IMG/VR virus record: IMGVR_UViG_3300005077_000012
Coordinates: 1 to 64,000 of that record
From: a virus
Lineage: Duplodnaviria; Caudoviricetes
DNA: 64,000 nucleotides
Reading direction: 5' to 3' (one strand)
The notes under the pieces: model-generated
The model's database searches: none
Told to the model about the DNA's origin: nothing
What the model saw: the letters and a program-made list of their open reading frames with translations, nothing else
Translations under genes and position numbers: made by a program
Part shown: positions 1 through 64,000 of the stretch, piece after piece
Layout: every line of letters begins with the position of its first letter
Numbering within the stretch: position 1 is the first letter of the stretch

Positions 1-93
1 CTTTAGTGCGCGCCTTGACGTACTCCTCAAGAGTTTCCAGCGTTGCATCCACCGGAACGTCAGGCAGGGCCTCAACGAGCTTCTTCTTTGCCA

Positions 94-1074
94 TCAGAAC
101 TCCGCGTCATCCGGAGCAGTCTTCTTCGCCGGAGCCTTCTTCTCAGGAACCTTCGCCGGAGCCTTCTTCGCCGGAGCAGCCTTCTGCGGCCTATCGTCCA
201 CGTCAGCAAGGAAGTCATCCTCATCCACGTCATCCGCAGACAACCCGGCATCGCTCAGATTGTCGTCATCACCCAACAGATCATCGAGGTCTTCCTCAGC
301 CTCATAGGCATCATCCGCAATCTTCTTCGTATTCGACTTCGCGGCCGAACCTACCAATGCGGTATACGCCTTCTCAACCTGTTCCAGATCAATCTGGAAA
401 TTGTCAGCCAGCGGGAAGTCCTCTGGCTTCCACTGAACGGATGGTTTATCCATCTGGTTCCGCGCAGGTTTGAACTCGATCGTCGCATACTTCGCCGGTT
501 TTCCACCAGATTCACGCTTTGCCTTGTCCAACAGGATCGCACGGTTGAGTAAATCACCAGTCCCTTTGATAAAGGGATACGCTTCACTGTCCCTGAGAGC
601 CATGAACGCCTTATACTGCGTCCCGGTCATCGACAGAACGCCGACCGTCGCATCATCAAAGTCAGCAACGGAAACCTTCTCACCCTTCTCGTTCTTAACC
701 TTGACCATCTCGCCCTTCGCGACCACGAACTGCGCCTCATACTTCGCGTGCGAATCATTACCCAAATTTTTGAGCTTCTGCGCCTTGTCCGGGTCGGAGA
801 CCTGCTTCGCGCGCTCATACATGGACAGGCAATAGGCACAAATGCTGCACGTATCCGGAGCAAACCCCTTGCCTTCGAGACCCCCCGCACATACCACGCG
901 GACACGACCGGCACCGGGCACATCGATCCAGTGGATATACCCGTCCTCATAGGCGGACGACAGAAAGTACACCGGAGTCTTCCCTTCCGGTATCTTCAAC
1001 ATCATCCCACCACTCGACTCCTGAGAGTCGAGACTCTGCTGAATATCAGCTTGTTTTGTTAAGTCTTTTGCCAT
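94..1074 (-). CDS. Single-stranded DNA-binding protein (T4 gp32-like), putative
   Basis: 326 aa; Cys cluster (VVCAGG...CSICAYC), long acidic tail (EAEEDLDDLLGDDD...DDAEF), lies downstream of UvsY-like, primase and helicase genes. Confidence 0.65.
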   Translation of the reverse strand: MAKDLTKQADIQQSLDSQESSGGMMLKIPEGKTPVYFLSSAYEDGYIHWIDVPGAGRVRVVCAGGLEGKGFAPDTCSICAYCLSMYERAKQVSDPDKAQKLKNLGNDSHAKYEAQFVVAKGEMVKVKNEKGEKVSVADFDDATVGVLSMTGTQYKAFMALRDSEAYPFIKGTGDLLNRAILLDKAKRESGGKPAKYATIEFKPARNQMDKPSVQWKPEDFPLADNFQIDLEQVEKAYTALVGSAAKSNTKKIADDAYEAEEDLDDLLGDDDNLSDAGLSADDVDEDDFLADVDDRPQKAAPAKKAPAKVPEKKAPAKKTAPDDAEF

Positions 1075-1089
1075 CTTATTACCTCGCTT

Positions 1090-1590
1090 TTATACATCAT
1101 CACGCAGATCGCGGGACCCTTGCGCATACCCGCCCCCGTGCGCCATTTCTATCTCAGCCTTCAGCGAATACGCCACCGCAGTCAGCGCGTTGACCTGCAA
1201 CTTGAACGCACTGCGCAGTATATCCGCCTTGCCGATAACATTCTCAATATTTCTGATCTTGACCTGCCACTCCTGATACTCCTTGTCGTAGTCCAGAATG
1301 ATCTGCCCCTTCTTCGCGGTTTCCGTCGCCTTCGGAGCCGCCTCCGAGACGATCTGATACTTCTCGAAGTACCATCGATCATAATCCGCCTGCACCTTAC
1401 CCTGCAGCTTGATCGCATCCGCCTGCAGCGCACCGTAAAACGCATAACGCCCGACCGCCCGACCCAGCGCAGCCCGGACATCCTGCGGAGTCACTTCGGA
1501 CAGCTCAAGGTTCCCCTCAATGGTTTCCGCATACACTTCGCCTTGCCAATTCAATTCTATTTTCATATCGTCCTCCACCTCTATATACAA
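1090..1590 (-). CDS. UvsY-like recombination mediator, putative
   Basis: 166 aa helical protein with UvsY-like pattern (YAFYGAL...KATETAKKGQI.LD.EY); adjacent to SSB. Confidence 0.5.
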   Translation of the reverse strand: MYIEVEDDMKIELNWQGEVYAETIEGNLELSEVTPQDVRAALGRAVGRYAFYGALQADAIKLQGKVQADYDRWYFEKYQIVSEAAPKATETAKKGQIILDYDKEYQEWQVKIRNIENVIGKADILRSAFKLQVNALTAVAYSLKAEIEMAHGGGYAQGSRDLRDDV

Positions 1591-1607
1591 TCGAGCCCGG
1601 CAATATA

Positions 1608-2528
1608 TTACTCGGAAATAAATTTTTTTCCGAATATTTTTTTGACCTCAGCCGCAGATAAATCATTCGGGTCCCGACCCTCCGGCAACCTGACTGAAAA
1701 CGCCGGGACATACCGACGAACCGCTTCAATCCCAGCCGCCGTCGCATCCCGGCCCGCGCGATCGTTATCGTACGCGAAGACAACACGCCGGGCATGGCGA
1801 TACAGCAGAACCGCCTGCTGATCCGTAATCCCCGACGTCCCCATCGTACTCACTGCCGGAACCCCGCACTGCTGCAGCCACATACAATCGATCTCTCCCT
1901 CGACCAGTATCAAATACGGCAGACGCCCGGGCCCGGACAACAACACATCCAGCCCGAACAGGGCCTCCCGCCCGGACTGTGGCTTCCGCGTCTTCGGTAT
2001 GCCCCCATCAACGTGCCTCCCGGCCCACGTCACCAGCTTCCCCCGGGTATTCCGAACCGGAATGATCACCCGGTCCTCCCACTCATCGTGCTCACCCCAG
2101 CGGACGCCGAAGGTGTGCAAAATATCTATAGACAGCTTGCGCGACCTCATGTACGCCTCACCGGGAGTCCCGTCTATCGGACGAAAGGTCCGCTCAAACC
2201 ACGCCCGCTTAAAATACCGGACCGGCTCAACCTCCTCCCCCCCAAAGAAAAAGTCCTCCAGATTCTCGACGACGTGCGATACCCGCTCAGACTCCAACAA
2301 CATCCGCCGGACATCGGCTACGGGCACCCCCTTTACCTCCGCCAGAAACTCGGCGAACGACGCTACCTTGCGGCATGAAAAGCAATAGAACTTCCCCCGT
2401 GTGGTATGCACCTCCGCTGACGGCTCTTCGTCACCGTGAAACGGACACAGAACCCGAACATTATCGACCCCGTACATCCCGTACGTATCGATCCCGTGCC
2501 GCTCCAGCTCAAGCAGGTAATTCACCAT
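1608..2528 (-). CDS. dnaG: DNA primase (CHC2 Zn finger + TOPRIM)
   Basis: CPFHGD..PS...F.CFSC zinc finger, LVEGEIDC and YDNDRAG TOPRIM motifs; start moved to ATG 2528 (GGAGG upstream). Confidence 0.9.
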   Translation of the reverse strand: MVNYLLELERHGIDTYGMYGVDNVRVLCPFHGDEEPSAEVHTTRGKFYCFSCRKVASFAEFLAEVKGVPVADVRRMLLESERVSHVVENLEDFFFGGEEVEPVRYFKRAWFERTFRPIDGTPGEAYMRSRKLSIDILHTFGVRWGEHDEWEDRVIIPVRNTRGKLVTWAGRHVDGGIPKTRKPQSGREALFGLDVLLSGPGRLPYLILVEGEIDCMWLQQCGVPAVSTMGTSGITDQQAVLLYRHARRVVFAYDNDRAGRDATAAGIEAVRRYVPAFSVRLPEGRDPNDLSAAEVKKIFGKKFISE

Positions 2529-2868
2529 CCGCCTCCAACGCCCGGTGCAGCGCATACGTATACAACCAGACATCCCGAAACTGATCTACGGTCCCTACCA
2601 GCGGGAACGCTCCGAACTTCACAACGATCTCACCATCCCCCAGCGTTATCAGACTCGTCGCCGTACGCATCACCGTAACACCGAGCGCGTTGTAGCACGG
2701 GATCGTCGCATACACATCAAGCTCCGGGTACGAAAACCCGACCTCACCAACCGGCTCATCAACGATAACCGGAACATATCGAACCTTGTACCGCTCCTCC
2801 AACCGCGCAACGATGAACGCCTGCTCATCCATACTGCGATCCCCCAAACAGAACCCAACTTCGATCAT
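2509..2868 (-). CDS. Hypothetical protein
   Basis: 119 aa ORF in operon orientation, AGAGG upstream, overlaps primase start. Confidence 0.6.
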   Translation of the reverse strand: MIEVGFCLGDRSMDEQAFIVARLEERYKVRYVPVIVDEPVGEVGFSYPELDVYATIPCYNALGVTVMRTATSLITLGDGEIVVKFGAFPLVGTVDQFRDVWLYTYALHRALEADGELPA

Positions 2869-2879
2869 ACCGCTGACCT

Positions 2880-3005
2880 CTATAATTTTATTTCAGACTG
2901 GATATCCAGCTTGTCGGACTTGCACTTCGGACAGACCTTGTAATTGTTTACACTCCGCCATATATGCCAGCACTTCAAACAGCAATAACTAAATATTTTT
3001 TTCAT
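2880..3005 (-). CDS. 41-aa zinc-ribbon protein (not in ORF track)
   Basis: Hand translation MKKIFSYCCLKCWHIWRSVNNYKVCPKCKSDKLDIQSEIKL; CxxC...CPxC; TGATG overlap with helicase stop; fills the gap exactly. Confidence 0.65.
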   Translation of the reverse strand: MKKIFSYCCLKCWHIWRSVNNYKVCPKCKSDKLDIQSEIKL

Positions 3006-4453
3006 CACGCCGTCGCCCTTCTCTGCTTCGTCTTCCGATCGCGCCGGGGAGTCATATCCTCACCCAACAGACGCAGGTCCTTCACGCCCAGAACCTCTTC
3101 GTGAATTCGCATATATTCCAGATTCGGCCTCAGTATGATGGACTTGTCCGGCAACTTCGCGTTCCGCATTTTGAGCACCTGCATCTCCAGCGTATGCTCA
3201 ACCTCCGCCTTGTCCGTCCGAACCAGACCAACCACCACCGGGGACGTCTCCGATATCCCCCGGGAATACTTCAGGTCCCCCAGAGATAACACATCAGACT
3301 CCAGTGCTTCATCTCGTAACTGCCCGGCAGTCCACCCGGCAATACCATCGTTGAAGTCTGCGACGAAGTCCTTGAACTCCCAGATCGCATCAGACTGCGC
3401 CGACCAGTCCTTCGACGCCCGGCCACGAACCACGTTAATCGGGTACAGGATGTTTATATAATCAAGCACAACCAGATCGAGCTGCCGCTTGTGCTTGTCC
3501 TGCACCCGCAGTGCTTCCGCCTCGACGTCGCTCATATCAAACCCCTTCGGAAAGGATACTATTTCGAGGAAATTTTCACGCCGCCCGCGCTCCTTCCGGA
3601 CGGCGCGCTCCCACACCTTCAGCGACTCATCCGACAACTCACCCGAGCGGAACCCCGACGCCGGGATACCGGCCACCATGCTGTCAATCCTGAACTCGAT
3701 GTCAATCTTGCCCATCTCTCCGGACACGAACAACACACTCCGATCATGGAACCACGCATTGACCGCGAAAGACGCCAGAGCCGCCGTCTTGCCGATCGAC
3801 GGACGACCTCCGATAACTCCGAACTCCTTGCGCATGATACCGCCGGTCAGACGGTCGAACGCTCCGATCCCGGTCAGGACACCAACCTCTCCCCCGTCCT
3901 CGCGGAGCTTCCGCCGTTCCGCGATCACCTCAACCCGGGACTCGTACCCCTCAAGGTATTCCCCGGCCTTTGTGTTGTCCTTCACCGCAACCGGGGACCC
4001 GAGATCGCGGAGCGTCGCCTTCACGTCATCCAGAGAGAACGTCCCGGTCCGAACCGTGCTCACCACGTCGCGGAGACTGTACATGATCCGTCGACTCTCG
4101 TACATGGTCAGCAGGTCTTCGATCGCGACCTTGACCCCCTTCTCGCTCAATCGATCCGTATCCACAGAAAACACATCGTCGAGCACCGCAGCATACGTCG
4201 CCTCATCCGTGGTCGACGCACCGCGCTTCTTCAGCTCGCGAACGATCGAGCTCCGGGATACGATCGCCTTCAGGTCCTTCACCAGAGCGATGATGTCCCC
4301 AATGAGCTGCGATCCGAACCACTCAACCTCAACCAGCGCCGCCATTGACGTATTCTTGCGAACAAGAAACGCTGCGACCTCCGTCTCGATATCGTTGTCT
4401 CTGAATTTCGACTCGATGACTTCAGACAGTTTATCACTCCCCTTATCTCCCAT
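3005..4453 (-). CDS. dnaB: Replicative DnaB-like helicase
   Basis: Walker A GGRPSIGKT, Walker B LVVLDYINIL, C-terminal KMRN motif. Confidence 0.9.
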   Translation of the reverse strand: MGDKGSDKLSEVIESKFRDNDIETEVAAFLVRKNTSMAALVEVEWFGSQLIGDIIALVKDLKAIVSRSSIVRELKKRGASTTDEATYAAVLDDVFSVDTDRLSEKGVKVAIEDLLTMYESRRIMYSLRDVVSTVRTGTFSLDDVKATLRDLGSPVAVKDNTKAGEYLEGYESRVEVIAERRKLREDGGEVGVLTGIGAFDRLTGGIMRKEFGVIGGRPSIGKTAALASFAVNAWFHDRSVLFVSGEMGKIDIEFRIDSMVAGIPASGFRSGELSDESLKVWERAVRKERGRRENFLEIVSFPKGFDMSDVEAEALRVQDKHKRQLDLVVLDYINILYPINVVRGRASKDWSAQSDAIWEFKDFVADFNDGIAGWTAGQLRDEALESDVLSLGDLKYSRGISETSPVVVGLVRTDKAEVEHTLEMQVLKMRNAKLPDKSIILRPNLEYMRIHEEVLGVKDLRLLGEDMTPRRDRKTKQRRATA

Positions 4454-5243
4454 CCCGCACCTCTTCCATCAGCCACGCAGGCTCAGTAATCTGAGCACAG
4501 TAATAATCGATGCCGACCTTCAGGTCATCCCAATACTCAGCCTGCAGCTTCCGCGAGTAGTCATCCCCGACCATCTCAAGAAACTCACACCGACGCCGAA
4601 GCAGGGACACCGTCGACTCCCCGAAGTTCTCCCGTATCTCGGCCTCGCTCCAGTTCGTGCAGAGGATCAACACCTTACCCGCACCGAGAAACCGGCGCAG
4701 CGACTCGTCCAGCATCTTGACCACGTAATCAGACCCGGCCTTCCGGTACTTCTTGTCGAGCTCGTCGATCAGCAGTATCCGCCCACTCTCCATGTCCTCG
4801 ATCTCGGCGACCCGCTCCTTCTGCAGCGCCGTGATGTACAACGACAGGGGGAAGTACCGCACCGAGTACCCGGCAACCAGAGCCGCCTTCCCGATCTCAC
4901 ACATCAGCGACGTCTTCCCCACACCGTTCGGCCCGAGGAACGTCAGGCCGCGCCCCTTCTCGACTGCGGTCGCAAGGTGCTGCAAATAAAAACTCACCGT
5001 ATCCTTGTACGCCTGATCAATCTCAAGCTCGGCAATACTCAGACCCCAATAATCCGCCGGAATGTTTGCCACAACGAGCTCCATGAGATACCGCAGCACA
5101 ACCATACACTCACACCGACGCAACGCCCCGGGCACAGACGACACGGGCAGATACCCGGTACCGCCACACTCTTCACACCCCGCCACCAGACGGTCCCGCA
5201 GATTATTCACCTGCGAACGCTTTTCGTCATCGAACTTGTACAC
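4443..5243 (-). CDS. DnaC/IstB-like AAA+ helicase loader
   Basis: N-terminal CEECGGTG...RRCEC, Walker A GPNGVGKT, Walker B LLIDEL, CTN sensor. Confidence 0.85.
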   Translation of the reverse strand: MYKFDDEKRSQVNNLRDRLVAGCEECGGTGYLPVSSVPGALRRCECMVVLRYLMELVVANIPADYWGLSIAELEIDQAYKDTVSFYLQHLATAVEKGRGLTFLGPNGVGKTSLMCEIGKAALVAGYSVRYFPLSLYITALQKERVAEIEDMESGRILLIDELDKKYRKAGSDYVVKMLDESLRRFLGAGKVLILCTNWSEAEIRENFGESTVSLLRRRCEFLEMVGDDYSRKLQAEYWDDLKVGIDYYCAQITEPAWLMEEVRDGR

Positions 5244-5990
5244 TCAATCCACCTCACTCAATCGCTTGATCTTACTCGCTAACGCAGCGGCCCGCTTCTG
5301 CACGTCCGCCGCGTGGTCCACCCACTTTGTCGTGGTCTGCAAAGAATCCCGGGCACGACCACCACCCGACTCGAACTCCACGATCATGCTCGGGTACAGG
5401 AACAACCCCCACCCGAACGTCTTCCCCATCCCCTCGATCTTCTCCCGGACGAACCAGTCAACATACCGGGACAGGTCCACGCGTTCACTCAGCCGGATCA
5501 GATTTTTAGCGTGACGCTTCGGGATCATCCCACGCCACTTCTGAGGCCCGGGAAGACGGTCATTGATCACCCGAAGCAGCTTCGTTTCTGGACCACGGGA
5601 ATTTTTCAGGTGGTCCTCCCCTACTGTATCAGTAGAGAGGGTACCAAGAGATGATACATACTCCCTCTCTCTCAGGGGAGTACCAATGTTGGTTTTCCAG
5701 CGGTGGAAATTTTCCAGTGCTTCACCCGTCAAAATGAGTGGTCTGTACTCCGTTGGCTGCGGGGATTTCACCTCTATATCCAGAACATGAATAGACCTCA
5801 ATTCCCTAATGTAGGAATACAAAGTCTTCTCTGTAATGCGAAGCTCCTCCATGATGTCCGCTTTTCGGAGCTTTCTCTCTTGTTTTGGTTTCGATAGCAG
5901 GTAAACGTAGAATCCGAGTGCAGACATACTGCACTGCCCGTCCCGGATATGGTACTGTATGTACCGCACGGTCTTCATTACCGATGACAT
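5244..5990 (-). CDS. Replication initiator with N-terminal winged HTH, putative
   Basis: LGFYVYLLSK...DIMEELRITEKTLYSYIREL HTH-like segment; directly upstream of DnaC-like gene. Confidence 0.55.
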   Translation of the reverse strand: MSSVMKTVRYIQYHIRDGQCSMSALGFYVYLLSKPKQERKLRKADIMEELRITEKTLYSYIRELRSIHVLDIEVKSPQPTEYRPLILTGEALENFHRWKTNIGTPLREREYVSSLGTLSTDTVGEDHLKNSRGPETKLLRVINDRLPGPQKWRGMIPKRHAKNLIRLSERVDLSRYVDWFVREKIEGMGKTFGWGLFLYPSMIVEFESGGGRARDSLQTTTKWVDHAADVQKRAAALASKIKRLSEVD

Positions 5991-5999
5991 AGATCACCG

Positions 6000-6455
6000 T
6001 TACGATAATGACGCTTGTGCAGTCTGTTTGATGTCACGCACGATCTGAGCGACCCGGGACTGTGACAATCCCAGCGACTCACCGATCTGCTTCTGGTACT
6101 TCCCTGCCAGCATCCCGTCATAGACCGCCCGGGCCTGCTCAGACAATCGGGCCCTGAATTCCTGAATGAACAGGCGGTCCACAACCTCAGCCTCACAGGA
6201 CGGTTGATACATTACTGCGTGCAGTCGCAGGTACTCCCCATGCGCCCGGTTGCGTGTCGCATACCGTTTGATTATATTCGTTGTCCGCGTTGATAGTACC
6301 TTGCGCAGGTAGTGATCCCACGCACCCCTCGATGCGTCGTACGTCGCGGTGACCTCAAGGACGATCATCCGGACCTCTTGCCGGGCGTCATCCACCTCCA
6401 GTGGCGATCGACTCGCCAATTTTCGTGCAAATTGTTCAACAATTTTGTCTTCCAT
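6000..6455 (-). CDS. Phage sigma-70-family (ECF-like) RNA polymerase sigma factor
   Basis: Region 2-like DDARQE...YDASRGAWDHYL and region 4 HTH KQIGESLGLSQSRVAQIV; ATG 6455 preceded by GGAGG. Confidence 0.75.
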   Translation of the reverse strand: MEDKIVEQFARKLASRSPLEVDDARQEVRMIVLEVTATYDASRGAWDHYLRKVLSTRTTNIIKRYATRNRAHGEYLRLHAVMYQPSCEAEVVDRLFIQEFRARLSEQARAVYDGMLAGKYQKQIGESLGLSQSRVAQIVRDIKQTAQASLS

Positions 6456-6516
6456 GTTCCTCCATCTCAATCTGTATATATCATAACCAATAGGGGATAT
6501 CGGTTATGTCAGGTAT

Positions 6517-6546
6517 ACTATAACGATGTCGTTAGAGGACCGTCAA
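6517..6546 (-). promoter_or_regulatory. Sigma70-type promoter of the replication operon
   Basis: TTGACG (6541-6546), 18 bp, TATAGT (6517-6522), upstream of the sigma factor gene. Confidence 0.7.
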
Positions 6547-6577
6547 GCATTTTTTTCATCGGTGCGAAGTTTTTGTG

Positions 6578-6606
6578 TTGACGATAACGCCGGTATACAG
6601 TATATT
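6578..6606 (+). promoter_or_regulatory. Divergent sigma70-type promoter
   Basis: TTGACG (6578-6583), 17 bp, TATATT (6601-6606). Confidence 0.6.
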
Positions 6607-6646
6607 CAGTTTGTCTTGTAAAGGACACTTCCATCTCAATCAATCA

Positions 6647-6688
6647 ACAGGCCCCTGTGTCCTCCCGGATGCCGGGGCCTGTACTTTG
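6647..6688 (+). terminator. Hairpin, possible terminator
   Basis: ACAGGCCCC (6647-6655) and GGGGCCTGT (6674-6682) form a perfect 9-bp stem, followed by ACTTTG; weak U tract. Confidence 0.4.
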
Positions 6689-6897
6689 TATCTGAAATAC
6701 CTCCTAAACGCCCCGGAAACCCCATTATTCTCAACGCTGACGCTACCTATGAAACCAACCCACCTGAGACCCCTCACAGACCTCCAGAGCGTCAATTTGA
6801 GCCTCTAATGCAGTTTAGTGGACCAGAGCCCCCGCAGGGGCCCCGATCCACAGGAGAGAGAAGGATTACCTATCTACGGATAAATAGGCCAAACAGG

Positions 6898-7413
6898 TTA
6901 AAATGTGTATTGTAAGATTGCACTCATCTGAAAGAGCTTCACCGTGGTCAGGAGACCGGACCCATACCCGACCTCCCCGCCGATACCGAACGCCCCACGG
7001 TGCCGGATGTACCCGACCCCCAGACCCGGGGCTGCATCGAACTGCCCCGGAAGAACCACCCCGGAGAACAGGGCCCGGGCGTAGACTGTATGCTTCGGTA
7101 CCGGACAGTCGAATACCATCCGGTACTTCTGCTCGGTCTGCTTACACTGATCAGAACAGGTGATCATGGTCTTCGGTTCACCATCCTCCACGATATCGCG
7201 GTGCTGGATGACAATGTGGTCCCCACAGGACCGCCAGTCCCACCCCGGGACATTTTCCGGTGGTGGTTTCGGCGTGGTCCGGGCCGGGCCTTCCGGCACC
7301 AGAGCCCCGCCGTCAGGGACCGCTTCCCGATCACGAACGTAGTACCCTGCAAAAAAACTCGAAATGCACAGGGCAATCAGGGACGCCCCCCACACCTTCG
7401 TCGATCGTTTCAT
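6898..7413 (-). CDS. Membrane protein (spanin-like or envelope protein)
   Basis: N-terminal hydrophobic helix, Pro-rich linker, Cys residues, C-terminal beta-strand-like region ending LQYTF; follows holin. Confidence 0.55.
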   Translation of the reverse strand: MKRSTKVWGASLIALCISSFFAGYYVRDREAVPDGGALVPEGPARTTPKPPPENVPGWDWRSCGDHIVIQHRDIVEDGEPKTMITCSDQCKQTEQKYRMVFDCPVPKHTVYARALFSGVVLPGQFDAAPGLGVGYIRHRGAFGIGGEVGYGSGLLTTVKLFQMSAILQYTF

Positions 7414-7709
7414 ACCGCCCCGGGTTGATCCACCGCCGTCTTGTCTTGCGGAACTCCGGCCCGGCCGTCCTTCTTATCCACAACGTGCTTCGTATACCCG
7501 TATTGCGTAGCTCCGCCACCGAATATCCCGGCAGCGAACGTGTATACACTCACCGGAAGGTCAACGCCGTTGACAAGATACGATATGATACCAGTCCACA
7601 TGACACCGCACGCCTGTATCGCTGAGAACACCATGAGCAGTCGCGAGATCGAAAAATCACCGTTCGGCATCGTCGCGAGACGTAACCAGATTGACCGGCT
7701 TCGTTTCAT
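7410..7709 (-). CDS. Holin, putative
   Basis: 99 aa, two hydrophobic segments, charged C-terminus, AAGGAGG RBS; located after tail fibres. Confidence 0.55.
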   Translation of the reverse strand: MKRSRSIWLRLATMPNGDFSISRLLMVFSAIQACGVMWTGIISYLVNGVDLPVSVYTFAAGIFGGGATQYGYTKHVVDKKDGRAGVPQDKTAVDQPGAV

Positions 7710-8289
7710 CTTTGACCTCCTTCGGTTTCTCCCAGATCAGGATATCGCTGCGATCATCAGCAATCACAAACTTACCGTCCGCACTGCGCATTGCCGGGCA
7801 CCCGATCTGTTTGAGCGCATCAAGTGTTCCCGCACTGATAGTCCCTGATGAGGTGATGTCCCGTTCGGCGTCGGCAATCAACCGCTTTTTCCAATACGTA
7901 CGCTCCCCGGACTCAAACTCTTCCCGGGTGAACTCGGGCATCTTATTGAGTATGTCTTCATAAACGCGCATCTCGATTGCACAGTCCTCAATCAGCTTGA
8001 TCTGACTTTCCAGCGAGTCCAGCTTCTCATCCCGATCAACCTCCAGACGAGCGCGATCATACTTCGTCAGGTCGGGCCGGGACAATTTCTCCTCGATCTC
8101 GCGCAGATCGATCTCCAACCGCCGCCGCTGGAATGAACACGATCGCATCGCTCGGGACTTCTGGTCATACTGAAGAAGCACCGCACGATACGAACGTTCC
8201 GGTGTATCCTGATTCGCGACCATGTACTGAATTTGAAACACTGAGTTTCCGAACGGAACCGCTCGAAAACGGTCTTTGATATCTTGCAT
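7657..8289 (-). CDS. Hypothetical coiled-coil phage protein
   Basis: 210 aa, GGAGGAG RBS, helical and charged. Confidence 0.7.
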   Translation of the reverse strand: MQDIKDRFRAVPFGNSVFQIQYMVANQDTPERSYRAVLLQYDQKSRAMRSCSFQRRRLEIDLREIEEKLSRPDLTKYDRARLEVDRDEKLDSLESQIKLIEDCAIEMRVYEDILNKMPEFTREEFESGERTYWKKRLIADAERDITSSGTISAGTLDALKQIGCPAMRSADGKFVIADDRSDILIWEKPKEVKDETKPVNLVTSRDDAER

Positions 8290-8301
8290 ACTACTCCTCC
8301 T

Positions 8302-10140
8302 CTATCCGCTTATATATCCTTGAATACTTCCCCCGGTCATCCGCCCGGTCGCCAAAACCGCACGGCTCGTAGCAGACGTCTCCGTCGGATAATTTAATGC
8401 CTGTACACGCGTTGATATACTACCACCATACGGTCCACCAACGCAGTAACCAACGTCTACCCCAGAAAAATTCCCACCCCCATACTGGCGCAGGGGCAGA
8501 TTGACGGACAAGAGTGCGCTGGTCTCCGTAGAAAAGTTAACGTCTTCAACACTACTCAGCGTCGTTGCACCTCCAACAACATACCCCTTGTACAGTCCAG
8601 AGAGGCCCTGAGCGTATGCACGCGCAACATCCAACGTTGCGGAGAGGGATGCAATCGCATCGGACGAGAACGTGACTCCCCGGATCGTGCTGTACGTTCC
8701 AGCGCGGGACCCGCCCGCAACATACGCCTTCAACTTCGACTGTACCTCCGCCGTATAGTATGGAAAGTCAGGGAGCGTCGATCCCAGATATGAAAGACTT
8801 TCCGTCGCAAACGTAACCGTGTGTACCCGGGCATAATCAAACGCATACCCCTTGAGTTGACTGTTGCCTCCGGACAGATAGTGCAAAATAGGCTGTGATA
8901 ATGTCACCCCCAAGTTAGCTGCGAGCTCAGTGCTATACGTGAACGCAGACACCACGTCATCCGTTACACCGTTACCACCACACGTATACCCTTTAACGGA
9001 ACCGGACATCCCACATCCGATGTTCGTTGTCGTGTCTGTCGTTTCCGATAACGTCGAGACCGTCCCGGTGTTGAAATTGTGTTTCGTTATGATCGCGGAC
9101 GCAGACCCTGTATATCCTCCAACATAATACCCACACAGGATCAGTGCGGTATCGTAGCGATCGATGACCTGCCACGTCGTCCCCTCGACCACACACAGGA
9201 GTTTGATACTGGAATACGCGGCAATACTTGATATCGCACCCCCGGCTATTGGAAGGGTAGACACGTCATTGTATATTATATTCTGTCCGTCCAGTTGAAC
9301 AATCGTGTATCCGTTTCCATTGATGTCGTCAATTTCAAGAACGTCTCCAACCTTTGCCGTTGCCGGAAGCGTTAACAAAACGGTGCTGGAATACTCGATC
9401 AGATGTCGGGTGTTTCTCTCCAGCGTCGCGGTCGCGGTCGTAACCTTCGTGGACCATTGAGAATACGGAGACCTTCGTACCGTAGACGTAGGCGCAGTCG
9501 TCCAGCGATTATACTCCCCGCACTGAAGATAGTTATACTGTGCCAGTGCTGTTGCACTCGCGTCAACCGTAACCTCGGCAATCTTGATCCATCCCGCAGT
9601 CGACGCCGGGGCGACTCCAGCACCTTCGGTTCCCTTGAGGACCTGAACCTCAACCCCGTATTCAACCCGGGTATAGGTCAGTGCAGTAACGACCGCCCCG
9701 GACAGCGGGTCGCGAACGTTTCGGGCCTGTGAGTCATACGTATTCACCGTCGGCCGTATCTCGATCGTGTCAATGCGGTTACCAGAACCACCCTCGTCGA
9801 CACTGACAGCCGTCGGTTCGGCTACAACAACACCGAACACTTTTCCCGGGTCAGCGGTGAACCCCCAGACTGATCCGGAGTAGTACGACCCGCTAAACGA
9901 TAGCGCGATGCCGGGGTGAATATAACCGGTCATCGCTGCACTCCAGACAATACGCAGACCATCACCGACAATGACGTTCGCATCGCCTGTGGTAGACTGC
10001 ATCGGAGCGATGAGCGCGGCGACTGTATCTATCGTATTCTTGTATATGACCTCTGAAATAGTTGAGAGGTCTGTATTTTTGACTTCCTCATTCTCAGTCC
10101 AGAGCGGCGTCTTGAGTGCGTACCCGTCCGATAATTGCAT
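8302..10140 (-). CDS. Tail fibre / receptor-binding protein with C-terminal propeller-like repeats (paralogue 3)
   Basis: N-terminus shared with 10152-12092 and 12092-13120; repeated G.S..KGY..GG blades. Confidence 0.65.
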   Translation of the reverse strand: MQLSDGYALKTPLWTENEEVKNTDLSTISEVIYKNTIDTVAALIAPMQSTTGDANVIVGDGLRIVWSAAMTGYIHPGIALSFSGSYYSGSVWGFTADPGKVFGVVVAEPTAVSVDEGGSGNRIDTIEIRPTVNTYDSQARNVRDPLSGAVVTALTYTRVEYGVEVQVLKGTEGAGVAPASTAGWIKIAEVTVDASATALAQYNYLQCGEYNRWTTAPTSTVRRSPYSQWSTKVTTATATLERNTRHLIEYSSTVLLTLPATAKVGDVLEIDDINGNGYTIVQLDGQNIIYNDVSTLPIAGGAISSIAAYSSIKLLCVVEGTTWQVIDRYDTALILCGYYVGGYTGSASAIITKHNFNTGTVSTLSETTDTTTNIGCGMSGSVKGYTCGGNGVTDDVVSAFTYSTELAANLGVTLSQPILHYLSGGNSQLKGYAFDYARVHTVTFATESLSYLGSTLPDFPYYTAEVQSKLKAYVAGGSRAGTYSTIRGVTFSSDAIASLSATLDVARAYAQGLSGLYKGYVVGGATTLSSVEDVNFSTETSALLSVNLPLRQYGGGNFSGVDVGYCVGGPYGGSISTRVQALNYPTETSATSRAVLATGRMTGGSIQGYISG

Positions 10141-10151
10141 ACCTGTTCCCC

Positions 10152-12092
10152 CTACCCTGAATGTCCATACACGGCTGTACTCCCCATAAACGGGCCGTAC
10201 GCACCGATCAAACTGGATAACGTATATTCCAGAACTTCATTCGCCAGTGTGGAAAACGTAACCCGACCGATCTCATGCACAGACCCTGACGACCAGTTCC
10301 GCGTTCCAAAAAGATACCCATGCAGCGGGCCACTCGCCCCGGACGCTTCCTGTGTCCCTTCGGCGTATGCGGCTGCCACCGATGTCACGGTCTCCGTTGC
10401 AAACGCAAGCGACGATATGACGTCCGTTGCACCCGACTCCGCTGTTTGCCCACCGACCATCAAACCGAAGTCTGTCGTTTGCAGTGGTGTCGCATAACGC
10501 CGCTCGTAAAACGAACTTAACTGCGACGTAATTGCCGCCGCCGCTTCTGTTGCATAGGTAAGGCGATCGGTCGTTTTAAGGTATCCCGAACCCCCCAACC
10601 CGGACATAGCGTACCCATGTAATCCAGTATATACCCCACACGTACTCGCTCGGGCCGTATCCAATGAGTCAGAAATTGCGGCACACGTCTCAGCGGAAAA
10701 AACAAACGCGTCAATGACTGCGGTCGTTGACGAATTTGTCATCCCCCCCATAATATACCCTTTGATGGAACTGACAGCTCCGGCACCTTCAGCCCGCGCA
10801 CTGGACAGGGTTGCACTCGCATACGCAGCAACCGCAGTCGCGAAAGTCATAGACTCGGTAGTATGCGTGTTATCTCCAGCACTCCACGCACCACCGCAGC
10901 GGTACCCCTTTAAATGCCCAGACAGTCCACACCCGTACATTGTAGAAGCCCAACAGGCTGAAACAGTAATCCCCAGCGTCTCAGTCAAAAAATCGAATGA
11001 ATAAATCTGTGAGTTGCGTGCAACCAATAAATCCCCATCAATGCAATACCCACCCATCGCATACGCCCGCATATTCCGCGTATCCGTTGTCTCAATAATC
11101 TGCCACGCAGTATTCTCAACAACGCAGATCATCTTCAAACTGGAATAGCGCCGCCTGCTATACGCATACCCGGATGTCCCTATTCTGGACACCCGACCGC
11201 CGTCAATAATATATTGCCCGGAAGGCTGCGCGATCTTAAAGCCTCCCCCGCCAACGTTTACAATGTGGATCAGGTCACCGACGTGTGCCGCAGACGGAAG
11301 CGTCAACGTCGTCTGCTCGGTATAGTCCACAAACGTCATCTGGTTCACCGAGAGGTTCGCGCTTGACGTGTTTACCGTTGCATACGTCGGCGCAATCGCA
11401 CCCTTCCGGGTTGTTATATCCGCCTCTGTGGTCCATAGGTTATTGGACGTACTCCACGTTCCGATGACGTCAGCATCCTTGTATGACGCCTGTGACAGGG
11501 TCGTCGCCGATGATGGAATGTACACCTCGGCCACCTTAATCCACCCAGACGTTTTTGCTGGAGCAGAACCACCGCCAACCCCTTTGAGCACCTGTACCTC
11601 GAACGAATATTTTACGCGAACATTGACGTCGGCCTCTGTAATAACCTCGGTTAAAGGATCGCGAAATTTTCGCGTCTGCTCATCGTAGAATGTCTGTACC
11701 GGTCTGATCTGAATGGTATCATATCGGTTGCTCCCGACCAGACCTTCATCTACCGTCACACTGGTCGGTGCGTCCACGAATACTCCGAAGATATCTCCGG
11801 ACGACTCGACAAACCCCCACGACGATCCTGACGTGTAGCTCCCCTTGAACGAAAGCGCAAACCCGGGATGCAGGTACGCCGTCATCCCGGACGACCACAC
11901 CATACGCAGACCGTCACCGACAACCATGTCCGCCGACGATCCGTCCGCCTCGGGTGCAGCAAGGATCGCCGCGATCATATCGATTGCATTTTTGTACGCC
12001 ACATCATGCAGACTGTTAAAGTCCCGATGATCGACAAGCTCGTTCGCGATCCAGTACGGAGACTTGATACCACGCCCATCTGATAACTGCAT
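10152..12092 (-). CDS. Tail fibre / receptor-binding protein with C-terminal propeller-like repeats (paralogue 2)
   Basis: Same architecture: MQLSDG..K.P.W N-terminus, TLTLP..A.VGD module, GY.MGG repeats. Confidence 0.65.
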   Translation of the reverse strand: MQLSDGRGIKSPYWIANELVDHRDFNSLHDVAYKNAIDMIAAILAAPEADGSSADMVVGDGLRMVWSSGMTAYLHPGFALSFKGSYTSGSSWGFVESSGDIFGVFVDAPTSVTVDEGLVGSNRYDTIQIRPVQTFYDEQTRKFRDPLTEVITEADVNVRVKYSFEVQVLKGVGGGSAPAKTSGWIKVAEVYIPSSATTLSQASYKDADVIGTWSTSNNLWTTEADITTRKGAIAPTYATVNTSSANLSVNQMTFVDYTEQTTLTLPSAAHVGDLIHIVNVGGGGFKIAQPSGQYIIDGGRVSRIGTSGYAYSRRRYSSLKMICVVENTAWQIIETTDTRNMRAYAMGGYCIDGDLLVARNSQIYSFDFLTETLGITVSACWASTMYGCGLSGHLKGYRCGGAWSAGDNTHTTESMTFATAVAAYASATLSSARAEGAGAVSSIKGYIMGGMTNSSTTAVIDAFVFSAETCAAISDSLDTARASTCGVYTGLHGYAMSGLGGSGYLKTTDRLTYATEAAAAITSQLSSFYERRYATPLQTTDFGLMVGGQTAESGATDVISSLAFATETVTSVAAAYAEGTQEASGASGPLHGYLFGTRNWSSGSVHEIGRVTFSTLANEVLEYTLSSLIGAYGPFMGSTAVYGHSG

Positions 12093-13120
12093 TACGATGC
12101 CTCCTGTAGATTAGGATCACTGGACCGTATAATACGCCACAACAAATCCGGTGAACTACACCGGAGCATGACCCGAGCATACGGGACTGACGCCGTAACC
12201 GTGGTTGCACTCAGCGTCTGCTTCGTCCGAATATGCTGCCACCACCCCGCCGAAGCAATAGTGAACCGACTCCCACCGATATCAATAATCTCAATGATAT
12301 CACCCTCCTCAGAATGGATTGGCAGCGTCAACGTCAAAGCCTCTGTCGCATTACAGATGTGACTTTTGTTCACCGTCAACGTCGTACTGCTTGTAACGGA
12401 GACGGGACTGGTCAGTATCTCTTGATCCTGTTGAATACTCGGGATAGCTTTTAGCGGATAGGACGACCACGTACTCGACTGCTCTGCCTGCCAGTAGCAC
12501 TTCTGTGACAGTGTTGTTGCGTTTGCCGGAACGTGCACCTCGGCAATCTTGATCCTCCCAGCGGTCGGTGCAGGACCCACCGGAGACGCTGCTGGAGTAC
12601 CCTTGCGAACATACACTGCGGCCCCGTATCCAATCCGGGTATTGACTGACGACTGCGTGACCACCCCGGTTGACGGGTTCCTGAACCGACGGGTCTCTGA
12701 GTCGTATGCGGCCTGCGTCGGCTCGATCTCAATCGTATCGATCCGCACATACGTATGATGTCCAGAGTCCACAAGGACCGGGTACGTTGTGTCGACAATA
12801 ACCGCCGCAAGGACTCCGGTGCTCGCTGAAAACACCAGTGGGGGGCCCGGTGTATAGTCCCCCTTGTAGGACAGGACAACCCCGGGCTGCAGGTATGCGG
12901 TTCTTCCAGACGACCACAACAACCGGGCCCCGCGCCCGACGACCACTGCCGACCCGGTGCTTGCTGTTTCGCTTGCCTGTGCCGGTGTATGCAGACACCC
13001 CAGAACGTTCGCCATCGTTACATACATGGAGTTGATGATCTCGTTCAGGTCATCGGTTTCGGCGAGCATATTCTCGGGCCAGTACGGGGCCTTGATGGAT
13101 ACACTATTCGATAATATCAT
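12092..13120 (-). CDS. Short tail fibre paralogue (paralogue 1)
   Basis: Shared N-terminal and TLTLP..GD.IEI modules but no C-terminal repeats. Confidence 0.6.
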   Translation of the reverse strand: MILSNSVSIKAPYWPENMLAETDDLNEIINSMYVTMANVLGCLHTPAQASETASTGSAVVVGRGARLLWSSGRTAYLQPGVVLSYKGDYTPGPPLVFSASTGVLAAVIVDTTYPVLVDSGHHTYVRIDTIEIEPTQAAYDSETRRFRNPSTGVVTQSSVNTRIGYGAAVYVRKGTPAASPVGPAPTAGRIKIAEVHVPANATTLSQKCYWQAEQSSTWSSYPLKAIPSIQQDQEILTSPVSVTSSTTLTVNKSHICNATEALTLTLPIHSEEGDIIEIIDIGGSRFTIASAGWWQHIRTKQTLSATTVTASVPYARVMLRCSSPDLLWRIIRSSDPNLQEAS

Positions 13121-13129
13121 GAACGCCTC

Positions 13130-13804
13130 CTATGCCACTTCAGCATCTGCAGTCGCGTCAATACTCCCGCGCTGGACCATTCTTACATCGTAGTCAACCC
13201 CGGCCGCTTTGATGCGGTTCAGCATCTCTGTAAGGAATGTCTCAATGTATCCAACCCCAACTCCGCCAACGTAGTACTGATCCATGTACCCATTCGTTAC
13301 ATCATTGTCGAGAAACAATGTATAATCCGTCGGAGCCTCGGTACTGGTCAGTCGGAGCTCGAAGTAATTACTCGTCGACGAAAACGGTTCTATGAGCTGA
13401 ATGGCGTCAGCAGCAATCCCAAACTCACGCAACGCATCGATGATCGCCCACCGGGTGTGCCTCCGGTAATTCGTCTGCTCCTTAACGAGACACTTGAACC
13501 GCTGCCGGTACTCTTCGTCCGTTTCAAACGTCCCGCGTCGGGGAAGTCGAACGAAGGTCTCAACGAGGATGTCCAGTAAATCGGTCTCCGCACCGTCTAT
13601 GGTCAGCGACTCAGTCGCTTCCGTTGTCTGCAGCCGGGCGAACTCCAGCTCGTTACACAGGGCACCACAGTTTACATCCTCTGAGTCCAGCGTCGGGACC
13701 GTCGAGGTGAAGTCAATCTCACCGAACAGAACGACATACATGGGCCCGTATTTGTTAATCGCCTTTGATATCGTGGAGTTAAACGTCTCGATCATGGATG
13801 CCAT
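13130..13804 (-). CDS. Baseplate wedge protein (gpI-like), putative
   Basis: LPRRGTFETDEEYRQR and IKAAGV motifs; follows the baseplate J gene. Confidence 0.6.
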   Translation of the reverse strand: MASMIETFNSTISKAINKYGPMYVVLFGEIDFTSTVPTLDSEDVNCGALCNELEFARLQTTEATESLTIDGAETDLLDILVETFVRLPRRGTFETDEEYRQRFKCLVKEQTNYRRHTRWAIIDALREFGIAADAIQLIEPFSSTSNYFELRLTSTEAPTDYTLFLDNDVTNGYMDQYYVGGVGVGYIETFLTEMLNRIKAAGVDYDVRMVQRGSIDATADAEVA

Positions 13805-13838
13805 TCAAATACCCCTTGCAAAATATCTATAGATGCCG

Positions 13839-14921
13839 TTATGCAAATGTAATCGTAGTCGTCCCCAGACGCCCGACCTGAGTCGAGCTGATTGCCGTAT
13901 TCGATGCCGGTACGGTCACCGATACATCCGCCACACCGTATACACCCATGATTGAACTGATAATCTCGTTCCGGATGATATCCGCACCGACCCCCAGATT
14001 ATTGATATAGTCCGCGACAAGCTGGTTTATATCCGTTTCAACTTGACTCTGATCAATCGACGTGTCCGCGATCAGCGTTATCTCAGCCGCTACGTTCTGA
14101 GTCACAATGGACGGCTTCTCAACCACAACATTGACCCCGGCAGCGCGGTAGCCCGGGTTTGTTTCTGTGCCATCCCCATCAATAATCAACTGCACGGCCT
14201 CGATCATGTCCGTCGTAACCCCGGTCGTCGTTCCGTCGTCGATGTACAGGTGTGCGTTTATGTTTGACGCGGGCGGAAAGTGCTCGACCACGGTCGCGCT
14301 GGTAATCCCCTCAACGGACAGGGCCCCGGCCACCAGACCGGCAATGTTTGAACGTCCCAGACCCTCAATGTAAGACTGGAACCGCCGCTTGTACTCGTAA
14401 TCGGACTCTTCATTGACCCCACCAGTAGCTGCACTGGCGTTAGTGACTGATATCAGGCCATCGATCGAGTCGACGAGGACTGTAATGGATGCCGATGACA
14501 CATTGTACGTGGTGCCAACCTCTTCGGCCTCAACCTCAACACTCCCGGACGTTGAACTTCCCGGAGCAATAGACCCGGCCTCGGTTGTCAGAAATACCAG
14601 ATCAGACGCAGTCCCCACCCGCGTCCCGATAGGTATGGACAGAGTCCCGGACGTCCCGGTGCGCGTGAATACGACTTCCGCAGTCGACTTTGTTCCGGCC
14701 TTCCGCTCAAACGCGTACAGGTCCTCCTGTATGGTCTCCAGCCGTCGCTTGAACCCGAGATACGTCCCAACGTACAGCTCCTCCAGACACATTGCCAGCC
14801 CCTCACAGATTGATCGGATGACACTGCCCGGGATCAGATCAGTCAGTGACGACTTCGATGTAATCCACGACGCCATATCCGCGACCAGATCGTCGAATGT
14901 TTTAACGGTAAACCCTGCCAT
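13839..14921 (-). CDS. Baseplate J-like wedge protein
   Basis: TDLIPGSVIRSI, VTN...ATGGVNEESD.EY..R, G.GADI..NEI motifs. Confidence 0.85.
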   Translation of the reverse strand: MAGFTVKTFDDLVADMASWITSKSSLTDLIPGSVIRSICEGLAMCLEELYVGTYLGFKRRLETIQEDLYAFERKAGTKSTAEVVFTRTGTSGTLSIPIGTRVGTASDLVFLTTEAGSIAPGSSTSGSVEVEAEEVGTTYNVSSASITVLVDSIDGLISVTNASAATGGVNEESDYEYKRRFQSYIEGLGRSNIAGLVAGALSVEGITSATVVEHFPPASNINAHLYIDDGTTTGVTTDMIEAVQLIIDGDGTETNPGYRAAGVNVVVEKPSIVTQNVAAEITLIADTSIDQSQVETDINQLVADYINNLGVGADIIRNEIISSIMGVYGVADVSVTVPASNTAISSTQVGRLGTTTITFA

Positions 14922-14931
14922 AGTTCCCTCT

Positions 14932-16662
14932 CTATACTAATTTCATCGTCGCCGACAATATCTCGGCGAGCCCGACCACTTCTATGTCAACATTTATATT
15001 CACAACGTCGCCCGCGACTGAAATATTCACGGAGTTCACACGCTCAATGCGCGGGTCCATCTTCAGCGCGGTCCTGATACCCGACCGCAGATAGCGAACC
15101 GCAAGATCATCCCCGGCCATGCCGGAGACTGCCGTCAGACCAAACGCCGTCTGCCTCAGCATTGACCCCCGCTCCGTATCCAGCACCATATCGATCCACT
15201 GGCGTATGTTCTCCGTTCCGCTTACGGTTGATACATCCCCGCTCTCATTGACAACGAAATCCCCGCTCTCGTCAATCTTAATATCAGTACCATACGGGTC
15301 CCGCGCGGGGTCCTCACTGACGAGGAACCGGTCCTTCGTCTGATTCCCGGCCGTAGACTTAACCGGGAGCAGCAGCGTTGTGAGCTGGTGTAATTCGTAG
15401 TTGTTGGTTATCCCGTTGAACGCAGCAATGAACGGCCACAGGTTCACGTCTCCCAGCATGGTCGTTGCGATCGACTGCAGCGTATCATTCGCCTTGATGG
15501 TATAACTGATAGACCCGGTGAATTGCGCCTGCAGCGTCTTCGAGACCCGATCTGCCGGTACGGCCCCCATCCCCGTATCCGGAGTATTCGCGTGCAGCGC
15601 GTCCCCGGTCGGGATCGACATCCCGTTGTCCAGCGGTACCGACGATGTCTTCGCCTTCTGCGATCCCTCACTCACCGCCTCATGGTAGAGCTTCATCGTG
15701 TTCCGCCACGTATACTGCACCATCTCCTTCGCGTTGACGTATGCCCCCTTCGTGATCTTGTAGTTGTTGTAGGCGGCGTCCACCGCAGTCGACATTGATC
15801 CAACGGCCTCGATCAACTGCTTCGTTATGTCAAGCGGTGACCGCAGCACAGACGACAGCTCCCCGGTATACATTGCAAGCTGTCGCCCGAGCATATCCAG
15901 CGAGTTCCGTACGATCGCAACCGAGTTTTTGATCGCCTGCACAAACGCGAACCCGGCGTCGAGCCACGCCAGTGCTGCATTGATATTGTCGAAGATACTG
16001 TCGATGATCCCGCCAAGTCCGATAAACGCAGGGTACTGGTCCCCGATCAGGTCCGGCATCCCGTAAACGAGCAGCGAGATCGAGTACGGATAATACATAG
16101 GACGTGCGGCTTCCCGGTCACAGGAGAACTCCAGCAGCACACAGTCGTACGACTGCTCATCATACAGGTCGTACACGCGCAGGATCATATCGCCATACGT
16201 CGTCGGGTAGTTGTACTTATATCGCATGATCGTATCCCGGAACGTGTAAAACGCGGACTTGTGATCGTACCCGAGCACGTTGATCATGGACTCCCCGATC
16301 GCCTGCGCCGTCAGCATCCACGCCGGAGTAACGGACGCACCCGCCGGTTGAAACGTCGGGAAGGCCCGGCTGGTTCCGGAGTATCCACGTATGGTAATCG
16401 TAATGTTGTCCGGGCCATAGTCGTCAACAAAGACGTTCCCGAAGGTCTTTGTGATATTGACCCGCTGCCCCTCTTTGATCGAGACCGCGTTCGGCGGAAC
16501 GACCAGCGTGAAACTCTCCTTGATGACCTTCGTGGTTCCATCGATGATCTCGAACAGGAAGCTCCGGGTCACGGGGACAGGTAACGGCCCCGGGGGGTTG
16601 AACTTATCGAGGGCCCGGCTGAACTGCGACGTTATCCCTGTGGTTGGATTGACTATCGGCAT
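14932..16662 (-). CDS. Fused baseplate protein: tube initiator-like + LysM + gp25-like
   Basis: N-terminal P.....I.E..R..ITKT....FVDDYG; LysM YTIKANDTLQSIA...LGD...W..IA.FN; C-terminal GD...VSG.ENI.Q.....L.TERG...FG...DPRI. Confidence 0.7.
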   Translation of the reverse strand: MPIVNPTTGITSQFSRALDKFNPPGPLPVPVTRSFLFEIIDGTTKVIKESFTLVVPPNAVSIKEGQRVNITKTFGNVFVDDYGPDNITITIRGYSGTSRAFPTFQPAGASVTPAWMLTAQAIGESMINVLGYDHKSAFYTFRDTIMRYKYNYPTTYGDMILRVYDLYDEQSYDCVLLEFSCDREAARPMYYPYSISLLVYGMPDLIGDQYPAFIGLGGIIDSIFDNINAALAWLDAGFAFVQAIKNSVAIVRNSLDMLGRQLAMYTGELSSVLRSPLDITKQLIEAVGSMSTAVDAAYNNYKITKGAYVNAKEMVQYTWRNTMKLYHEAVSEGSQKAKTSSVPLDNGMSIPTGDALHANTPDTGMGAVPADRVSKTLQAQFTGSISYTIKANDTLQSIATTMLGDVNLWPFIAAFNGITNNYELHQLTTLLLPVKSTAGNQTKDRFLVSEDPARDPYGTDIKIDESGDFVVNESGDVSTVSGTENIRQWIDMVLDTERGSMLRQTAFGLTAVSGMAGDDLAVRYLRSGIRTALKMDPRIERVNSVNISVAGDVVNINVDIEVVGLAEILSATMKLV

Positions 16663-16666
16663 ACAC

Positions 16667-17059
16667 TCACCCCATCTTCGTTTTATCTTGACCCGGAGTC
16701 AGAACTTTTACGGTCGCGCTTATCGAACAGACAGTTACACCATCAGACAGGAGCCCCGGAATGGATACCGGAACCTCATCATCAGCACGTAATGGTGCCA
16801 ACCCCTCCGCCTTCGTATTCGCTGCTGCCGGAGAGAACGCTCCGGTAAACGGTAATGTACTTGTACACGTTGTAAGCGTATCCTGACACCCGACAGCAAC
16901 CGAGAACCCGACCGGCCCTTTGTAGACACCCTTCCCGACGCCACCCACCAGAGCCTTCACCTTCGTCGAAGGCGTTCCCGTAAATGTAACCGTTCCGGTA
17001 ACCGTCGTCTCCTTAAACCCCAGAGTCGCCCCATCAACAACAATCTCTGTCAATGCCAT
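16667..17059 (-). CDS. PAAR-like spike tip protein, putative
   Basis: 130 aa with repeated PSTKVKA.. / NTKAEG..PLR.DD segments, three Cys, follows the spike gene. Confidence 0.5.
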   Translation of the reverse strand: MALTEIVVDGATLGFKETTVTGTVTFTGTPSTKVKALVGGVGKGVYKGPVGFSVAVGCQDTLTTCTSTLPFTGAFSPAAANTKAEGLAPLRADDEVPVSIPGLLSDGVTVCSISATVKVLTPGQDKTKMG

Positions 17060-17745
17060 TACTTTGTGACCTCCAACTGTCCGTTAATCGTGGTCGTGCT
17101 TCCGGTCATAACGATAGTCGTCCCGCCCTTCGCAGTGATGGATACGCCATTTGTATCGAGGATGAAGATATTTCCGAACGCATCCTGCAGTTTTATCATC
17201 TTCGTCCCGGACTCAACCGCACGGATGTACGTCCCGGACGGTGTCTCCACGGTAATCGTCCCGGAGTCGTCGACCTCGATCGTGGTGCCACCCTGAAAAA
17301 TCTTCCGGTAGTACTTCTCCTTCCCGGCCTCGTAGAGCTTCTTTGTATACGCCTTGCTGCCTGAGTTGATCGCAACCTGATCGGTCTGATACTTCCCGTA
17401 CAGGTAGGGGACCACCGTCCCGAGGATGTACGGCTGAGACTCGCGCCCGGCGATAAACGCAATCAGAACGACGCTCCCCACCGGGGGCAGTTCGAGCTCC
17501 CCGTATATCTCATCGCTGACGAGATATGTCTTCGACAGGAGCGGAACGTTATACGCCTTCGTATTGTTCCACGTCGTGACGTCGCAGGTATTCCGATCGG
17601 CATACACAACATTGACCGTCGCCAGATTGGTCCGGGCGATGGTCAGGTTCGACCGGGACGCGATCTCATCGATCGTGCTCTGAAAGGTTTCAGCCACCTC
17701 ATCGTCATCGACGAAGTCGGTTGGATGATCGTATCCGTCAATCAT
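17059..17745 (-). CDS. Baseplate spike (gpV/gp5-like OB fold + beta repeats)
   Basis: LELPPVGSVVLIAFIAG....PYILG OB-fold motif followed by short beta repeats. Confidence 0.7.
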   Translation of the reverse strand: MIDGYDHPTDFVDDDEVAETFQSTIDEIASRSNLTIARTNLATVNVVYADRNTCDVTTWNNTKAYNVPLLSKTYLVSDEIYGELELPPVGSVVLIAFIAGRESQPYILGTVVPYLYGKYQTDQVAINSGSKAYTKKLYEAGKEKYYRKIFQGGTTIEVDDSGTITVETPSGTYIRAVESGTKMIKLQDAFGNIFILDTNGVSITAKGGTTIVMTGSTTTINGQLEVTK

Positions 17746-19223
17746 AGACTCCCCGCAGTCGGGAACGATCCCGCAGTAAATATCTTGTCCGTAAATGTGA
17801 TGGGACCTTTCTTGCTATAATCCCACCCCCGGGTCACACTCAGACTGGATGTGAGCGCACCGCCGTAGAACCACGAATGACTGACTCCCTCAGCATAGAA
17901 GGACCCGTCCAGCCCTTCCATCGATACTTTATCGCCGAGGTAGACGTCGTCGTCCGCACTGGACGGAACCATGAACGAGATACTTCCCGATATGTACTCC
18001 ACATTTTTCTCATACCAGTTCTTCAGCGTCTGCGCCGCGTTTGTCATCTCAGTCACGAAATCGTTGACGTTGGATACAACCTTCGCCGATGTTCGCTGCG
18101 CCACGGTCGCGTAGAATATGCGCATGGTCATCGGACGCAGCAGAAACTTGTTCAGGTTTGCGTCATCAACCAGAGCACTGCCCATACAAAACAGTGAGTA
18201 CTCAGTGAAGTCGGAATACTCAGGGACCGCAAGGTACACCGAGTAACACTGTTCCGTTGAAACATTGAAGTCGTACCTTGTCAGGTACCGCAGCGGAATA
18301 ACCTTACCGTCCATGTTGTCGAAGTAATCCTCCCGGGCCCCGGATCGGATGGACCCGTTGAAGGGCGTCGGGCGTCCGACCAGACAGGTCTTGTCCTTCG
18401 GAAGCGCCACGTCCTCACCTTCGACATAGACGGAATGACTGCCCTCATCAAAATAAAATTCGTTGAAGGGAGCCTCCGCCAGCTTCTTGATCTCACGCCA
18501 GACGTTCTGGTTCTCCACGGACCCGTAGAAGAACGTCACATCAGACGGCAACACCCGGGTCCCGGTGAACGCGTCCAGTGCCGTCGTCAGGTCCAGATAG
18601 GTATTCAGATACTTCTTATAGGTCGTTGCACCGAGCGCATCGAGCAGCTTGAACCACTCCGTCATCAGAACGGATACGATGTCTTTGATCAGAACGCCAC
18701 CACCCTGCATCTTGTTCGCGATCGCAGTCGCCATCGCAGCCGCCGCACCCATGTACCCGGAGAGCTTGCTGTCAAGCTCCTTGATCCTGAGCGCGAGTAT
18801 CTGATACCCGAGTTGTGCCTCCTCCAGCAGGCCCCCGATGTGTGTCAGCGTCAGGACAACAGTACGCTGCGGCTTCCCGTCTGAACCCATTGACCCATTC
18901 GTCGCGATCCTCCGAATGTACCCCTGAAACTTCGTAACTCCGAACTCCTTGATCTTGATCACATCCATAACGTGCAGCATATCAAAGACGTGCATCGGTA
19001 TCCCGACCGAGTTCAGCATGACAGGCGTCAGTGACATAGTACACCCACCCATCGCAGTACGCATCGTCTTCGTCCACGTAAAGCTGAGCACAGACTGTGT
19101 GATATCAATAGTCTGCAGCAATGATCCAATGTCCCAATCCCAGATATCAACACTGACAGATACATCCATCTGCCGGATAACGGGAGCATCGGACGGCTTC
19201 CCGGATGTGAAATCGGTCATCAT
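17742..19223 (-). CDS. Baseplate hub protein, putative
   Basis: 493 aa after tape measure; hub-like C-terminus (VYLGDKVSM....FYAEGVSHSW.....TSSLSVTRG). Confidence 0.65.
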   Translation of the reverse strand: MMTDFTSGKPSDAPVIRQMDVSVSVDIWDWDIGSLLQTIDITQSVLSFTWTKTMRTAMGGCTMSLTPVMLNSVGIPMHVFDMLHVMDVIKIKEFGVTKFQGYIRRIATNGSMGSDGKPQRTVVLTLTHIGGLLEEAQLGYQILALRIKELDSKLSGYMGAAAAMATAIANKMQGGGVLIKDIVSVLMTEWFKLLDALGATTYKKYLNTYLDLTTALDAFTGTRVLPSDVTFFYGSVENQNVWREIKKLAEAPFNEFYFDEGSHSVYVEGEDVALPKDKTCLVGRPTPFNGSIRSGAREDYFDNMDGKVIPLRYLTRYDFNVSTEQCYSVYLAVPEYSDFTEYSLFCMGSALVDDANLNKFLLRPMTMRIFYATVAQRTSAKVVSNVNDFVTEMTNAAQTLKNWYEKNVEYISGSISFMVPSSADDDVYLGDKVSMEGLDGSFYAEGVSHSWFYGGALTSSLSVTRGWDYSKKGPITFTDKIFTAGSFPTAGSL

Positions 19224-21151
19224 TTCTTTTTACCCTTCCCTGTCGGAACCTTTGTCTTCACATCGGTCTTCAGGTCAATCTTGTCCAGAGCCGCCGCGAT
19301 CTTCTTGACTGACGGTGTACCATCCGAAAACGCATTGACCAATGCCAGCGTCGCGTTGTTGACCTTACTCATGACATTGACCATCGAACTTTCGGCCTCC
19401 GCCAGTATCTTCGTCTGCGATGTCTGGATAACCGCCGCCCCACGGTCACCCCTCAGCGCACCGATCCCGACAAAGCCCCGACCGCGCTCCTTCATCTTCG
19501 TATCCCCCATGAACGCACCGGCACTGTCAATGAGCGTCGTATTCAACCCGGGGGCGAGCTCACCGAAGACGCCCGCCGCCATGTTCCGCATCAGGGTCTT
19601 ATTTCCACCAGAGGCTTGCTTGATCCACGACAGATCAGACTTCAGGGCCTCGGTAGGGTTCCGAACGCGCTCCATCGTCTCCAGAAAATCCTCTCCCGGC
19701 TTCCGCATCCGAAGGAACTGCATGACTTCCTTACCACTGCTGAGCTGAGACCCGCCGGAGTAGTGGGACTGTATCCCTGACACCAGAGCCTCTGCGGTCC
19801 CGTACGCTTTGTTCCCGCCCTGCGCCGACATGACCGCGTTCATCAGCGTCGCGGTACCCGACGTGAAGGACTCCAGCGCGCCCTTGTTCATACCGCGCTT
19901 CATCCCCTCTTCGACTGCCCCGGAGACCACGGTCACATACTTCGTCATCAGACCTTGTGGCAGTGCAGTTGTCCCCAGCATATAGTCAGGGTTATTCGAG
20001 AGTCCCGCTTGCTGACGGATACCAATCGCACGCCCCAGAGCCCCAGCCTCTACGCCATAATAGGCGGACGTTGCCAGCGCGTTCCTCACATTGAGTCCCT
20101 GACCTGTCCGGGCCCCGGTCCATCCGCCTCCAGACGAACCGAGCGCCCCGTAGAATGACGTTATTGATCCCTGCGGAATACCCTCTGCGCCATAATCAAG
20201 GTATTGCCTGCGCAATCGAGAGTAATTGCTTCCCATACCTCCGGGGCCGCCGGTAAGACGCTGCGAAATTCCCGACGACCAGAGCATCGACGCACGCTCG
20301 ATCTCCTTGTGCGCGAGCGTGGAGATAACCGACATGACCACACCACCGGCAGCGAGAACCCCACCGACAACCCCCATCGCAGCCGGGGCCATTGCCTTCA
20401 GGCCCCCGGAGAGCGACTTCATCGGTGCCGCATTGTCCGACGAACCCCCAGCAGGCGTATCAGGCGTCCCTTCGTCCGCCGGAGCGGCGTCTTCAGCAGG
20501 CTTCCGGCGGCGGAATACGTTGCGGAGTCGAGAAAACCGTGGAACCCGGCCCGGCTCACGCGGAGCCTCCTCGGTTCCGGTTTCTTTCGTCTCCTTTGCG
20601 GTCTCGCCGAGCCCCTTTGTATCGCTGGTCGTCTTCGCGCGTTCTGTGGCCTTCTCGGCCGCACGGTGAGAATACTCCTTCGCCAGTTCCCCCGCACGCG
20701 ATGATAACCCGCTCCACGCCCGCAACGCGTCCGCGCGGTCACCCGAGAGCGGATCGATGAACCCGGCACCGGCCCGGGCCCCACCTTCCGCGACACCACC
20801 GACCTTCTGCCCGAGGTTCTTCCGGTTACGCTCTTCAGCACGGTTGCGCCTCTCTTCGTTGTCCTTTGCCCGGGCAGACTGCTTTTCAGATGCTTCAGCG
20901 CCTTCCTTCGTCTTGTCCCGGACGCGGTCAGCGTTCTCCTTTTCCCTCCGGGAGAAGAAGTCCCGGATACGGCCCCAGAGCCCGAGGTCCTGCTGCTGCG
21001 CTCCCGGCTTCGTTACCGGCGCACTGACTTTTGTACCGACGGCATCACCGGCACCGGCCGCGTCGTCGAACGCGTCCTTGATCTTCTTGATCTCTTTGAC
21101 AACCTGATCACCGCCCGTAGCGGACAGTTTTATGCTGTTAAATATGTCCAA
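19220..21151 (-). CDS. Tape measure protein
   Basis: 643 aa Ala/Gly-rich helical protein between chaperones and hub. Confidence 0.7.
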   Translation of the reverse strand: MDIFNSIKLSATGGDQVVKEIKKIKDAFDDAAGAGDAVGTKVSAPVTKPGAQQQDLGLWGRIRDFFSRREKENADRVRDKTKEGAEASEKQSARAKDNEERRNRAEERNRKNLGQKVGGVAEGGARAGAGFIDPLSGDRADALRAWSGLSSRAGELAKEYSHRAAEKATERAKTTSDTKGLGETAKETKETGTEEAPREPGRVPRFSRLRNVFRRRKPAEDAAPADEGTPDTPAGGSSDNAAPMKSLSGGLKAMAPAAMGVVGGVLAAGGVVMSVISTLAHKEIERASMLWSSGISQRLTGGPGGMGSNYSRLRRQYLDYGAEGIPQGSITSFYGALGSSGGGWTGARTGQGLNVRNALATSAYYGVEAGALGRAIGIRQQAGLSNNPDYMLGTTALPQGLMTKYVTVVSGAVEEGMKRGMNKGALESFTSGTATLMNAVMSAQGGNKAYGTAEALVSGIQSHYSGGSQLSSGKEVMQFLRMRKPGEDFLETMERVRNPTEALKSDLSWIKQASGGNKTLMRNMAAGVFGELAPGLNTTLIDSAGAFMGDTKMKERGRGFVGIGALRGDRGAAVIQTSQTKILAEAESSMVNVMSKVNNATLALVNAFSDGTPSVKKIAAALDKIDLKTDVKTKVPTGKGKKK

Positions 21152-21443
21152 CGTCTCCCTCCACTCCGGCCAGTTGTAGCTGCGCCCTGATCTTTGCGAG
21201 CTGCGCGTCGGTGTACCCGAGATTTTTCAGGTTCGTCGCCGTATCGTCGTCGATCTCCGCCAACCGCTTTGACTCGATGTGCGTTTGACGCATGACCGAG
21301 TCTGTCGGCATTTCGAGAAACGAGACAAACAGCAGGTCCTTCTGCTTCTGGCTCAGCTCCAGAAACCGTTGATCGGTTGGCAGCACTCTGAAGTGTTCGA
21401 TGATCCATAGGTCGATAAAATGCGCTTCATGTACCCTTTTCAA
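21138..21443 (-). CDS. Second tail assembly chaperone segment (frameshift product or TTG start)
   Basis: Open +1 frame overlapping chaperone end; protein-like sequence LWIIEHFRVLPTDQRFLELSQKQKDLLF; no good ATG or RBS near the junction. Confidence 0.55.
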   Translation of the reverse strand: MKRVHEAHFIDLWIIEHFRVLPTDQRFLELSQKQKDLLFVSFLEMPTDSVMRQTHIESKRLAEIDDDTATNLKNLGYTDAQLAKIRAQLQLAGVEGDVGHI

Positions 21444-21816
21444 ATCCGCCCGATTGGAGCTTCGCTCGAAATCGGTCGCGAAAGAGAAAGTATCCTTTGT
21501 ATAATTCTCCGAGCAGTTCCTCGTCCAGACACGTCCACGGACCACGGAACCACTTCGGGCACTTTTCAGGTATGTAGGTGTAGTCAATCACGACACACGC
21601 TTCAACGGATGCAAGGTGTTCCGCTGTATACGACGCCCGGGGATACCCACCGAGCCTCCGGGCGATCTCCGCCTCGATTGCAGCCTGTACAGACAGGTTT
21701 GCATACTTCAGTGTGAATGTCTCTCCCTTGTATTGAATCGGTATCTCCAGCTCCGACTCCCGTATGATACTCTTTCCGAGGGTAATAACATCATCCTTCT
21801 CCATTTTGTTAAACAT
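21427..21816 (-). CDS. Tail assembly chaperone
   Basis: 129 aa between tube and tape measure, GGAGAG RBS. Confidence 0.7.
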   Translation of the reverse strand: MFNKMEKDDVITLGKSIIRESELEIPIQYKGETFTLKYANLSVQAAIEAEIARRLGGYPRASYTAEHLASVEACVVIDYTYIPEKCPKWFRGPWTCLDEELLGELYKGYFLFRDRFRAKLQSGGFEKGT

Positions 21817-21841
21817 AATCTCTCTCTCCTTGTTTTAATGC

Positions 21842-21867
21842 GGGGCCCCCGAAGTTCCGGGGACCCC
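21842..21867. terminator. GC-rich hairpin between tube and chaperone genes
   Basis: GGGGCCCCC...GGGGACCCC stem; no U tract on the sense strand, so may be a processing or stability element. Confidence 0.4.
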
Positions 21868-21888
21868 TGCAAATTTTCTATAGACGGG

Positions 21889-22335
21889 TTAGGTCGTCCG
21901 CTCAATCGCCATGAACCGGATGTTGGCCGTGACGTACGAGTTCGGTGCAATCTGGATACCGTTAGAGGCGATGATAACCCGTTTGAACTGGTTAATGATC
22001 GACCCCTCTGCAGTATTCAGAAACTGCATCATACCAAACTCGTTCGGCTTCCCCGCGTTTGACTGGACCGCGCTTCTGGTCGGCAGGTAATCGGACAGTG
22101 CCGTCACACCGCCATCCGCCCACGGACCTGACCCGGGTATCTCGGGAACGAACGTCCCCAATGTGATCGTACACGAATACCCCTGACTGTCATAGTCAAC
22201 AGGTCCGTGATAGTTCAGCACGTTACACGGGTTAACGACCCAATCCTCATCGTATGACGCGTTCGATGCCAGACCGACAGCCGCGCCGTCGATCAGAACC
22301 TGCACCCACGCACCGCCACATACTAATTTAGCCAT
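21889..22335 (-). CDS. Tail tube protein
   Basis: 148 aa directly after sheath; ATG 22335 with AGGAGG RBS. Confidence 0.75.
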   Translation of the reverse strand: MAKLVCGGAWVQVLIDGAAVGLASNASYDEDWVVNPCNVLNYHGPVDYDSQGYSCTITLGTFVPEIPGSGPWADGGVTALSDYLPTRSAVQSNAGKPNEFGMMQFLNTAEGSIINQFKRVIIASNGIQIAPNSYVTANIRFMAIERTT

Positions 22336-22345
22336 AATGCTCCTC

Positions 22346-24043
22346 CTATACCGTCGCCACAATTTCGTGGAAGTGATTAGTCACGAACACGAAATTGATC
22401 GGACAGGTGATGTACGCGTCGTAGTCCACAATGAGCTGATCACTCACCAGAGATATTGACACGTTCCAGTATGCCCCCTCGTCTCCAGTAACGAAGACCC
22501 CGAGCTCCTTGTATCCGCTGAGTCTGTTCTCAACCGCGCCCCGGATAACACCATCCATGAGCAGGCCCGGTTGACCGACGAACATCCCCTCCAGATAATT
22601 TCTGAGGTCCCGGGAGACGAAGAACATCTCCTTGACCACGGAGAACTCGTTGTATTTGAGGTCATCCGCCTGATAGGTCGTGATCTGCCGGACAACGTGC
22701 GGAACACCCGCAGAGTTGTAGTTGATCGGACATACACCACCTGCGATCAGCGTCTCAAGGTACGCATCGCTGACCTTGTGCTCAAGGTCGATGTAGTTAA
22801 GCATCTTGAACGTCATCGGCATATTGATTGCGATCGCACAGGTCATCCCGAGCAGCATACACGCGGTATACGACGCGGGATAATTCTGAAGGACGCCGTT
22901 GACGTCGTACTGCGTTCCGCCGTTGTATGCGAACAGGCCGCAGAATGAATTGAGGTTGCCCGCCTGCGTAACCGTAGACGCCACTGAGTCGCCCCATGCA
23001 CCGCCGACGAGGAACTGCCGCTCCTTCCGGCCGGTAACCGCGCTCATGGACTCACAGTGCGTCTTGATCAGCGCGTGGATTGCGCTGCTGGTACTCGGCG
23101 TAGCCACAAACTGAATGTCTTCCGCCTCCAGCGCAGTCAGCGCGGTACCCCACTCGGTCGATGTATACGAACCTTCGCTACCACCCGTACAGTACGTCGC
23201 GGTGGCTGGAAGGGCCGGTATCTTGCGACCGACCGCCGCACTCTCATCCTCAGCGGTGAAGTACAACGAATAGTCGTTGATGGTATCGATGATCGCCTGA
23301 TGTGTCGACTGTGCTGTATACGACGTCGCGATACTCTGCGCAGACACACAGTCCAGCTCCAGCGAGCTCGCGTCTTCCTGACCGGCCACCGCAGCAGCAG
23401 TAAACGACGTCACCGTGTTGATGTACGCAACAACGGAGTTGATCGTTGGATAACTGTTCAGGTCAAGACTGATCCCGCCAACACTCGTCGTCAGCGTATG
23501 CGTCGTGCTGTCGTTGACGATGGTCATCGTACAGGCACCGCCGCCGTACACGACGCTGAACGAGTTCCGAATGATGTCATCGTGAACTTCGGTTTTCGTC
23601 TTGTATACGATCGTGATCTTCTTGCCTGCAGTGGTTCCTGCCTCGATCTTGAAGTTGAGCTGGTTCTGATCGAGACCATAGTCCCGACTTTCCAGCTTTA
23701 TCATCGGGTCCGTTGAGTTGAGCAGGTGCCCTGATGATTGTACTGCCGAGTTGACCCGCATTGCATAGAGCTTCTGCGGAACATAGCCCGGCCCCGGGTT
23801 AAAAGCGAGCCGCATGGCTTCCATGAGTTCCCCGCCCTTGAGTGTCCGGATCGCGTCGCCGAGGGTATTGAACTGGAGAAGGGTCTGGGGCTCACCGCCG
23901 GTACACGACCCCATAATCACGCCATTGTTCGCGCTCGCGAACCCAACGGCCCCCTTAACACTGTCAATCCTTGAGTACGCACCGGGAATGAGATGCTGGC
24001 TTATCTGTCCAGCCGATTGAAACGTACGCTTACTAACTCCCAT
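22346..24043 (-). CDS. Tail sheath protein
   Basis: 565 aa; IPGAYSRID N-terminus, C-terminal sheath motif (RQITTY....YNE.SV...RDLR..LE..FVG). Confidence 0.9.
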   Translation of the reverse strand: MGVSKRTFQSAGQISQHLIPGAYSRIDSVKGAVGFASANNGVIMGSCTGGEPQTLLQFNTLGDAIRTLKGGELMEAMRLAFNPGPGYVPQKLYAMRVNSAVQSSGHLLNSTDPMIKLESRDYGLDQNQLNFKIEAGTTAGKKITIVYKTKTEVHDDIIRNSFSVVYGGGACTMTIVNDSTTHTLTTSVGGISLDLNSYPTINSVVAYINTVTSFTAAAVAGQEDASSLELDCVSAQSIATSYTAQSTHQAIIDTINDYSLYFTAEDESAAVGRKIPALPATATYCTGGSEGSYTSTEWGTALTALEAEDIQFVATPSTSSAIHALIKTHCESMSAVTGRKERQFLVGGAWGDSVASTVTQAGNLNSFCGLFAYNGGTQYDVNGVLQNYPASYTACMLLGMTCAIAINMPMTFKMLNYIDLEHKVSDAYLETLIAGGVCPINYNSAGVPHVVRQITTYQADDLKYNEFSVVKEMFFVSRDLRNYLEGMFVGQPGLLMDGVIRGAVENRLSGYKELGVFVTGDEGAYWNVSISLVSDQLIVDYDAYITCPINFVFVTNHFHEIVATV

Positions 24044-24056
24044 AGCTATCTCCTAT

Positions 24057-24290
24057 TTATAGATTTTTTGCACGCTCATCCCACTCTTCCTTCGTCCGGA
24101 TAACCAGATCAGGATTCGTGGCGTTAATCCACGCGCGTTGATACTTGTCCCACGTAGGGCAGTAGCGTTCGAGATATTCCCTGAGTGACATCCCTCCCTG
24201 CACCGCCTGTGGTGGGCTCTGGACTTCTTGCTGCACGCCTTCAGACGGTTCAGCGAAGTCATCGAACTCCGTTACCTTTTTCTGCGCCAT
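24057..24290 (-). CDS. Hypothetical protein
   Basis: 77 aa between tail terminator and sheath. Confidence 0.6.
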   Translation of the reverse strand: MAQKKVTEFDDFAEPSEGVQQEVQSPPQAVQGGMSLREYLERYCPTWDKYQRAWINATNPDLVIRTKEEWDERAKNL

Positions 24291-24299
24291 ACTAACCCC

Positions 24300-25070
24300 C
24301 TATGTAGTGTGGTACGACTCATCGACGGTCGTCGTGTCAACCGACGCGATCAATCCGTCAGACCGCAGTTCAATCCGCATTGCGCCGGAATGTAAAACAC
24401 ACGGTATAGTTATATTACTTCCAAACAATAACATCCCAAACTCGACGTTGATATCCCCGGACCGACGACCATCCAGCGTACCGATGACGTCAATCCCCTG
24501 TGTATGCAGGTACCCCCGACGCGTGTTAATGCAGAGCCGCACCATATCGTACAGGTTAGACACAACCTCACGGTTGTCCCCCCAGATATTGATGTCCACC
24601 CGATGCGATGCACTGTACCACCCCCGCTCTCCGATCAGGGTCGCCCCCGCAGCCGCCACCTTGAGCCGGGCGAACGCCGCGTCAGACGCCAGCAGCCTGC
24701 CCTCAGCCTTGTGACCCTCCATTTCGGCGACAGACTCCGCAGTCACCAGAACGATCTCATGCTCGCGACCCAGCGTCTCAAACGTTTCATTTTCGACGGT
24801 ATCTGACACAGTCACACTCGGGAAGACGTTCAGGTTAAGCTGCTGGCCGAGGACGTCCTGAAACAGGAACATGGCAAACGGGTGCACCGTATCCACACGA
24901 ACGTCACCGAAGTTCCCGGCATACATACCGTTGACATCAACCTCCCGGAAAAACTCCCGGAGCAGGCGTACCAGTACAGTCTCAGGGTTCCCGGACTCAA
25001 TAACCCATACGGGAACCGTGCTCGCCTGCGGGACAACGTACGCGTTCGCGGTTTTATACATCTTCGTCAT
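24300..25070 (-). CDS. Tail terminator/completion protein, putative
   Basis: Position before sheath; FPSVTVSD motif. Confidence 0.55.
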   Translation of the reverse strand: MTKMYKTANAYVVPQASTVPVWVIESGNPETVLVRLLREFFREVDVNGMYAGNFGDVRVDTVHPFAMFLFQDVLGQQLNLNVFPSVTVSDTVENETFETLGREHEIVLVTAESVAEMEGHKAEGRLLASDAAFARLKVAAAGATLIGERGWYSASHRVDINIWGDNREVVSNLYDMVRLCINTRRGYLHTQGIDVIGTLDGRRSGDINVEFGMLLFGSNITIPCVLHSGAMRIELRSDGLIASVDTTTVDESYHTT

Positions 25071-25945
25071 GCGTCAACCCCCTTCGCCCGGGCAATGTCA
25101 GTCTCGAACGCGTCCGCGATTGCCTGATCAGTGATCGGCCGCATCGTATCTACAACTGCCTGCCTGATCGGTATCGGGTCTTTCTTCGGAACGATCCACG
25201 AAGCAGGATCGCTACGCATGGATACCACGCGGAACGTAATGTACGACGAACTCTTCGCCTTCTGCGTATTCGCCTGCATCCGCACCATGCTGGATCGCTT
25301 GCCTGCGGTCCATGTATACGTGTCGGACACCGGACGGCCGTACGCCTGCGATAGTTTCTTCTGCATCTCCGGGGATATCTTCTTCGTCTCCGGGGCCCCG
25401 GACGACCCGAGCCGGTCACCCCATCTATAGGTATTTCGCACGACCCCTTTCACGTCGGTATACTGCCCGGTGACCTTACTCTGACTGAATTTATTGACCA
25501 TATTGTACACGTTCAGGGGCATCGGTTTGTTGGTCGACAGGGTCCCCGGAACCCCATGACGGAAGGCCACGATATTGTAGGGCCCGTTCGCCCCGGTTCG
25601 CGCCTTCGGGCCGGACAACAGGCCCGGCTTCAGATCGATCTCTTGATGACCGTCTTCGATGTACTTGTGCGCCTTGTAATCAGTGTAAATCACCTTCTCC
25701 AGATCGTTGCTCAGGTCCACCTGTATCGACTTCGCGTACTCACCCCTGCTGTTTATCACCCGGGGGCCGCCCGAGGTCGGTATCGGAGCTCCCAGCGCAT
25801 ACCTGCGCCACGTCTCCTGATACATCTTCGCGAGATCATTCAATCGATCCACAACCGTCGGGAACGCCTGCCTGACGGTCTTATCAGACATCAGGGCTGC
25901 AAACCCGGGGATGTGAACACCGACGCCGACCTTCATTTCTGCCAT
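25067..25945 (-). CDS. Neck / tail completion protein, putative
   Basis: Basic protein with SRGEYAKSI...YIEDG motif reminiscent of neck-1/HK97 gp10-like proteins; position. Confidence 0.5.
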   Translation of the reverse strand: MAEMKVGVGVHIPGFAALMSDKTVRQAFPTVVDRLNDLAKMYQETWRRYALGAPIPTSGGPRVINSRGEYAKSIQVDLSNDLEKVIYTDYKAHKYIEDGHQEIDLKPGLLSGPKARTGANGPYNIVAFRHGVPGTLSTNKPMPLNVYNMVNKFSQSKVTGQYTDVKGVVRNTYRWGDRLGSSGAPETKKISPEMQKKLSQAYGRPVSDTYTWTAGKRSSMVRMQANTQKAKSSSYITFRVVSMRSDPASWIVPKKDPIPIRQAVVDTMRPITDQAIADAFETDIARAKGVDA

Positions 25946-27069
25946 CAGAAGGTCCTCTTCGCGTTGATCATATCATACTGCATCAGGTTGATCTTGTTCA
26001 CAAATTCCTTGTTCTCCGACACTCGCATTGACGAGTAATCGCGCAATGCGATGTACGTCGGATTATAGAAAAATTGCACGCTATACTTCTTCGTCGGCTT
26101 CGCGGTGACCCAACTGATCTCATTCCGCCCCACCAGCGTAACCTCGGTATCGACGTCATGCTCCACCCCGTCAAGGTCCACAATCCGCGTAATCCGGACC
26201 ACATCGAAGTAGTTGTTCAACACATCATTCCCAACCGTCAGCGTCGGGTCAACGATCGCGGTGCCATACTGGTCCTTGCTCAATGCGGTGAGCAGATCAT
26301 CCGGTGACACTTTGCAGTAGTATGGCGTAATGAGCTGCGCGGATGCCTCGTCCAGTATATACGGTTTCTCATACCGCATCTTCTGACTGATACCGGTCAC
26401 GATAAAGCTGAATGGCAGCACATAATCGTACGACGCCAACAGCTCATCCCCCGACGTATATGTACCCATGCTGCTTAAAAAAATAAAGTCTTTTTCGTAC
26501 TTTGACACTGTATACGACTCATTTTTTGTGATGTTCGTCACGGCACGCACCCGGCGGATAGAGCCCACATACCACCGGCCCCGGGTCTGGAACGTCGGGC
26601 TGCTGATTTTCAGCACGTTGGTCGCGATCACCGTCGGTGTCTCATCGAGGGCGTTCTGGATCGGGCTGTAATCATACCGCATATTCAGCAGCTCCCACTC
26701 TGCCGGAAAGGGGGCCGCAAGCTGCACATAACTCCCGTCAGCCGGTTGAACCGACGCCAGCGGTAGCTCCACACCACGCTGGAACACCGATACACTTCCC
26801 ACAACAACACTGCCCATCTTCGGGAAGACCTTCCCCATGTTGTTATGCTTCGCCGACTCCCAGCTCACCGTAAACCGATCTGGTGTGGTATACACACGCC
26901 CACGGCCCTTACACAAGGAACACGACGGGCTCGGTTGATTAGTCGACGTACTCAGACAGGGACAGACCACTGCCCGGGTCCACCGTACCCACTGTCCGTG
27001 CCGCCGCAGGGCGGACTCATACGCCGCGACGCTCTGGAATGTATTGAAACCGTTCCCGCTCAGTTCCAC
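25945..27069 (-). CDS. Head closure / head-tail connector, putative
   Basis: G..VRW.RA..CPC.......PSC..CKGRG motif typical of myovirus neck proteins; position. Confidence 0.6.
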   Translation of the reverse strand: MELSGNGFNTFQSVAAYESALRRHGQWVRWTRAVVCPCLSTSTNQPSPSCSLCKGRGRVYTTPDRFTVSWESAKHNNMGKVFPKMGSVVVGSVSVFQRGVELPLASVQPADGSYVQLAAPFPAEWELLNMRYDYSPIQNALDETPTVIATNVLKISSPTFQTRGRWYVGSIRRVRAVTNITKNESYTVSKYEKDFIFLSSMGTYTSGDELLASYDYVLPFSFIVTGISQKMRYEKPYILDEASAQLITPYYCKVSPDDLLTALSKDQYGTAIVDPTLTVGNDVLNNYFDVVRITRIVDLDGVEHDVDTEVTLVGRNEISWVTAKPTKKYSVQFFYNPTYIALRDYSSMRVSENKEFVNKINLMQYDMINAKRTF

Positions 27070-27070
27070 A

Positions 27071-28204
27071 CTATACTCCTACAAACCCGAATGACGGGCC
27101 CCGCCCGAATTTATACCGGTTGCGCTGCAGCCAGTCCTTGATCTCATCCTGATACTGCTTAATCCGGGCACCGAAGAACGCGCTCGTCGCAGACTGCGTC
27201 GAACTGAATGACTCTGACAACCCATCCAGTGATACCGACTGTGACGAGAACCCTGCCATGAGGCCATCTCCGATAACACTCAGGGCCAGCACCGTCGCCC
27301 ACTTCGCGATTGCGGCCCGCAGACCCTCTGGAACAAAGTCCGATGACGAGTACCCGGTTGTATAGTCGAACTCGAACCCTTCCGGATAATGCGATCCAAT
27401 CAGACGCCACGGATAGGCTCCGACCGCAAACGGTCCGTACATCATTCCACTGGTCGGAAAGAGCTGGACCTGACCCGTCGCCTTGTTCAATCTGATCCAC
27501 CCATTCGCGCTCAGGTCAATCACCTCGGTTTTGACTTGTGAATACATCACTGCGCGCTCAATCGATATCACCGGAAAGTGCCGCAGCAGAACAAACCCAT
27601 TATTGCGCCACTCCTCCGGAAGGAAGTCGTACGGGTCATCTTCGTGTGTGTAGTCAACACCATCACGCCAGAACCGGGAACGAACCAGTTCAGAGTCCGG
27701 GTTGGTCTTATAGACCTTGCGCAGGATATCCATATCAAGATAGGACTCGAATTCCCCGATCGCGGTCATGATGTAATACCGGAGCTGCGCATCCTCCATC
27801 GAAGACTGCGCCACGTCGTCCGCCGTCATGTCCACACCCCACATATAGGAGTAGCGCAGATCATCCGGGGTAATGAGCTCGCCCCACTCTCCCGGCGGCG
27901 CGGAGTAGTTGCCGAACGTATATCCGATCTTCTCGGTCTCCGTACCACCCTGCCGGGGAGACGACAGATCACTCTCGGTCCCGGTTCCAGAATTATAATA
28001 ACACGTCTTGTACCACGACCCCGACGTCCCGGACGAGTCCGTGTAGTAGTAGACCTCGTCTTCCGGCAGTATGGTAATCCGGGTCGTGGACGTTGTGATC
28101 TCAACATACGCACCCGCCAGCGTCGTCGATCTGAAAACCTTTATCTGATCATACTCCTGCAGAACCAGCCCGACATCATCGACAACTATACTCAGCCTAT
28201 TCAT
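27071..28204 (-). CDS. Head-tail adaptor with N-terminal beta-sandwich domain
   Basis: C-terminal adaptor-like (LRYYI..AI.E.E..L...; SQSVSLDGLSES); ATG 28204 has GGAGG RBS. Confidence 0.6.
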   Translation of the reverse strand: MNRLSIVVDDVGLVLQEYDQIKVFRSTTLAGAYVEITTSTTRITILPEDEVYYYTDSSGTSGSWYKTCYYNSGTGTESDLSSPRQGGTETEKIGYTFGNYSAPPGEWGELITPDDLRYSYMWGVDMTADDVAQSSMEDAQLRYYIMTAIGEFESYLDMDILRKVYKTNPDSELVRSRFWRDGVDYTHEDDPYDFLPEEWRNNGFVLLRHFPVISIERAVMYSQVKTEVIDLSANGWIRLNKATGQVQLFPTSGMMYGPFAVGAYPWRLIGSHYPEGFEFDYTTGYSSSDFVPEGLRAAIAKWATVLALSVIGDGLMAGFSSQSVSLDGLSESFSSTQSATSAFFGARIKQYQDEIKDWLQRNRYKFGRGPSFGFVGV

Positions 28205-28376
28205 TCCGTCCCCTCCTCGATACACTGCGCCCGACTATCGTCGGAAACATATTGACCACCGCGCTTACGATAACCCCGATCCCGGCGTTCGTCGGCCATA
28301 TACCCCACAGACCTCGCGCAACGAACTGCGCCGCCTTCTTGTACCCATAGCTCACAATGAAGGACTTGCGCATCAT
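28197..28376 (-). CDS. 59-aa hypothetical protein (not in ORF track)
   Basis: ATGA overlap with upstream stop; MMRKSFIVSYGYKKAAQFVARGLWGIWPTNAGIGVIVSAVV... Confidence 0.45.
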   Translation of the reverse strand: MMRKSFIVSYGYKKAAQFVARGLWGIWPTNAGIGVIVSAVVNMFPTIVGRSVSRRGRNE

Positions 28377-30727
28377 ATTCGCACCACCCGGGCAATGTTT
28401 TCAAGGGTCGGGTTGTCGTCGATATCGTAACACGAAAACCGCGCGATCTCCGTGGTCCCGTCCGGTCTATAGAAAATTAGCAGGTTCGGCGTCTGCAGGG
28501 ACCATGTCCCCAGCGACACATCGTACATATCATCTACCGCAGATACCACCGCAGTTAAAGACTCATCAATCGATCCGGCTGCAGGATCACCCCCGGACGG
28601 TGCCAGCTTCATCGAATCCCTGACCTCCTGAGTGAACCCGAACGCCGAAAGGGTCCGCACAGCCGCCGTCCACACCGCCGTAGCGATGTCCGCAACCAGC
28701 GTACCGAACCCGGTCAGGGTCCGGGTGCCCGCAGCCCACACATCCGCTGCCGTGATATTATTGAGCGCGTCCACCTTGTCCCGCACCTTGTTCAGGCTGT
28801 CCGTCTCGGCGTCGAAGCTCGCGCCGCCGTTGTCGTCTGCCAGTTTAGTGAGCATCCCGGACACGGTCGCGCTCCCGCCGTCTAACGCAACGGGAGTTCC
28901 TACGTTGGCCGCAATCGTTGATATAACTTTCGCTACCGTTCCCGCGTCTTGATGATTGTCCGCATAGATATCTGCCACGGCCATCGGTACGAACTGGTTG
29001 ACGACATTCAGCTCCCCGGGAACGCCGTCAACATTCGTCTTCGTAAATTCAGCAACATTGAGGAGTGTCCTTCCCGTCGCTCCGATAATGTTCCCGCTTC
29101 CCGTAAAAATGGCCGTCCCTTTCAACACGGTTGCCCCGAGGTTAACATTGACGGTATCCCCTGAAAAATACAGAACGGCCGCTGCATCATTAAAATTCTG
29201 AATGTCCGCCCACCCTGACAGCCCCATCATTGCAAAATTCCCGGCGCTGTTCTGAAAATCGATCACACCGTACGTCCCGGTCGTCGAAAAGATATTGCAG
29301 TTTGTTCCGGAAACTGCTGCGGCCGCTTTCTTCGTGATTGAGTCCCCGATCGTGCAGCTATCCATAGACCCGACAAAGTTCGTCATGCTATCAAGGTAAC
29401 AGGCCACCGTGTATATCCCTGTACTATTCACCTGCCCCGACAGGGTTAAGTTGGTAAACGTACATCCGTTCGCGCTTTGATTGTTCAAGTCCAGCGACGA
29501 CACGGAATAATTCTCACCCTCAAAGATATACCCGTCTACGGCTGCACCCAACGTTACATCGCCCATGATGTATATCTTGTTAAAGTTATATACAGCCGCA
29601 ATCGTCAGTGCATCCGTGATGTTGGACACCGGATAAAATTGAGTCCCGATCGGATATGCGGTTCCTGCGTTACCCGTGGATGTATTGATCCAGACCTTAC
29701 CGGAGAACCCCATCGTCGCAAGCGCGTGCCCGCCGGTACCGACAGTCGTATACTCCGTGAGCCCTGCGTTGAAGAAGGCGTCCGGGATTGTCTGGTTGAT
29801 GTACAGAGACGGCGTCCCGAGGATCGTCGGATCACCGAGACCCGCGAAGATGATGGTCCCTGCGGTTACTGACGACATAACAGTCGTGTTATGGTTCCCG
29901 GTTACCGCGATGTACCCGGACGGGTGCCCGAGGTTGCTGAATACGAATATCCCGTCGGCCTCAACGATCCCGACACCACTCACCACATTCATATCAAACG
30001 TGATTGGAGACGTCCCCTGCGCCTTACCATTTGCGCAGGCGAACTGCCCCGTCATCGCCATCGTAAATGCGCCGTATAACTTCGCGAACTCGGCGTGCAT
30101 ATTCAGTCCAGTAATTCCATTCAGCCAGCACCCGTACGTATAACAGAGACCAGTCCCCTGCGTCCCGGTCAGGGTCACATCCGTAAACATAGTCGCCGTT
30201 ACGTCCTGACCGCCGAGTGTAATTATGTTTGACTCCTTCGCTCCGACACCTTCAAACGAGTACCCCGCAACAGACTGTGCGAGTGTCAGCAAACCGTTCA
30301 GCCGGATAACCTTCGTATTGATCCGGGATGCGATCGTGATTGCATCGGCGAGATTGGATACAGGCTGGAAATCCGTACCCGTAGGATAGGCGGTCCCAGC
30401 AGTTCCACCTCCGGTTGTATCAAGGTGTACACCACCTTTGTACTTTGCCCGGTCCCAGCTCCAGTCCCACTCGATCCAGACGACCTGCCCATACGTCGTC
30501 CCGACGAACTTCGTCGAATACTGGTTGAGTCCATACGTCGGCGGGCTGGAGAACGCCACAGACCACTTCCACCGACCCGACGCTGCCGGGTCCTGAGTCG
30601 CAGTGCTCGATGATTGAGATACTGTCGCACCTGTGAGTCGGTTATACGTAGTAACCGTAACCCCCGCCTCATCAGTATCGAGAGACGCTTTGAGTACCGG
30701 AGTTATTGCAAGGTCAAAACTGATCAT
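28373..30727 (-). CDS. Virion structural protein with two beta-helix-like repeats
   Basis: 784 aa; duplicated G.AGTAYP.GT.F.PVSN..DA.TIA unit. Confidence 0.6.
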   Translation of the reverse strand: MISFDLAITPVLKASLDTDEAGVTVTTYNRLTGATVSQSSSTATQDPAASGRWKWSVAFSSPPTYGLNQYSTKFVGTTYGQVVWIEWDWSWDRAKYKGGVHLDTTGGGTAGTAYPTGTDFQPVSNLADAITIASRINTKVIRLNGLLTLAQSVAGYSFEGVGAKESNIITLGGQDVTATMFTDVTLTGTQGTGLCYTYGCWLNGITGLNMHAEFAKLYGAFTMAMTGQFACANGKAQGTSPITFDMNVVSGVGIVEADGIFVFSNLGHPSGYIAVTGNHNTTVMSSVTAGTIIFAGLGDPTILGTPSLYINQTIPDAFFNAGLTEYTTVGTGGHALATMGFSGKVWINTSTGNAGTAYPIGTQFYPVSNITDALTIAAVYNFNKIYIMGDVTLGAAVDGYIFEGENYSVSSLDLNNQSANGCTFTNLTLSGQVNSTGIYTVACYLDSMTNFVGSMDSCTIGDSITKKAAAAVSGTNCNIFSTTGTYGVIDFQNSAGNFAMMGLSGWADIQNFNDAAAVLYFSGDTVNVNLGATVLKGTAIFTGSGNIIGATGRTLLNVAEFTKTNVDGVPGELNVVNQFVPMAVADIYADNHQDAGTVAKVISTIAANVGTPVALDGGSATVSGMLTKLADDNGGASFDAETDSLNKVRDKVDALNNITAADVWAAGTRTLTGFGTLVADIATAVWTAAVRTLSAFGFTQEVRDSMKLAPSGGDPAAGSIDESLTAVVSAVDDMYDVSLGTWSLQTPNLLIFYRPDGTTEIARFSCYDIDDNPTLENIARVVRI

Positions 30728-32997
30728 TATTCATCCTCACTGCGTTCGTCGTTTATTAGCGTGAACTCTAACCGCTTCGGTTCCTGCACCTGAAGATCAA
30801 AAACCTTACTCTTCCACCCCGGCTTTGTAATCACGAACTTGAACGGGTTCAGGTCGACGTCATCGTCTGTATTGTACACCGTCACCAGTTTCTCAGAGCA
30901 CCACCCTAACGAGTCGGTAGTTGTGTTTACAACCTCAACCCCGTTCTTGTCATAGACTTTAATGCTGACGTTCGGAACAGCCACACCTTCAGGAGTTATC
31001 GCGTTCATGCTCAGTGACTTTTGATGGATGCAGGTAATCTGGGCGAGATATTGACCAAAACTCAGGCTGACATCACAGTCAATAAACGTCTTTGTCCCAC
31101 CTGCGGCAAACGCAAACATCCCCACGTCGTATGTAGAGTCGACCGTCTCAACATTACGTACCGTTGAGTCCCCACCACTGGCCAAGAAATACACTGACTC
31201 CTGCCGGATTTTATAGTTAATGTATATACCACTCCAGTCCAGTTCCATTGACGACACTGATATCCTCTGGTTGTTGACCCACGACCGATATACTTTACAC
31301 GCCTGTCGGTTGCTGAAAACGGGAAACCCGCCATAATCTAACGACGCTAACGATGCCGTCATAATATTACACGCACCACACTGTGTCCACGACGCGGCCG
31401 GGGCCGCAATCAAACTCCCCCCGTAAATGTTCATCAGGGAGTCTCTAAACTGAAACAAATCATCGAACAACCAGTTGCACCCGTTAAAATATAAACCCTG
31501 ATACACCCCAACGCCCGGGTCAACCCACCCAACGCCAGACTGAAAAATGGTTCCGTACGTCTTATCACCAGCCACGTATAAATTCTGACTGGTCACACGA
31601 TCTAAAACCGACAACGCGATCGTCTTCCCCGTCTGATCCGGCCTACCGACCATAACGTGAGCCCCGATGGAATACTTCCCGGACGACTTATCACAGAGCC
31701 CCCACGACTGCGCCGCATCCTCGATACAGATAGCATCTGCAATATTTTCATTGAGGATGAAAATATCAATATCATCCGCATGGCTCGCAGCAGTCGTCCC
31801 GAACATCCCCCGCTTGACCGTCAGATCGTCCTGAAGGGTAAAGGTGTGTGTCCCGGACCCGGACGGATGCGTGACCGCAACGTCATCCCCGCCCAGCGTT
31901 AAACTGACCGTAAAGTAATTGTTATCCTGCTTCTTCACGTAATAACCGACCCCGGTTGACAGCCCGGTCGGAAGCGTCCCGGTCGTCGTCAGCCGTATAA
32001 CCTGACCGGTCGACAACCCATGCCCGACCTTATACAAACGATTGGACGATGCCGTCGCGAACGTACTGGACACGCTTCCGTTCACTGCGGCCAAAATAAA
32101 TATCCATTCAGAGTCCAGCCTGATGTATCGGAGTGCAGGAAGTACCGAGTAATCGGTTACATACAGGGTCTCAACCGATGAAGAAATCGCCCCGGTCAGA
32201 TTAGCCGTGGAGTCCGCGTCATCAGTCCCGTCAACGACAATCGTGTCTTCCGTTGCCGTCGTGGGCGTCCCGTACAAAACAAAGAATCCGCCGTTATTCG
32301 TCGTACACTCGTCAAGTGCAGAAAATGATCCACTGACCACAAGTATCTGCGCCTGATATACGTCACCCATCTGAAACTGTATTCTGTACAACCACGTAAT
32401 AATTCCCGTGGCCGTAGCCGTAGCGTTTGTAACCAGATCACCGATGTGGATATACTCATATCCAATCCGAAAAACAAACCAGTGTGTATTCGTTCCGGTC
32501 GTGGTTATATCAACCTCAGCCCCCCCAGACGTTAGCGATACCTTGAATGTATCCGTATCAATATATTTGACGTAGTACGGAGTGCGTGTAACTAACGGTT
32601 CCGGAAGCGTTCCGTTCGTCGCCAGATAGATGATATCACCCTCAACCAGTTTATGCGCGGCAGACGTGATAATATTATCCGTCCCCGCAGTAAAGACTCG
32701 ATAGTCCCGGCTCCGGTAGAAACGCTGCGCACCACTACCCACTGCAGTGATATTGATATTCGTACCACCGGGAGTCAGCGCAAGGTAAAACGTATTTGCG
32801 TCAATCCGTTTGACGTAATAGCACGTCTCCATTGTAAGTGGTGTAGCCAACACCCCCGAGTTCGGATACACCATGATCGTATCGTTGTCTTCGAGGCCGT
32901 GAGCTGCGGACGTGAATATATCACTGGTCGCAACGGTATACGCCTTCCAGCAGGCCCACTCCTGATACGAGTTTAATTTTTCAAAGTTGAGTGCCAT
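30727..32997 (-). CDS. Virion structural protein with three HGL...YYVK...F repeats
   Basis: 756 aa; three ~60-aa repeats and a C-terminal carboxypeptidase-regulatory-like beta domain. Confidence 0.6.
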   Translation of the reverse strand: MALNFEKLNSYQEWACWKAYTVATSDIFTSAAHGLEDNDTIMVYPNSGVLATPLTMETCYYVKRIDANTFYLALTPGGTNINITAVGSGAQRFYRSRDYRVFTAGTDNIITSAAHKLVEGDIIYLATNGTLPEPLVTRTPYYVKYIDTDTFKVSLTSGGAEVDITTTGTNTHWFVFRIGYEYIHIGDLVTNATATATGIITWLYRIQFQMGDVYQAQILVVSGSFSALDECTTNNGGFFVLYGTPTTATEDTIVVDGTDDADSTANLTGAISSSVETLYVTDYSVLPALRYIRLDSEWIFILAAVNGSVSSTFATASSNRLYKVGHGLSTGQVIRLTTTGTLPTGLSTGVGYYVKKQDNNYFTVSLTLGGDDVAVTHPSGSGTHTFTLQDDLTVKRGMFGTTAASHADDIDIFILNENIADAICIEDAAQSWGLCDKSSGKYSIGAHVMVGRPDQTGKTIALSVLDRVTSQNLYVAGDKTYGTIFQSGVGWVDPGVGVYQGLYFNGCNWLFDDLFQFRDSLMNIYGGSLIAAPAASWTQCGACNIMTASLASLDYGGFPVFSNRQACKVYRSWVNNQRISVSSMELDWSGIYINYKIRQESVYFLASGGDSTVRNVETVDSTYDVGMFAFAAGGTKTFIDCDVSLSFGQYLAQITCIHQKSLSMNAITPEGVAVPNVSIKVYDKNGVEVVNTTTDSLGWCSEKLVTVYNTDDDVDLNPFKFVITKPGWKSKVFDLQVQEPKRLEFTLINDERSEDE

Positions 32998-33275
32998 TCC
33001 GTATAATCCATGTCGGGTAATTCAGTATGAACCTTCTTCGGTTTCATACTCTTGAACGCCTTCTTGATTTCCTTAACCGAGTCCTTGATCCTGCGATCGA
33101 GCTCCTTCATGTCTTCCTTTCCGCCGGACAGGTACCGCAGCAAGAACGCTTCATGCTGCGGACGGGGCTTCTTACCCTCAAACGCCCCGAACTGGTTCAT
33201 GTACGCCTGAGCCCGGAACTCGGTACATGGAAGTGTGAGCCGTCCGTCAGTGCCGGTGAGTGTGTACTGTTTCAT
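32973..33275 (-). CDS. Hypothetical protein
   Basis: In-operon ORF; ATG 33275 preferred over TTG 33302. Confidence 0.55.
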   Translation of the reverse strand: MKQYTLTGTDGRLTLPCTEFRAQAYMNQFGAFEGKKPRPQHEAFLLRYLSGGKEDMKELDRRIKDSVKEIKKAFKSMKPKKVHTELPDMDYTEWHSTLKN

Positions 33276-33347
33276 TTGCCCAAACCCCCACAATACAAAC
33301 AAACGTGCCCCATGATCGGACTACCACACTTCACGCACCGCTTCATG

Positions 33348-33530
33348 TTAACCCTTCGCATCGACCGGTTTTATCGGCGTGACCTTCTCCCCGGTCGGGA
33401 TCGGCCGTGCCAGCGTTGACAAAACGATATCCACGCCCTGCTTGTTCGCCAGCCCCCCCTGCTTCAGTGCGATATCGCACATCTGCGTTATGAGCCCCTT
33501 CACGTCGTCACTGATCTCGTACATAGCCAT
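33348..33530 (-). CDS. Hypothetical protein
   Basis: 60 aa, GAGAGG RBS. Confidence 0.55.
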   Translation of the reverse strand: MAMYEISDDVKGLITQMCDIALKQGGLANKQGVDIVLSTLARPIPTGEKVTPIKPVDAKG

Positions 33531-33548
33531 TGTAATAACCCTCTCTCG

Positions 33549-34127
33549 TTATTTTAAAATCCGTTGTGGTAAGTCTATCGTCTCGACCACGTTCGCAGCG
33601 AAGAACGCGTCAGATGATACAATGTTCAGATCAAACCCGTACGCTTCCATGATCGCGTCGTACAGAACCGGACGATCCGGGTACGCTCCGTCAAAGTCCC
33701 ACCCACCGAGCAGGTAGTGGAGCCTCGGGGTCTGATACTTGCGCAGCAGCTCCCCCAGAATATCCTTGATCGCTGGAGACCCGTCCTTCAGCTCGATAAA
33801 CAGGTACAGATCATACCCGCGATCCTCACATATCTCGCGCATCGGCCGCAGGTACTTCGACTCCAAATGTCCGTAGTGCAGCAGTGAGGTTGTGTACCAC
33901 GTTGCACCATGCGCCAGTACGATCTTCCCGGACAGGCTGAGTACCACGTCGACTTCCACGATCTGACACCCCGCTTCCAATGCCCCGTAGAGTGGAGCCC
34001 GGGATGAATAGTCGTTGTGACTGTGCCGGAGCACCGTCGGGTCGATATTGATTGTCACCCGATCCGGGTCCGGGGTGTTGCACCCTGCGAACAGGGCGAC
34101 CAGTATAATTATAATCAAGTACTTCAT
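33549..34127 (-). CDS. Lipoprotein, PLC-like/GDPD-like phosphodiesterase
   Basis: Signal MKYLIIIILVALFAG-C (lipobox); HSHNDY...GC..VEVDV...HG...LFIELK catalytic motifs. Confidence 0.7.
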   Translation of the reverse strand: MKYLIIIILVALFAGCNTPDPDRVTINIDPTVLRHSHNDYSSRAPLYGALEAGCQIVEVDVVLSLSGKIVLAHGATWYTTSLLHYGHLESKYLRPMREICEDRGYDLYLFIELKDGSPAIKDILGELLRKYQTPRLHYLLGGWDFDGAYPDRPVLYDAIMEAYGFDLNIVSSDAFFAANVVETIDLPQRILK

Positions 34128-34128
34128 G

Positions 34129-35190
34129 TTATTTCTTCTCCAACGCTTCAATGCGTTTGTTCTGTGCGATGATTATATCATTTAGTTCTTTTATAGCATT
34201 TGAGAAAACTGGAAGAAGGGAATGGTACGCAAGGGTCTTATCTCCATTTTGCATCTGCCCAACGGCCTCTGGTATAACAGCTTCAACTCCCTGTGCGGTA
34301 TATCCCATATATATCCCTACGGAATCATATTTCGTCGCAGATTTCCACTTCCATTTTTTACCCACAAGCGAAAGAACCTCATTTAATCCGTATTCGACAT
34401 CTCCCTGTATATCTTTCAATTTTTCATCGGAACTTGCCGTTATATTACCACTGCCATCTGTAACCAAAGTACCAGCACCATAAGCGGGAAATCGAATTGC
34501 TCCGGCAGAACTGACAATAACTCTGGATGAACCGTTTGTATATATTTCAAAATATCTCGACCCCGGAACAGCAATCGAGGAAGCAGTATTATTTCCCGCA
34601 AGCTCGCAAACTTTAGTGTCTCCTGTACATAAGTCAAGAATCCCTCCGCTTGTTCCATTGATTGTAAGCGATGTGTATCCGGAAGTGGCTTGGGGGGTTA
34701 CTGTACCTATCCCGACATTGCCAGCGGATGTGATACGCATTTTTTCAGTATCAGACCAGTTTGTTAACGTCCAGAAAGACATATAACTATTGTTGAGATT
34801 TCCTTCAGATTCTATTCCAGCTTTTATTGCACCTTGCATTACACCACATTTCGAGAAATACATCGCAACGGTGTCGGTTACTGGATACACACCCGAACTG
34901 GTTGCGGTATTTTCTATGTTTAATCCAGTAAACTGACCTGTAACTGATTTTTTAATGTCAAGAAGATACCCCGGACTCGTCGTACCTATTCCGACATATC
35001 CTGAATTCAATATCCGCATCGCTTCAGTAGCGCCGTTGTTACCAGTCTGGAATATGATATCAGCACCAGTCGTACCAACTCCTGAAGTGGTTTTGAGTAT
35101 CAGTTGAGAAGTCGTTGTCGTTCCACCTAATAGAGTAAGTGATGATCCGGACACTGGTTGAACTGTATTGACTTTAAGTATGGATGACAT
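34129..35190 (-). CDS. Fibre protein with C-terminal S74 intramolecular chaperone
   Basis: GNVGIGT repeats; SSDEKLKDI...G.TAQ.VE.VIPE.V...Y..L...L.NAIKEL; AT-rich. Confidence 0.8.
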   Translation of the reverse strand: MSSILKVNTVQPVSGSSLTLLGGTTTTSQLILKTTSGVGTTGADIIFQTGNNGATEAMRILNSGYVGIGTTSPGYLLDIKKSVTGQFTGLNIENTATSSGVYPVTDTVAMYFSKCGVMQGAIKAGIESEGNLNNSYMSFWTLTNWSDTEKMRITSAGNVGIGTVTPQATSGYTSLTINGTSGGILDLCTGDTKVCELAGNNTASSIAVPGSRYFEIYTNGSSRVIVSSAGAIRFPAYGAGTLVTDGSGNITASSDEKLKDIQGDVEYGLNEVLSLVGKKWKWKSATKYDSVGIYMGYTAQGVEAVIPEAVGQMQNGDKTLAYHSLLPVFSNAIKELNDIIIAQNKRIEALEKK

Positions 35191-35194
35191 TTAT

Positions 35195-35902
35195 CTATTC
35201 CTCATAGAATATAGTAATTATAAATGATTGACTTAATATATTTCCACTTTCTGTCGGATGAAGGGTTACTACGATATTTGTTGCACTATAGGTTACTCTC
35301 CATCGATACTCCGCTGTAAATTCGCCTAATGAAACATATTCAGAAGCAGCGGTACTATAAACGTGTCCTGTTACAGATATAATTTTTGAAGCTGTTAATC
35401 CATGAGCAATTTGAACATATCCCCCTTCTGCTTCTGCTGTTGTTCCGGTTAATCTTTTCATCTTTATTTTTGGAACAGTTGAATCAACTCCCCCTAATTG
35501 AGTATATCCATTGACAGATAGTGTAGTTGCCGGACTCGTTGTACCTATCCCGACATTACCCCCGGCCCCATTTAAAATCAGATTATTCGATGACATACCC
35601 CCTGCATCAATAACCTGCAATCCCCAATATGTATCTCCAGACGTAGCCCCAGAAGATACGACCAGTGCGGACCCAGTGCTTGACGTTACCCAATCCGTAT
35701 TGAGGAGTGCCAACGCATCCGACATTCCAGATGCGTTCTTAACCACCAACGTACTCGGCGCAGTTGTCGCATTCGTTACACCGATCCCTAACCTCTGATT
35801 GGCAGTATCAATAACCAGAGTAGTCAATGTCTCCAGATTATTTTTAACAGACAGTATGTCTCCCGTTACTGGTGATATGGTTAGTGTTCTGAGTGTACTC
35901 AT
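35195..35902 (-). CDS. Fibre protein
   Basis: RLGIG and GNVGIGT repeats, C-terminal HGL...KIISV domain; AT-rich. Confidence 0.7.
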   Translation of the reverse strand: MSTLRTLTISPVTGDILSVKNNLETLTTLVIDTANQRLGIGVTNATTAPSTLVVKNASGMSDALALLNTDWVTSSTGSALVVSSGATSGDTYWGLQVIDAGGMSSNNLILNGAGGNVGIGTTSPATTLSVNGYTQLGGVDSTVPKIKMKRLTGTTAEAEGGYVQIAHGLTASKIISVTGHVYSTAASEYVSLGEFTAEYRWRVTYSATNIVVTLHPTESGNILSQSFIITIFYEE

Positions 35903-37350
35903 GGTTTGACCTTTTTGAGATTATCTACATCTGTTATCAAATCTTCAATGCGTTTGTTTTGTGCTTCGATTGTTATATTGAGTTCTTTGATTGCATTGAC
36001 CAAAACAGCGGATAATTTATTATAATCAAGCGATAAAGTCCCATCGTTATTCACACCAACTACCTCTGGAATTATGTTCTGTATTGACTGAGCGGTAAAT
36101 CCAATTTCTCTTTGTTCACCCAGATGAGATTTTATTTGTGTCTTTATTTTCGTTATTTCATCTTCAACTTCTTCTTCTTTCCAATTAAACGATATTGGCG
36201 ACATCAATAATACTTCAGATAAACCATAAGATAGTGGGCTTATATTTGTTTTTAATCTCTCGTCTGATGAACTATTTGTTAGAATACCACCTGCGTCTGA
36301 ATATACTGCTCTATTTCCTGTCCCTCCCAATTCTCCAAAAGTCGCTCTGTATGAAATTATTTGTACATTATTTCCATATTGCTGAAAACCACCACTTACG
36401 GCAGTACCTTGTGCTTCGATTATATAAGAACTCGCATTCACTCCGTTAAATTCTGCACCACCAACAACTTCTAATTTACTACTCGGACTATCCGTACCTA
36501 TACCGACATTGCCAGCGGAAGTGATTCTCATTTTTTCAGTAAGTGACCCTGTAGTTCTTGTATAAATTACTATATATCCACTCTCAGACCCAGCAGTGTT
36601 TGTTGTTACACACCCTGATACGAATCCATACTCTGTTCTGGCATTTGACGAATTATTTAAAAAAAATGGTAGTTTAACGCCGTATCCTGAACCGTTACCT
36701 GCTCGGTATAAAGATATAGCATCATCGGTTGCATCACTTGTTGTTTGTAATTCAAGTTTAGTGTTTGGACTCGCCGTACCTATCCCGACATTGCCAGATT
36801 TATCAATAACCATTCGATCAGTAGTAGTCGCCGCACCATCGGCTGTCGTCGCAAATATCAATTTCCCCGGTATATCGTTTGTGCCGGTTGCACCATCGAC
36901 TACTGCGTATATTGCCGCTCCTCCAATATAATTGGCTCCGTCTGCACCGCTGAATCCAATCCATCCAAGATAATCACCGGACTCAACTTTAGTCTTCGAC
37001 CCGATCGTGGTTCCTCTCGATCGTGTTAAAATCAACGATCCTACGCTATAATTTGGACTGGATGCGTTATGAGATAGTTGCGCGAGGACACTGTACCACT
37101 CAAAAGCAGTTTCAACTTGTAACGGAACAGTAGGAACTGACGTACCGATCCCGACATACCCTGAATTCAATATCCGCATTGCTTCGGTCGCACCGGCATT
37201 ACCCACCTTCAGGATAATGTCCGCCCCGGTCGTCCCGACGCCCGCTGTCGACTGGAGTATGAGCTGTGAGGTTGTCTGGTCCCCACCGACCAGACTCAAT
37301 GACGCAGCCCCGGCGAGGGACTGGACTTTATTGGTATTCAATGTACTCAT
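35899..37350 (-). CDS. Fibre protein with C-terminal S74 intramolecular chaperone
   Basis: Three VGIGT repeats; SSDERLKTNI...GFTAQ..Q..IPEVV...LDYNKL..VLVNAIKEL. Confidence 0.8.
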   Translation of the reverse strand: MSTLNTNKVQSLAGAASLSLVGGDQTTSQLILQSTAGVGTTGADIILKVGNAGATEAMRILNSGYVGIGTSVPTVPLQVETAFEWYSVLAQLSHNASSPNYSVGSLILTRSRGTTIGSKTKVESGDYLGWIGFSGADGANYIGGAAIYAVVDGATGTNDIPGKLIFATTADGAATTTDRMVIDKSGNVGIGTASPNTKLELQTTSDATDDAISLYRAGNGSGYGVKLPFFLNNSSNARTEYGFVSGCVTTNTAGSESGYIVIYTRTTGSLTEKMRITSAGNVGIGTDSPSSKLEVVGGAEFNGVNASSYIIEAQGTAVSGGFQQYGNNVQIISYRATFGELGGTGNRAVYSDAGGILTNSSSDERLKTNISPLSYGLSEVLLMSPISFNWKEEEVEDEITKIKTQIKSHLGEQREIGFTAQSIQNIIPEVVGVNNDGTLSLDYNKLSAVLVNAIKELNITIEAQNKRIEDLITDVDNLKKVKP

Positions 37351-39506
37351 ATCACCACCCATGACGACCCGGACGGAATACTGACCGTGATCCCGGACGC
37401 GATACTGACCGGGCCCGCGCTGACCCCATTACACGTCGCTGACATCGTAAAGTCTTCCGCCACCTCGATCTGGTGTGTCAGCCATGTCCCGGAGAGCTCA
37501 CCCCCGAGGAGCTTCCCGTTCGTATCGATCGTTATGACATTCGCATTGCTGCTGTCCCGGCCCACAAAGATATTCGTCGTTCCGTCCGCCGTCGATCCCT
37601 GCACCACCAGAGCCCCTGCGGCAGGAGACCCGTCGAGGTCGCTCGTCCCGATCCCAACCTTCCCGGTCGTATAGTAGATGTCCGACCCCGAGGTCGTCCA
37701 CTGACTTGCTGTTCCCCACGACAGGTTTCCACTGCCGTCTGAGACCAGCGTCTGACCGGCGTCTCCGTCACTATCCGGAAGTGTCAGTGTATAGGTCCCG
37801 GCCGCCGCCTTCACCGTCAGCGTGACTGTCCCGGACGTCGTTCCCTTTAATAGCACCGCTCCGGTTGTCCCACCCACAACCCCGATCGTCTGTGCTCCGG
37901 TAAATGAATTCGCTCCGAGCCCGGCCTTCCCGTTAAACTTCGACCAGTCCGCCGACGCCAGATACCCCGCCTGTGACCCAGACGCGGCCTGTGTCGCAAC
38001 GGTATGCTGCGCCAGCGTCAGGTGATACTCCTCTCCGGCCGTTCCACCCTGCAGGCCCACCAGATCGTTGTGGGCTACCGCAAATGGCGTCGTGATATGA
38101 CTGTAATGCGTCGTCCCCTGATACACATAGTTAACGGTCGTCGTGCTGTTCGACGTCGCGAAGATTATTTTCCCGAGCTTGTCCGTCGCCTGTGTCGTAA
38201 ACGCAGGCTGAACACTGGTCGTCGAATAGAGGGAGTAATTCGTTGTTAAACTGGTTATCCCCGCCGTCGTCGCGCCGAACAGCTTCTTCCACACACTGAA
38301 CGCAACCGCGCTCTCATTCACATACCCGGTCGGCGTCGCGATCGTCACCTCAGTATCACTGGTCCGGGCCGTGATCTGATAGACCCCCTTCGGAGTCTGA
38401 ACGAACGACGCGGTCGTATTCGTCGCACTGGCATCGATCTCTGCAGTCGAAAACGGCGTCCCGCTCGACGCAGTACAGGTCCGCGAGGTCCCGGTTCCGG
38501 TAATCGTCACCGTCGGACTGGTATAGGGCCGGACCCGGTATATCTGCTTCGTCAGGGTCGATACGCGCCCTCCAACGGTCGAGCTGACCGACGCATAGTA
38601 CTCGAAGTTCCACACCCCGGCACTGATTGATGTCGTACCCAGCGCAGTGTCGTACAGATACGCCATACCCAGCTTCGTATTCGACGTACAGGCAATCGAG
38701 TCCACAACCTCAGCCGCGCTCACCGGATACTTGTTCAGAGTCTCCAACGAAAACTCGTTCTCAGCGGATGACGCGATGATCTTCGTGGTATCCGGGAAGA
38801 ACTCCACCCCGTTCCCGGCTGACGCACTCACCGGATCAGCGTTGACCCACTCGGTCCCGTTATACCGGAGACGCTGATCCACCGTCGGGTTCGTGATCGT
38901 AACGTCTGACAGGTCGGTCAACCGGGCCTGCGGGCGAACATTGATGTATACCCGCCCGACCGTTTCGCTCTTGATCATCACCCGCCCGACACGCACATCA
39001 TAGTACGGACCGACCGGCTGTACGTTAGTCAGAGCCCCGGCAGTATCCGGGGACAGGTAGAGCGGATCACCCACATTCCACGAATTCGTGTCCAGATCGT
39101 CGACGTGCCCCCGGATCGTAGCGTGCCCGTACGCACCCGCGTCGATATTTGTCGTCAGAACACCCAGAACGAATGACGTCGCATCAGACGTCGCGATCGC
39201 CAGTGATACCGACGGAATACCCTCAACGGTAGCCCCGGATATATACACCACCTGCCCGTTGACCATCGGCGATCCCGTGCCGTTGTACACAAAACATTGC
39301 GTTTCCTGACCTACCTGCAGCGTAATGTCGGCACCGATCTCAACGGCCATCGTCTTGAACGTAGAGTCATAGTACACCTGCCCCTCGGTATGCGATCCGT
39401 GGGACGGGCTGGTGTTCAGCTTCAGGACTTCAACGTCGAGACTGTCGCCCGATTGTATCTGCTGGACAGCCCCGGACGACAGGACCAGTGGCTTCTTCGC
39501 GGTCAC
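37347..39506 (-). CDS. Virion fibre/appendage protein
   Basis: 719 aa; N-terminus paralogous to 39539-40009; fibre-type repeats (GTVTL...YTLTLP...G.L.W; KVGIGT). Confidence 0.65.
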   Translation of the reverse strand: MTAKKPLVLSSGAVQQIQSGDSLDVEVLKLNTSPSHGSHTEGQVYYDSTFKTMAVEIGADITLQVGQETQCFVYNGTGSPMVNGQVVYISGATVEGIPSVSLAIATSDATSFVLGVLTTNIDAGAYGHATIRGHVDDLDTNSWNVGDPLYLSPDTAGALTNVQPVGPYYDVRVGRVMIKSETVGRVYINVRPQARLTDLSDVTITNPTVDQRLRYNGTEWVNADPVSASAGNGVEFFPDTTKIIASSAENEFSLETLNKYPVSAAEVVDSIACTSNTKLGMAYLYDTALGTTSISAGVWNFEYYASVSSTVGGRVSTLTKQIYRVRPYTSPTVTITGTGTSRTCTASSGTPFSTAEIDASATNTTASFVQTPKGVYQITARTSDTEVTIATPTGYVNESAVAFSVWKKLFGATTAGITSLTTNYSLYSTTSVQPAFTTQATDKLGKIIFATSNSTTTVNYVYQGTTHYSHITTPFAVAHNDLVGLQGGTAGEEYHLTLAQHTVATQAASGSQAGYLASADWSKFNGKAGLGANSFTGAQTIGVVGGTTGAVLLKGTTSGTVTLTVKAAAGTYTLTLPDSDGDAGQTLVSDGSGNLSWGTASQWTTSGSDIYYTTGKVGIGTSDLDGSPAAGALVVQGSTADGTTNIFVGRDSSNANVITIDTNGKLLGGELSGTWLTHQIEVAEDFTMSATCNGVSAGPVSIASGITVSIPSGSSWVVI

Positions 39507-39538
39507 GTGCTACCTCATCTATAGATTTTTTGCACGGC

Positions 39539-40009
39539 TTACAACTGGATCGGTTGTTCCGGGTTGATGTCGATCATGGTCGTGGACAGTGCGGTCCCAA
39601 CAACCACCACAAACCCGGTTGTCGGCGGCGTCGCCGTCAGCATACCCTTCGTTGCTTCACTCAGGTAATACTTCGACCCGGCAGTCAGTGTCGCACTCCC
39701 GATAATCGCAGTCCAGTCAGCCAGCGTGAGCTGCCCGTCAAGCTGAATATCTCCGGACGCGCTCGATGCAATCGACGTCGACCGACAGAGTCCGATGACC
39801 AACGTCGACCCCACGGCATCCGCCTTCGCCTGCCGGAACGCGCCGGTCGAATACACGTACACCGGCATCCCGATTGTTGTTGTATCACTCGACTCCGCGC
39901 TGGTCAACGATACGACATCTACCTCATTACAGGATGCGTCCAGCGTGTCTCCGGACTGGAGCTGCTGTATCTGTCCCCCATTCAGTACCAACGGTTTTCG
40001 TGCTGTCAT
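39539..40009 (-). CDS. Capsid decoration/fibre-base-like protein
   Basis: 156 aa; G...QL.G.L....W..L..G..YYLS....G.LT.TPPT.G..V.VG.A pattern. Confidence 0.55.
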   Translation of the reverse strand: MTARKPLVLNGGQIQQLQSGDTLDASCNEVDVVSLTSAESSDTTTIGMPVYVYSTGAFRQAKADAVGSTLVIGLCRSTSIASSASGDIQLDGQLTLADWTAIIGSATLTAGSKYYLSEATKGMLTATPPTTGFVVVVGTALSTTMIDINPEQPIQL

Positions 40010-40016
40010 ATTTACC

Positions 40017-40655
40017 TCACAATAATATACTTTCTGATATCTTCACGCAAAGCTCAGTCGCAGACAGAGCCGTTCCAATAACCACCCGGAACCCGGTTGT
40101 CGGCGGCGTTACGCTCAAGCTCGTACCATTCAAATAAATCACATCTCCCTTCGTCCACGACCACCCTGTGTTGACAATATACCCGGACGTAACGACCGCC
40201 CCGGATATCCCGGCGATAAACGACTCACTCGCAATCCCGGCGATGATGTTTCGGTGCGTGACATCCGCCGAGTCCGCCATGACTCCGGTCGCGGTCACCA
40301 CCGTATACGCCGTAATCTCTTCAACCGCCGGAACCGATATCGTCGTCGACCGTGCAACATCCCCGAACCGGGACCACTCTGTATCATCCAGACCGGACTT
40401 GTACCAGACCTCACCGTTCGTCGCGTCTTCGTAGACACACCCCAGAGGGGCCGCCACCCGTGTCGGGGGACCATACCCCCGCAGCGTGGTGACGATCGTC
40501 TCATCGTAAACGTCGCCCTGATCCTCAACCTCACCCGGAGTCAGGTTTGCAACGTCTGTTATTGACGGACGGATAACCCGGGAAGCTCCCGCTGTCCACG
40601 GAACAACGCCGCCACCGATGACCTCGGCGTCAGATGTCTTCGTGATTGACGGCAT
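40017..40655 (-). CDS. Capsid decoration/fibre-base-like protein
   Basis: C-terminus paralogous to 39539-40009 (TPPTTGF.VV.GTALS.T). Confidence 0.55.
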   Translation of the reverse strand: MPSITKTSDAEVIGGGVVPWTAGASRVIRPSITDVANLTPGEVEDQGDVYDETIVTTLRGYGPPTRVAAPLGCVYEDATNGEVWYKSGLDDTEWSRFGDVARSTTISVPAVEEITAYTVVTATGVMADSADVTHRNIIAGIASESFIAGISGAVVTSGYIVNTGWSWTKGDVIYLNGTSLSVTPPTTGFRVVIGTALSATELCVKISESILL

Positions 40656-40931
40656 TTACATCTTCCGAAGATAGACATATACCTTCTGGTTTGTCGCCAG
40701 AGTCGTCGCCTTCACCCCATTGACACGCCTGCGGAGCGGAAGATAAAAACCCAGCACCGACGTCGTCAGACTCGCAGACAAGAGTGTGTTTCCCTTTGAG
40801 TCCTGCAGCTCAGACGCTCCTGCTGCGGTCCCGGACAGGAGAATCCCCTCAACTTCAAGGACGTCTGTCACCTCGTCGTTCGCTGCCGCCAGCGTGATTA
40901 TATCGTTCGATCGATCGTATGTTACTGCCAT
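40656..40931 (-). CDS. Small virion protein, hypothetical
   Basis: 91 aa beta-rich ORF in operon. Confidence 0.6.
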   Translation of the reverse strand: MAVTYDRSNDIITLAAANDEVTDVLEVEGILLSGTAAGASELQDSKGNTLLSASLTTSVLGFYLPLRRRVNGVKATTLATNQKVYVYLRKM

Positions 40932-40938
40932 AGGTCAC

Positions 40939-41313
40939 CTACCTGTGATTTTTCCACGTCCAGAATTTACCGTCCCCGGTGATATGTAAAAATAGTTGCT
41001 TGCTTGTGTTCTCAATTCCCAGCAGATACGACACCTCGGGGATCGAGCCAACATCCCCGGAGTTCACTCCGACGCACCGCCGGTTCCGCCGGGCATATAG
41101 AACGGTTACAGGGTCGTCGATTGGATCGTGAACCGCGATCTTCCGCCCCCCATTGATTATAAAGTACCGCTCCTTGACGTGTACGTGGTATGAGTTGTGA
41201 TCCCAGAGTAGCGTCATGTGGACAACGGTCGGCTTTAATGCGTACAGGTCCCGGAATGGGGCAACCCGGGGAACCTGATCATCTGTGGTTGCGACAATGA
41301 ATACCGGCTCCAT
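40939..41313 (-). CDS. Hypothetical protein
   Basis: ATG 41313 with GGGAG RBS (alternative start 41325). Confidence 0.6.
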   Translation of the reverse strand: MEPVFIVATTDDQVPRVAPFRDLYALKPTVVHMTLLWDHNSYHVHVKERYFIINGGRKIAVHDPIDDPVTVLYARRNRRCVGVNSGDVGSIPEVSYLLGIENTSKQLFLHITGDGKFWTWKNHR

Positions 41314-41347
41314 GCACTCTCCCATCTATCTATAGAAAAATTGCACG

Positions 41348-41372
41348 CCCGGGGAAGGGGTTACCGCCCCCG
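41348..41372 (-). terminator. Hairpin ending the capsid gene block, possible terminator
   Basis: CCGGGG...CCCCGG stem in the intergenic gap; U-rich run a few nt downstream on the sense strand. Confidence 0.35.
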
Positions 41373-41382
41373 GACCCGCAAC

Positions 41383-41907
41383 TTACTGCTCATCCCATTG
41401 GAAGGTCAAGGTCTTCTGGTTCAAGGACCCTGACGGCGTTGATGCCGTGACATCCAACTGTATAACGATGTAATCGCTGTACCCCGCTGCGGTCAGCGCA
41501 CCACTCAGGCTGCCACCGATACCTATGTTCGGGCCGATCGGCTCACTCTCCGGCATTGCGCTGACCGCAGCCGCAGAGTCTGTATTGACCGGACCCCCTG
41601 CGGGGTAGGATGATGCAGAGTACCCGGACGTTTTTGCGTTGGTACTCAAGCCTTCCCCGGTTTTATACCCACCACCGAGGTTAGATACCCAGACCTTGAT
41701 GTTATCAATCGAGGTCGTTGCGCCGAGTTCGGTTACGTGGAGACGGAGCCACTTCTCATAGGAGTGGGCGTCCGCCCCCGCCGTAATCGGATACGACGCA
41801 GGGACCAGTTCAGCAGCGTCGGTACTCCCGAAGTTAACGTTTGAAACGTCCGCCGTCTCCACCCCGGGAGACGCGCCATTCATTTCGTCGAGTTCAACGG
41901 TTGCCAT
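41383..41907 (-). CDS. Virion structural protein
   Basis: 174 aa beta-rich, follows capsid-associated genes. Confidence 0.6.
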   Translation of the reverse strand: MATVELDEMNGASPGVETADVSNVNFGSTDAAELVPASYPITAGADAHSYEKWLRLHVTELGATTSIDNIKVWVSNLGGGYKTGEGLSTNAKTSGYSASSYPAGGPVNTDSAAAVSAMPESEPIGPNIGIGGSLSGALTAAGYSDYIVIQLDVTASTPSGSLNQKTLTFQWDEQ

Positions 41908-41915
41908 AGGGCCCC

Positions 41916-43265
41916 CTACATATTGAGATCATCCAGTGCAGTGATTGACAACGCGGTCTCCACTGCCCGGGATATGTGTTCGTTAAACGACGCCTTGATC
42001 GCCTTTGCAAGCGTGATCGAAGTCGCCAGAGTTGTCGCTGCTGCCGCCGATACAGTCATGCTGTTATCGATCGAATAGTGCGACGTCTGCAACAAAATGT
42101 GAGCATTGAACTGCGCCTTCAGGTCCGTCAGATGTGCGTTAACCGCAGTCTGCGGAGCTCCAACAGCGCTCGCTGACACTGTGTTCGTCGCGTCCGCTGA
42201 TCCGTGCCGCCCCCCGGTAGTGTATACCCGGTGCGCTTCGTACTTCGTTCGGATCGCGTCCGCCATAACCTGTATCTCGGTCCACGTTGCCGCAACACCC
42301 AGATCAGTCGTTGACACGGTGTTTGTCGTATCAGCAGTCCCTGACACGGTTCCCAGAGCACTCGCGGATACCGCGTTCGTTGAGTCCGCTGCTCCGTGTA
42401 CCGACCCTGCAGTCAATACCCGGTGCGCTTCGTACCCGGTCCGGATCGCGTCCGCCATGTCCGCGATGTCCTGCCACGCTGCGTCAGACGCCAGATCGGT
42501 CGCTGAAACCACGTTAGCAGTATCCGCTGCCCCGTGTACAGACCCGGCAGTCGTCCCGCAGTGTGCGTTGAACTGTGCCTTGATGTCGTTCAGGAGAGCC
42601 ACCGCGCTCTCCTTTGTCGTCATGTCAGCAACAGTCACCGCGTTCGTTGCGTCAGCCCCACCATGCTCACCGCCTGCGACCAAAACCCGGTGCGCCTCGT
42701 AATCCGCCTTCAGCTCGTTAACCAACGCCAGAGCGTTCGTCAGGATCGTCGACGTACCGTGAGACTCCGTGTCTGCGCAGTGCGCATTGAAATCAGCCTT
42801 GATCTCGTTCAAGAGCGTAATCGCACTCGCCTTGCTGGATACCGCAGACGCCGACACAACATGAGTCGAGTCCGCCGCTCCGTGACACGCAGGCGACCCG
42901 GATACCAGTACCCGGTGCGCATTGTAATCAGTCTTCAGCTCATCCGCGAGCGTCTTGATCTTCGTATACACCGACTTCGAGGTCGTCACGTTGGTACTGT
43001 CCGCCGCAGGATGATACGATGCCGATGCGATGTGCGTCGCATACGACAGCTCCAGAGCCTTTTCGAGATCAATAACAGTTTCGAGGTCACCATCCAAAGG
43101 GTCTGCGGTGGTGACCTCATCCGCTGTATCGTCTGTTATGTGCGGAGCAGTCCCGGAGAAGACGTGCGACAAGAGTGCGCTCACCGCTGCAGTCAGGCTG
43201 TCGATCAGAGCCACGACATCCTTCATGAGCGGATCACCGATTGTCATTCTGTCTCTCAGGTTCAT
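41916..43265 (-). CDS. His-repeat capsid-associated protein (long paralogue)
   Basis: About 8 repeats of [YF]xxH-x(5-10)-H[GP]xAD. Confidence 0.65.
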   Translation of the reverse strand: MNLRDRMTIGDPLMKDVVALIDSLTAAVSALLSHVFSGTAPHITDDTADEVTTADPLDGDLETVIDLEKALELSYATHIASASYHPAADSTNVTTSKSVYTKIKTLADELKTDYNAHRVLVSGSPACHGAADSTHVVSASAVSSKASAITLLNEIKADFNAHCADTESHGTSTILTNALALVNELKADYEAHRVLVAGGEHGGADATNAVTVADMTTKESAVALLNDIKAQFNAHCGTTAGSVHGAADTANVVSATDLASDAAWQDIADMADAIRTGYEAHRVLTAGSVHGAADSTNAVSASALGTVSGTADTTNTVSTTDLGVAATWTEIQVMADAIRTKYEAHRVYTTGGRHGSADATNTVSASAVGAPQTAVNAHLTDLKAQFNAHILLQTSHYSIDNSMTVSAAAATTLATSITLAKAIKASFNEHISRAVETALSITALDDLNM

Positions 43266-43274
43266 GATGCCCCC

Positions 43275-44201
43275 CTATGCCAGCTCGTCGAGTGTGCTCA
43301 CCGTCAGTGCCGCTTCGCTCGCCATGCTGATGTGATCGTTGAACGCCGCCTTGATGGCCGCCGCCAGCGTCACGGACGTCGCAAGTGTGGTCGCCGCCGC
43401 AGCGGTGACCTTCATGCTGTCATCCTTGACGTAGTGCGATGTCAACAGGATCATGTGCGCGTTCAGGTCCGCCTTGAGCTCGGTCAGATACGCGTTCACG
43501 ACGGTCTGTACCGATCCAACGGCCCCTGCAGTAACCGCATTTGTTGAGTCTGCGCCACCGTGGACGGAGCCTGCAGTCAGAACGCGGTGCGCTGCGTACT
43601 TCGTCTTCAGATCGTCCGCCATTGCCTGTATCTGCGACCATGTTGCCGCCGATGTGAGATCGGCCAGCACACACGGGTTCGTCGTGTCCGCAGCACCGTG
43701 GCAGCTTGTCACGTTCGCGCAGTGCAGATTGAACATCGTCTTGATATCATTCAAGAGAGTAATCGCAGTCGCTTTGTTTGACACTGCCGCTGCAGTCACC
43801 GTATTCGCATCGCCGCTTCCGGCGTGAACCGATCCCGACGTAAATACGTGGTGCGCATTGTACTGAGTCTTCAGATCGTCCGCGAGGGCCTTAACCTTCG
43901 CGTACGTCGTTGTCGCCGTCAGCGTGTTCGTCGTGTCTGCGGCTGAGTGGTACGTGGTCGACCCTATGTGTGCAACATAGGCAACATCGAGCGCGTGTTC
44001 CAGATCAGCCACATCATCGAGGTCATCATCAGCAGGATCAGCGACAGTCACTGTGTTCACACTGTCACTGACCTTGTGCGGATTCTCGCCGACGAATACG
44101 GTTTCTGACAGGGCGTTGACGGCTGAAATCAGCTCGTCAAGGATAGGGATCAACGCTTGCGTCAGCGAGTTCCCCATTGTAAGCCTGTCTCGTAAACTCA
44201 T
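43275..44201 (-). CDS. His-repeat capsid-associated protein (short paralogue)
   Basis: About 5 repeats; termini alignable with 41916-43265; AAGGAGG RBS right after the MCP. Confidence 0.65.
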   Translation of the reverse strand: MSLRDRLTMGNSLTQALIPILDELISAVNALSETVFVGENPHKVSDSVNTVTVADPADDDLDDVADLEHALDVAYVAHIGSTTYHSAADTTNTLTATTTYAKVKALADDLKTQYNAHHVFTSGSVHAGSGDANTVTAAAVSNKATAITLLNDIKTMFNLHCANVTSCHGAADTTNPCVLADLTSAATWSQIQAMADDLKTKYAAHRVLTAGSVHGGADSTNAVTAGAVGSVQTVVNAYLTELKADLNAHMILLTSHYVKDDSMKVTAAAATTLATSVTLAAAIKAAFNDHISMASEAALTVSTLDELA

Positions 44202-44234
44202 CGTGTTCCTCCTTCGTTATTTTTTATCGGATGG

Positions 44235-45620
44235 TTAGAACCAGCCGAGAGTCGAAGGAGCAACGTTCTTAATCCTGATGTGCTGCACGCCCTTCTTCAC
44301 TGCCATTGTCCCGAAGAGAAGCATGAGGAACGGATACACGGCCGCGTTGGTCGGGTACAGATCGAACTTCATCATCGGAAGGAACTGCGCCCACTCGATC
44401 GCGTCGTACATCGGGTCCATCGTCAGCATGAACACATCCGAACATCCCGGAAGGTTGCTGTTGTAGTCGTAGACGTCTCCGGTGGTTGCCGGAGCTGCCG
44501 TGGTAAACGCGTACCGGACAGTCGCACCAGTCACGCCACCCTTGATCGACCGATAAATCTTGATACCAGTCGATGCCGGGGAACCGTTGGTAATGTTGAA
44601 GATGACGCGATCGCCAGCAGCAACCCCAGTCACGATCTGCTCGGCAGTCGCCGTACCATCACCGTACTTGTTGACGCCGACGAGCTTGTACACATAGTCG
44701 CCAGCGTCAGTCGACGCAAACTCAGAGCTTGCGTGTGTGGTATGAGTCACCGAGTTGACTGTGAGGGCACCGGGCCTGCTTGCGGTAATCGACGACGCTG
44801 AGGGAGTTGATCCTTCAGCAATGAAGATGTCCGCGCGGAGCTTCGGGGTACCGAACGGAGTCGGATAATCCTCGAATACGGTGCTACCCGCGTTTGCGCT
44901 CCCGGGAGTAAACCGGATGCGGTCCCTGAGCATCCTTTGAACGTCTGCCATGACCATTGTCGAGCAGAAGAGATCGGTCACCTTACCGAATGACTCGCGG
45001 ATGTTCCGGGCACCGAGCTCGATCTTGTTGACGAAGTCCGCGCTGGTGGCGTCCTTGCCTCTGAGGTCGAGAACGTTGGTTGACGGTATCTGAGCGATCA
45101 GACCGTCAGGCTGCTCGGCAACGATTGAGCTGTCCCCGTAAAACAGGGCCTTCTCAAGGTTCCGAATGATCCAGAGCGCGCCTGCGTTTTTCTCCAGAGC
45201 CATCGCGTCTTCGATCATGTTCGAGACGCTGGCCTGCAGCGTAACCTTCCTGAGAGTCTGAAGGTACTTCGCAGTCGCATACGCGCGGGCGATCGTCTGT
45301 TCGCCTTCGATTGAGTCGCCACCTTCAGCAACCCACGCGCCGTCGTTTGCACCGACGTCGGTGCGCTTGTCCCACTGGTGGACCGGCGACTTGATCGGTT
45401 GTTTTTTGAGTCTCTGAAAGAGAACCGCGTCTTCCTGTGAGTGCAGGACGTTGACAAGAGTCGAGTCCAGACTCTCAGGGATGAGTGCCCGGCCACCGGT
45501 GAACGCCGCAGCGTCAACACCGGAACCAGCAGAGAGGGCCTTGCTGAGGTAATCCAGAGTCTCCTCATTCGCCCGGGAAAAACCCTCGTAGCCGAGGTCT
45601 AATTGATTGAGAATATCCAT
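44235..45620 (-). CDS. Major capsid protein
   Basis: 461 aa; KAL.AG.G...GGRAL..ESLD..L N-terminus reminiscent of SPO1/Twort-like MCPs; follows protease and scaffold. Confidence 0.88.
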   Translation of the reverse strand: MDILNQLDLGYEGFSRANEETLDYLSKALSAGSGVDAAAFTGGRALIPESLDSTLVNVLHSQEDAVLFQRLKKQPIKSPVHQWDKRTDVGANDGAWVAEGGDSIEGEQTIARAYATAKYLQTLRKVTLQASVSNMIEDAMALEKNAGALWIIRNLEKALFYGDSSIVAEQPDGLIAQIPSTNVLDLRGKDATSADFVNKIELGARNIRESFGKVTDLFCSTMVMADVQRMLRDRIRFTPGSANAGSTVFEDYPTPFGTPKLRADIFIAEGSTPSASSITASRPGALTVNSVTHTTHASSEFASTDAGDYVYKLVGVNKYGDGTATAEQIVTGVAAGDRVIFNITNGSPASTGIKIYRSIKGGVTGATVRYAFTTAAPATTGDVYDYNSNLPGCSDVFMLTMDPMYDAIEWAQFLPMMKFDLYPTNAAVYPFLMLLFGTMAVKKGVQHIRIKNVAPSTLGWF

Positions 45621-45639
45621 GTGTAAGCCTCCTGTTTAC

Positions 45640-46305
45640 TTACTGAACGCTCTTGATCAGGGCAACGTGCCGCTCATCAAGGGGTATGTTTTTATTGAGT
45701 CTGCCCTCGATCTTTGTGACATCGAGAACGTCGAGCTTGCCTGCTTTGCAGAGCTTCATCGCTTTGTCGAGAATTTCGACACGGGACAGTGCGGAGGCCG
45801 CTTCCACAGCCTCAAACCTGTCACCGGACTTCCTGAGCACGGACCGTGACGGTACCGGCGCATCGCCGATCTTCTCAACGGTGTCCCGGACGGCCTTCTG
45901 CATCTCGGCAGACGCCACCGCGAACTGGACCTGCGCCTTGCTCAGAGCCGCAACGTCCTTAATGCTTTTCTGCATGGTGCTCACTGCCGCGTTCACCGCA
46001 GCGAACTTCTCGTCGATCCCCTTCACCAGTGATCTCAGGAAGGGCTCGATATCCATCGCGGCACCCGCATCTGCATCGTCCTCAGCGACAAACTCTTCGA
46101 GAGACTTCATGGTCGGCTTCTTGCCGTCCTCTTCGTCATCCTCATCGCCTTCTGCTTCCTCTTCTTCGCCGGGGAATTCGTTCGCTTCCTCGTCGTCCTT
46201 TTTCGCCTTCTGGAACGAGTTGAGAGTAGTCTTCAGCGACTCCAAAGAGTCATTGAAGGACTTCTCCATATCCTCAAATCCAACGGCTTCTAATGCCTTT
46301 GTCAT
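45640..46305 (-). CDS. Capsid scaffold protein, putative
   Basis: 221 aa acidic coiled coil with about 10 x-x-K-[AS] motifs; lies between protease and MCP. Confidence 0.7.
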   Translation of the reverse strand: MTKALEAVGFEDMEKSFNDSLESLKTTLNSFQKAKKDDEEANEFPGEEEEAEGDEDDEEDGKKPTMKSLEEFVAEDDADAGAAMDIEPFLRSLVKGIDEKFAAVNAAVSTMQKSIKDVAALSKAQVQFAVASAEMQKAVRDTVEKIGDAPVPSRSVLRKSGDRFEAVEAASALSRVEILDKAMKLCKAGKLDVLDVTKIEGRLNKNIPLDERHVALIKSVQ

Positions 46306-46307
46306 TG

Positions 46308-47153
46308 CTATCCTCCAAAATAATTTTGTATTGTAGGCAATTTTCTTGTGATATATTGTATCAGCTCTGCTGATATGTTCGACGGGTACCCCCGGGACAG
46401 GATGAACTCCATCACGTCGTTATACGACTTGACCTTCCCGCTGGTGATCGCCGCCAGTAACGCGTCAAACACCCGACGGAGCTCCCCGTACGGGATCGAG
46501 TAGCCCTGCGCGTTGAACGTATCGCTCAGCTCCGATCCCTGTAAACTCTCCGGGGTCAACGCGCGCCCCCCGGTAAACGCCTCCGCATTGACCCCATCGC
46601 CTGCCATGAGGGCCTTCGCGAACTGCGCGAACGGGATGATCGAAACATGACCGAGCGTGCCGTCATTGACCGGCTTGTGTGTGATCGCGGTCTCATCCCA
46701 GATCACACGCATTATCATCCCCTTGACACCACCGGCGGACCCCTTCACTTTTTGGATTATTCCGCCGCCCACCGACGCACCGAGCTTCTTCGCCCCGGAC
46801 AGGATATTCTGCCAGAGACCCTGCGAAATCTTGTTCTCTTTATACAGGAACCCTTTTACCAGTGTTTCATTCCGGTCCGTAAATGCGACGTCACTCGGCT
46901 CGCCTATGATGTATTGAGGATCGTGAATCTGCTTGTGCTTGTGGTCCCACGACAGGACGCCGTGTGTCAGATAGTAATCTGCCGCCTCCTTCAGGGCTTT
47001 ACAGAAAACCACCTCAGAGTCCTGATCACGACTCTCATTCGACGCCTGCAGGTACACGTTCCACTTGCCGTCCTCCTCGACACCCTTAACAAGGGCCGAC
47101 GCAAACGGAGAGTAAAACTGATCGCCACCCGCTGCCTGTATTGTCCTGCTCAT
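46308..47153 (-). CDS. Prohead protease
   Basis: ASNESRDQDSE, SWDH, GEP, LGASVGG, AIT..PVN motifs of phage prohead serine proteases. Confidence 0.8.
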   Translation of the reverse strand: MSRTIQAAGGDQFYSPFASALVKGVEEDGKWNVYLQASNESRDQDSEVVFCKALKEAADYYLTHGVLSWDHKHKQIHDPQYIIGEPSDVAFTDRNETLVKGFLYKENKISQGLWQNILSGAKKLGASVGGGIIQKVKGSAGGVKGMIMRVIWDETAITHKPVNDGTLGHVSIIPFAQFAKALMAGDGVNAEAFTGGRALTPESLQGSELSDTFNAQGYSIPYGELRRVFDALLAAITSGKVKSYNDVMEFILSRGYPSNISAELIQYITRKLPTIQNYFGG

Positions 47154-47165
47154 TGCACCCCCTTA

Positions 47166-47249
47166 AAACAAAAGACCCTGAGCTCCGATAATGATTGAGG
47201 CCGCCGCTATGCGGTCCACCTCAGTCACGCCCGGGGCTCAGGGCCCTCT
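47166..47249 (-). ncRNA. Long imperfect stem-loop leader upstream of the protease
   Basis: 47176-47187 pairs with 47232-47243 (11/12); 47192-47200 pairs with 47219-47227 (8/9); U-rich run before the RBS. Confidence 0.5.
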
Positions 47250-47263
47250 CCGTGTATCCGTTG

Positions 47264-47446
47264 TCACAGTCCCCGATGGAGCTTGCCGCACCGGCGGCAC
47301 TTCACCTCGATGATAGACCCTGACGACTTATAAAGAACCTTGTACAATAAGGCCCCGCAGTCGGGACAATTCACATCATCCGTATCGGGGCGTCTTACAA
47401 CTAACTTGTGCTTAATATAGCCAACTTCCCGTTGTTTGTCAACCAC
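47264..47446 (-). CDS. Com-like zinc-finger protein (start uncertain)
   Basis: VNCPDCGALLYKV....GSIIEVKCRRCGKLH matches the Mu Com pattern C..C..LL....IEIKC.RC. Confidence 0.6.
   Translation of the reverse strand: MVDKQREVGYIKHKLVVRRPDTDDVNCPDCGALLYKVLYKSSGSIIEVKCRRCGKLHRGL
47414..47442 (-). promoter_or_regulatory. Sigma70-type promoter upstream of capsid operon
   Basis: TTGACA (47437-47442), 17 bp, TATATT (47414-47419). Confidence 0.75.
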
Positions 47447-47447
47447 T

Positions 47448-47906
47448 TTATTCGACCTCGGACTGTAACGCATCCGAGACAGCGTCTGCAAAATTCCTCG
47501 AAACGCCCTCCAGCTCCTCGACCGCAGCCTCAAGATCGGCCTCGGCCTGCGCCTCGATCGGGGCCGTCAGGTGCTCGGGAATACCGAGGTCCTTCGGCTC
47601 CGTCAGGTCAGAGGTCCCCTTCAACATCCCGTCAACCTCCTCCCGGGTCTTCAGCCCGAGACGGACGGCCGCATACTTACTCCACTTCTCAGAATTCGCC
47701 GGGTCGTAGAAAACAACCGTCAGCGATCGCGACCCGTCATCGAAGTAACACTCCACGCCATTCCCGTACGAGTCAGACTTGAAATACGGACAGGCCCCGC
47801 ACTCCACGTTCAAAAACTCTTGTGTCAACTTGACGATCTTGTCGACATGGAAGCAGTACACCTGCCCCGACGCATCCGCCAGATTGATATGGTTCGTCCT
47901 TGCCAT
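47448..47906 (-). CDS. Hypothetical Cys-containing protein
   Basis: 152 aa, GGGAGG RBS, C..CP.F...G.EC.F motif, acidic tail. Confidence 0.65.
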   Translation of the reverse strand: MARTNHINLADASGQVYCFHVDKIVKLTQEFLNVECGACPYFKSDSYGNGVECYFDDGSRSLTVVFYDPANSEKWSKYAAVRLGLKTREEVDGMLKGTSDLTEPKDLGIPEHLTAPIEAQAEADLEAAVEELEGVSRNFADAVSDALQSEVE

Positions 47907-47917
47907 TGTAGTCCTCC

Positions 47918-50809
47918 CTACTTAAACGATACGTCGACCCACGCCACCGGCACGATCGCCTTCGGGTTGCGCACACACCACTCATCATGCTGCAGCGGAT
48001 TGCCGACCCCCGTATAACTCATAGACATCCCCTTCTTCCCGTATATTGTATCCCACTGAGAATCGTCCCGCTCACGGACGTGATCCCCGGGAGAGACTTT
48101 CCCCATCGACGTCCGGCACTGGAGCATAACCCCGGAACCGCTCCGGGAGAATGTCCCGGCCACGTACTGCGCGCTCTTCGAGCTCGACTTCGCGAAGTAG
48201 ATACCATCCCCGAGCAGACGCCCGTTCTTCGCCGAACCGACCCGCATCCCGCCTTTAATGATACTGGCCCCGGCCTGAAAGTCCGTTCCGTGGTACAGGT
48301 ACTGCTGATTGTCCTTTGCGTTCTCAATCGCTTTGTAGTCCCCGTAATAGTCGTGGTACATGACCTCCATGACCGCATTGACCTGCAACCGGTCTGAACT
48401 GTACCCGGACGACTGGTGACTCCAGTCCGCCTTGATCTTGTCCATCCACTCCTTCTTCCCGGAGTCGCCCTTCCCTTTCAGGACGATCGTCGGCATGGTC
48501 CGGTTCCCCTTCGTCTTCATTCCCATACTGATCGCGAGCTGTTCGGTTCTGATACCCTTGATCGCCGTGTGGTAGGCGTCTGACCCCAGCATGAGCTGAT
48601 CCTTCTTCACTGGATTGTTCGGTGCGTGCGGTTTCAGACGACCCCAGCTCCACTCCGGGATAACCCGGGACTTCTTCGCCAGAGACCGCACGTTCCAGTT
48701 TGCACCGACCGCATACATCAGACTGGCCGCAGCAACGCCCTGAACGTACTGTGCATTGTACCGGTGATACTCAGACACTGACGCAACCGTCGTGTGGAAC
48801 TTTCCCCGCAACAGGTTTTTTCTTACCGACTCATCGGTCTTCCCGAACTCTATCGCCGTACCAGACCGGTCCTTCTTCCACCCACCATACCCCTTGCTCG
48901 ACGAACGCCACCGCCGCGTCGACGGACGAACGGCAGTGCTCATCTTCTTACCCATGTAATACTTGACAAGGCCCATTGACCCCGGCATCGCGTCGCCGTA
49001 ATCCTTGAACCGGACATCAAAATTCACGACCGAGTTTGAGTACCGTCGATCGCTATCCCGCACCGCGCCGGTACATATTCGCTCCAACCCATTATCCAAA
49101 TCTACCAGAGAGTACATCTCCAGAGACATAGCATCTCGATACGGTGTAAACAAGTTCTTCACCGCCTGCATGGTAGACTTCTCGTTGATTGGATACTTCC
49201 CCAACGTCCTGCCCGCATCGATGATCGAGTCAAAATACTCCATCCCTTTCCCTACATATCCACCGGTATTCGGATAGGAGACGTTGATCCCGTTATTCCA
49301 CTTCACGGTCTTCGCGCGCATCATACTCTTCAGATCGTTCGCAATATCACGCCACGTTGCCTCAGGGTTCAGATGCACCTTTTTACTAACCCCGTTACCC
49401 CGCGCGACCGCTCCGAGCTCAACGTAGTCCCGTGACTGCAACCACGAATCTACGGAGTACGCCGAGTCCGGGACAACCACATACTTCTGCAGGAACGCAC
49501 TGATCGCCGGGTACTTCTTCCGAAGGGACTCCCCGGCAGCCTTCAGATCGTCATAACTGTACTGCTTCACCGGACCCGAATACGATGACCCAGACCATCC
49601 CGTATTCGCCACCTTCCCGTACTTCTCAAGCCACGGTTTGATAACCTTCTCACCATAGTCCGGATGCAATGCGCCCATTACAAAAGACGTGTACGTTTCA
49701 GAATCCCAATGCTGGTGTGAATTATAAACAACATCATCGATACCCAGCACCGTAAAAAACTCTTGTACCTTCGACGGCAGGTCCTTGTAAACGTCCCTCC
49801 AACGCTCGGTCACAGCAAGCAACTCCGCTCCCGGAATGATCGTGGAGACCAGTGCCCCCGGGAGCCGGTCAAGACTCTGCGTCCCCCGCAGAGAATAATC
49901 CAGCTCGCCCAGCTTCTCCAGCAGGCGCTTGTCATTTTCTTGCGCCTTCAGCAGGTTGATCCACCGCTGTGCAACCACCTGCGACTCCTCAACCTCACGA
50001 TCAACGGCCGCATCGATAGCGCCCTGATTATATCCGTACCAGTTCTTCTGGACATACTCCGTAACGCGCTTCTTGTATGCTGCGGTCTTCGCCTCCGCCA
50101 GAAACTCCTCCATCTTCGCCTGCACCTCTTCGAGAAACAGCGGGTCCTCCAGCCACTTTCCATCGGAGCCCATCGGTATATCCGGGGCGATCTTCCCGAA
50201 CTCGGTCTGCTGCTCCTTCGTCATCTTGAATATGTTGTCAAGGTTCTTCGACACATACTCCTCGGCCTCCTTGTTCAAGCAGAGCACACCCGTGATATCA
50301 CACAGGTCCCGGGCATCATCGCTGGCCTCACGCCAGTAGAGCTGGTGCTTCTTCGGTGCCTTGTCCAGCTCGGCGTCAGAGGGCCGATCGGAAGACACCG
50401 GGCTCGCCTGCCCGGACTTGCGCTTCTCTTCCTCCTCCTTCTTCTTTTTCTCCATGTTGTCTTTCATCTTGCCCAGACGTTTCTTGCGGGCCTGCTCGTC
50501 TTCGTATGCCTTGACGTCCGCAGGCGTGACCATGCCGTCGTACACCCACTTGCCGTTTGCGTCCTTCCGGACCCACTGCGCGTGCTTCGTCCCGAACCCG
50601 TGTATCTTCCGGGTCCCGATCGGGAGCGGAGCCCCTTTCCGCAGCGTTTCGAGAAAAATTACAAGGCGCGCCTTACTTATCCCGGCCATGCGCTTGTATA
50701 CTCCCATCACATAGGCGTAGTCGTCACCGCGCCCCTCCCGGGCGGCGGCCTCCTTTGCTTTCTCCCACTTCGCCTCGTCGACCGGCTTCCCGTGTATCTT
50801 CTTCGGCAT
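47918..50809 (-). CDS. Large head-associated protein with C-terminal PARP-like ADP-ribosyltransferase
   Basis: YLYHGT, GRLLGDGIYFAKSSSKSAQY, HDEW (H-Y-E triad); ATG 50809 with GGAGG RBS; N-terminal tag module. Confidence 0.85.
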   Translation of the reverse strand: MPKKIHGKPVDEAKWEKAKEAAAREGRGDDYAYVMGVYKRMAGISKARLVIFLETLRKGAPLPIGTRKIHGFGTKHAQWVRKDANGKWVYDGMVTPADVKAYEDEQARKKRLGKMKDNMEKKKKEEEEKRKSGQASPVSSDRPSDAELDKAPKKHQLYWREASDDARDLCDITGVLCLNKEAEEYVSKNLDNIFKMTKEQQTEFGKIAPDIPMGSDGKWLEDPLFLEEVQAKMEEFLAEAKTAAYKKRVTEYVQKNWYGYNQGAIDAAVDREVEESQVVAQRWINLLKAQENDKRLLEKLGELDYSLRGTQSLDRLPGALVSTIIPGAELLAVTERWRDVYKDLPSKVQEFFTVLGIDDVVYNSHQHWDSETYTSFVMGALHPDYGEKVIKPWLEKYGKVANTGWSGSSYSGPVKQYSYDDLKAAGESLRKKYPAISAFLQKYVVVPDSAYSVDSWLQSRDYVELGAVARGNGVSKKVHLNPEATWRDIANDLKSMMRAKTVKWNNGINVSYPNTGGYVGKGMEYFDSIIDAGRTLGKYPINEKSTMQAVKNLFTPYRDAMSLEMYSLVDLDNGLERICTGAVRDSDRRYSNSVVNFDVRFKDYGDAMPGSMGLVKYYMGKKMSTAVRPSTRRWRSSSKGYGGWKKDRSGTAIEFGKTDESVRKNLLRGKFHTTVASVSEYHRYNAQYVQGVAAASLMYAVGANWNVRSLAKKSRVIPEWSWGRLKPHAPNNPVKKDQLMLGSDAYHTAIKGIRTEQLAISMGMKTKGNRTMPTIVLKGKGDSGKKEWMDKIKADWSHQSSGYSSDRLQVNAVMEVMYHDYYGDYKAIENAKDNQQYLYHGTDFQAGASIIKGGMRVGSAKNGRLLGDGIYFAKSSSKSAQYVAGTFSRSGSGVMLQCRTSMGKVSPGDHVRERDDSQWDTIYGKKGMSMSYTGVGNPLQHDEWCVRNPKAIVPVAWVDVSFK

Positions 50810-50834
50810 GGCTATACCCCTCCAGTAATCTTGA

Positions 50835-51968
50835 TCATGCGCCCGCCTGCTTTGCCATCGCAGCGTCGAGCATATCATAGTATTTCTTCATACCCGGCGT
50901 ATACCGGGTCCATGTACACCTGCAGTGCGGGTGTTGCGTCCCGGCAGCAACCCACCACTCCCGGGCCTTCCGTCCAAAATTGTTCTTACCCGGCCAGATC
51001 GCGGTATACCGGGTCCCGTCAACCTCTATCGTATCATCACCACCGGACGGGGCCGCATCCAGCAGCACCACGATCCGTCCGTTGATGTGTGTGGCACAGA
51101 ACGTACAGGCCCCCGGCCCGGACACCCCACGCATGAACACGAACTCATCCGGAGACGTCACCTTCTCGGCCACCAGATACCCGTTATTAAAATTCGTCGC
51201 GGTCTCGGTCTCCGCGATCCTGCGCCAGTCCCGGTTGAGTGTTGAGAACGTATCGAACAGCTTCCGCTCGGTCTCCCGGGCCGTCAGGCGGTTCTTCTGC
51301 GCGTCCAGTATGGACGACACCACCGCCCGGCGCGCGCTGTCCGATATATCCTGTATCAACTCCCCGGTATGCACTTCGGAGAAGTCCCTAATGTTCCGGT
51401 AGACCTCGTCGGCCGTCAGCTTCTTTACCTCGGCGTCGACAGCAGGTTTCAGGTCAGTATACGTCTTGCTGATCTGGTCCTCGACCGGCATCCCCTGTAA
51501 TATCTTACCCAACGCCATCGCCCGAAGGACCAGAGACTGCTCGACCTCACCGAACAGGTACCCGAAAACACTGTCCAGATCGTGTGCAATCACCTCCCAC
51601 TCCGCCCGGGTCAGGGCCTGCCCGGTCGACGGGTTTATGTACGTCGTCCCGTTCAGGATGAACGGATCATCCCCCACGGCCTTGCGAAATTCATCGAAAT
51701 GGTCCCCCATCCCCTTCGCGACATCCAGCCTCAACCACTTCGTCGTAATCTCAGTCAGGACCCGCTGCAGCCCCGCCCGCACCTGATCCCGCAGAATATC
51801 GCTGAGCTCCTGCAGGGCCGGGTAGGGCGTCGGCTCGGTTTTCTCGGTATGGTTGTGTGCAACCTCGGCCGGGACCTTCAGGGCCTTCGACAGGGCCTCG
51901 ACGACTGCCCGGAGCTTCTGCTCCGCCTTGTCTTCCGGATTGTGTATCTCAATTATGATCTTTTCCAT
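50835..51968 (-). CDS. MuF / SPP1 gp7-like head morphogenesis protein
   Basis: RRIAETET...FNNG, C.FC, HPHCRC.W motifs. Confidence 0.85.
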   Translation of the reverse strand: MEKIIIEIHNPEDKAEQKLRAVVEALSKALKVPAEVAHNHTEKTEPTPYPALQELSDILRDQVRAGLQRVLTEITTKWLRLDVAKGMGDHFDEFRKAVGDDPFILNGTTYINPSTGQALTRAEWEVIAHDLDSVFGYLFGEVEQSLVLRAMALGKILQGMPVEDQISKTYTDLKPAVDAEVKKLTADEVYRNIRDFSEVHTGELIQDISDSARRAVVSSILDAQKNRLTARETERKLFDTFSTLNRDWRRIAETETATNFNNGYLVAEKVTSPDEFVFMRGVSGPGACTFCATHINGRIVVLLDAAPSGGDDTIEVDGTRYTAIWPGKNNFGRKAREWWVAAGTQHPHCRCTWTRYTPGMKKYYDMLDAAMAKQAGA

Positions 51969-52088
51969 AGCCCTCGTATTCGCTTCCAGAGGCCCTGTAC
52001 GGGGCCCGCGCAGGCTCCGGGTAGGTTACCCCTCCCCGGGCAGATCGGACGCTGCCCCACGCAAAATAACGGCAGTAGCGGCCGACCC

Positions 52089-54440
52089 TCAGAACAGTCT
52101 GTGCCGGAGCCCGACCACATACGCCAGACGCCGGATCGCTTTCAGCAGTTTCGGCCCGAAATGCTTTTTCAACAGGCCCTCGAACTTCCCGTCCTCAAAC
52201 ATCGCATAGGTCGGATCGACCTCCGGGAACCCCCAGCCGAACGGATTGTCCGCCGCGTCCCCCACCGCATCCATACGCTCGTCCGTCGTCGTATACTCCG
52301 GCTGCTTCGCCTTGTACCGGATAAACTGGTCAAAGGTCCGGGCGAACACCTCGTTGACGTCGCCCCAATACCGGGACCGCTTCGAGTAATAGTCGGAGTG
52401 TGTCTGCTTGCGGAATGAGTGTACGGTAACCTCGGACAGGTGCTGTGAATACATCTCGAACGCTCGGTCCACAACCTTTGCCGGTGCAAAACGTACCCGG
52501 TCAACGATCGATTTCAGATCGTCCACAGAATAGACTCCCTTCGTCTCCGATACGATCGCAGGACCATGCTTGTCCGGGTCATTCAACGCATTGCGCAGCG
52601 TCGAAAGGAACTCATCCGGCGTAACGGTTCCGTACCGATCATCCGCCTGATTAGCGTTGTGGAGCATGGCACGCAGGCTCGGCTCAACGATCTCAACGAA
52701 CTTCAGGACATCCAGACCCTTACGCCCGGCAAGGTCCGGGTGCGCCGTCAGGTACCCGCCGATTTCCGACAACGCCACGGCAGACGACTGATCGATGTAC
52801 GTCTTGAACGCCGCATGAGACGGATTGAATGTCTCCTTGATCTTCTGCTCAAGACCAGACGCCTTGACCCACTCCTTGAACTCGTCGACCAACACCTTCC
52901 CGCCCCGGTAAAAAAAGTAATGTCCCGCTTCGTGTACGATCGCCCCCGGGTACGACGGGGAGATATTCAACGAATGGTCCTTCTCGACGTAGAACCCGGC
53001 CGCCTTCTTCGACGCCTTCGCAATCCGCAGGATCATCTTCTTCCCGTCTGACGGAACGTAGTCCTTGAAATTGACCACGGACGAGATCGTCGAGAACACC
53101 TTGAACAATGCCCGCAGGCTCGGGGCCGACAGCTTCGCCTCCCTCCCGGGGATGATCGCATCGGTTGTGATCTCCAGACCGATCTCATCCCGGAACGCGG
53201 TGACGAGCTTCGCAATCTTCGGATCAGTCGCCATCAGGTGATCTTTATACCCGGCGGTCCCCTTGACGTACTTCATGATCCGCTTCTTTGAACTCTCATC
53301 CGCGAACTTGTTCAGGACCCCCTCGATCTTGTCGTACGGTATCGGAATGTACGGCAGAACGAGGATCGAACGCCGCGTCGGATTGACATCGGAGAACTGG
53401 AGTCCAACCCGGCCGTCAGTCATCACCATCGAACCGGTTATCCCCAACTTCCCGATCGGCTCACGCTGCATCGCATTGTAGGATTGCCTCAACTGCGCAG
53501 CGGCGGCAGTCGCATAACGCAGATTGGATATGGCGTTCCTCGAAGGAACATCCAGACCGGACTGCACACTCTCAAGGGCCATCAGGTCCTGATACAAGGT
53601 TCCCGCCGCGCCGATCGACTTCGAGTCCAACAGGCCGTCCTCGAAGTCCTTGAGCTGCTTCCACCCGGTATAAAAGTCTGCCGCGTCCGGCGGCTGCACT
53701 TTCTCCCGAACCGCGTCCGGGAGCGCGTCGAGTTTTTGCTGCAGGCTCTCCAGAACGGCCTTCAGCGCATACTCCATCGACGGAGCCGACTCATAATCCC
53801 ACGTTGCCGACATCGCGGCCTCGGCGTCCAGCCCGGGAACCTTCTTTTCCTCAGCCTTCTTCGGAACCACCTTCGGTTTCTCCGGCTTCGGCCGCGTCCA
53901 CATCGCCACCGACGGCCGCCCCATAATCTTCTCATCATCGTCCAACTGCACCCGGTCCCACGTCACGATCTCAGCGTTGGCGTCCTCCTTGCTCAGGCGG
54001 AAGCGTTCCTGCGCCTCCTCCAGTGTCAGGTTGTCATACTCGGTAACCGGGCTGCCGTCGACGTGCACAACGAACACACGGTGCGTGTTCGCACGCTTCG
54101 CCTTCGGAGCATCGGGCTTCTTCACCTCCGGGGCCTTCGACCCTTCCATGAGCTTGTGCTTCAGTACATATTTGACGATATCGGTGTCGCCCTTCAGGTC
54201 GTGCCCGACTTCGGCCTTCACCTTCTCGATGATCTCTTTGCGTCGGTCCGCAGTGAGCTTCGCCCACCAGTCGAGAACCTTTGCACGCTCAGGCCACGGC
54301 CGGGCACCCTCATGCACCCCATCAACGACCTCAACCCACTTCTTATCCGACGCCTTCCGATACTTCCGACCCTTCCATTCCCGGATCGTACCAACCGGGT
54401 ACGCCTTCCCTTTGATCATCAGTCTATAGATTTTTAGCAC
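52089..54440 (-). CDS. Head-associated zincin metallopeptidase / LPD1-like polyvalent-type protein
   Basis: IVHEAGH (HExxH) and downstream EVFARTFDQF; N-terminal tag module; GTG start with GGGGAG RBS. Confidence 0.7.
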   Translation of the reverse strand: MLKIYRLMIKGKAYPVGTIREWKGRKYRKASDKKWVEVVDGVHEGARPWPERAKVLDWWAKLTADRRKEIIEKVKAEVGHDLKGDTDIVKYVLKHKLMEGSKAPEVKKPDAPKAKRANTHRVFVVHVDGSPVTEYDNLTLEEAQERFRLSKEDANAEIVTWDRVQLDDDEKIMGRPSVAMWTRPKPEKPKVVPKKAEEKKVPGLDAEAAMSATWDYESAPSMEYALKAVLESLQQKLDALPDAVREKVQPPDAADFYTGWKQLKDFEDGLLDSKSIGAAGTLYQDLMALESVQSGLDVPSRNAISNLRYATAAAAQLRQSYNAMQREPIGKLGITGSMVMTDGRVGLQFSDVNPTRRSILVLPYIPIPYDKIEGVLNKFADESSKKRIMKYVKGTAGYKDHLMATDPKIAKLVTAFRDEIGLEITTDAIIPGREAKLSAPSLRALFKVFSTISSVVNFKDYVPSDGKKMILRIAKASKKAAGFYVEKDHSLNISPSYPGAIVHEAGHYFFYRGGKVLVDEFKEWVKASGLEQKIKETFNPSHAAFKTYIDQSSAVALSEIGGYLTAHPDLAGRKGLDVLKFVEIVEPSLRAMLHNANQADDRYGTVTPDEFLSTLRNALNDPDKHGPAIVSETKGVYSVDDLKSIVDRVRFAPAKVVDRAFEMYSQHLSEVTVHSFRKQTHSDYYSKRSRYWGDVNEVFARTFDQFIRYKAKQPEYTTTDERMDAVGDAADNPFGWGFPEVDPTYAMFEDGKFEGLLKKHFGPKLLKAIRRLAYVVGLRHRLF

Positions 54441-54441
54441 G

Positions 54442-55224
54442 CTACTCCCCCATCAGATCAGACATCAGCTTCTCCATCTCTCGGTCCAGCCCGCGCAGTT
54501 CCTCCGCCGTCGTCTGTGAAACCTTCCGCGCATGATACAGGATTTCCCGCAGACCCATCTGTATCTTCGTTACCTGCTCCATGTTCGCATCGAATAACTC
54601 CTCCCGGGTCACATCCGCCGCGTAGAAGTACAGATCGTTCAGGATGGAACTCGCCAGCGCAATCAACGACTCGACCTTCCCTTCACTGAAGGTCCGGAAC
54701 TCCACCTCGTCAAACTCCTCCATCGGGTGCTCCCGAAACATATTCCGAACCTCACGCAGCAACTGAGTCCGCAATTCAACCAACACCAGACGGTAGATAT
54801 TAAACGAGTCACACAGAGTCGCGTGCTGGATGGACTTCCGCTTCAACAGGTCGATGTATATCCCCTGCATCAACAGCAGCAACTGATCACCACGCTCCTC
54901 GGCATAACTCATCTGCCCGCGTAACAGCAGCACGTTCCTGATCTCCAGCTTCCGGGTCAAGAGCTTGACCGTCTGGTTCAGCATCGTCACAACATCCCGG
55001 GAATGAGGGCACATCGCGTGCGGGCTCTTGACAGGCTTCGCCTTCGCCCTTCCCGGAACCCCGTCACCACCGATGTCCAGCTCCTTACCGCCGCTCACGA
55101 TCCGCAGACCCCGACGGACGATCAGGATCGCAGAGTACCCCAGCATGAACGTCAGGCCGGACGCGAATACCATCTGAAACCACTTCGGCAAGTCATTGAG
55201 CCAGTCTATAAATGTCGTAAACAC
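54442..55224 (-). CDS. Membrane-anchored helical protein, hypothetical
   Basis: N-terminal hydrophobic helix FQMVFASGLTFMLGYSAILIV. Confidence 0.65.
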   Translation of the reverse strand: MFTTFIDWLNDLPKWFQMVFASGLTFMLGYSAILIVRRGLRIVSGGKELDIGGDGVPGRAKAKPVKSPHAMCPHSRDVVTMLNQTVKLLTRKLEIRNVLLLRGQMSYAEERGDQLLLLMQGIYIDLLKRKSIQHATLCDSFNIYRLVLVELRTQLLREVRNMFREHPMEEFDEVEFRTFSEGKVESLIALASSILNDLYFYAADVTREELFDANMEQVTKIQMGLREILYHARKVSQTTAEELRGLDREMEKLMSDLMGE

Positions 55225-55260
55225 CGAAACCCCCCGCGCACGATCCCGAACGCCGTCACG

Positions 55261-58002
55261 TTAAATCCGGACCCACTGATCCGCTGCTTCTTTCCTGTAA
55301 CTCACCCCGGCGCGGGAACGCTGCGTCCCGATCGGGAGTGCTCCGCCCCGGTTGAGCTGCCAGTAGCGCTCCTCACGCTTGATACTCTTCGCGAGATCGT
55401 CCGGGAGCTCCTGCGACTTCTTCGCTTTCGCCTCACGGAACTTCTTCGCCACGAACGTCCCGGCGGCGTCAATGCTGGAGAACTCGCCCTGACTCTCCCC
55501 ACCACGCTCCACGGACACTTTACCGGAACCGTCGGTGTGCTTCTTCACGGACCACCACTCACCGTCAGGACCTTTTACTGTACCCGATGAATCTCCTTCC
55601 ATACTCTCAAGGATACCCTCGGCCTCGGCGGACAACCCGTCGTCCCCGGCAGGCTTCGCATCGGACTCATGTCTCTCTCCAGACGACACACCGTAGTTCT
55701 TCACATACTTCTCCACCGCCTCTTTAACAGTCTTTGACTGCGCCGTCGTCGAAAGGTAATGGAGCCGCTTTGTATCCGGGTCCTTATACCCCAGATCGAT
55801 CTGTCCGTGATTGGTCTTCCACCCCTTGATTGTATCCAGATTGATCTGAGGGTCTTTGACTCCCAGCTCCTTCAGCTTGTTTAAAATCGGACGTGCGTTA
55901 TACTTCGACCCACCACCAGCAGCGGGCTTGCCCTCTTTCACAGGCTCCCACTTCCCGGCAGCGACCTTCTTGTACTTCTTCCCCTTCCAGTCACGGATTG
56001 TCCCGGGCGGAAGTCCTCGGCCTTTGTTCAGCCAGACCACCGTGTCCTCCTTGCGCAGCTCCTCGATCGCCTTGCTCATGTCTTCCGTTTCGAGAAATTT
56101 TGCAGGCGTCTCTGCAACCTCAAGCTCCGCATCCGGAGTCGTCGTCCCCAGCCCGATATTCCGCTTCGCGTTCAACGTCAATTTCCACTCGTTCATAAAT
56201 TTCCTCGCCTTAAATAGTTTGCCCTGCCCTTCTGCCTCCATCGCAGCATCCCGGAGCTTCGACAGGTTTTTCTTCGCCTCTATATGTGTTTGTATCGCCT
56301 TCAGATCATCCGGATCAAGCTCCGACCGCAATGCCGCTTCAGGGACTTCCTTCCATCCCCCGGTCCTCGATGAATGATCATAGTACTCGGCCTCGACTTT
56401 GCCCTCGGCAGTCACCCGGTACCCATTCGCGTCCAGTATGTCCTTGATTGACTCAGGGTCCGCATCTGCCTTCGCCTGATCGTACCGCTCCTGCGCCGAC
56501 CCGCCGCGCTTCTTCTCCGCACGCTTCCCGGACTCATGCTTCTCGCGCTCGGCAGCCAGCTCCTTCTCCATCCGGGCCTTGTCATCCGCATCGCGCTTCG
56601 CCTGCGCTGCGTCGCGCTCGGCCTGCGCCTTCTTACCCGCCTCGTATTCCCCGGGAAGCTCGTCGATCCTCTTGCTGACCTTGTCCGCACCCTGCTTCTC
56701 GACGATCTTACCCAGCGCATTGATCGCCTTCTGCCTGCCCCCCAGCTCCCGGACAACCAGCATCCCGGTCTTCTTGTCAACCAGAGCGTACCCGGCCTTC
56801 CCGGACGGGAACGTCATGTCAAACCCCCAGAACTCCCGGTCAAGGTCCTTCACCTTCGCGGGTTTCATCGACGTACCCTCGGGGACCTTCACCACATTCC
56901 CCATGTGATCCGACACCTCGGTCGGGGCCTTCTCACCTTTCGCTGCGCCCTTGTCCGATTTCTTCACGGCAGCACCGGCCTGCTTGCTTGCCTCGGCAGC
57001 CCCGGCCACACCGCCGCCTTCGCTCGTCGCCTCGACGGTCTTCGCCGCGCCCTTGACGGCGGCCTCACCTTTGCCCGCAGCCTCTTTGATCCCACCCGCA
57101 ATGTCCTTAACCGAATCAGATATGCTCTGTGAACTCGACGTCGACGCCTGCTTCTTTAACCGCTCCAGCATCGCGTCCAGATTGGACTTGTCCTCACTGT
57201 CCGGCAGGTTCTTAATGTCCGACTTCAGCTTCTCATACGTCGCATCCCCGAGCTTCCCGCCCGTCTTCGGGGCCGCATCAGAATCACGCCCTCCCGTACG
57301 CACCGCCTTTACCGCAGCCTTCACCTGCTCATCAGAGGCCCCGGGCTTCAACTTCCCCGTAATTTTGTTAAGTGTATCCACGTCGAGTCCGATATAGTCA
57401 TTGCTCGCAGAATCCTCCGCGCTCCACGCCCGCATAACACGGTTCTCCAAAACCGTCTTTTCACCTTTATCCATCTGGGGCTCCCCAGCCTGCGCATCAC
57501 CTTCAGGCTCGCCCTTCGCTGCACCCTTGCCACTCTTCACGCGCACCCAGCCGGTGTCTCCCTTGCGGTACTTCTTTCCCTTCCATTCCCGGATAGTCCC
57601 GACCGGCAACGCCTTCCCCTTCTCCAGAGACTCCAGCTCTCGCAGACTCTTCGCTGCACTCTCCATCCTATCAAGACGGGTGTAATAGTCCGGTATCTCG
57701 GCCAGATGATCCCGCGCAATCTTCTCGGCCAGCTTCGGGTCATCGGTGTGCTCGGCCTCGACCTCGATCCCACGCTTCAACTGCTCCGGGTCCGGGCTCG
57801 TCTTCGCGGTCTGACTCCGGCCCTTACCAATGAAAGACCCCAGAATCGCATAGATCATCTCCTCGACCCCGTGCTTGTTCCACCCATGCGCCTCGGCCCA
57901 CTCATGGACCTCGTAGTCCTCCGGCTTCGGGTTCTCACTCAAGAATCGCTCAACCTGCAGCCTGCTCGGGCGTGCCTTATCGAGTTTTTGTACGCGTATC
58001 AT
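55261..58002 (-). CDS. Large Lys/Ala-rich head-associated protein with DUF5661-like N-terminal domain and three tag modules
   Basis: G..VE.EH..D...A.KIA.DHL.E.PDYY.RL motif (family recalled from memory); three P.GT modules. Confidence 0.65.
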   Translation of the reverse strand: MIRVQKLDKARPSRLQVERFLSENPKPEDYEVHEWAEAHGWNKHGVEEMIYAILGSFIGKGRSQTAKTSPDPEQLKRGIEVEAEHTDDPKLAEKIARDHLAEIPDYYTRLDRMESAAKSLRELESLEKGKALPVGTIREWKGKKYRKGDTGWVRVKSGKGAAKGEPEGDAQAGEPQMDKGEKTVLENRVMRAWSAEDSASNDYIGLDVDTLNKITGKLKPGASDEQVKAAVKAVRTGGRDSDAAPKTGGKLGDATYEKLKSDIKNLPDSEDKSNLDAMLERLKKQASTSSSQSISDSVKDIAGGIKEAAGKGEAAVKGAAKTVEATSEGGGVAGAAEASKQAGAAVKKSDKGAAKGEKAPTEVSDHMGNVVKVPEGTSMKPAKVKDLDREFWGFDMTFPSGKAGYALVDKKTGMLVVRELGGRQKAINALGKIVEKQGADKVSKRIDELPGEYEAGKKAQAERDAAQAKRDADDKARMEKELAAEREKHESGKRAEKKRGGSAQERYDQAKADADPESIKDILDANGYRVTAEGKVEAEYYDHSSRTGGWKEVPEAALRSELDPDDLKAIQTHIEAKKNLSKLRDAAMEAEGQGKLFKARKFMNEWKLTLNAKRNIGLGTTTPDAELEVAETPAKFLETEDMSKAIEELRKEDTVVWLNKGRGLPPGTIRDWKGKKYKKVAAGKWEPVKEGKPAAGGGSKYNARPILNKLKELGVKDPQINLDTIKGWKTNHGQIDLGYKDPDTKRLHYLSTTAQSKTVKEAVEKYVKNYGVSSGERHESDAKPAGDDGLSAEAEGILESMEGDSSGTVKGPDGEWWSVKKHTDGSGKVSVERGGESQGEFSSIDAAGTFVAKKFREAKAKKSQELPDDLAKSIKREERYWQLNRGGALPIGTQRSRAGVSYRKEAADQWVRI

Positions 58003-58240
58003 GTTTCTTGCCTCGCTTTGATTTTTTCATGCTTGAACCTGTATGACTAACGAGTGCCAGAACCTCCGGGATCGGAGAGCACCTGAGACACCCGTAAATA
58101 TAATTCCCAACACCGCCATGCCACGGACCAACTTCCACCCTGAACATCCACTCCCAGCGGAACGAACGCTCACACAACACACACCGTCTCCTCCGAAACG
58201 TGAACACCCTGTGCACCCGGGTCGGCCCACCAGCACGCAC
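57977..58240 (-). CDS. Small CxxC-containing hypothetical protein
   Basis: CVLC...CLRC; start uncertain. Confidence 0.4.
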   Translation of the reverse strand: MRAGGPTRVHRVFTFRRRRCVLCERSFRWEWMFRVEVGPWHGGVGNYIYGCLRCSPIPEVLALVSHTGSSMKKSKRGKKHDTRTKTR

Positions 58241-58506
58241 TACAGGACCTCCATCAATATCCCGCAGTACTGACCCACGTACAGCTCGCGCTCCACCGGT
58301 CCCTCGAACGGGCTATCGTACGTCAAGACCCGCTGCTTGTCCGACTCGACAAGGTCCTCGGGCCCGACCTGATCCCCATCCACATCACAATTCGCTCCGA
58401 CATAAAACGCATCCGGGTCCAGCGTCTCATACCATGCACCCATCCCGATCAGCGTGCGATTTTCCTCGATACCGCGCCAGTACTCCACAATGTTATACGC
58501 CATCAC
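58240..58506 (-). CDS. Hypothetical protein
   Basis: 88 aa acidic ORF with overlapping start/stop coupling. Confidence 0.6.
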   Translation of the reverse strand: MMAYNIVEYWRGIEENRTLIGMGAWYETLDPDAFYVGANCDVDGDQVGPEDLVESDKQRVLTYDSPFEGPVERELYVGQYCGILMEVL

Positions 58507-60536
58507 CGCAACTCCCGCATTATAGTCTGATAGATCGTCTCGAAGTGTCCGTTCCAGATCGCTCCACCCTGATCGTACTTCATGAAATTGGCCTTGAACT
58601 TCTTCATGCCTTCAACCCCGTCCTTCTGGACGACCTGATTTTCAAGGAACCGCTTTTTCTGTTCAGGCTTCAGCTTGTATACATACTGCAGGTTGTCCCG
58701 TATATGCTGATCAGTCTCCGGCGTCGTCTTATATCCCCGGGCAAGGAACTTGAACGACCTGAGCGTATAGCGCGGAGAGTGTGGTAACATCTTCGGATTG
58801 CAGAACTCCAGCGTCTTGCCCTCCAGTGCCGAGAGACCCTTCCCGGTCGCATCAATCATCACCCCGGTCAACGGGTCCAACTGCAGCGAGTTGATCGTGA
58901 AGTCCCGGGACTCAGCGTCGCCCTTCAGCCGCCAGCCCTTGACCTGCCACGATGGAACGTCGTCAGAGTGTTTGTGGACCGGCGTGATATCCACATCGAC
59001 CCCGGCGTCCTTGATAGTCACCAACCCCAGCCGGTCATTCAACGACCACGTATTCGCCCACGCCGGATTGAGTCCCTTGACTATGTGCTGCAGCTCGCCG
59101 TCAGAGCAGTTCGCAATGAAGTCAACATCCTTCGAGTCCCCGCCCTGCAGGAAGTCCCGGACGGTCCCACCCACGATCGTCAACGTGAACCCGGCAGCCT
59201 TGAACGTCTCACACAGCTTCCGGTACGTCACCTTCGATTTACCAATACGCGTCTCCATGACCTTCGCCACCGACGCGGCCATCTCCCCAGAGATATGAAA
59301 CAGGTTTTTATCTTCCAAACCATCATACAGCGAGTGCTCCTGTATTACCCCGTCAGGCTTAACGTTCTGCCAGCGTGAGTCGATCACCCGGCCATCGCTC
59401 ATCTTGATCAGTGCAGTTCCCTTGTTCCCCAGAGCAACCAGCTTCCCACGCTGACCGGAATACTTCTGGTGCCCCTGCCCGGTATAGACCACACTCTGCC
59501 CCTCGATCATCCGGTCCCGACGCGTGGTATCCTTTATCAACTGCTGCGCGGCCCCGGCGGCCACATCCTGCAGCTTCCCCACCTTGACACTGACCGCATG
59601 GTCCTGTAGCGCCTGCGCCGCTGCCTTGTTCTGCGCCGGTGTCGGGGCCTTCGCGCCCGGGTTTACCACACCGTCGTACAGCCACTTCCCGTCTGCACCC
59701 TTCTTGTACCAATAGTTCCCGTACTGCTTGCGTGTCCCGATCGGATCGCCGCCCTTCTGCATTTCGAGATATTTTGCAGGCCCGAACCGCATCGTCCTGA
59801 AATTAAACAAAGGGACCATCATCCCGATCCCCTTCGATAGATCATCCAGATCATCAGCACTCTTCTTGTACCCCAGCCGCTCGCTCAGGGCTTCCTTCGC
59901 GGCCTGCTTGCGCTGCGCATCCCGCTCAGCCCACTGCGAACCCTTTGCGCTCTCGTCCGGGCCCTTCGCCGGAGCTTCGCCATCCTTCACCTTAACAATC
60001 TTCACCGCGCCCTTGATCGACTGGACGTTCCCCTGACCTTCCGGGGCTTCAGGATTGAAACGGGTCTGCCACTGCATCGCGAACTTGCCATCCCGGGAAT
60101 ACAGCCGCTTCTGCTCATGGTCCAGACGCCCACCCCGGAACAACTTCCGGGACTCGTCCCCCAGCTCGCCCATCGCCTCCTCAAACCGGTGCGACAGCTT
60201 CGCAGGCGTGTTCACGTACGCCGTCGCCATGTCTTCCTTGTCCTCAGTGGACATCTCCCCGGACGACGGGTCCCCGGGCTTGTCCGATCCACCCCCGGGA
60301 CGCTCGGCACCCTTTTCCTTCCCAGCACCCAGCGGGGACCACTGCCCCTCGGCAACCTTCCGATACTTTGTTCCACCCCAATCAGCAACGGTCCCGACAG
60401 GCATCCGCTTGCCCGCCTTCACGAACGCCTCCGCGTCAACGCAGTTAACCCCGTGGTACACAGGGCCAGACAGGTCGTCTATCATTTCGAGAATTTTTGC
60501 AGGTGCCACAACCGGAAAGTCTAATATTCGTGCCAT
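58503..60536 (-). CDS. Head-associated class II (CCA/poly(A) polymerase-type) nucleotidyltransferase
   Basis: IVGGTVRDFL...KDVDF, DAESRDFTINSL, PRYTLRSFKF; two tag modules and a KOW-like segment upstream. Confidence 0.85.
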   Translation of the reverse strand: MARILDFPVVAPAKILEMIDDLSGPVYHGVNCVDAEAFVKAGKRMPVGTVADWGGTKYRKVAEGQWSPLGAGKEKGAERPGGGSDKPGDPSSGEMSTEDKEDMATAYVNTPAKLSHRFEEAMGELGDESRKLFRGGRLDHEQKRLYSRDGKFAMQWQTRFNPEAPEGQGNVQSIKGAVKIVKVKDGEAPAKGPDESAKGSQWAERDAQRKQAAKEALSERLGYKKSADDLDDLSKGIGMMVPLFNFRTMRFGPAKYLEMQKGGDPIGTRKQYGNYWYKKGADGKWLYDGVVNPGAKAPTPAQNKAAAQALQDHAVSVKVGKLQDVAAGAAQQLIKDTTRRDRMIEGQSVVYTGQGHQKYSGQRGKLVALGNKGTALIKMSDGRVIDSRWQNVKPDGVIQEHSLYDGLEDKNLFHISGEMAASVAKVMETRIGKSKVTYRKLCETFKAAGFTLTIVGGTVRDFLQGGDSKDVDFIANCSDGELQHIVKGLNPAWANTWSLNDRLGLVTIKDAGVDVDITPVHKHSDDVPSWQVKGWRLKGDAESRDFTINSLQLDPLTGVMIDATGKGLSALEGKTLEFCNPKMLPHSPRYTLRSFKFLARGYKTTPETDQHIRDNLQYVYKLKPEQKKRFLENQVVQKDGVEGMKKFKANFMKYDQGGAIWNGHFETIYQTIMRELR

Positions 60537-60640
60537 AAAATACCCACCACTAACCTACAGAACTGATACATCACCAGAATGAAAAACAGCGTGCCAATCA
60601 CCAGCATATAAATACGGTCGCGATCAGGACGGTTCCACAT
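60521..60640 (-). CDS. 39-aa membrane peptide (not in ORF track)
   Basis: MWNRPDRDRIYMLVIGTLFFILVMYQFCRLVVGILWHEY fills the portal-NTase gap; weak RBS. Confidence 0.4.
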   Translation of the reverse strand: MWNRPDRDRIYMLVIGTLFFILVMYQFCRLVVGILWHEY

Positions 60641-60647
60641 ACGCAGG

Positions 60648-62231
60648 TCACTGGACGATTATACGCAGGACGCGCTCGTCTCCCATTGACTTCTCAAACG
60701 CGGCCCGCCAGTCTTCTCCGGGCTCCTGCCCATCTTCAGCACCATCGCCACCCGGCTCTCCGCCGTCCCCCGGCAGCATCTCCTCACCGGGGACGCCTCC
60801 AGCTTCCGGAAGAGCTCCCTCATCTCCGCCATCGTCAGGCGCGCCTCCGGGCCCCCCCATCGTCTCGGCCTGCTTCGACTGTGCGTATATCTGAACAGCC
60901 TGCGGATTGAGAACAACATTCGCGTAATCGTCTTCGATCGGATCATCACCGTCCTCCTCCCGCAGCTCATTGATAGTCTTCGTTGTCTCGATCATCTGCC
61001 GCCGTATCTGCATCCGCTGGAGCTCGTCTTCCCGCTCGATCCCGGTGAACTCAAACGACCACTCCGTCGTGACCTTGCGTATGATCTTACCGACGTGCTG
61101 CTCAGCGAACGCCAGCAGTGAACTCAGGCCGCGATCCCGGGACGCCTTAATCCTCGGCTCCCCACTCTCCCCGATGATCGACTGACTGTCATCCGCCTTG
61201 ATCCCGATCTCAGCAAGGTCGATCGAGAACACCGCACCGATAACCGACGACAGGAACATCATGAGCTTGTGATATTCCATGTCCCGGTTCGACTGCCCGA
61301 GATTTTTGAAGTCCATGCCGACGCCCTCTTTCCCGCTCGGCAGGATCGGGATATTCCACGCTCCCCCGGCCCCGCTCATGGCCGCGTACCAGTACCGGCG
61401 GATTGAGTCCATCTGCGTCTGCCCGATGTCCCCCATTACCGATATGAACCCCTTCGGCACCCGGTCCCGGACGAGCTGGTCCCGGATGTAGTTATACCCG
61501 AACAGCAGCGTCGTGATCAGGTCAATGCACTGCTCAACCGGAGAGTAACCCCAGCCACGGAACCGCAGGTCCACCCGCTTGTTCTTGTAGTCGAACAGCA
61601 GGTCCTCGGACGTGTACTGGTTGTAAATTTTGTTGTCGATCTCTTGAACGAACCTGATGTCCTTCTTGAATGGACTCTGGTCCACCTCGGTAGTCACGCG
61701 CTTGATGTACGCCCCGTCCAGCAACCAGAACGCGATCGCCTCGCCCTTCCGGTTGTACTGTATCTCGGTCGCCACCTGATCGATGACCAGCGTCTCCCGG
61801 ATCAGCATCGACAGGTAGTCGCTGAAGTCGTCCTCGCGGTCTGCATCATACTTGAACCCGGTCTGATCTATGAAGTTATGCAGCTCCCGGATCAGGGCCT
61901 GATCCCCCTTGACCGACTCCTTCCCGTCCCCGTCCATCGTCCGGATCAAATGAAACCCGCGCTTGCCACGCTCCTCGGTGAACTTCGTGAACGGCAGGCA
62001 CTGGTCGATCCGTGCGTTGACGATTGCGTTGATCAGCGGAATACGGTCCACGGTGTTGCGGATCGTAATGTAATTTATTCGGAGCAGCTTCTCCCGGACT
62101 CCCCGGAGTGCCCCTGACTGGACGAACGACATATACTCGGGCATACTCAGCAGTGATTGGAGCTTCGCTGCAGTCGCCTCCATGTTGATCAAGGCCGACC
62201 GCCTCTCTCCACGCTTCGTACGCTTCGCCAT
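60648..62231 (-). CDS. Portal protein
   Basis: RETLVIDQVATE, GWGYSP.EQ, P.G.IS, MDF..L.QSNRDMEY motifs; ATG 62231 preferred because the promoter overlaps 62282. Confidence 0.9.
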   Translation of the reverse strand: MAKRTKRGERRSALINMEATAAKLQSLLSMPEYMSFVQSGALRGVREKLLRINYITIRNTVDRIPLINAIVNARIDQCLPFTKFTEERGKRGFHLIRTMDGDGKESVKGDQALIRELHNFIDQTGFKYDADREDDFSDYLSMLIRETLVIDQVATEIQYNRKGEAIAFWLLDGAYIKRVTTEVDQSPFKKDIRFVQEIDNKIYNQYTSEDLLFDYKNKRVDLRFRGWGYSPVEQCIDLITTLLFGYNYIRDQLVRDRVPKGFISVMGDIGQTQMDSIRRYWYAAMSGAGGAWNIPILPSGKEGVGMDFKNLGQSNRDMEYHKLMMFLSSVIGAVFSIDLAEIGIKADDSQSIIGESGEPRIKASRDRGLSSLLAFAEQHVGKIIRKVTTEWSFEFTGIEREDELQRMQIRRQMIETTKTINELREEDGDDPIEDDYANVVLNPQAVQIYAQSKQAETMGGPGGAPDDGGDEGALPEAGGVPGEEMLPGDGGEPGGDGAEDGQEPGEDWRAAFEKSMGDERVLRIIVQ

Positions 62232-62284
62232 TCGTTTCTCCGATGTGTGTGTAGTGTGTGAGCCTTCCCTCTCTCTCACCATCT

Positions 62285-62313
62285 ATAATATATTATGTCG
62301 CCTGAAAAAGCAA
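62285..62313 (-). promoter_or_regulatory. Sigma70-type promoter upstream of portal
   Basis: TTGCTT (62308-62313), 17 bp, TATTAT (62285-62290) in an AT-rich patch. Confidence 0.55.
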
Positions 62314-62457
62314 GTACTTTTTCTGTACGCGCCGTTCCACCACCTGCACCTATATAATAACGAGAGCGATACAACCACGTATCGCCCCCTACTGACCCAC
62401 CCATGAGACACAATACCCCTTGTGTCTCACATACCGTCCCCCGTGAGACGCAATCCG

Positions 62458-62664
62458 TCACGTACAGACCGGGGACGACGTCACCACGTATCCCGGGCTG
62501 CATCGCCAGCACTCCGTCACGGTCGGACTGTACACGGAACCGCACCGGGGGCACTGCCACCCGAACTGCAGCGGCACCGACGGCACCCTGTTCTTACAGG
62601 GCCAGCACACCCCGTCCACGTCCGCGCTCGTCAATTCCTTCCCGCATATCCTACACCCTGACAT
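62458..62664 (-). CDS. Small Zn-finger protein
   Basis: CRIC...CWPC...GWQCPRCG..YSP....C..C; GGAGG RBS. Confidence 0.65.
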   Translation of the reverse strand: MSGCRICGKELTSADVDGVCWPCKNRVPSVPLQFGWQCPRCGSVYSPTVTECWRCSPGYVVTSSPVCT

Positions 62665-62691
62665 CACTTCCCTCCGCGCCCGCATACCCGA
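62661..62691. repeat. Imperfect direct repeat with 63723-63748, flanking the methylase cassette
   Basis: CATCACT(T/C)CCCTCC plus CCCGCATACCCGA present at both sites. Confidence 0.7.
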
Positions 62692-62732
62692 TAGTAATTC
62701 TCGTTGTATAACCTTCTGACTTAATTTGTTTT

Positions 62733-63530
62733 TTAATTTTTACGCACTTGACTCGTCATCCGTGCCTCGCAAGCCGTCTTAATGCGCTCTTCCGCAATTT
62801 CAAAATACTTATACTCTTTCTCTATTCCGATAAATCCCCTGCTTGTATTGACACAAGCAACACCGGTTGAACCGCTCCCCATTGCATTATCTAAAACACA
62901 GTCATTATCCATCGAATAAGTTCGGATGAGATATTCTAAAAGCTCAACTGGCTTTTGCGTAGGATGGACTGGTGGGTGGGGCACTGGAAATTTTAATAGA
63001 GTTCTCGGATATTTTATATTGTCCACCAGATTCCCGTTTACATTTGTTCGCCTGCCCTGTGTAGAACCATCAAACACTTTACCCTTTGATTTTCCGATTG
63101 AATGACTCGGTTCCCCATACCTCTCCATAATCGGATTATACTTTTTTGCCATAAACACAGAGATACACTCAATATTTCTCATCGGCTGTTTTTTAGCATT
63201 AAGAAAATTACTTGCCCTATCTCTCTGCCAATACCAGTCATATTTGTAATCTTTTATGTTACTCATTCGTGTAGCTGACGCAAATGGCTCGCCACCAAAA
63301 AGGACAACCGCACCTCCGTCTTTAATTATTCGTTTGTAGTTTTTCCATAGCAATTCAAACGGAATAACAACGTCCCACTTACACGCAGTTTTTCCATACG
63401 GTAAATCAGCCAATACCATATCAATACTTTTATCCGGTATTGACGGCATAATCTCCAAACAATCGCCGCGATATAACTGTATTTTTTTCATGTCGCTCAT
63501 ACATTTGCACATTACATTTTTACACTCCAT
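62733..63530 (-). CDS. Orphan N6-adenine/N4-cytosine DNA methyltransferase (beta class)
   Basis: Catalytic DLPY before HPTQKP..L and SAM-binding LDNAMGSGST; strongly AT-rich versus flanks. Confidence 0.9.
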   Translation of the reverse strand: MECKNVMCKCMSDMKKIQLYRGDCLEIMPSIPDKSIDMVLADLPYGKTACKWDVVIPFELLWKNYKRIIKDGGAVVLFGGEPFASATRMSNIKDYKYDWYWQRDRASNFLNAKKQPMRNIECISVFMAKKYNPIMERYGEPSHSIGKSKGKVFDGSTQGRRTNVNGNLVDNIKYPRTLLKFPVPHPPVHPTQKPVELLEYLIRTYSMDNDCVLDNAMGSGSTGVACVNTSRGFIGIEKEYKYFEIAEERIKTACEARMTSQVRKN

Positions 63531-63726
63531 CACTTCCCTCCAGCCACCGCCTTTGATACCTATCCGGGAACTTCACACCGCGCTTCCGCTCGATATCCGC
63601 CATACGAAAATACCCGTATGACGGAACGCCCGCAGTTTTCGGAACAATGTTATATAAAGCACACTGATCCCCCACAGCAACCCTGAGATAGTAATCATAC
63701 TTATCGTCACTATGGACTCTCGTCAT
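63520..63726 (-). CDS. Hypothetical protein
   Basis: 68 aa, GGAGG RBS, TGATG coupling. Confidence 0.6.
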   Translation of the reverse strand: MTRVHSDDKYDYYLRVAVGDQCALYNIVPKTAGVPSYGYFRMADIERKRGVKFPDRYQRRWLEGSDGV

Positions 63727-63935
63727 CACTCCCCTCCCGCATACCCGAACGCTAAAAAACCCCCGTCATACTTGTTCCCACACGCCCGGAGCTCAAACTC
63801 TTTGCCCCCCTTCGTTATGACATACAGCTCGCCATTCCCGAAGTCAACGTATCTGATCTTATCCGCACCTATAAACTCCCCGAACTCCTGCAACTGCTCC
63901 CTGTGCCGATCGGACCCCGCGTTCTCAATTACCAT
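63726..63935 (-). CDS. Hypothetical protein
   Basis: 69 aa, GGAGG RBS, TGATG coupling. Confidence 0.6.
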   Translation of the reverse strand: MVIENAGSDRHREQLQEFGEFIGADKIRYVDFGNGELYVITKGGKEFELRACGNKYDGGFLAFGYAGGE

Positions 63936-64000
63936 CACTTCCCTCCGGCATAATCGTCCAGCTTCCGCCAGCGAACGTCGCCGACCTCGCTGAACGCCAC

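What the first reader, a model, noticed from the sequence alone, without database searches (positions are those of the whole stretch)
2116..60501. Genome-wide 17-bp bipartite DNA motif TGC-W7-CT(ATAG/CGAA)A on both strands
There are 16 copies. Class A (CTATA(G/A)(A/T)): + 2116, 13817, 21868; - 24056, 25424, 26062, 28466, 39518, 41329, 54423. Class B (CTCGAAA): + 7348, 47487; - 50647 (TGT), 56088, 59762, 60485. Nine copies fit TGC-W7-CTATA exactly; a rough estimate at ~42% AT expects about 0.003 in 128 kb of both strands (the motif was defined post hoc). Copies fall in different frames, on both strands and in short intergenic gaps (13817, 21868), and several abut or overlap RBS/start codons (sheath, 39506, 41313, 54440). 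The 7-bp spacer is too short for a sigma70-family -35/-10 pair. Candidates are stoperator-like repressor sites, sites for the phage sigma or another activator, or genome-organising/packaging sites. Caveat: three class B copies encode PAK[FYI]LE in frame near the cargo tags, so protein-level selection could contribute there.
Basis: seen in the sequence. Interest (0 to 1): 0.85.

Follow-up and report, generated by a model that had tools for sequence, protein, structure and literature searches.

The report
Dispersed 20-bp phage DNA signal
An uncultured 87-kb tailed phage keeps about 30 copies of one 20-letter DNA word on both strands, between and inside genes. Two relatives hold many copies at the same places, so it is a selected DNA-level signal, but what reads it is still unknown.

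Summary
All 16 listed copies exist, plus two weaker ones in the window (3578-, 51683+), giving about 29 in the 87,219-bp record. Dinucleotide shuffles give none. A codon-preserving shuffle gives 3.5 in-gene hits against 19 observed.

The full motif is C-S-TGCAAAAWWTCTATARA-Y-G, with no conserved flanks. The closest relative found (TerL 74% identical) also has 29 copies. Of these, 13-15 lie at orthologous positions in the same orientation, with 86% identity in the motif against 47% in the flanks. A third relative (TerL 58%) carries a variant core, TTTCTAGAAA. More distant relatives have none.

The two "classes" are one motif. CTCGAAA is the form used where CTATAR would create an in-frame stop (20 of 24 cases); all 13 intergenic copies are CTATAR.

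Every gene lies on one strand, yet copies are 16 sense and 13 antisense. Some sit just after start codons. This argues against a simple promoter set.

Function is unresolved:
- orientation-free binding site of a phage-encoded protein acting on transcription: about 0.33
- promoters of the phage sigma factor, including antisense ones: about 0.30
- DNA-processing marks: about 0.2

Earlier runs of this scan noted comparable two-strand motifs in crAss-like phages.

The parts
2116..2132 (+). Motif copy, CTATAGA core, antisense, inside the primase gene
   Evidence: Exact match. Orthologous copy in the relative at REL 58414, same orientation.
3562..3578 (-). Weaker motif copy (TGAAAATTTCCTCGAAA), sense, inside the DnaB-like helicase gene
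   Evidence: 17.4 bits. Orthologous stronger copy at REL 56249. Lies in the frame where CTATAR would give a stop.
7348..7364 (+). Motif copy, CTCGAAA form, antisense, near the 5' end of gene 6898-7413
13817..13833 (+). Motif copy, CTATAGA core, antisense. It fills the 34-bp gap between a stop codon and the ribosome-binding site of gene 13130-13804.
21868..21884 (+). Motif copy, antisense, intergenic just after the tail-tube gene, directly preceded (in its own orientation) by a G+C-rich hairpin
   Evidence: Orthologous at REL 40419, hairpin included.
24056..24072 (-). Motif copy (CTATAAA), sense, ending 12 nt before the sheath gene start at 24043
   Evidence: The relative has a degenerate copy (11.1 bits) at the same place.
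25424..25440 (-). Motif copy (TGCGAAATACCTATAGA), sense, inside gene 25067-25945
   Evidence: TAT AGA codons.
26062..26078 (-). Motif copy (CTATAAT), sense, inside gene 25945-27069, 116 nt before the next start
28466..28482 (-). Motif copy, sense, near the 3' end of gene 28373-30727. It uses the rare codons CTA and AGA.
   Evidence: Orthologous at REL 33805.
39518..39534 (-). Motif copy, sense. It fills the 32-bp gap before the ribosome-binding site and GTG start of the 719-aa gene.
   Evidence: No copy at the corresponding place in the relative.
41329..41345 (-). Motif copy, sense, intergenic, directly preceded by a terminator-like hairpin and followed by a ribosome-binding site and start
   Evidence: Orthologous at REL 28715, where the flanks do not align.
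47487..47503 (+). Motif copy (CTCGAAA), antisense, 44 nt upstream of the -35 box of the conserved sigma-70-type promoter at 47442-47414
   Evidence: The orthologous copy REL 22162 has the CTATAAA form.
50647..50663 (-). Motif copy (TGT..CTCGAAA), sense, near the 5' end of the PARP-domain gene, 9 nt before a tag module
51683..51699 (+). Weak motif copy (TGCGAAATTCATCGAAA), antisense, inside gene 50835-51968
   Evidence: 11.1 bits. Orthologous stronger copy at REL 16890.
54423..54439 (-). Motif copy, sense. It overlaps the GTG start of the 783-aa gene (the ribosome-binding site lies upstream of it), 9 nt before a tag module.
   Evidence: Orthologous at REL 14729.
56088..56104 (-). Motif copy (CTCGAAA), sense, inside the 913-aa gene, 63 nt before a tag module
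59762..59778 (-). Motif copy (CTCGAAA), sense, inside ORF 58503-60536, directly before a tag module. At the same place in the relative a separate gene begins.
60485..60501 (-). Motif copy (CTCGAAA), sense, 35 nt after the ATG at 60536 of the first gene after the portal
   Evidence: Analogous copy at REL 6198.
6000..6470 (-). Phage sigma-70-family (ECF-like) sigma factor gene, first gene after a strong sigma-70-type early promoter. One candidate reader of the motif.
   Evidence: TIGR02937 E 1.5e-10, 41 bits (cut-off 42.9), full length. Pfam r2 and r4 matches are weak. 35% identical to the relative's sigma. No sigma detected in the motif-less relative G001.

Best explanation
The motif is one asymmetric duplex-DNA recognition site of about 20 bp: C-S-TGCAAAAWWTCTATARA-Y-G. 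The invariant bases T1 G2 and C11 T12 lie one helical turn apart across an A/T tract.

Shown: the site is under purifying selection at about 30 fixed places in the genome.

Inferred: a phage-encoded sequence-specific DNA-binding protein reads it in either orientation. I take the sites to act on RNA polymerase traffic along the single-direction gene array, as an operator or roadblock network. That resembles stoperators in effect, but without their orientation rule. Most sites sit between a stop codon and the next ribosome-binding site, just inside gene starts, or inside long genes.

Candidate readers, on weak evidence: the 72-aa HTH_17/MerR-like protein at record position 69897-70115, or the HTH domain of the phage sigma factor.
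For: Selection on DNA:
- 0 copies in shuffles.
- 19 in-gene hits against 3.5 after a codon-preserving shuffle.
- Rare codons are imposed.
- 13-15 of 29 copies are orthologous in a relative with TerL 74% identical, at 86% motif identity against 47% in the flanks; the motif is kept even where intergenic flanks no longer align.
- A third phage has a co-varying core, TTTCTAGAAA.

Orientation-free use:
- All genes lie on one strand, but copies are 16 sense: 13 antisense here and 17: 12 in the relative.
- Antisense copy 13817 fills a stop-to-RBS gap just as sense copy 39534 does.
- Two antisense intergenic copies are conserved (21868/REL 40419 and 69454/REL 82559).

Not promoters of the adjacent gene:
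- Several copies lie after the ribosome-binding site and start codon (54440, 60536; REL 6175, 7626, 14728).

Site anatomy:
- Two invariant blocks 10 bp apart across an AnTn tract.
- Palindromic tendency in the 3' half: TCTATAGA here, TTTCTAGAAA in L157.
- Sites are retained in a degraded core form where the best core would create a stop (20 of 24). This suggests that position matters.

A possible reader:
- A small HTH_17 protein is shared by the three motif-bearing phages and was not found in motif-less relatives.
Against: - No binding data of any kind.
- The link to the HTH protein rests on three genomes that are also each other's closest relatives.
- The phage looks lytic: no integrase, partition gene or recognisable repressor. 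A genome-wide silencer has no obvious purpose in such a phage.
- A strictly one-sided extension (TGCA) is unusual for a dimeric HTH protein.
- No other candidate late-promoter motif was found, which leaves late transcription unexplained if this motif is not the promoter.
- Sense copies do sit in front of the sheath gene and other late genes.
Confidence: 0.33

Rival explanations
1. The motif is a phage-specific promoter used by host RNA polymerase carrying the phage sigma factor. Transcription would start at the conserved purine at position 16 or 17. TG at positions 1-2 and AAAAWW would then lie where an extended -10 element lies. Sense copies would drive late genes; antisense copies would make antisense RNAs.
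For: - A sigma gene sits directly behind a strong early promoter.
- The motif-less, 95%-complete relative G001 has no detectable sigma.
- No other dispersed motif was found that could serve the 55-kb late region, which has a single sigma-70-type promoter.
- Sense copies end 10-22 nt before the starts of the sheath gene, the 719-aa gene, the connector cluster and gene 74840-75142, with the ribosome-binding site in between.
- Two conserved hairpin-plus-motif pairs look like a terminator followed by a restart.
- The motif is AT-rich in a 55% G+C genome, with R at 16, A at 17 and Y at 18.
- Precedent: phiEco32 sigma gp36 uses promoters with only a short element near -10 (PMC12276001).
Against: - 45% of copies point against every gene, and these are conserved as strongly as the sense copies. 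I know of no one-directional phage genome with such a promoter set (my own knowledge).
- Several sense copies lie just after a start codon that has a good ribosome-binding site.
- Many copies sit mid-gene in replication enzymes.
- There is no -35 block, although the sigma has a region 4.
- The sigma is only 35% identical between two phages whose motifs are nearly identical.
- ATG at positions 17-19 is equally common in sense and antisense copies, so it is not a start-codon signal.
Confidence: 0.3
2. The motif marks places where an enzyme works on the DNA itself: site-specific nicks, RNA- or primase-primed replication starts on both strands, or recombination hot spots used by the phage's RecA/SbcCD-type machinery.
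For: - Both strands are used. Density is about one copy per 3 kb in all three phages (29 copies in 87.2 kb, 29 in 86.0 kb, 7 strong copies in 20.2 kb). Copies sit in any reading frame. All of this fits a genome-wide rather than a gene-specific role.
- The phage encodes RecA, SbcCD, a Holliday-junction resolvase, a 5'-3' exonuclease, a primase, a DnaB-type helicase and PolA.
- Earlier follow-ups in this scan compared similar two-strand motifs in crAss-like phages with nick-associated motifs (leads only).
Against: - The nick motifs described for T5, phiKMV-like phages and tf are 7-19 bp and lie on one strand only (PMC3517423).
- No nickase or recombinase gene was recognised.
- The strong excess in tiny intergenic gaps is not predicted. 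The same holds for the link to 5 of 7 tag modules.
- Strand polarity around the genome is not significant (p 0.078) and is absent in the relative.
Confidence: 0.2
3. The copies are conserved linker sequences at which related phages exchange modules by recombination, as proposed for the promoter/stem-loop cassettes of T4-type phages. They would have no function of their own in a single infection.
For: - Motif plus tag forms the conserved 5' junction of cargo modules whose downstream domains differ between the two phages: the 783-aa LPD1 protein here against a 580-aa ART-PolyVal protein there.
- Copies at 39534 and 28482 bracket the low-G+C tail-fibre block that the relative lacks.
- Six copies lie within 125 bp of an edge of a homology block.
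Against: - Most copies lie well inside homologous blocks, many within conserved enzymes.
- Second-order selection for recombination would not hold 86% identity at single sites against 47% in the flanks. Nor would it impose rare codons.
Confidence: 0.07
4. The motif is a by-product of protein coding (a repeated peptide such as PAKxLE) or of composition, with no DNA-level role.
For: Six sense copies share the frame xxT GMA AAW WWY CTC GAA. Four of them (56104, 59778, 60501, 68459) read AKxLE.
Against: - Copies occur in all frames, on both strands and in 9-13 intergenic places.
- The codon-preserving shuffle removes most in-gene copies.
- Rare codons are used.
- Intergenic copies are conserved where their flanks are not.
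Confidence: 0.02

Closest known systems
Stoperators of Cluster A mycobacteriophages (L5, Bxb1); from my own knowledge
   Same: A short asymmetric site in about 25-35 dispersed copies across one phage genome, enriched in short intergenic gaps. It is read as DNA and affects genes genome-wide rather than a single operon.
   Different: Stoperators keep one orientation relative to transcription and serve an immunity repressor of a temperate phage. Here orientation is mixed (16:13 and 17:12), more than half the copies lie inside genes, and no repressor or integrase was found.
Promoters of phage-encoded sigma factors: phiEco32 gp36 (AATGTA centred at -11.5; PMC12276001) and T4 late promoters (TATAAATA; my own knowledge)
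   Same: A phage sigma gene is expressed early. The element is AT-rich and TATA-containing with no -35 box, and it lies in front of late genes. Some copies read TATAAATA exactly (24072; REL 28715, 58414, 78944).
   Different: The motif carries far more information (about 27 bits over 20 bp). Nearly half the copies are antisense to all genes, and some lie after start codons. If TATARA were the -10 element, transcripts would start after the ribosome-binding sites.
Promoters of T7/SP6-type single-subunit RNA polymerases (my own knowledge)
   Same: A contiguous motif of about 20 bp ending in CTATA followed by a purine, as in SP6 (..CTATAGA).
   Different: No single-subunit polymerase gene was found in the genes scanned against Pfam or PHROGs. 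T7-type promoters all point with the genes.
Nick-associated motifs of T5, phiKMV-like phages and Pseudomonas phage tf (PMC3517423)
   Same: Dispersed conserved words at similar relative positions in related phages, inside and between genes, with function still unknown.
   Different: Those motifs lie on one strand only and are shorter. Whether nicks exist here could not be tested.
Operators of the P1 C1 repressor (17-bp asymmetric, AT-rich, more than a dozen dispersed sites; my own knowledge)
   Same: An asymmetric AT-rich site of 17-20 bp read by one protein at many scattered places in a large phage genome.
   Different: P1 operators overlap promoters of a temperate plasmid prophage. Here none of the six sigma-70-type promoters is overlapped by a copy.
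Two-strand dispersed 17-22-nt motifs noted by this scan in crAss-like phages (e1-3660519, e1-4680708, e1-3412864)
   Same: A word of about 20 nt written on both strands into unrelated genes with rare codons, kept at the same places in sister phages, with an unknown reader.
   Different: Different sequence and a different phage lineage. Those notes are unchecked AI reports. No even spacing or strand alternation is seen here (14 strand changes in 28 steps, counted by eye from the list).

Membership tests
Stoperator network (Cluster A mycobacteriophages) | Asymmetric 13-17-bp site in 20 or more dispersed copies in one phage genome | tested here: met
   About 29 copies of an asymmetric 20-bp site.
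Stoperator network (Cluster A mycobacteriophages) | One orientation relative to the direction of transcription | tested here: not met
   All genes lie on one strand. Copies are 16 sense: 13 antisense here and 17: 12 in the relative.
Stoperator network (Cluster A mycobacteriophages) | Cognate immunity repressor in a temperate phage | tested here: inconclusive
   No integrase or CI-like repressor in the Pfam, PHROGs or NCBIfam scans. Many small proteins have no family match.
Promoters of a phage-encoded sigma factor | Sigma-70-family gene in the phage | tested here: met
   Gene 6000-6470: TIGR02937 E 1.5e-10 over its full length, 41 bits against a cut-off of 42.9.
Promoters of a phage-encoded sigma factor | Sites point with the genes and lie upstream of them | tested here: not met
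   45% are antisense. Copies at 54439 and 60501, and at REL 6198, 7646 and 14729, lie after the start codon.
Promoters of a phage-encoded sigma factor | Transcripts start at a fixed distance from the motif | not testable with these tools
T7/SP6-type single-subunit polymerase promoters | Phage encodes a single-subunit RNA polymerase | tested here: not met
   No RNA polymerase family hit among the proteins scanned. No PDB sequence match for the 913- and 783-aa proteins. A very divergent enzyme cannot be excluded.
Nick-associated motifs (T5, phiKMV-like, tf) | All sites on one DNA strand | tested here: not met
   Both strands are used. The known cases are one-stranded (PMC3517423).
Nick-associated motifs (T5, phiKMV-like, tf) | Ligatable single-strand breaks at the motif in virion DNA | not testable with these tools
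   Needs virion DNA or raw reads.
Recombination linkers of T4-type phages (promoter/stem-loop cassettes) | Copies flank variable gene modules | tested here: inconclusive
   6 of 29 copies lie within 125 bp of a homology-block edge, and 39534 and 28482 bracket a foreign module. Most copies are deep inside conserved blocks.
Crossover sites of serine invertases (hix, gix, cix) | Two inverted 12-bp half-sites and a recombinase gene | tested here: not met
   Only a partial likeness to one half-site (TTCTTGAAA; comparison from memory). There is no second half-site and no recombinase hit.

The most novel reading that the evidence does not exclude
Lytic tailed phages of unrelated lineages (this one, and the crAss-like phages noted earlier in this scan) carry a previously undescribed kind of genome punctuation. 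It is a word of about 20 bp with a dedicated reader, kept at fixed positions on both strands, even inside essential genes. Where needed it takes a stop-codon-avoiding spelling. It would serve a DNA-level process that is neither an ordinary promoter nor an operator, for example two-strand site-specific nicking or priming.
Probability: 0.2. Interest if true: 0.8.

Novelty: new variant of a known kind. Interest (0 to 1): 0.6.

Why it matters
Dispersed, lineage-specific DNA words are usually the first handle on how an uncultured phage times its genes or processes its DNA. This motif is unusually well defined: about 27 bits, 29 copies, and orthologous copies in two relatives. It also breaks the usual rule that such signals follow gene direction. 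The finding that its second spelling exists to avoid in-frame stops shows that selection keeps the signal at particular places even inside enzymes. If a reader protein can be found, it would expose a regulatory or DNA-processing layer that ordinary gene annotation misses. It would also give a testable parallel to the two-strand motifs seen in crAss-like phages.

Tried and rejected

2. Close isolates: none. Megablast found nothing and TerL tblastn gave at most 26% identity.

3. IMG/VR and JGI relatives with TerL about 46-64% identical. The five IMG/VR records scanned whole, and the TerL-flank loci L158, L140, L011, L014 and L017, carry no copy above chance. A dyad scan of the three longest records (G001-G003) found no analogous dispersed motif. 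Apparent repeated 9-mers there were codon words or a tandem coding repeat.

4. Scanning all viral contigs for the exact motif gave only single chance matches.

5. Strand polarity or replichore-like switch: best two-arc split 23 of 29, permutation p 0.078, and absent in the relative. Rejected.

6. Terminator association: only two conserved hairpin-plus-motif cases among about 29 copies. Not general.

7. Leaderless-mRNA idea (ATG at motif positions 17-19): ATG is as frequent in antisense as in sense copies. The cargo ORFs start upstream of the motif with good ribosome-binding sites. Rejected.

8. Upstream activator site of the conserved promoter at 47442: the distance to the -35 box is 44 nt here and 48 nt in the relative, so helical phase is not kept. 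Not supported.

9. Sigma-54, ECF -35/-10 and MarA-box geometries were compared by hand with the column counts. There is no conserved GG at -24, no room for a 16-17-bp spacer, and the marbox spacing is off by one. Rejected.

10. TATA[AG][AG] is enriched 8-15 nt before start codons, but this is partly explained by upstream TAG/TAA stop codons. Not used as evidence.

11. Literature searches for the core sequence returned only primer hits.

12. The tRNA-like stretch near record position 71.1 kb was not confirmed by ARAGORN or Rfam.

Full report
**What is there**

The window is bases 1-64000 of an 87,219-bp IMG/VR virus record judged 96% complete. TGC-W7-CTATA occurs 9 times and TGC-W7-CTCGAA 4 times at the stated coordinates. 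Neither occurs in any of 100 dinucleotide-preserving shuffles. It also adds two weaker window copies (3578-, 51683+) and eleven copies beyond the window, about 29 in all.

Column counts show a bounded motif from position -1 to +20: C-S-T-G-C-A-A-A-A-W-W-T-C-T-(AT|CG)-A-R-A-Y-G-S. No conserved block lies within 45 nt upstream or 60 nt downstream.

**Genome context**

- Every gene I could call lies on the minus strand.
- Replication and packaging genes include a primase, a DnaB-like helicase and its loader, RecA, SbcCD, a helicase, a 5'-3' exonuclease, a UDG-fused family A polymerase and the large terminase.
- Virion genes include the portal and large proteins with PARP and poly(A)-polymerase-head domains, and the sheath, baseplate and fibre genes.
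- A small sigma-70-family factor is encoded at 6000-6470.
- Six near-consensus sigma-70-type promoters (TTGACt-17-TATATT, several with A/T-rich upstream tracts) serve the early genes. One of them lies directly upstream of the sigma gene.
- No RNA polymerase gene was recognised.
- No cultured phage is close.

**Is it more than chance or coding?**

Yes.
- Shuffling synonymous codons within each gene, which keeps every protein and each gene's codon usage, leaves 3.5 +/- 1.6 in-gene hits (maximum 8 of 300) against 19 observed.
- In-gene copies use rare codons: AGA 3%, CTA 2%, CAA 10%, GCA 16%, AAA 18%, GAA 23%.
- They occur in all three frames in both orientations.
- 12 of 31 hits are not fully inside a gene, although about 6% of the genome is non-coding.
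- Several intergenic gaps of 32-69 bp consist of little more than a stop codon, the motif and a ribosome-binding site.

**Relatives**

IMG/VR and JGI relatives whose terminase is about 46-64% identical were fetched. Those scanned carry no copy, and no analogous dispersed motif was found in the three longest.

A protein search found a terminase 74% identical on two Logan contigs of about 86 kb. I walked one contig in five overlapping loci and joined them. It is a phage from a metagenome and has the same gene order.

- It carries 29 matrix hits, 17 sense and 12 antisense.
- 13 of the 29 copies in this phage map onto a copy in the relative at exactly the corresponding position and in the same orientation. 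Two more are within 15 nt, and a degenerate copy sits before the relative's sheath gene.
- Across those pairs the motif is 86% identical and the flanks 47%. At intergenic pairs (41345/28715, 69454/82559, 75173/76607) the flanks no longer align, yet the motif is intact.
- A third phage (JGI contig, terminase 58% identical, 49% G+C) has seven strong copies in 20 kb. Its consistently different core, TGC-R-R-A-W-TTTCTAGAAA-Y, contains a 10-bp perfect palindrome. Its antisense copy in the terminase gene is orthologous to 73591 here.

So the signal is inherited, maintained by selection, turns over slowly, and changes its core between lineages.

**The two classes are one motif**

Pooling both genomes:
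- All 13 intergenic copies have the CTATAR core.
- 21 of the 25 in-gene copies where that core is allowed also have it.
- 20 of the 24 copies with CTCGAA or CTTGAA lie in exactly the frame, sense or antisense, where CTATAR would read TAG or TAA.
- One orthologous pair is CTCGAAA here and CTATAAA in the relative.

The changes needed are T14 to G, which removes the stop, and A13 to C or T, which avoids the very rare CTA codon. A15 and A17 are kept, and position 16 stays a purine. This ranks the bases by importance. It also shows that selection keeps a copy at a given place even when the best core cannot be written there.

**Link to the tag modules**

Five of the seven roughly 30-residue tags (K-G-x3-P-[VI]-G-T-..-K-Y-[RK]-K) are preceded, 6 to 66 nt upstream, by a sense copy. 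The same holds in the relative at 6198, 7646, 11362 and 14729. The copy at 54439 is in a different frame from the others, so the link is at the DNA level.

The open reading frames concerned begin 6-12 codons before the motif and have good ribosome-binding sites. These copies therefore lie just inside the genes. The domains downstream of motif plus tag differ between the two phages. One ORF here (58503-60536) is two genes in the relative, with the second gene's start just upstream of the motif.

**What it most likely does**

A promoter set is the commonest explanation for a dispersed phage motif, and it has real support:
- The phage has an early sigma gene, and a motif-less relative has none.
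- No other motif was found that could serve the late region.
- Sense copies sit before the sheath gene and other late genes.
- Two conserved hairpin-plus-motif pairs exist.
- The geometry fits: a start at the conserved purine at 16/17 would put TG at -15/-14.

Three observations count against it:
- Orientation is effectively random relative to a one-directional gene set in both genomes. Antisense copies are as well conserved as sense copies, including in unconstrained intergenic DNA.
- Several sense copies lie after the start codon of the gene they would have to serve.
- An antisense copy (13817) occupies the same kind of stop-to-RBS gap as a sense copy (39534).

One mechanism that covers all copies is an orientation-free protein-binding site. 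The anatomy fits a protein reading two major grooves on one face of the helix: two invariant blocks one helical turn apart across an AnTn tract, and palindromic tendencies in the 3' half. I therefore rank this first, acting on polymerase traffic, at about 0.33. The promoter reading follows at about 0.30, DNA-processing marks at about 0.2, and recombination linkers at about 0.07.

The nick motifs described so far are one-stranded (PMC3517423), so membership of that family fails on a defining feature. A two-strand variant cannot be excluded.

Candidate readers are weakly indicated. One is a 72-aa HTH_17/MerR-like protein shared by the three motif-bearing phages and absent from the motif-less relatives around the terminase. 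The other is the sigma factor, which is only 35% identical between two phages with near-identical motifs.

**Limits**

No transcript, binding or DNA-end data could be obtained. Gene starts come from my own simple caller and from the collection's gene calls for the relative. The co-occurrence arguments rest on very few genomes, and those genomes are phylogenetically nested. The scan has noted comparable two-strand motifs in crAss-like phages. Those are unchecked leads and were not used as evidence.

Noticed in passing
window 6456-6897 and 47414-47442; also record gaps 72354-72443, 68029-68200, 66914-67009, 65019-65075 (L009): Six near-consensus sigma-70-type promoters (TTGACt/g-17-TATATT), several with long A/T-rich upstream tracts, serve the early genes. 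The one at 47442-47414 is conserved base for base in the relative.
   Followed up: partly
window 30727-37362: A tail-fibre block, low in G+C from about 32 kb (47% against 55%), has no counterpart in the closest relative and no motif copy. It looks like a recently acquired host-range module. Motif copies at 39534 and 28482 bracket the wider variable region that contains it.
   Followed up: partly
window 58503-60536: This is one 677-aa ORF here (N-terminal part plus poly(A)-polymerase-head nucleotidyltransferase) but two overlapping genes (484 and 437 aa) in the relative. The junction is at motif copy 59778 and its tag.
   Followed up: partly
window 50546-60419: The seven tags share the consensus K-G-x3-P-[VI]-G-T-[IR]-[RK]-x-[WY]-x-G-x-K-Y-[RK]-K-x3-G-x-W. 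The effector domains behind the tags differ between this phage and its relative (LPD1 here, ART-PolyVal there).
   Followed up: partly
window, all gene starts: TATA[AG][AG] hexamers are enriched 8-15 nt before start codons here and in the relative (21 against 3.4 expected for TATA[AG] within 32 nt). This is partly because upstream genes end in ..TA TAG or ..TA TAA.
   Followed up: partly
L009 about 7135-7200 (record about 71.1 kb, outside the window): A 68-nt stretch ending GGGAGTTCGAGTCTCCCACTCTCCACA looks like a tRNA T-arm and acceptor end. ARAGORN and Rfam do not call it.
   Followed up: partly
relative contig, 64851-65059 and 66496-66691 (L148 about 7053-7261 and 8698-8893): Four to five iteron-like repeats (GAGCGRGTCA ... 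GAGRAAACC) in two gaps between the SbcC and helicase genes, possibly a replication origin. No obvious counterpart was seen at the corresponding gap here (record 82296-82574).
   Followed up: no
relative contig, helicase gene (L146 568-3675): The relative's helicase carries an intein with a LAGLIDADG domain (1035 aa against 494-551 aa here).
   Followed up: no
window 62733-63533: N6/N4 DNA methyltransferase gene (PF01555, E 5.5e-23) with no counterpart in the closest relative.
   Followed up: no

Follow-up and report, generated by a model that had tools for sequence, protein, structure and literature searches.

Delivery of proteins from the phage capsid is not a new concept: the T4 internal proteins and Alt, DarB of P1 and the polyvalent proteins already embody it (PMC12373910, PMC9024508, PMC5512222, PMC9503650). 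The T4 internal proteins (Ip1-3, from the hypervariable ip loci) and Alt are unrelated proteins with a common short N-terminal signal, which enter the prohead, are trimmed there by its protease and pass into the host with the DNA (PMC12373910, PMC9503650, PMC9024508), and they provide a precedent for ADP-ribosyltransferases (ARTs) packaged in the head (PMC9503650). The Dar proteins of P1 (DarB, Ulx, DdrA, DdrB, DarA and Hdf) come from separate genes, are packaged in the head and reach the host from it (PMC9024508, PMC12810830). For DarB, an N-terminal stretch of 30 residues is enough to direct the protein to the capsid (PMC9024508), and both DarA and DdrB are processed (PMC9024508, PMC12810830). 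Phage-type polyvalent proteins are single polypeptides with two to fifteen effector domains (Iyer, Burroughs, Anand, de Souza and Aravind 2017, PMC5512222), the PBECR2, InPase and ddrB-ParB domains being described as specific to them. The same work assigns the header ArdC-N to conjugative elements only, and we found no header described for the phage type (PMC5512222). Capsid-borne phage proteins act before phage gene expression, which makes them prime candidates for first-strike counter-defence or host takeover. To our knowledge there is no sequence rule, outside T4 and P1, by which capsid cargo can be recognised.

The locus described here belongs to an uncultured phage known from an 87,219-bp record, of which the window is the first 64,000 nucleotides. 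A 12.6-kb block between the portal and prohead protease genes encodes a short MuF protein and four large basic proteins: a class II nucleotidyltransferase (NTase677), a Lys/Ala-rich DUF5661 protein (KA913), an LPD1/HExxH protein (Zn783) and a PARP-like ART (PARP986). The order on the minus strand is portal, NTase677, KA913, Zn783, MuF377, PARP986, prohead protease (Table 1). Gene calls and Pfam and PHROG searches bore out the preliminary description of a bare MuF and four stand-alone large proteins in this interval. The head module (portal, protease, scaffold and phrog_752 capsid protein) is of the Herelleviridae type, from an uncultured myovirus. In SPO1, which shares this head module, the portal and protease genes are neighbours, so the window block is an insertion. 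The four proteins have net charges of +10 to +31, while the scaffold is acidic (-16, including a 30-mer of -15). Each window protein has one recognised enzymatic domain, and large stretches beyond it match no family and may hold further domains. The small open reading frames of the block gave no family match either, orf88 in Pfam and PHROG searches, orf260 and orf152 in Pfam, PHROG and NCBIfam. Promoter-like sites were seen inside the block and ahead of the protease gene.

Table 1. Positions in the window of the head genes, the genes of the block, their domains and the tag copies.
Feature	Position	Strand	Description
Portal, 544 aa	60648..62282	-	PF04860 E=2.8e-14; phrog_12 E=8.6e-38; upstream border of array
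NTase677, 677 aa	58503..60536	-	Two tags and C-terminal class II nucleotidyltransferase head/neck
NTase677 tag copy 1	60276..60491	-	E=6.2e-21; P at residue 46
NTase677 tag copy 2	59613..59765	-	E=4.1e-15; P at residue 265; subtype PIGTRK...KGADGKWxYDG
NTase677 PolyA_pol head	58602-59222		aa ~439-645
orf88	58240..58506	-	Putative gene; small acidic (-13) ORF after NTase gene
KA913, 913 aa	55261..58002	-	N-terminal DUF5661 and three tags
KA913 DUF5661	57658-57786		aa 73-115
KA913 tag copy 1	57493..57690	-	E=1.8e-19
KA913 tag copy 2	55870..56085	-	E=5.6e-21
KA913 tag copy 3	55264..55419	-	E=5.0e-15; extreme C-terminus
orf260	54442..55224	-	No tag; hydrophobic helix at N-terminus
Zn783, 783 aa	52089..54440	-	One tag, HEAGH, LPD1-like region
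Zn783 tag	54279..54425	-	E=4.4e-20; extreme N-terminus, no leader
Zn783 HEAGH	52920-52934		aa 503-507
MuF377, 377 aa	50835..51968	-	MuF/SPP1-gp7-type minor head protein without effector domain
PARP986, 986 aa	47918..50878	-	One tag and C-terminal PARP-like ART domain
PARP986 likely true start	50809		Met24
PARP986 tag	50486..50698	-	E=4.7e-13; subtype with 4-residue insertion
PARP986 ART domain	47921-48394		PF00644
orf152	47448..47906	-	Small acidic (-15), N-terminal Cys-rich, after PARP gene
Prohead protease, 281 aa	46308..47153	-	phrog_1028 E=9.6e-15
Scaffold, 221 aa	45640..46305	-	Net charge -16; six phi-x-K-[AS]-phi sites
Major capsid protein (MCP)	44235..45620	-	phrog_752 E=5.5e-66

The ART and nucleotidyltransferase identities proposed earlier both scored above their Pfam cut-offs. 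NTase677 (net charge +15) carries a PolyA_pol head (PF01743, 63.7 bits against a cut-off of 23) with the motifs GG.VRD and D.D, its GGTVRD...DVDF aligning to PDB 4wby. Poly(A) polymerases and CCA-adding enzymes in the PDB matched at E=3e-6 over head and neck only; body and tail did not align, and the NCBIfam models for full CCA/poly(A) equivalogs gave 38-54 bits against cut-offs of 290-439. By its sequence, NTase677 is a truncated class II nucleotidyltransferase of the CCA/poly(A) type. PARP986 (net charge +31) scored 53.7 bits against PF00644, where the cut-off is 26.7, and matched PARP2, PARP3 and tankyrase chains (E=5e-6 for the last two). Its YLYHGT and GIYFA...SAQY align with PARP3 and the Glu (HDEW), outside the aligned stretch, was assigned by eye, making this a PARP-like ART with a putative H-Y-E triad. 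It is likely to start at Met24, and a 963-aa form is on record.

The zincin peptidase of the preliminary description stood in part. Zn783 does contain HEAGH, but its LPD1-like region (aa 687-715) reached only 19.9 bits, below the Pfam cut-off of 27. The HExxH and E..AR.F regions gave weak colinear matches to an LPD1 protein, and LPD1 clusters made up 17 of the 30 Atlas hits (Atlas score 0.96); Zn783 is probably a polyvalent-type zincin. The related-locus search found no locus related to the whole protein. KA913 (K 12.7%, A 11.4%) is mostly predicted to be disordered apart from its DUF5661 (53.8 bits against a Pfam cut-off of 27); Atlas returned no function and a structure model with a pTM of 0.21. 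MuF377 had no match in a direct Pfam search. It has an HPHCRC motif and weak PHROG minor-head matches, and it aligns with residues 307-662 of the MuF-InPase protein of locus L005 (BLASTP E=3e-27), which itself falls just under the cut-off for Phage_Mu_F (PF04233; 28.3 bits against 29.6, E=3.1e-6).

All four large proteins carry a tag of about 30 residues with the consensus hxKGxxxP[VI]GTxRxWxGxKYxKxxxGxW. The family is defined by the profile pattern h-x-K-G-x(1-3)-P-[VI]-G-T-x-R-x-W-x-G-x-K-Y-x-K-x(3-4)-G-x-W. That the proteins share one tag had been noted before, but it does not occur once in each: a genome-wide profile search found two copies in NTase677, three in KA913 and one each in Zn783 and PARP986 (E=5e-13 to 6e-21), some of them internal or C-terminal, and no eighth copy elsewhere in the 87,219-bp record. 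The PARP986 subtype recurs in the PARP homologues P0017 and P0053. In the AlphaFold2 model of the first KA913 copy, a helix (residues 4-28) is followed by strands at 38-41, 44-48 and 53-56 (strand pLDDT 81-88), suggesting a fold of a helix and a three-stranded beta-meander. The net charge of the tag is +2 to +8.

As the tag is short and rich in Lys and Gly, the copies could in principle be a chance or low-complexity likeness among Lys-rich proteins. This is refuted by the E-values of the seven copies and their absence elsewhere in the genome, by G, T, K and W columns that are invariant in 34 sequences from many contigs, by 332 clusters at E<=1e-10 among 1.84 billion proteins, and by the confident small fold; we give it almost no weight. 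Judged by sequence, the tag is a real protein family. No Pfam (E<=10), NCBIfam or PHROG model covers it, no LPD model in Pfam matched it, and we found no earlier description of it in the literature. Foldseek of the tag model against the PDB returned nothing below E=0.36; the top match, a 34-residue fragment in a phiKZ capsid map, was not significant. A match to the nucleoid protein UBP (E=0.009) was at chance level, and the likeness to WW domains (two Trp, a Pro and three strands) came with no profile or fold match.

Searching 1.84 billion representative proteins with the tag profile gave 1,154 clusters at E<=1e-3, so that more than a thousand phage "cargo" proteins are headed by the same tag. 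The first tag is anchored at a median of residue 55 and lies within the first 120 residues in 89% of 202 tag proteins. Downstream are LPD3, ddrB-ParB, PBECR1-3, LPD13, LPD1, Zeta toxin, InPase, MuF_C, NUDIX, PARP and ADPrib_exo_Tox domains, with ART-PolyVal a further partner in relatives. The survey thus agrees with the earlier expectation of a tag followed by variable enzymes. So does its setting, often exactly between portal/MuF and protease. Pattern scans of IMG/VR, GTDB genomes and metagenomes gave 48 loci, a sample that excludes the contigs of the closest relatives (P0002, P0017, ~86 kb) and most clusters; 43 of these had a portal, MuF, protease or MCP gene within 10 kb of the tag gene. 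These counts overstate independence, because the loci cluster in one head-module lineage, mostly Treponema prophages, and some contigs are in two collections. The usual order is portal, MuF(-InPase), DarB-like protein, tag protein, protease-scaffold, MCP. The relative L054 keeps the MuF, protease, scaffold and MCP with a different set of cargo, one member of which joins the tag to an R-S-E ART, as would fit a modular system. The DarB-like giants adjoining tag genes have no tag, which indicates that not all presumed cargo needs one.

It is improbable, in our judgement, that the four proteins are never packaged and are instead late cytoplasmic enzymes for takeover, RNA/NAD metabolism or counter-defence that lie in a head operon by chance, the tag being a shared regulatory, oligomerisation or localisation module. 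On its side, encapsidation is here predicted from genes, promoter-like sites occur within the block and before the protease gene, and a tblastn search with the window tag and a 190-aa tag protein found no match in cultured phages (50,697 GenBank phage records). Yet the tag lies in virion blocks at 43 of the 48 loci, where it occupies one of two slots, portal-protease or MCP-sheath, is joined to domains of packaged proteins (ddrB-ParB, MuF_C, InPase and Alt-like ARTs; PMC5512222) and is present inside a protease-scaffold protein (L037). Enzymes of early infection, moreover, cannot come from late genes unless they are particle-borne. A motif common to the MCP, scaffold and protease also precedes tags.

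This motif is not the one first put forward. In the four proteins the loose x-x-K-[ASG] did not exceed its frequency in composition-matched shuffles (p 0.21-0.44), and it was rejected as uninformative. The stricter phi-x-K-[AS]-phi occurs six times in the scaffold against 0.5 expected, a count that none of 500 shuffles reached. In the MCP it is LSK/AL (the stroke marking the candidate cut) at residues 25-29, where conservation with relatives begins: the alignment with the L005 MCP (35% identity) starts at this site. In the protease it is FAK/AL, which closes the protease domain and precedes a second version of the N-terminal segment of the MCP (51% identical), and in MuF377 it is LSK/AL at residues 26-30. 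KA913 has a strict site ahead of each of its three tags (K118/S, K644/A and K872/S), while PARP986 and NTase677 have none (only K-A-R and V-K-A-G, respectively).

The same pattern is seen in relatives. The protease-scaffold fusions of L005, L010, L012 and L018 have 6-7 motifs each, all C-terminal to the protease domain with one exception (MRKAI at residue 28 in L012), and there are 8 in the scaffold of SPO1. The L005 sites are ELQK/AL in the MCP and ELKK/SL in both the protease and the cargo. Across the family, 66% of 262 tags have K[SAT]-phi 9-25 residues upstream, at a distance of about 15, compared with 15% of control windows. The proteases of HK97 and A511-type phages cut after Lys; literature searches gave no usable cut-site measurement for the capsid proteins of SPO1- or A511-type phages. 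In the AlphaFold2 model the K-[SA] residue falls within a predicted helix, so it may belong to the structure of the module and not mark a cut.

We infer from these genes that the four enzymes are packaged, cleaved and ejected, and we put the probability that the 12.6-kb block is such a cargo cassette, its enzymes leaving with the DNA, at about 60%. The enzymes would be produced along with the head proteins and end up inside the prohead. Their header would consist of an optional helical leader, a candidate phi-x-K/[AS]-phi site, about 15 residues and the basic 30-residue beta-meander tag. At phi-x-K/[AS]-phi the prohead protease would trim the MCP, degrade the scaffold and cut itself, and it would also remove the cargo leaders and split multi-tag proteins into units, each starting with a tag. 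Leaving with the DNA, the enzymes would next act on the host at an early stage, in takeover or counter-defence, and KA913 may be a disordered Lys/Ala-rich internal protein.

Cleavage at the candidate site, which precedes the tag, would leave the tag attached to the mature protein. The address element would be either the leader or the tag, and on this ground it may be the leader. A rival that we think unlikely, though more serious than the cytoplasmic one, is that the proteins are packaged cargo whose tag is a basic DNA-binding or other post-cleavage module, holding units on the genome, neutralising DNA charge like internal proteins or guiding exit through the portal, with targeting by a cleavable leader, MuF or other contacts. 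Besides the retention of the tag, its basic charge fits this, as does the presence of one tag per unit in multi-tag proteins, needless for loading an uncut chain. Conserved leaders exist, such as the Treponema type F.YFK.K.L.HL..LE, and two window proteins have one (DUF5661 or DY.Y...RM....K[AS]). The T4 address is itself removed by cleavage (PMC12373910), and the P1 DarA-Hdf pair touches both capsid and DNA (PMC12810830). Against it, Zn783, P0020, P0028 and several other homologues begin directly with the tag, with neither leader nor site, and would need to be loaded by something other than a leader. The tag also resembles no known DNA-binding fold, Foldseek giving nothing below E=0.36 and the match to UBP being at chance level. 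Within the cargo-cassette reading, our guess is that the tag's partner is first the acidic scaffold and later the DNA.

More tentatively, and as a whole rather doubtfully, the leader, K/[AS] site and beta-meander may form a portable code, "load, cut here, keep the handle", used across one widespread head lineage with phrog_12 portal, phrog_1028 protease and phrog_752 capsid protein, which includes the Herelleviridae head. Any protein fitted with it would be taken into the prohead and then freed by the protease; held by its basic handle, the protein would be handed over from the acidic scaffold to the DNA as this enters, and so be delivered into the host. The polyvalent giants would be cassettes fused end to end. 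A conserved header with an adjacent protease-site motif would be a searchable marker of capsid cargo in uncultured phages, would offer an explanation of how polyvalent proteins are assembled from, and cut into, units, and would give a handle, open to test, by which foreign proteins might be loaded into capsids. The window itself places a PARP-like ART and a truncated CCA/poly(A)-type nucleotidyltransferase among the enzymes likely to be injected.

The locus can be compared with each of the described systems. Like polyvalent proteins it has ART, probable zincin/LPD1 and NTase domains, with PBECR, ddrB-ParB, InPase and LPD3 in relatives, in a head-gene neighbourhood beside portal and MuF, and the packaging, processing into units and injection proposed for polyvalent proteins (PMC5512222) are proposed here as well. 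Unlike them, it keeps its activities in separate genes with one recognised enzyme each, and its MuF is bare. Autoprocessing by the zincin was proposed for polyvalent proteins (PMC5512222), whereas the window's cut-site motif points to the prohead protease. MuF-borne polymorphic toxins and SPP1 gp7 similarly link a MuF head protein beside the portal with effector delivery, but MuF377 lacks a C-terminal effector, the effectors here being separate tagged genes.

DarB-like and ddrB-ParB proteins, a link with the Dar system, are encoded beside the tag genes of phages related to that of the window; the window block has no DarB, DarA or Hdf homologue. The P1 study found no consensus among Dar N-termini, whereas here one module is conserved across many proteins and phages, and the P1 MCP is cut after Glu120. 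With T4 the window shares a cargo set that varies among related phages and includes an ADP-ribosyltransferase, packaging being read here from the genes. The differences are considerable. The T4 leader has about 10 residues, while the tag is a predicted beta-meander of about 30 with no sequence likeness to it, is downstream of the presumed cut site and would be retained, and recurs inside proteins. The protease is phrog_1028 with a candidate Lys-[Ala/Ser] site rather than gp21-type with L/I-x-E, and the cargo consists of large enzymes (677-986 aa). The window system appears to work like T4-type CTS cargo without being a member of it. The four tagged enzymes probably enter the capsid, undergo trimming and reach the host with the DNA, and if so they represent a new version of the T4 and P1 strategy.

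The four large proteins encoded between the portal and prohead protease genes have in common a short tag, with the consensus h-x-K-G-x(1-3)-P-[VI]-G-T-x-R-x-W-x-G-x-K-Y-x-K-x(3-4)-G-x-W. The preliminary description had all four sharing one short tag. The sharing holds, but the copies number seven: the nucleotidyltransferase (NTase) protein has two, the Lys/Ala-rich (K/A-rich) protein three, one of them at its extreme C-terminus, and the putative LPD1 protein and the PARP protein one each. No eighth copy turned up when the window was scanned with the pattern in six frames and the whole genome was searched with a profile. The tag is covered by no Pfam, NCBIfam or PHROG model. AlphaFold2, given a 34-sequence alignment, modelled it as a helix followed by a three-stranded beta-meander (strand pLDDT 81-88), for which Foldseek found no significant PDB match.

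Gene order and domain matches agree with the description of a short MuF without a toxin and four large proteins between portal and protease, and that observation is confirmed, with corrections. The MuF was assigned because it matches the MuF portion of a MuF-InPase protein at E=3e-27. The PARP domain matches solved PARP2, PARP3 and tankyrase chains, and the NTase, which has head and neck only and misses every equivalog threshold, matches solved poly(A)/CCA enzymes. Language-model features, scoring 0.96 for LPD1, and weak colinear similarity support, without proving, an LPD1-type identity for the 783-aa protein. The three small ORFs, each directly after one of the basic cargo genes, lack the tag, and searches with them found no known-family match; their products may be inhibitors or chaperones that protect the producing cell from the enzymes.

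Genes of the portal-protease block, in the direction of transcription
Feature	Position	Strand	Remarks
Portal	60648-62282	-	heads the block
677-aa protein (NTase677)		-	after portal; ends in class II nucleotidyltransferase head
88-aa ORF (orf88)	58240-58506	-	after NTase gene; charge -13
913-aa Lys/Ala-rich protein (KA913)		-	DUF5661
260-aa ORF (orf260)	54442-55224	-	after K/A-rich gene; N-terminal hydrophobic helix
783-aa protein (Zn783)		-	HEAGH; LPD1 match below threshold
377-aa MuF		-	between 783-aa and 986-aa protein genes
986-aa protein (PARP986)		-	after MuF; ends in PARP domain
152-aa ORF (orf152)	47448-47906	-	after PARP gene; Cys-rich; charge -15
Prohead protease (phrog_1028), scaffold, capsid protein		-	close block, in that order

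The record is 87,219 bp long, with an estimated completeness of 96%; the window is its initial 64 kb and the minus strand carries all genes. The tail is contractile, with its sheath (phrog_279) at 22346-24043. The capsid protein matches phrog_752 (E=5.5e-66) and is about 29% identical to those of SPO1-like Herelleviridae and some Thermus and Pseudomonas phages, and no close relative was found among 50,697 GenBank phages. Because portal and protease adjoin in SPO1, whose head module is the same, the 12.6 kb between them here is, judged from gene order, an insertion into an SPO1-type head module.

The window has several other features. A sigma-70-like site (11/12; 47414-47442, minus strand) lies within the 294 nt that separate orf152 from the protease gene, and a terminator-like hairpin with a 12-bp stem (62362-62389, minus strand) directly upstream of the portal gene, both consensus matches only; portal and cargo genes may form one transcription unit and protease, scaffold and capsid genes a second. 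The GC content is 0.42-0.49, against about 0.56, at 34000-38000, over a tail-fibre gene (35899-37362), and at 62000-64000, over a DNA methyltransferase gene (62733-63533, phrog_67) directly upstream of the portal gene, which suggests that both stretches were acquired recently. Directly after the capsid gene (41916-44201) lie two paralogous proteins of 308 and 449 aa, made of Y-x-A-H-R-V-L-x-x-G-S-V-H-G-x-A-D-x-T-N repeats. Neither matches a PHROG, and both may serve in decoration or metal binding.

The x-x-K-[ASG] motif earlier noted in the four proteins was no commoner there than in composition-matched shuffles (p 0.21-0.44), and we substituted the stricter phi-x-K-[AS]-phi. This occurs six times in the 221-aa scaffold against 0.5 expected, a count reached by 0 of 500 shuffles, and 26 times in the 20,652 residues of the whole window. 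The SPO1 scaffold has eight strict sites and the SPO1 capsid protein has LNK/AL, and the protease-scaffold fusions of four related loci (L005, L010, L012 and L018) have six or seven, all past the protease domain except one at residue 28 in L012. One LSKAL site each is present in the capsid protein (residues 25-29) and, at the corresponding place, in MuF, and a single FAKAL site ends the protease domain. Conservation between the capsid proteins of the window and L005 starts exactly at the strict site.

Sites of this kind also precede the tags. The K/A-rich protein has one 14-17 residues upstream of each of its three tags (AAK/SL, MSK/AI and LAK/SI, the slash marking the candidate cut), and the PARP and NTase proteins have degenerate versions only (K-A-R, V-K-A-G). 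In L005 the capsid protein has ELQK/AL and both protease and cargo have ELKK/SL. K-[SAT]-phi occurs 9-25 residues upstream of 66% of 262 tags; in control windows taken from these proteins the figure is 15%. The K-[SA] before the tag falls in a predicted helix; it could be a structural element, not a cut site. Our reading is that phi-x-K-[AS]-phi is the probable recognition motif of the phrog_1028-type protease.

The DUF5661 of the K/A-rich protein (57658-57786) and the leader of the PARP protein (50690-50740) look alike in the residues leading up to K-[AS] (D-Y-x-Y...R-M-x-x-x-x-K-[AS]). DUF5661 also forms stand-alone proteins of about 126 aa, almost wholly viral, and recurs in the cargo proteins of relatives.

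Past its own site the protease mimics the N-terminus of the capsid protein (A-G-x-G...F-T-G-G-R-A-L-x-P-E-x-L). In the window the stretch after FAK/AL (46485-46622, aa ~178-225) is 51% identical to the capsid protein N-terminus (45480-45560), and the mimicry recurs in the related metagenomic phages L005, L012, L018 and L054 and in the cultured Bacillus phage SPO1 (L034). Through it the protease may take the place of a capsid N-arm when it is incorporated into the shell.

The tag is widespread. A profile search by word index yielded 88 proteins, some of them from T. putidum and T. socranskii, and HMMER, run exhaustively over 1.84 billion cluster representatives, found 1,154 at E<=1e-3, of which 332 reach E<=1e-10. 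Among 202 retrieved proteins the initial tag has a median position of residue 55 and lies within residues 1-120 in 89%, and 43 have two to five tags. As had been predicted, the domains that follow vary: LPD3, ddrB-ParB, PBECR1, PBECR2, PBECR3, LPD13, LPD1, TsaD-like, Zeta toxin, InPase, MuF_C, NUDIX and PARP, with a C3/VIP2-type ART in one relative. These domains make up the repertoire of phage-type polyvalent proteins as assigned by Iyer et al. (PMC5512222). Treponema-type members have a longer conserved header of about 130 residues, consisting of a leader helix, the tag, a helix and an ELxQxVLENRxRFSD segment.

The predicted association with head genes was also seen. Of the 48 sufficiently long loci that pattern scans recovered from IMG/VR, GTDB genomes and metagenomes, 43 have a portal, MuF, protease or capsid gene no more than 10 kb from the tag gene, although the 48 are not independent, being a single head-module lineage with a few contigs duplicated across two collections. 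Two orders recur: portal, MuF(-InPase), a DarB-like methylase-helicase (1,800-2,100 aa), tag protein, a ~416-aa protein, protease-scaffold and capsid; or protease-scaffold, capsid, neck proteins, tag protein and tail sheath. Named hosts are mainly Treponema, with Acutalibacteraceae and a Bacilli MAG. The nearest head module to the window's that was found, on an 85.7-kb contig (L054), has its protease (261 aa) separate; its acidic scaffold is 215 aa long and its MuF is short. Its cargo set (4422-10026, followed by the bare MuF) differs: a tag-ADPrib_exo_Tox protein (230 aa, R-S-E ART), an InPase-ART-PolyVal-DUF5661 protein (853 aa) and a double-tag protein (423 aa). On a 109-kb metagenomic contig (L037:8807-11002) a 731-aa protease-scaffold protein contains the tag and an upstream K-S in its scaffold part.

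DarB-like giants adjoin tag genes at L005:4326-9788, L012:111-5630, L026:4315-9774 and similar loci, and the profile found no tag in them. They start with phi-x-K-[AS] and a basic hairpin-like H-K-Y-I-R-R-x-P-K-x-x-G-K-G-x-x-Y-I-Y, and this N-terminal stretch is possibly a divergent header.

The capsid-cargo interpretation is partly supported: its comparative predictions held, its cut motif as first written did not, and its physical steps are a proposal. The four large proteins carry a net positive charge (+10 to +31) and the scaffold has a charge of -16, with an acidic 30-mer of -15. In the most economical model the four would join the prohead core by co-assembly, the protease would cut off leaders and split multi-tag chains at K/[AS] sites, the scaffold would be degraded, and the basic tag-headed enzymes would stay with the DNA and exit together with it. 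Because the candidate site lies upstream of the tag, the tag would remain on the mature protein, and it may act after cleavage, in contact with DNA or the capsid wall or in exit, instead of or besides being an address. Zn783 and two tag-bearing homologues (P0020 and P0028) have the tag right at the protein start, which argues that the leader is not indispensable.

The principle of capsid-delivered cargo is already known. T-even internal proteins have only an N-terminal packaging leader in common, are cut by the prohead protease, differ among phages and block host defences, and Alt is an ART that is packaged (PMC12373910, PMC9503650). In P1, DarB residues 1-30 carry a reporter into capsids, and a consensus among Dar proteins was suspected by the authors and not found (PMC9024508); DarA-Hdf lines the inner capsid wall, in contact with DNA (PMC12810830). 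Packaging and processing were predicted for polyvalent proteins, with zincins proposed as processing enzymes and a header role suggested for ArdC-N in conjugative elements only (PMC5512222), and PARP-clade ARTs have been noted near head genes (PMC9503650). The header may already have been described under another name, among LPD families outside Pfam. What appears new is a folded, retained and repeatable header tag joined to a prohead-protease motif, and its breadth; the split-gene form of the polyvalent repertoire also appears new.

Follow-up and report, generated by a model that had tools for sequence, protein, structure and literature searches.

The window analysed here is the whole 64,000-nucleotide stretch, positions 1 to 64,000 of IMG/VR record IMGVR_UViG_3300005077_000012. 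It holds an array of module-bearing genes between the portal gene (60648–62282) and the protease, scaffold and capsid genes (44235–47153), with a MuF-like gene within the array. Relatives keep the same arrangement among their virion late genes. The module-bearing genes, which we refer to as cargo genes, and the head genes around them are the following:

60648–62282, minus strand: portal protein, directly upstream of the cargo array, with a strongly acidic C-terminal tail
58503–60536, minus strand: cargo gene 1, with a PolyA_pol/CCA-type nucleotidyltransferase head domain at aa 453–576 (E 2.8e-17); its true start is likely at 60485
55261–58002, minus strand: cargo gene 2, with DUF5661 at aa 73–115 (E 2.6e-14), the only domain recognised
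52089–54440, minus strand: cargo gene 3, with the motif H-E-A-G-H at 52920–52934
50835–51968, minus strand: MuF-like head morphogenesis protein, inside the cargo array, without the module
47918–50878, minus strand: cargo gene 4, with a PARP catalytic domain at aa 829–928 (E 2.5e-14); its start is likely at 50809
46308–47153, minus strand: prohead protease (phrog_1028), whose aa 178–204 (46542–46622) repeat the capsid N-terminal segment
45640–46305, minus strand: putative scaffold of 221 aa, which includes a stretch of acidic residues and two tetrapeptides that resemble the header (45823–45840 and 45736–45753)
44235–45620, minus strand: major capsid protein (SU10_MCP), with a conserved N-terminal segment at 45468–45548

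Each cargo protein of this phage has one recognised enzymatic domain plus regions without assignment, and several foreign carriers of the module have two or three such domains. In cargo gene 3, a weak LPD1 match (aa 687–715, E 7.7e-4) falls below Pfam's cut-off. A megablast search of the 14-kb array against cultured phages gave no match, and the sole tblastn match of the 913-aa protein was a DUF5661 protein from Synechococcus phage S-SRM01; the peptide downstream is not the same there, and the protein does not match the module profile.

The original prediction had placed seven copies of a short module in four different proteins, and translation of those intervals gives exactly the peptides quoted at the time. 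All seven lie on the minus strand, in four minus-strand ORFs:

60333–60422, minus strand: module copy 1, in the 677-aa nucleotidyltransferase protein, aa 39–68
59676–59765, minus strand: module copy 2, in the same 677-aa protein, aa 258–287
57538–57627, minus strand: module copy 3, in the 913-aa DUF5661 protein, aa 126–155; the copy used for folding
55942–56031, minus strand: module copy 4, in the same 913-aa protein, aa 658–687
55267–55356, minus strand: module copy 5, in the same 913-aa protein, aa 883–912, at its very C-terminal end
54330–54419, minus strand: module copy 6, in the 783-aa protein with the zincin motif H-E-A-G-H and the weak LPD1 match; it would begin at residue 1–3 if the ATG at 54419 is the start
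50537–50644, minus strand: module copy 7, in the 986-aa PARP-like protein, aa 79–114, with a 5-residue insertion in the first turn

When the 87,219-bp genome, a single contig, was searched in six-frame translation, a profile of the seven copies found only these seven, the next best match having an E-value of 0.24. A second profile, built from 195 copies in foreign proteins only (proteins that had themselves been found with a window-derived profile), recovered seven of seven with i-E values of 5.7e-16 to 6.6e-8 and a next best of 2.7, a result far beyond chance. The module itself therefore stands, but its extent had been set too short at ~27 residues: in a logo of 206 anchored copies the conserved unit begins about seven residues earlier, opening with hydrophobic-x-K-G-K and closing with W-x-P-V. 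The K/R-[GA] dipeptide at which each copy had been said to begin is a conserved part of this unit (K in 155, G in 114 and K or R in 172 of the 206 copies). The DNA likeness once pointed out between the copies at 57547 and 54336, however, proved uninformative, as they agree at 62% of nucleotides, 62% of residues and 52% of third-codon positions. Over all copy pairs, third-codon positions agree at only 28–62%, so that the copies are old and conserved at the protein level. Recent duplication of the DNA was ruled out, third-codon positions being at background.

The module has the consensus P-[VI]-G-T-[IV]-R-x-W, G-x-K-Y-x-K and G-K-W-x-P-V, in that order, and the logo of 206 copies shows ~15 near-invariant positions over hundreds of divergent proteins. 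Its basic and aromatic character, noted from the beginning, is confirmed: net charge runs from +3 to +8 in the copies of this phage and averages +5.3 in the 206, with +5.3 ± 2 over 26 residues as opposed to +0.9 per 26 residues in the whole proteins. After the module comes a basic linker rich in K, G, E and S, and next the effector domain. The suggestion that the module forms a small beta-meander holds as a prediction, since AlphaFold2 folds copy 3 into three strands with a core pLDDT of 81–89.

As first supposed, the module could be assigned to no named family, and it matches nothing in Pfam, NCBIfam or the sequences of the PDB. Thus, Pfam searched with isolated copies at E 10 returned a single chance row (NoBody, E 0.08), and the Pfam entries named for the LPD, PBECR and PolyVal domains of Iyer et al. 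2017 do not match the module. NCBIfam gave nothing relevant, and a profile search of PDB sequences gave only a designed trefoil at E 0.52. In the ESM Atlas, viral clusters without names were found, below 0.9, which gave no useful information. From its sequence, we regard the module as a domain family that has no name in the domain databases and that would be a new part for the inventory of polyvalent proteins. A reading as a WW domain was also considered, given the three predicted strands and the W-x-P ending of the module. It seems not to be supported: the tryptophans are 13 residues apart here and 20–22 in WW domains, Pfam gives no WW match at E 10, and WW entries are absent from the fold-search matches listed.

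The module is a genuine and widespread domain. At E ≤ 0.001 it is matched by at least 507 cluster representatives, single proteins have up to four confirmed copies, and it is found on presumed head-carried enzymes in hundreds of uncultured phages. The domains that accompany it include SAM lyase, DUF3293, LPD1, NUDIX, topoisomerase IB, ddrB-ParB and InPase, and further zeta toxin, RelA_SpoT, ART-PolyVal (ART) and PBECR1–3. Domains of this kind are hallmarks of the phage-type polyvalent proteins described by Iyer et al. 2017. In 81 of 136 carrier proteins (60%) the first copy is found no further than residue 60; later copies have a median spacing of 307 residues. Small single-domain proteins also bear the module, and some small carriers are little beyond two copies joined by a charged linker. 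No named or studied member was found for the clusters of ten carriers, and a protein-homologue search limited to residues 1–60 returned the query alone.

Could such an element be a passive spacer, or a means of self-association between domains, that may help cargo to condense into an inner body but does not serve as a specific address? The regular spacing of copies between globular parts, the low-complexity linkers that follow them and the small proteins of two copies plus linker would all be in keeping with this. Nevertheless, spacers rarely keep some 15 near-invariant positions over hundreds of divergent proteins, and neither a bias towards the N-terminus nor a link to a single head lineage is normal for them. 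We consider this reading very improbable.

The link to phage head loci, part of the original prediction, is borne out by the company that the module keeps. A homologue of the portal, MuF, protease or capsid protein of this phage is present in 15 of the 18 validated loci of at least 9 kb, a count that may be biased towards relatives because the loci were found with a strict DNA pattern or a window-derived profile. Treponema prophages and the cultured Chryseobacterium phage MA9V-3, whose genes are annotated as hypothetical only, are among the linked loci. In MA9V-3, variant copies of the module stand between the genes for portal and MuF. In the closest relative (locus L002), whose capsid protein is 74% identical, nine copies in three proteins lie between portal and MuF, and the enzymes differ: SAM lyase, ART-PolyVal and RadC. 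In a further locus (L004) the copies sit on small single-enzyme proteins. Between relatives, then, the tag is constant while the cargo changes. In yet another (L008), the module is found in the C-terminal extension of a 731-aa phrog_1028 protease, a protease-scaffold fusion. A survey of bacterial genomes with a degenerate DNA pattern gave 94 matches against ~100 estimated by chance, and this raw count was discarded; 16 of the 80 such loci listed were validated by the module profile.

These features have to be weighed against the main rival, namely that the module is a non-specific nucleic-acid-binding mini-domain, which would clamp effector units to the packaged DNA, so that they exit together with the genome, or would direct them, once inside the host, to its DNA or RNA. 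Three-stranded sheets of the AP2 and integrase-arm type bind DNA, and the module would present an exposed W/Y/W on a basic sheet, with its excess charge and the basic linker next to it. Although hosts from Spirochaetota, Bacillota and Bacteroidota are only distantly related, the aromatic and basic residues hardly vary between them, a pattern that a universal ligand, for example nucleic acid, would lead one to expect. Many of the domains found with the module also work on nucleic acids (ddrB-ParB, PBECR, topoisomerase IB, nucleotidyltransferase). The fold searches, in which all matches are below significance, include among viral models HNH endonucleases at an rmsd of 0.8–1.2 over 26–27 columns (Foldseek prob 0.89–0.98, E 0.4–0.9), and such beta-sheet modules would be suggestive of DNA binding. 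The conserved basic and aromatic residues and the HNH matches count against the address function that we propose below. On the other hand, binding to nucleic acid leaves entry into the procapsid before DNA is pumped in without explanation, and it explains neither the strong N-terminal bias nor the tight tie to one head lineage. None of Pfam's DNA-binding families matches the module even at E 10. Furthermore, the module is present in the protease-scaffold fusion of L008, which is expected to exit or be broken down before the head fills with DNA; as a phrog_1028 protease, this fusion would act inside procapsids and has no evident need for DNA binding for ejection. Taken together, we judge this rival rather unlikely.

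The header offers a different clue. Its pattern, hydrophobic-x-K-G-[KR], is conserved to the same degree as the hairpin, and header-like short peptides also occur in the N-terminus of the capsid protein, the C-terminal region of the protease and the scaffold. The capsid segment reads L-x-K-A-L-x-A-G ... F-T-G-G-R-A-L-I-P-E, and in its header-like peptide L, K, A and L are invariant in 10 homologues. The likeness between header and capsid N-terminus amounts to 4–6 residues, and K-A-L-x-x-G occurs six times in 32.8 k residues. One more short peptide lies close to the first copy:

60423–60440, minus strand: V-D-A-E-A-F, one residue before module copy 1

The class of this hexapeptide is found elsewhere only in the capsid N-terminus and the C-terminal region of the protease, and we regard it as a candidate protease site. 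Cleavage at the header is plausible, because similar short headers occur in capsid protein, protease and scaffold.

Taken further, these observations would suggest that the module is a processing cassette, in which cutting takes place at the header, while the prohead protease or a zincin peptidase of polyvalent proteins docks on the hairpin, and which serves to cut multi-enzyme proteins rather than to load them. Besides the shared peptides, two points agree with this. First, in one carrier (P0085) further unit borders have header-like peptides that lack the hairpin. Second, Iyer, Burroughs, Anand, de Souza and Aravind (2017; PMC5512222) propose that peptidases process polyvalent proteins into units, and cargo gene 3 has an H-E-A-G-H motif. 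Disagreeing with it, however, are the 60% of carriers whose first copy is at most 60 residues from the start, where there is nothing to cut off, and the small single-domain proteins that carry the module too. A folded hairpin of 25 residues far exceeds the needs of a cut site, and a cut at copy 5 would release the tag alone, because that copy ends its protein. Processing as the main function of the module seems to us quite unlikely.

The explanation that we prefer, with moderate confidence, is a portable address label: the module would direct cargo units into the procapsid, and its conserved header may be a protease site. A cargo unit would consist of the header hydrophobic-x-K-G-K-A-L, then the basic three-stranded beta-meander, then linker and effector domain. 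The meander would dock inside the procapsid of one head lineage, on one of its components (the SU10-like capsid protein, the phrog_1028 protease, MuF or the portal); tagged units would be enclosed during assembly and would leave with the DNA at infection, and the maturation protease would probably separate them at the header. That docking, cleavage and ejection take place, and which partner is bound, we infer here. The position of the module near the N-terminus fits an address label. Having made this proposal, we would note that one tag should suffice for loading, yet several internal copies are present. Because of these and of the C-terminal copy 5, an extra assumption, either fusion of units or avidity, is needed.

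Several known systems help to place the address label. Phage-type polyvalent proteins are argued in PMC5512222 to be packaged, injected and processed into units. They have the same effector domains as the carriers (LPD1, ART-PolyVal, ddrB-ParB, InPase, PBECR1–3, RelA_SpoT and zeta toxin) and, like them, lie beside portal, MuF and capsid genes; the main text of PMC5512222 holds no description of the module that we could find. Polyvalent proteins unite two to fifteen disparate domains in one polypeptide, whereas here four genes have one recognisable enzyme each and MuF is separate. Effectors fused to MuF or portal (the SPP1 gp7/Mu F family; PMC5512222) face the same problem, that of getting an effector into the head near the portal, in the same gene neighbourhood. 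There, however, the address is a covalently fused domain of 100–300 residues, and the carriers scanned here have the mini-domain instead. The Phage_Mu_F domain is absent from all four cargo proteins of this phage and from 10 of 10 IMG/VR carriers, and is not among the 25 families listed for 36 further carriers. Carriers without a MuF domain, with a separate MuF gene alongside, fit a tag that replaces covalent MuF fusion.

A functional precedent, by analogy, would be the capsid targeting sequence of T4, whose internal proteins are diverse, are anti-restriction proteins and have only this sequence in common (PMC3012670). Like the proposed address label, it is a short conserved label on diverse, head-packaged and mostly anti-defence proteins; it is N-terminal and tied to processing by the prohead protease. 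The T4 signal is an unfolded peptide of ~10 residues that is cut off at L-x-E and targets the scaffolding core. The module differs in being a predicted folded basic hairpin of ~30 residues, often repeated internally, and has no sequence likeness to it.

A structural parallel comes from phiKZ. Both fold searches rank first a beta fragment of 34 residues from a phiKZ capsid structure, 8y6v chain I (Foldseek E 0.29, prob 0.96; VIA Z 2.3, rmsd 1.9 over 28 residues). Judging from the paper's description and from a matching pattern in gp184 residues 74–102, this chain would be gp184, the one beta-rich member among the proteins on the inner capsid surface (PMC11297242). The fragment is a small beta-meander; the protein from which it comes lies inside the head, is processed by protease and inserts into a hexamer from the inner side. 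By eye the fragment has the same spacing of the turn glycines, the strand-2 aromatic and the final G-W-V as the module. Nevertheless, the phiKZ segment is acidic and the module basic, the PDB profile search gives no match, and the fold scores are below significance. The likeness may lend weak support to the address label.

To our knowledge, how large polyvalent proteins are chosen for packaging is understood only in a few model phages (T4, P1 and SPP1). Effectors that are packaged in the head and injected are the first means by which a phage acts against host defences, and a conserved, searchable tag would give a handle for finding them, including new anti-defence enzymes, in metagenomes. The module is also a concrete, mutable element with which loading and processing can be studied in a cultured phage. 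If it is indeed a loading signal, foreign proteins could be placed into the heads of this phage lineage.

Beyond the address label as such, we put forward, tentatively and with some doubt, a plug-and-play system in phages of this head lineage. The ~30-residue folded mini-domain would dock on the inner capsid wall or another fixed site of the procapsid, in a way comparable to the cargo-loading peptides of encapsulins, and any tagged enzyme could be loaded, cut free at the header and injected. A DNA motif of 17 bp recurs in frame inside the long cargo genes, followed by ATG, and in copy 2 an in-frame ATG at 59762 comes directly after one copy of it. In this phage, units could be made both fused and alone because each would keep its own start signal, the 17-bp motif plus ATG. 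Among the large ORFs we found no phage RNA polymerase that would explain the motif. A second kind of tag may exist as well: the carrier P0085 has, alongside two copies of the module, the peptide G-P-Y-I-G-P-R-G-G-K-W, which stands behind the same L-I-K-A-G type of header.

The seven peptides of the original prediction agree exactly with the translation of four long ORFs over the seven intervals assigned to them. The portal and prohead protease genes bracket these ORFs, in a region whose genes are all on the minus strand, and each of the four carriers (the proteins holding the module) has one recognisable domain:

58503-60536, minus strand: 677-aa carrier, PolyA_pol/CCA-type nucleotidyltransferase head (copies 1 and 2)
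55261-58002, minus strand: 913-aa carrier, DUF5661 (copies 3, 4 and 5)
52089-54440, minus strand: 783-aa carrier, H-E-A-G-H zincin and a weak LPD1 match (copy 6)
47918-50878, minus strand: 986-aa carrier, PARP catalytic domain (copy 7)

The window makes up the first 64 kb of a single contig of 87,219 bp. The seven-copy profile, run against all six frames of this contig, found the seven copies and nothing else (next best E 0.24). A second, non-circular profile, built from 195 copies in foreign proteins only, recovered all seven in the contig with i-E values of 5.7e-16 to 6.6e-8 (next best E 2.7). Pairwise identity of the copies at third codon positions is 28–62%, which is near background; therefore, conservation acts at the protein level. 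The same is true of the one pair that had been claimed to be alike in DNA, so that this remark adds nothing; the module copies are not recent duplicates. As a side observation, the PARP match in the 986-aa carrier is a C-terminal domain (window 47918-48394, PF00644, E 2.5e-14) and not ART-PolyVal, the usual family in such cargo proteins.

The module had been said to fit no named family. Indeed, it is unrecognised in Pfam (even to E 10), NCBIfam and the PDB sequence set. From 1.84 billion cluster representatives, a window-derived profile retrieved 507 proteins at E<=0.001, 40 of them at E<=1e-10; many of these carriers are large (up to 2,551 aa), and re-scoring confirmed up to four copies per protein. 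We found the module described neither in the main text of the work on polyvalent proteins (PMC5512222) nor in that of a later jumbo-phage paper. The domain appears to be undescribed so far; it is widespread. The protein class and the concept of capsid-targeting signals are already known, and the tag adds a well-defined family to them.

A logo from 206 copies, anchored at P-x-G-[TS], is sharp: hydrophobic-x-K-G-[KR]-A-[LYF]-P-[VI]-G-T-[IV]-R-x-W-x-G-x-K-Y-x-K-x-A-x-G-K-W-x-P-V, with a K/G/E/S-rich stretch directly after it. The K-G-[KR] start noticed earlier is thus a conserved component of the module. Such conservation is at odds with a passive spacer, a reading we regard as very improbable. 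Over 26 residues the module carries a net charge of +5.3 ± 2; the figure for whole proteins is +0.9 per 26 residues. In 81 of 136 proteins the first copy is found no more than 60 residues from the N-terminus, and successive copies are spaced by a median of 307 residues.

In the window phage, the cargo array (cargo being effector enzymes proposed to be loaded into the head) is flanked on one side by the portal gene (PF04860; phrog_12, E 8.6e-38) and on the other by genes for the prohead protease (phrog_1028), a 221-aa acidic scaffold candidate and an SU10-type major capsid protein. A 377-aa MuF-like protein within the array has no module, and no MuF domain was found in the 4 window and 10 IMG/VR carriers scanned, nor among the 25 families listed for 36 foreign carriers. 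Elsewhere in the genome are genes for a tail sheath, a gpA-type terminase, DNA polymerase A fused to UDG, RecA, SbcCD-like proteins and a helicase, and no phage-encoded RNA polymerase was found among the large ORFs; the phage is of myovirus type. The portal C-terminus (window 60648-60800) and part of the scaffold candidate (window 46120-46220) are both extremely acidic and D/E/G/P-rich, and are possible electrostatic partners of the basic tags.

The closest relative (L002), with a capsid protein 74% identical, keeps the gene order with different cargo, and its nine copies are spread over three proteins encoded between portal and MuF. In another locus (L004), copies sit on a 2,429-aa protein and on small single-enzyme proteins (acetyltransferase, SAM lyase). 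A degenerate DNA pattern picked out 29 loci in IMG/VR, 24 of which were validated by the profile. The same pattern gave 94 matches in bacterial genomes, equal to our estimate of chance expectation; among the 80 loci listed, only 16 were profile-validated; most of these are Treponema prophages, and the others are from Bacillota and a PVC-group MAG. The cultured, 103-kb Chryseobacterium phage MA9V-3 (PV245944.1, record 94325-103151) could serve as an experimental model: between its portal and MuF homologues, three hypothetical proteins share four variant copies, [GE]-[EVT]-[IV]-R-x-[WF]-x-G-[KR]-x-Y-[IR]-K ... W-K. Homologues of the window phage's portal, MuF, protease or capsid protein (phmmer E<1e-5) occur in 15 of the 18 validated loci of at least 9 kb. 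The module therefore seems to travel with one head lineage, as judged from loci whose sampling may favour relatives. Separately, in Synechococcus phage S-SRM01 a 609-aa hypothetical protein (L001:2827-4656) adjoins the small terminase subunit and has DUF5661 in common with the 913-aa cargo protein; after DUF5661 comes a different short W/G/K-rich peptide, which the module profile does not match.

On a 109-kb IMG/VR contig, a phrog_1028 protease of 731 aa (L008:144-2339) is prolonged at its C-terminus by a long charged stretch, and one canonical copy lies in this extension. Proteases of this type are active inside procapsids. Non-specific nucleic-acid binding would account for the charge of the module and its cross-phylum conservation, but would leave procapsid entry, the N-terminal bias and the protease-scaffold case unexplained, and we consider it unlikely.

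A Pfam scan of 36 foreign and 10 IMG/VR carriers revealed what the modules accompany. The foreign set holds SAM lyase (8), DUF3293 (7), LPD1 (6), NUDIX (6), topoisomerase IB (3) and ddrB-ParB (3), together with InPase, zeta toxin, RelA_SpoT, ART-PolyVal, Kinase-PolyVal, mCpol and others; the IMG/VR set holds ddrB-ParB, PBECR1-3, InPase and LPD1. These domains are hallmark components of phage-type polyvalent proteins (PMC5512222).

We propose, at what we judge to be even chances, that the module is an address label that loads cargo units into the procapsid. Interchangeable effector units would thereby be brought inside, possibly with a protease cut at the header (the short hydrophobic-x-K-G-[KR] start, ahead of the beta hairpin); partner, cleavage and ejection are what we infer. 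Any reading has to account for a mini-domain that is folded and very basic, for its extreme conservation, its bias to N-termini and its repetition before interchangeable effectors, as well as for the strict head-locus context in one lineage, the carriers without MuF and the protease-scaffold fusion; the address label covers most of these. A functional precedent is the T4 capsid targeting sequence, common to otherwise diverse internal anti-restriction proteins (PMC3012670).

Several observations bearing on the header point to a protease site, none of them decisive:

45468-45548, minus strand: capsid protein segment, aa 25-51
46542-46622, minus strand: repeat of this segment in the C-terminal part of the prohead protease, aa 178-204
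60423-60440, minus strand: V-D-A-E-A-F, one residue upstream of module copy 1

The capsid segment, L-x-K-A-L-x-A-G ... F-T-G-G-R-A-L-I-P-E, has L, K, A and L invariant in ten homologues (24–74% identity). Its 27 residues recur almost exactly in the protease, a duplication also found in two relatives (L009, L027), and it is probably a shared cleavage or docking element. The module consensus K-A-L-P-V-G resembles its K-A-L-S-A-G, although K-A-L-x-x-G is seen six times in 32.8 k residues. V-D-A-E-A-F matches the segment's core, and its class, [DN]-A-[AE]-A-F, occurs elsewhere in long ORFs only in the capsid protein and protease; this is a candidate site of maturation cleavage, which would expose the module at a new N-terminus. 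The scaffold candidate has a header-like peptide, conserved in L002. A metagenomic carrier (P0085, 1,124 aa) has two module copies and a G-P-Y-I-G-P-R-G-G-K-W tag (residues 147-165, 642-669 and 840-867), and header-like peptides also mark further unit borders in it; one of these, of the same L-I-K-A-G type, precedes G-P-Y-I-G-P-R-G-G-K-W. Header tags of different kinds may be related, or one may stand in for another. That the module is purely a processing cassette would agree with this header evidence but is at odds with so many copies being N-terminal, with carriers of a single domain and with the C-terminal copy, which makes it decidedly improbable.

The small beta-meander proposed originally is consistent with the AlphaFold2 model (28-row alignment), which predicts three antiparallel strands, with mean pLDDT of 81, 89 and 84 for the central 10-residue blocks. 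In the 913-aa protein they are:

I137-W140: predicted strand
K143-K147: predicted strand
W152-V155: predicted strand

All fold-search scores were below significance, as expected at 30 residues. A 34-residue beta fragment of the phiKZ capsid structure (8y6v chain I) ranked first both in Foldseek against the PDB (E 0.29, prob 0.96) and in an independent VIA search of 48,161 chains (Z 2.3, rmsd 1.9 over 28 residues). We infer that this chain is gp184, the sole beta-rich member of the inner-capsid-surface complex, which plugs the gap at the hexamer centre and is also a head protease substrate (PMC11297242). Residues 74-102 of gp184 match the module in turn-glycine spacing, strand-2 aromatic residue and final G-W-V; however, this segment is acidic whereas the module is basic, and the resemblance is a lead only. 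In a viral model library, the best rows were true carriers from uncultured gut phages (30–48% identity), and HNH endonuclease models were among the weaker ones.

A DNA motif of 16-17 bp (TGC, seven A/T, CTATAG or CTCGAA, then A) matches 15 times in the window (2116-60501) against 0.2 expected, with 18 exact copies genome-wide. Eleven copies are on the coding strand, and seven of them are followed, after 0-13 nt, by a start codon opening a long reading frame. Motif-preceded starts include:

tail sheath gene, coding strand: gene start
54419, coding strand: ATG
60485, coding strand: ATG
59762: in-frame internal ATG, directly before module copy 2
56079: in-frame internal ATG, 19 codons before module copy 4

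Wherever the motif falls inside a cargo ORF it has the CTCGAA form, in a frame reading L-E, where CTATAG would give a stop codon. This pattern suggests a start signal retained at unit borders, possibly a promoter or start signal for leaderless or very short-leader mRNAs, and possibly giving nested shorter products that begin just before copies 2 and 4. For three cargo genes, the start that gives the longest ORF probably lies too far upstream. Better candidates are ATG 54419, from which the protein opens with the module (copy 6); ATG 60485, immediately after the motif and likely the true start of the nucleotidyltransferase gene; and ATG 50809, with which the carrier gene no longer overlaps the MuF gene.
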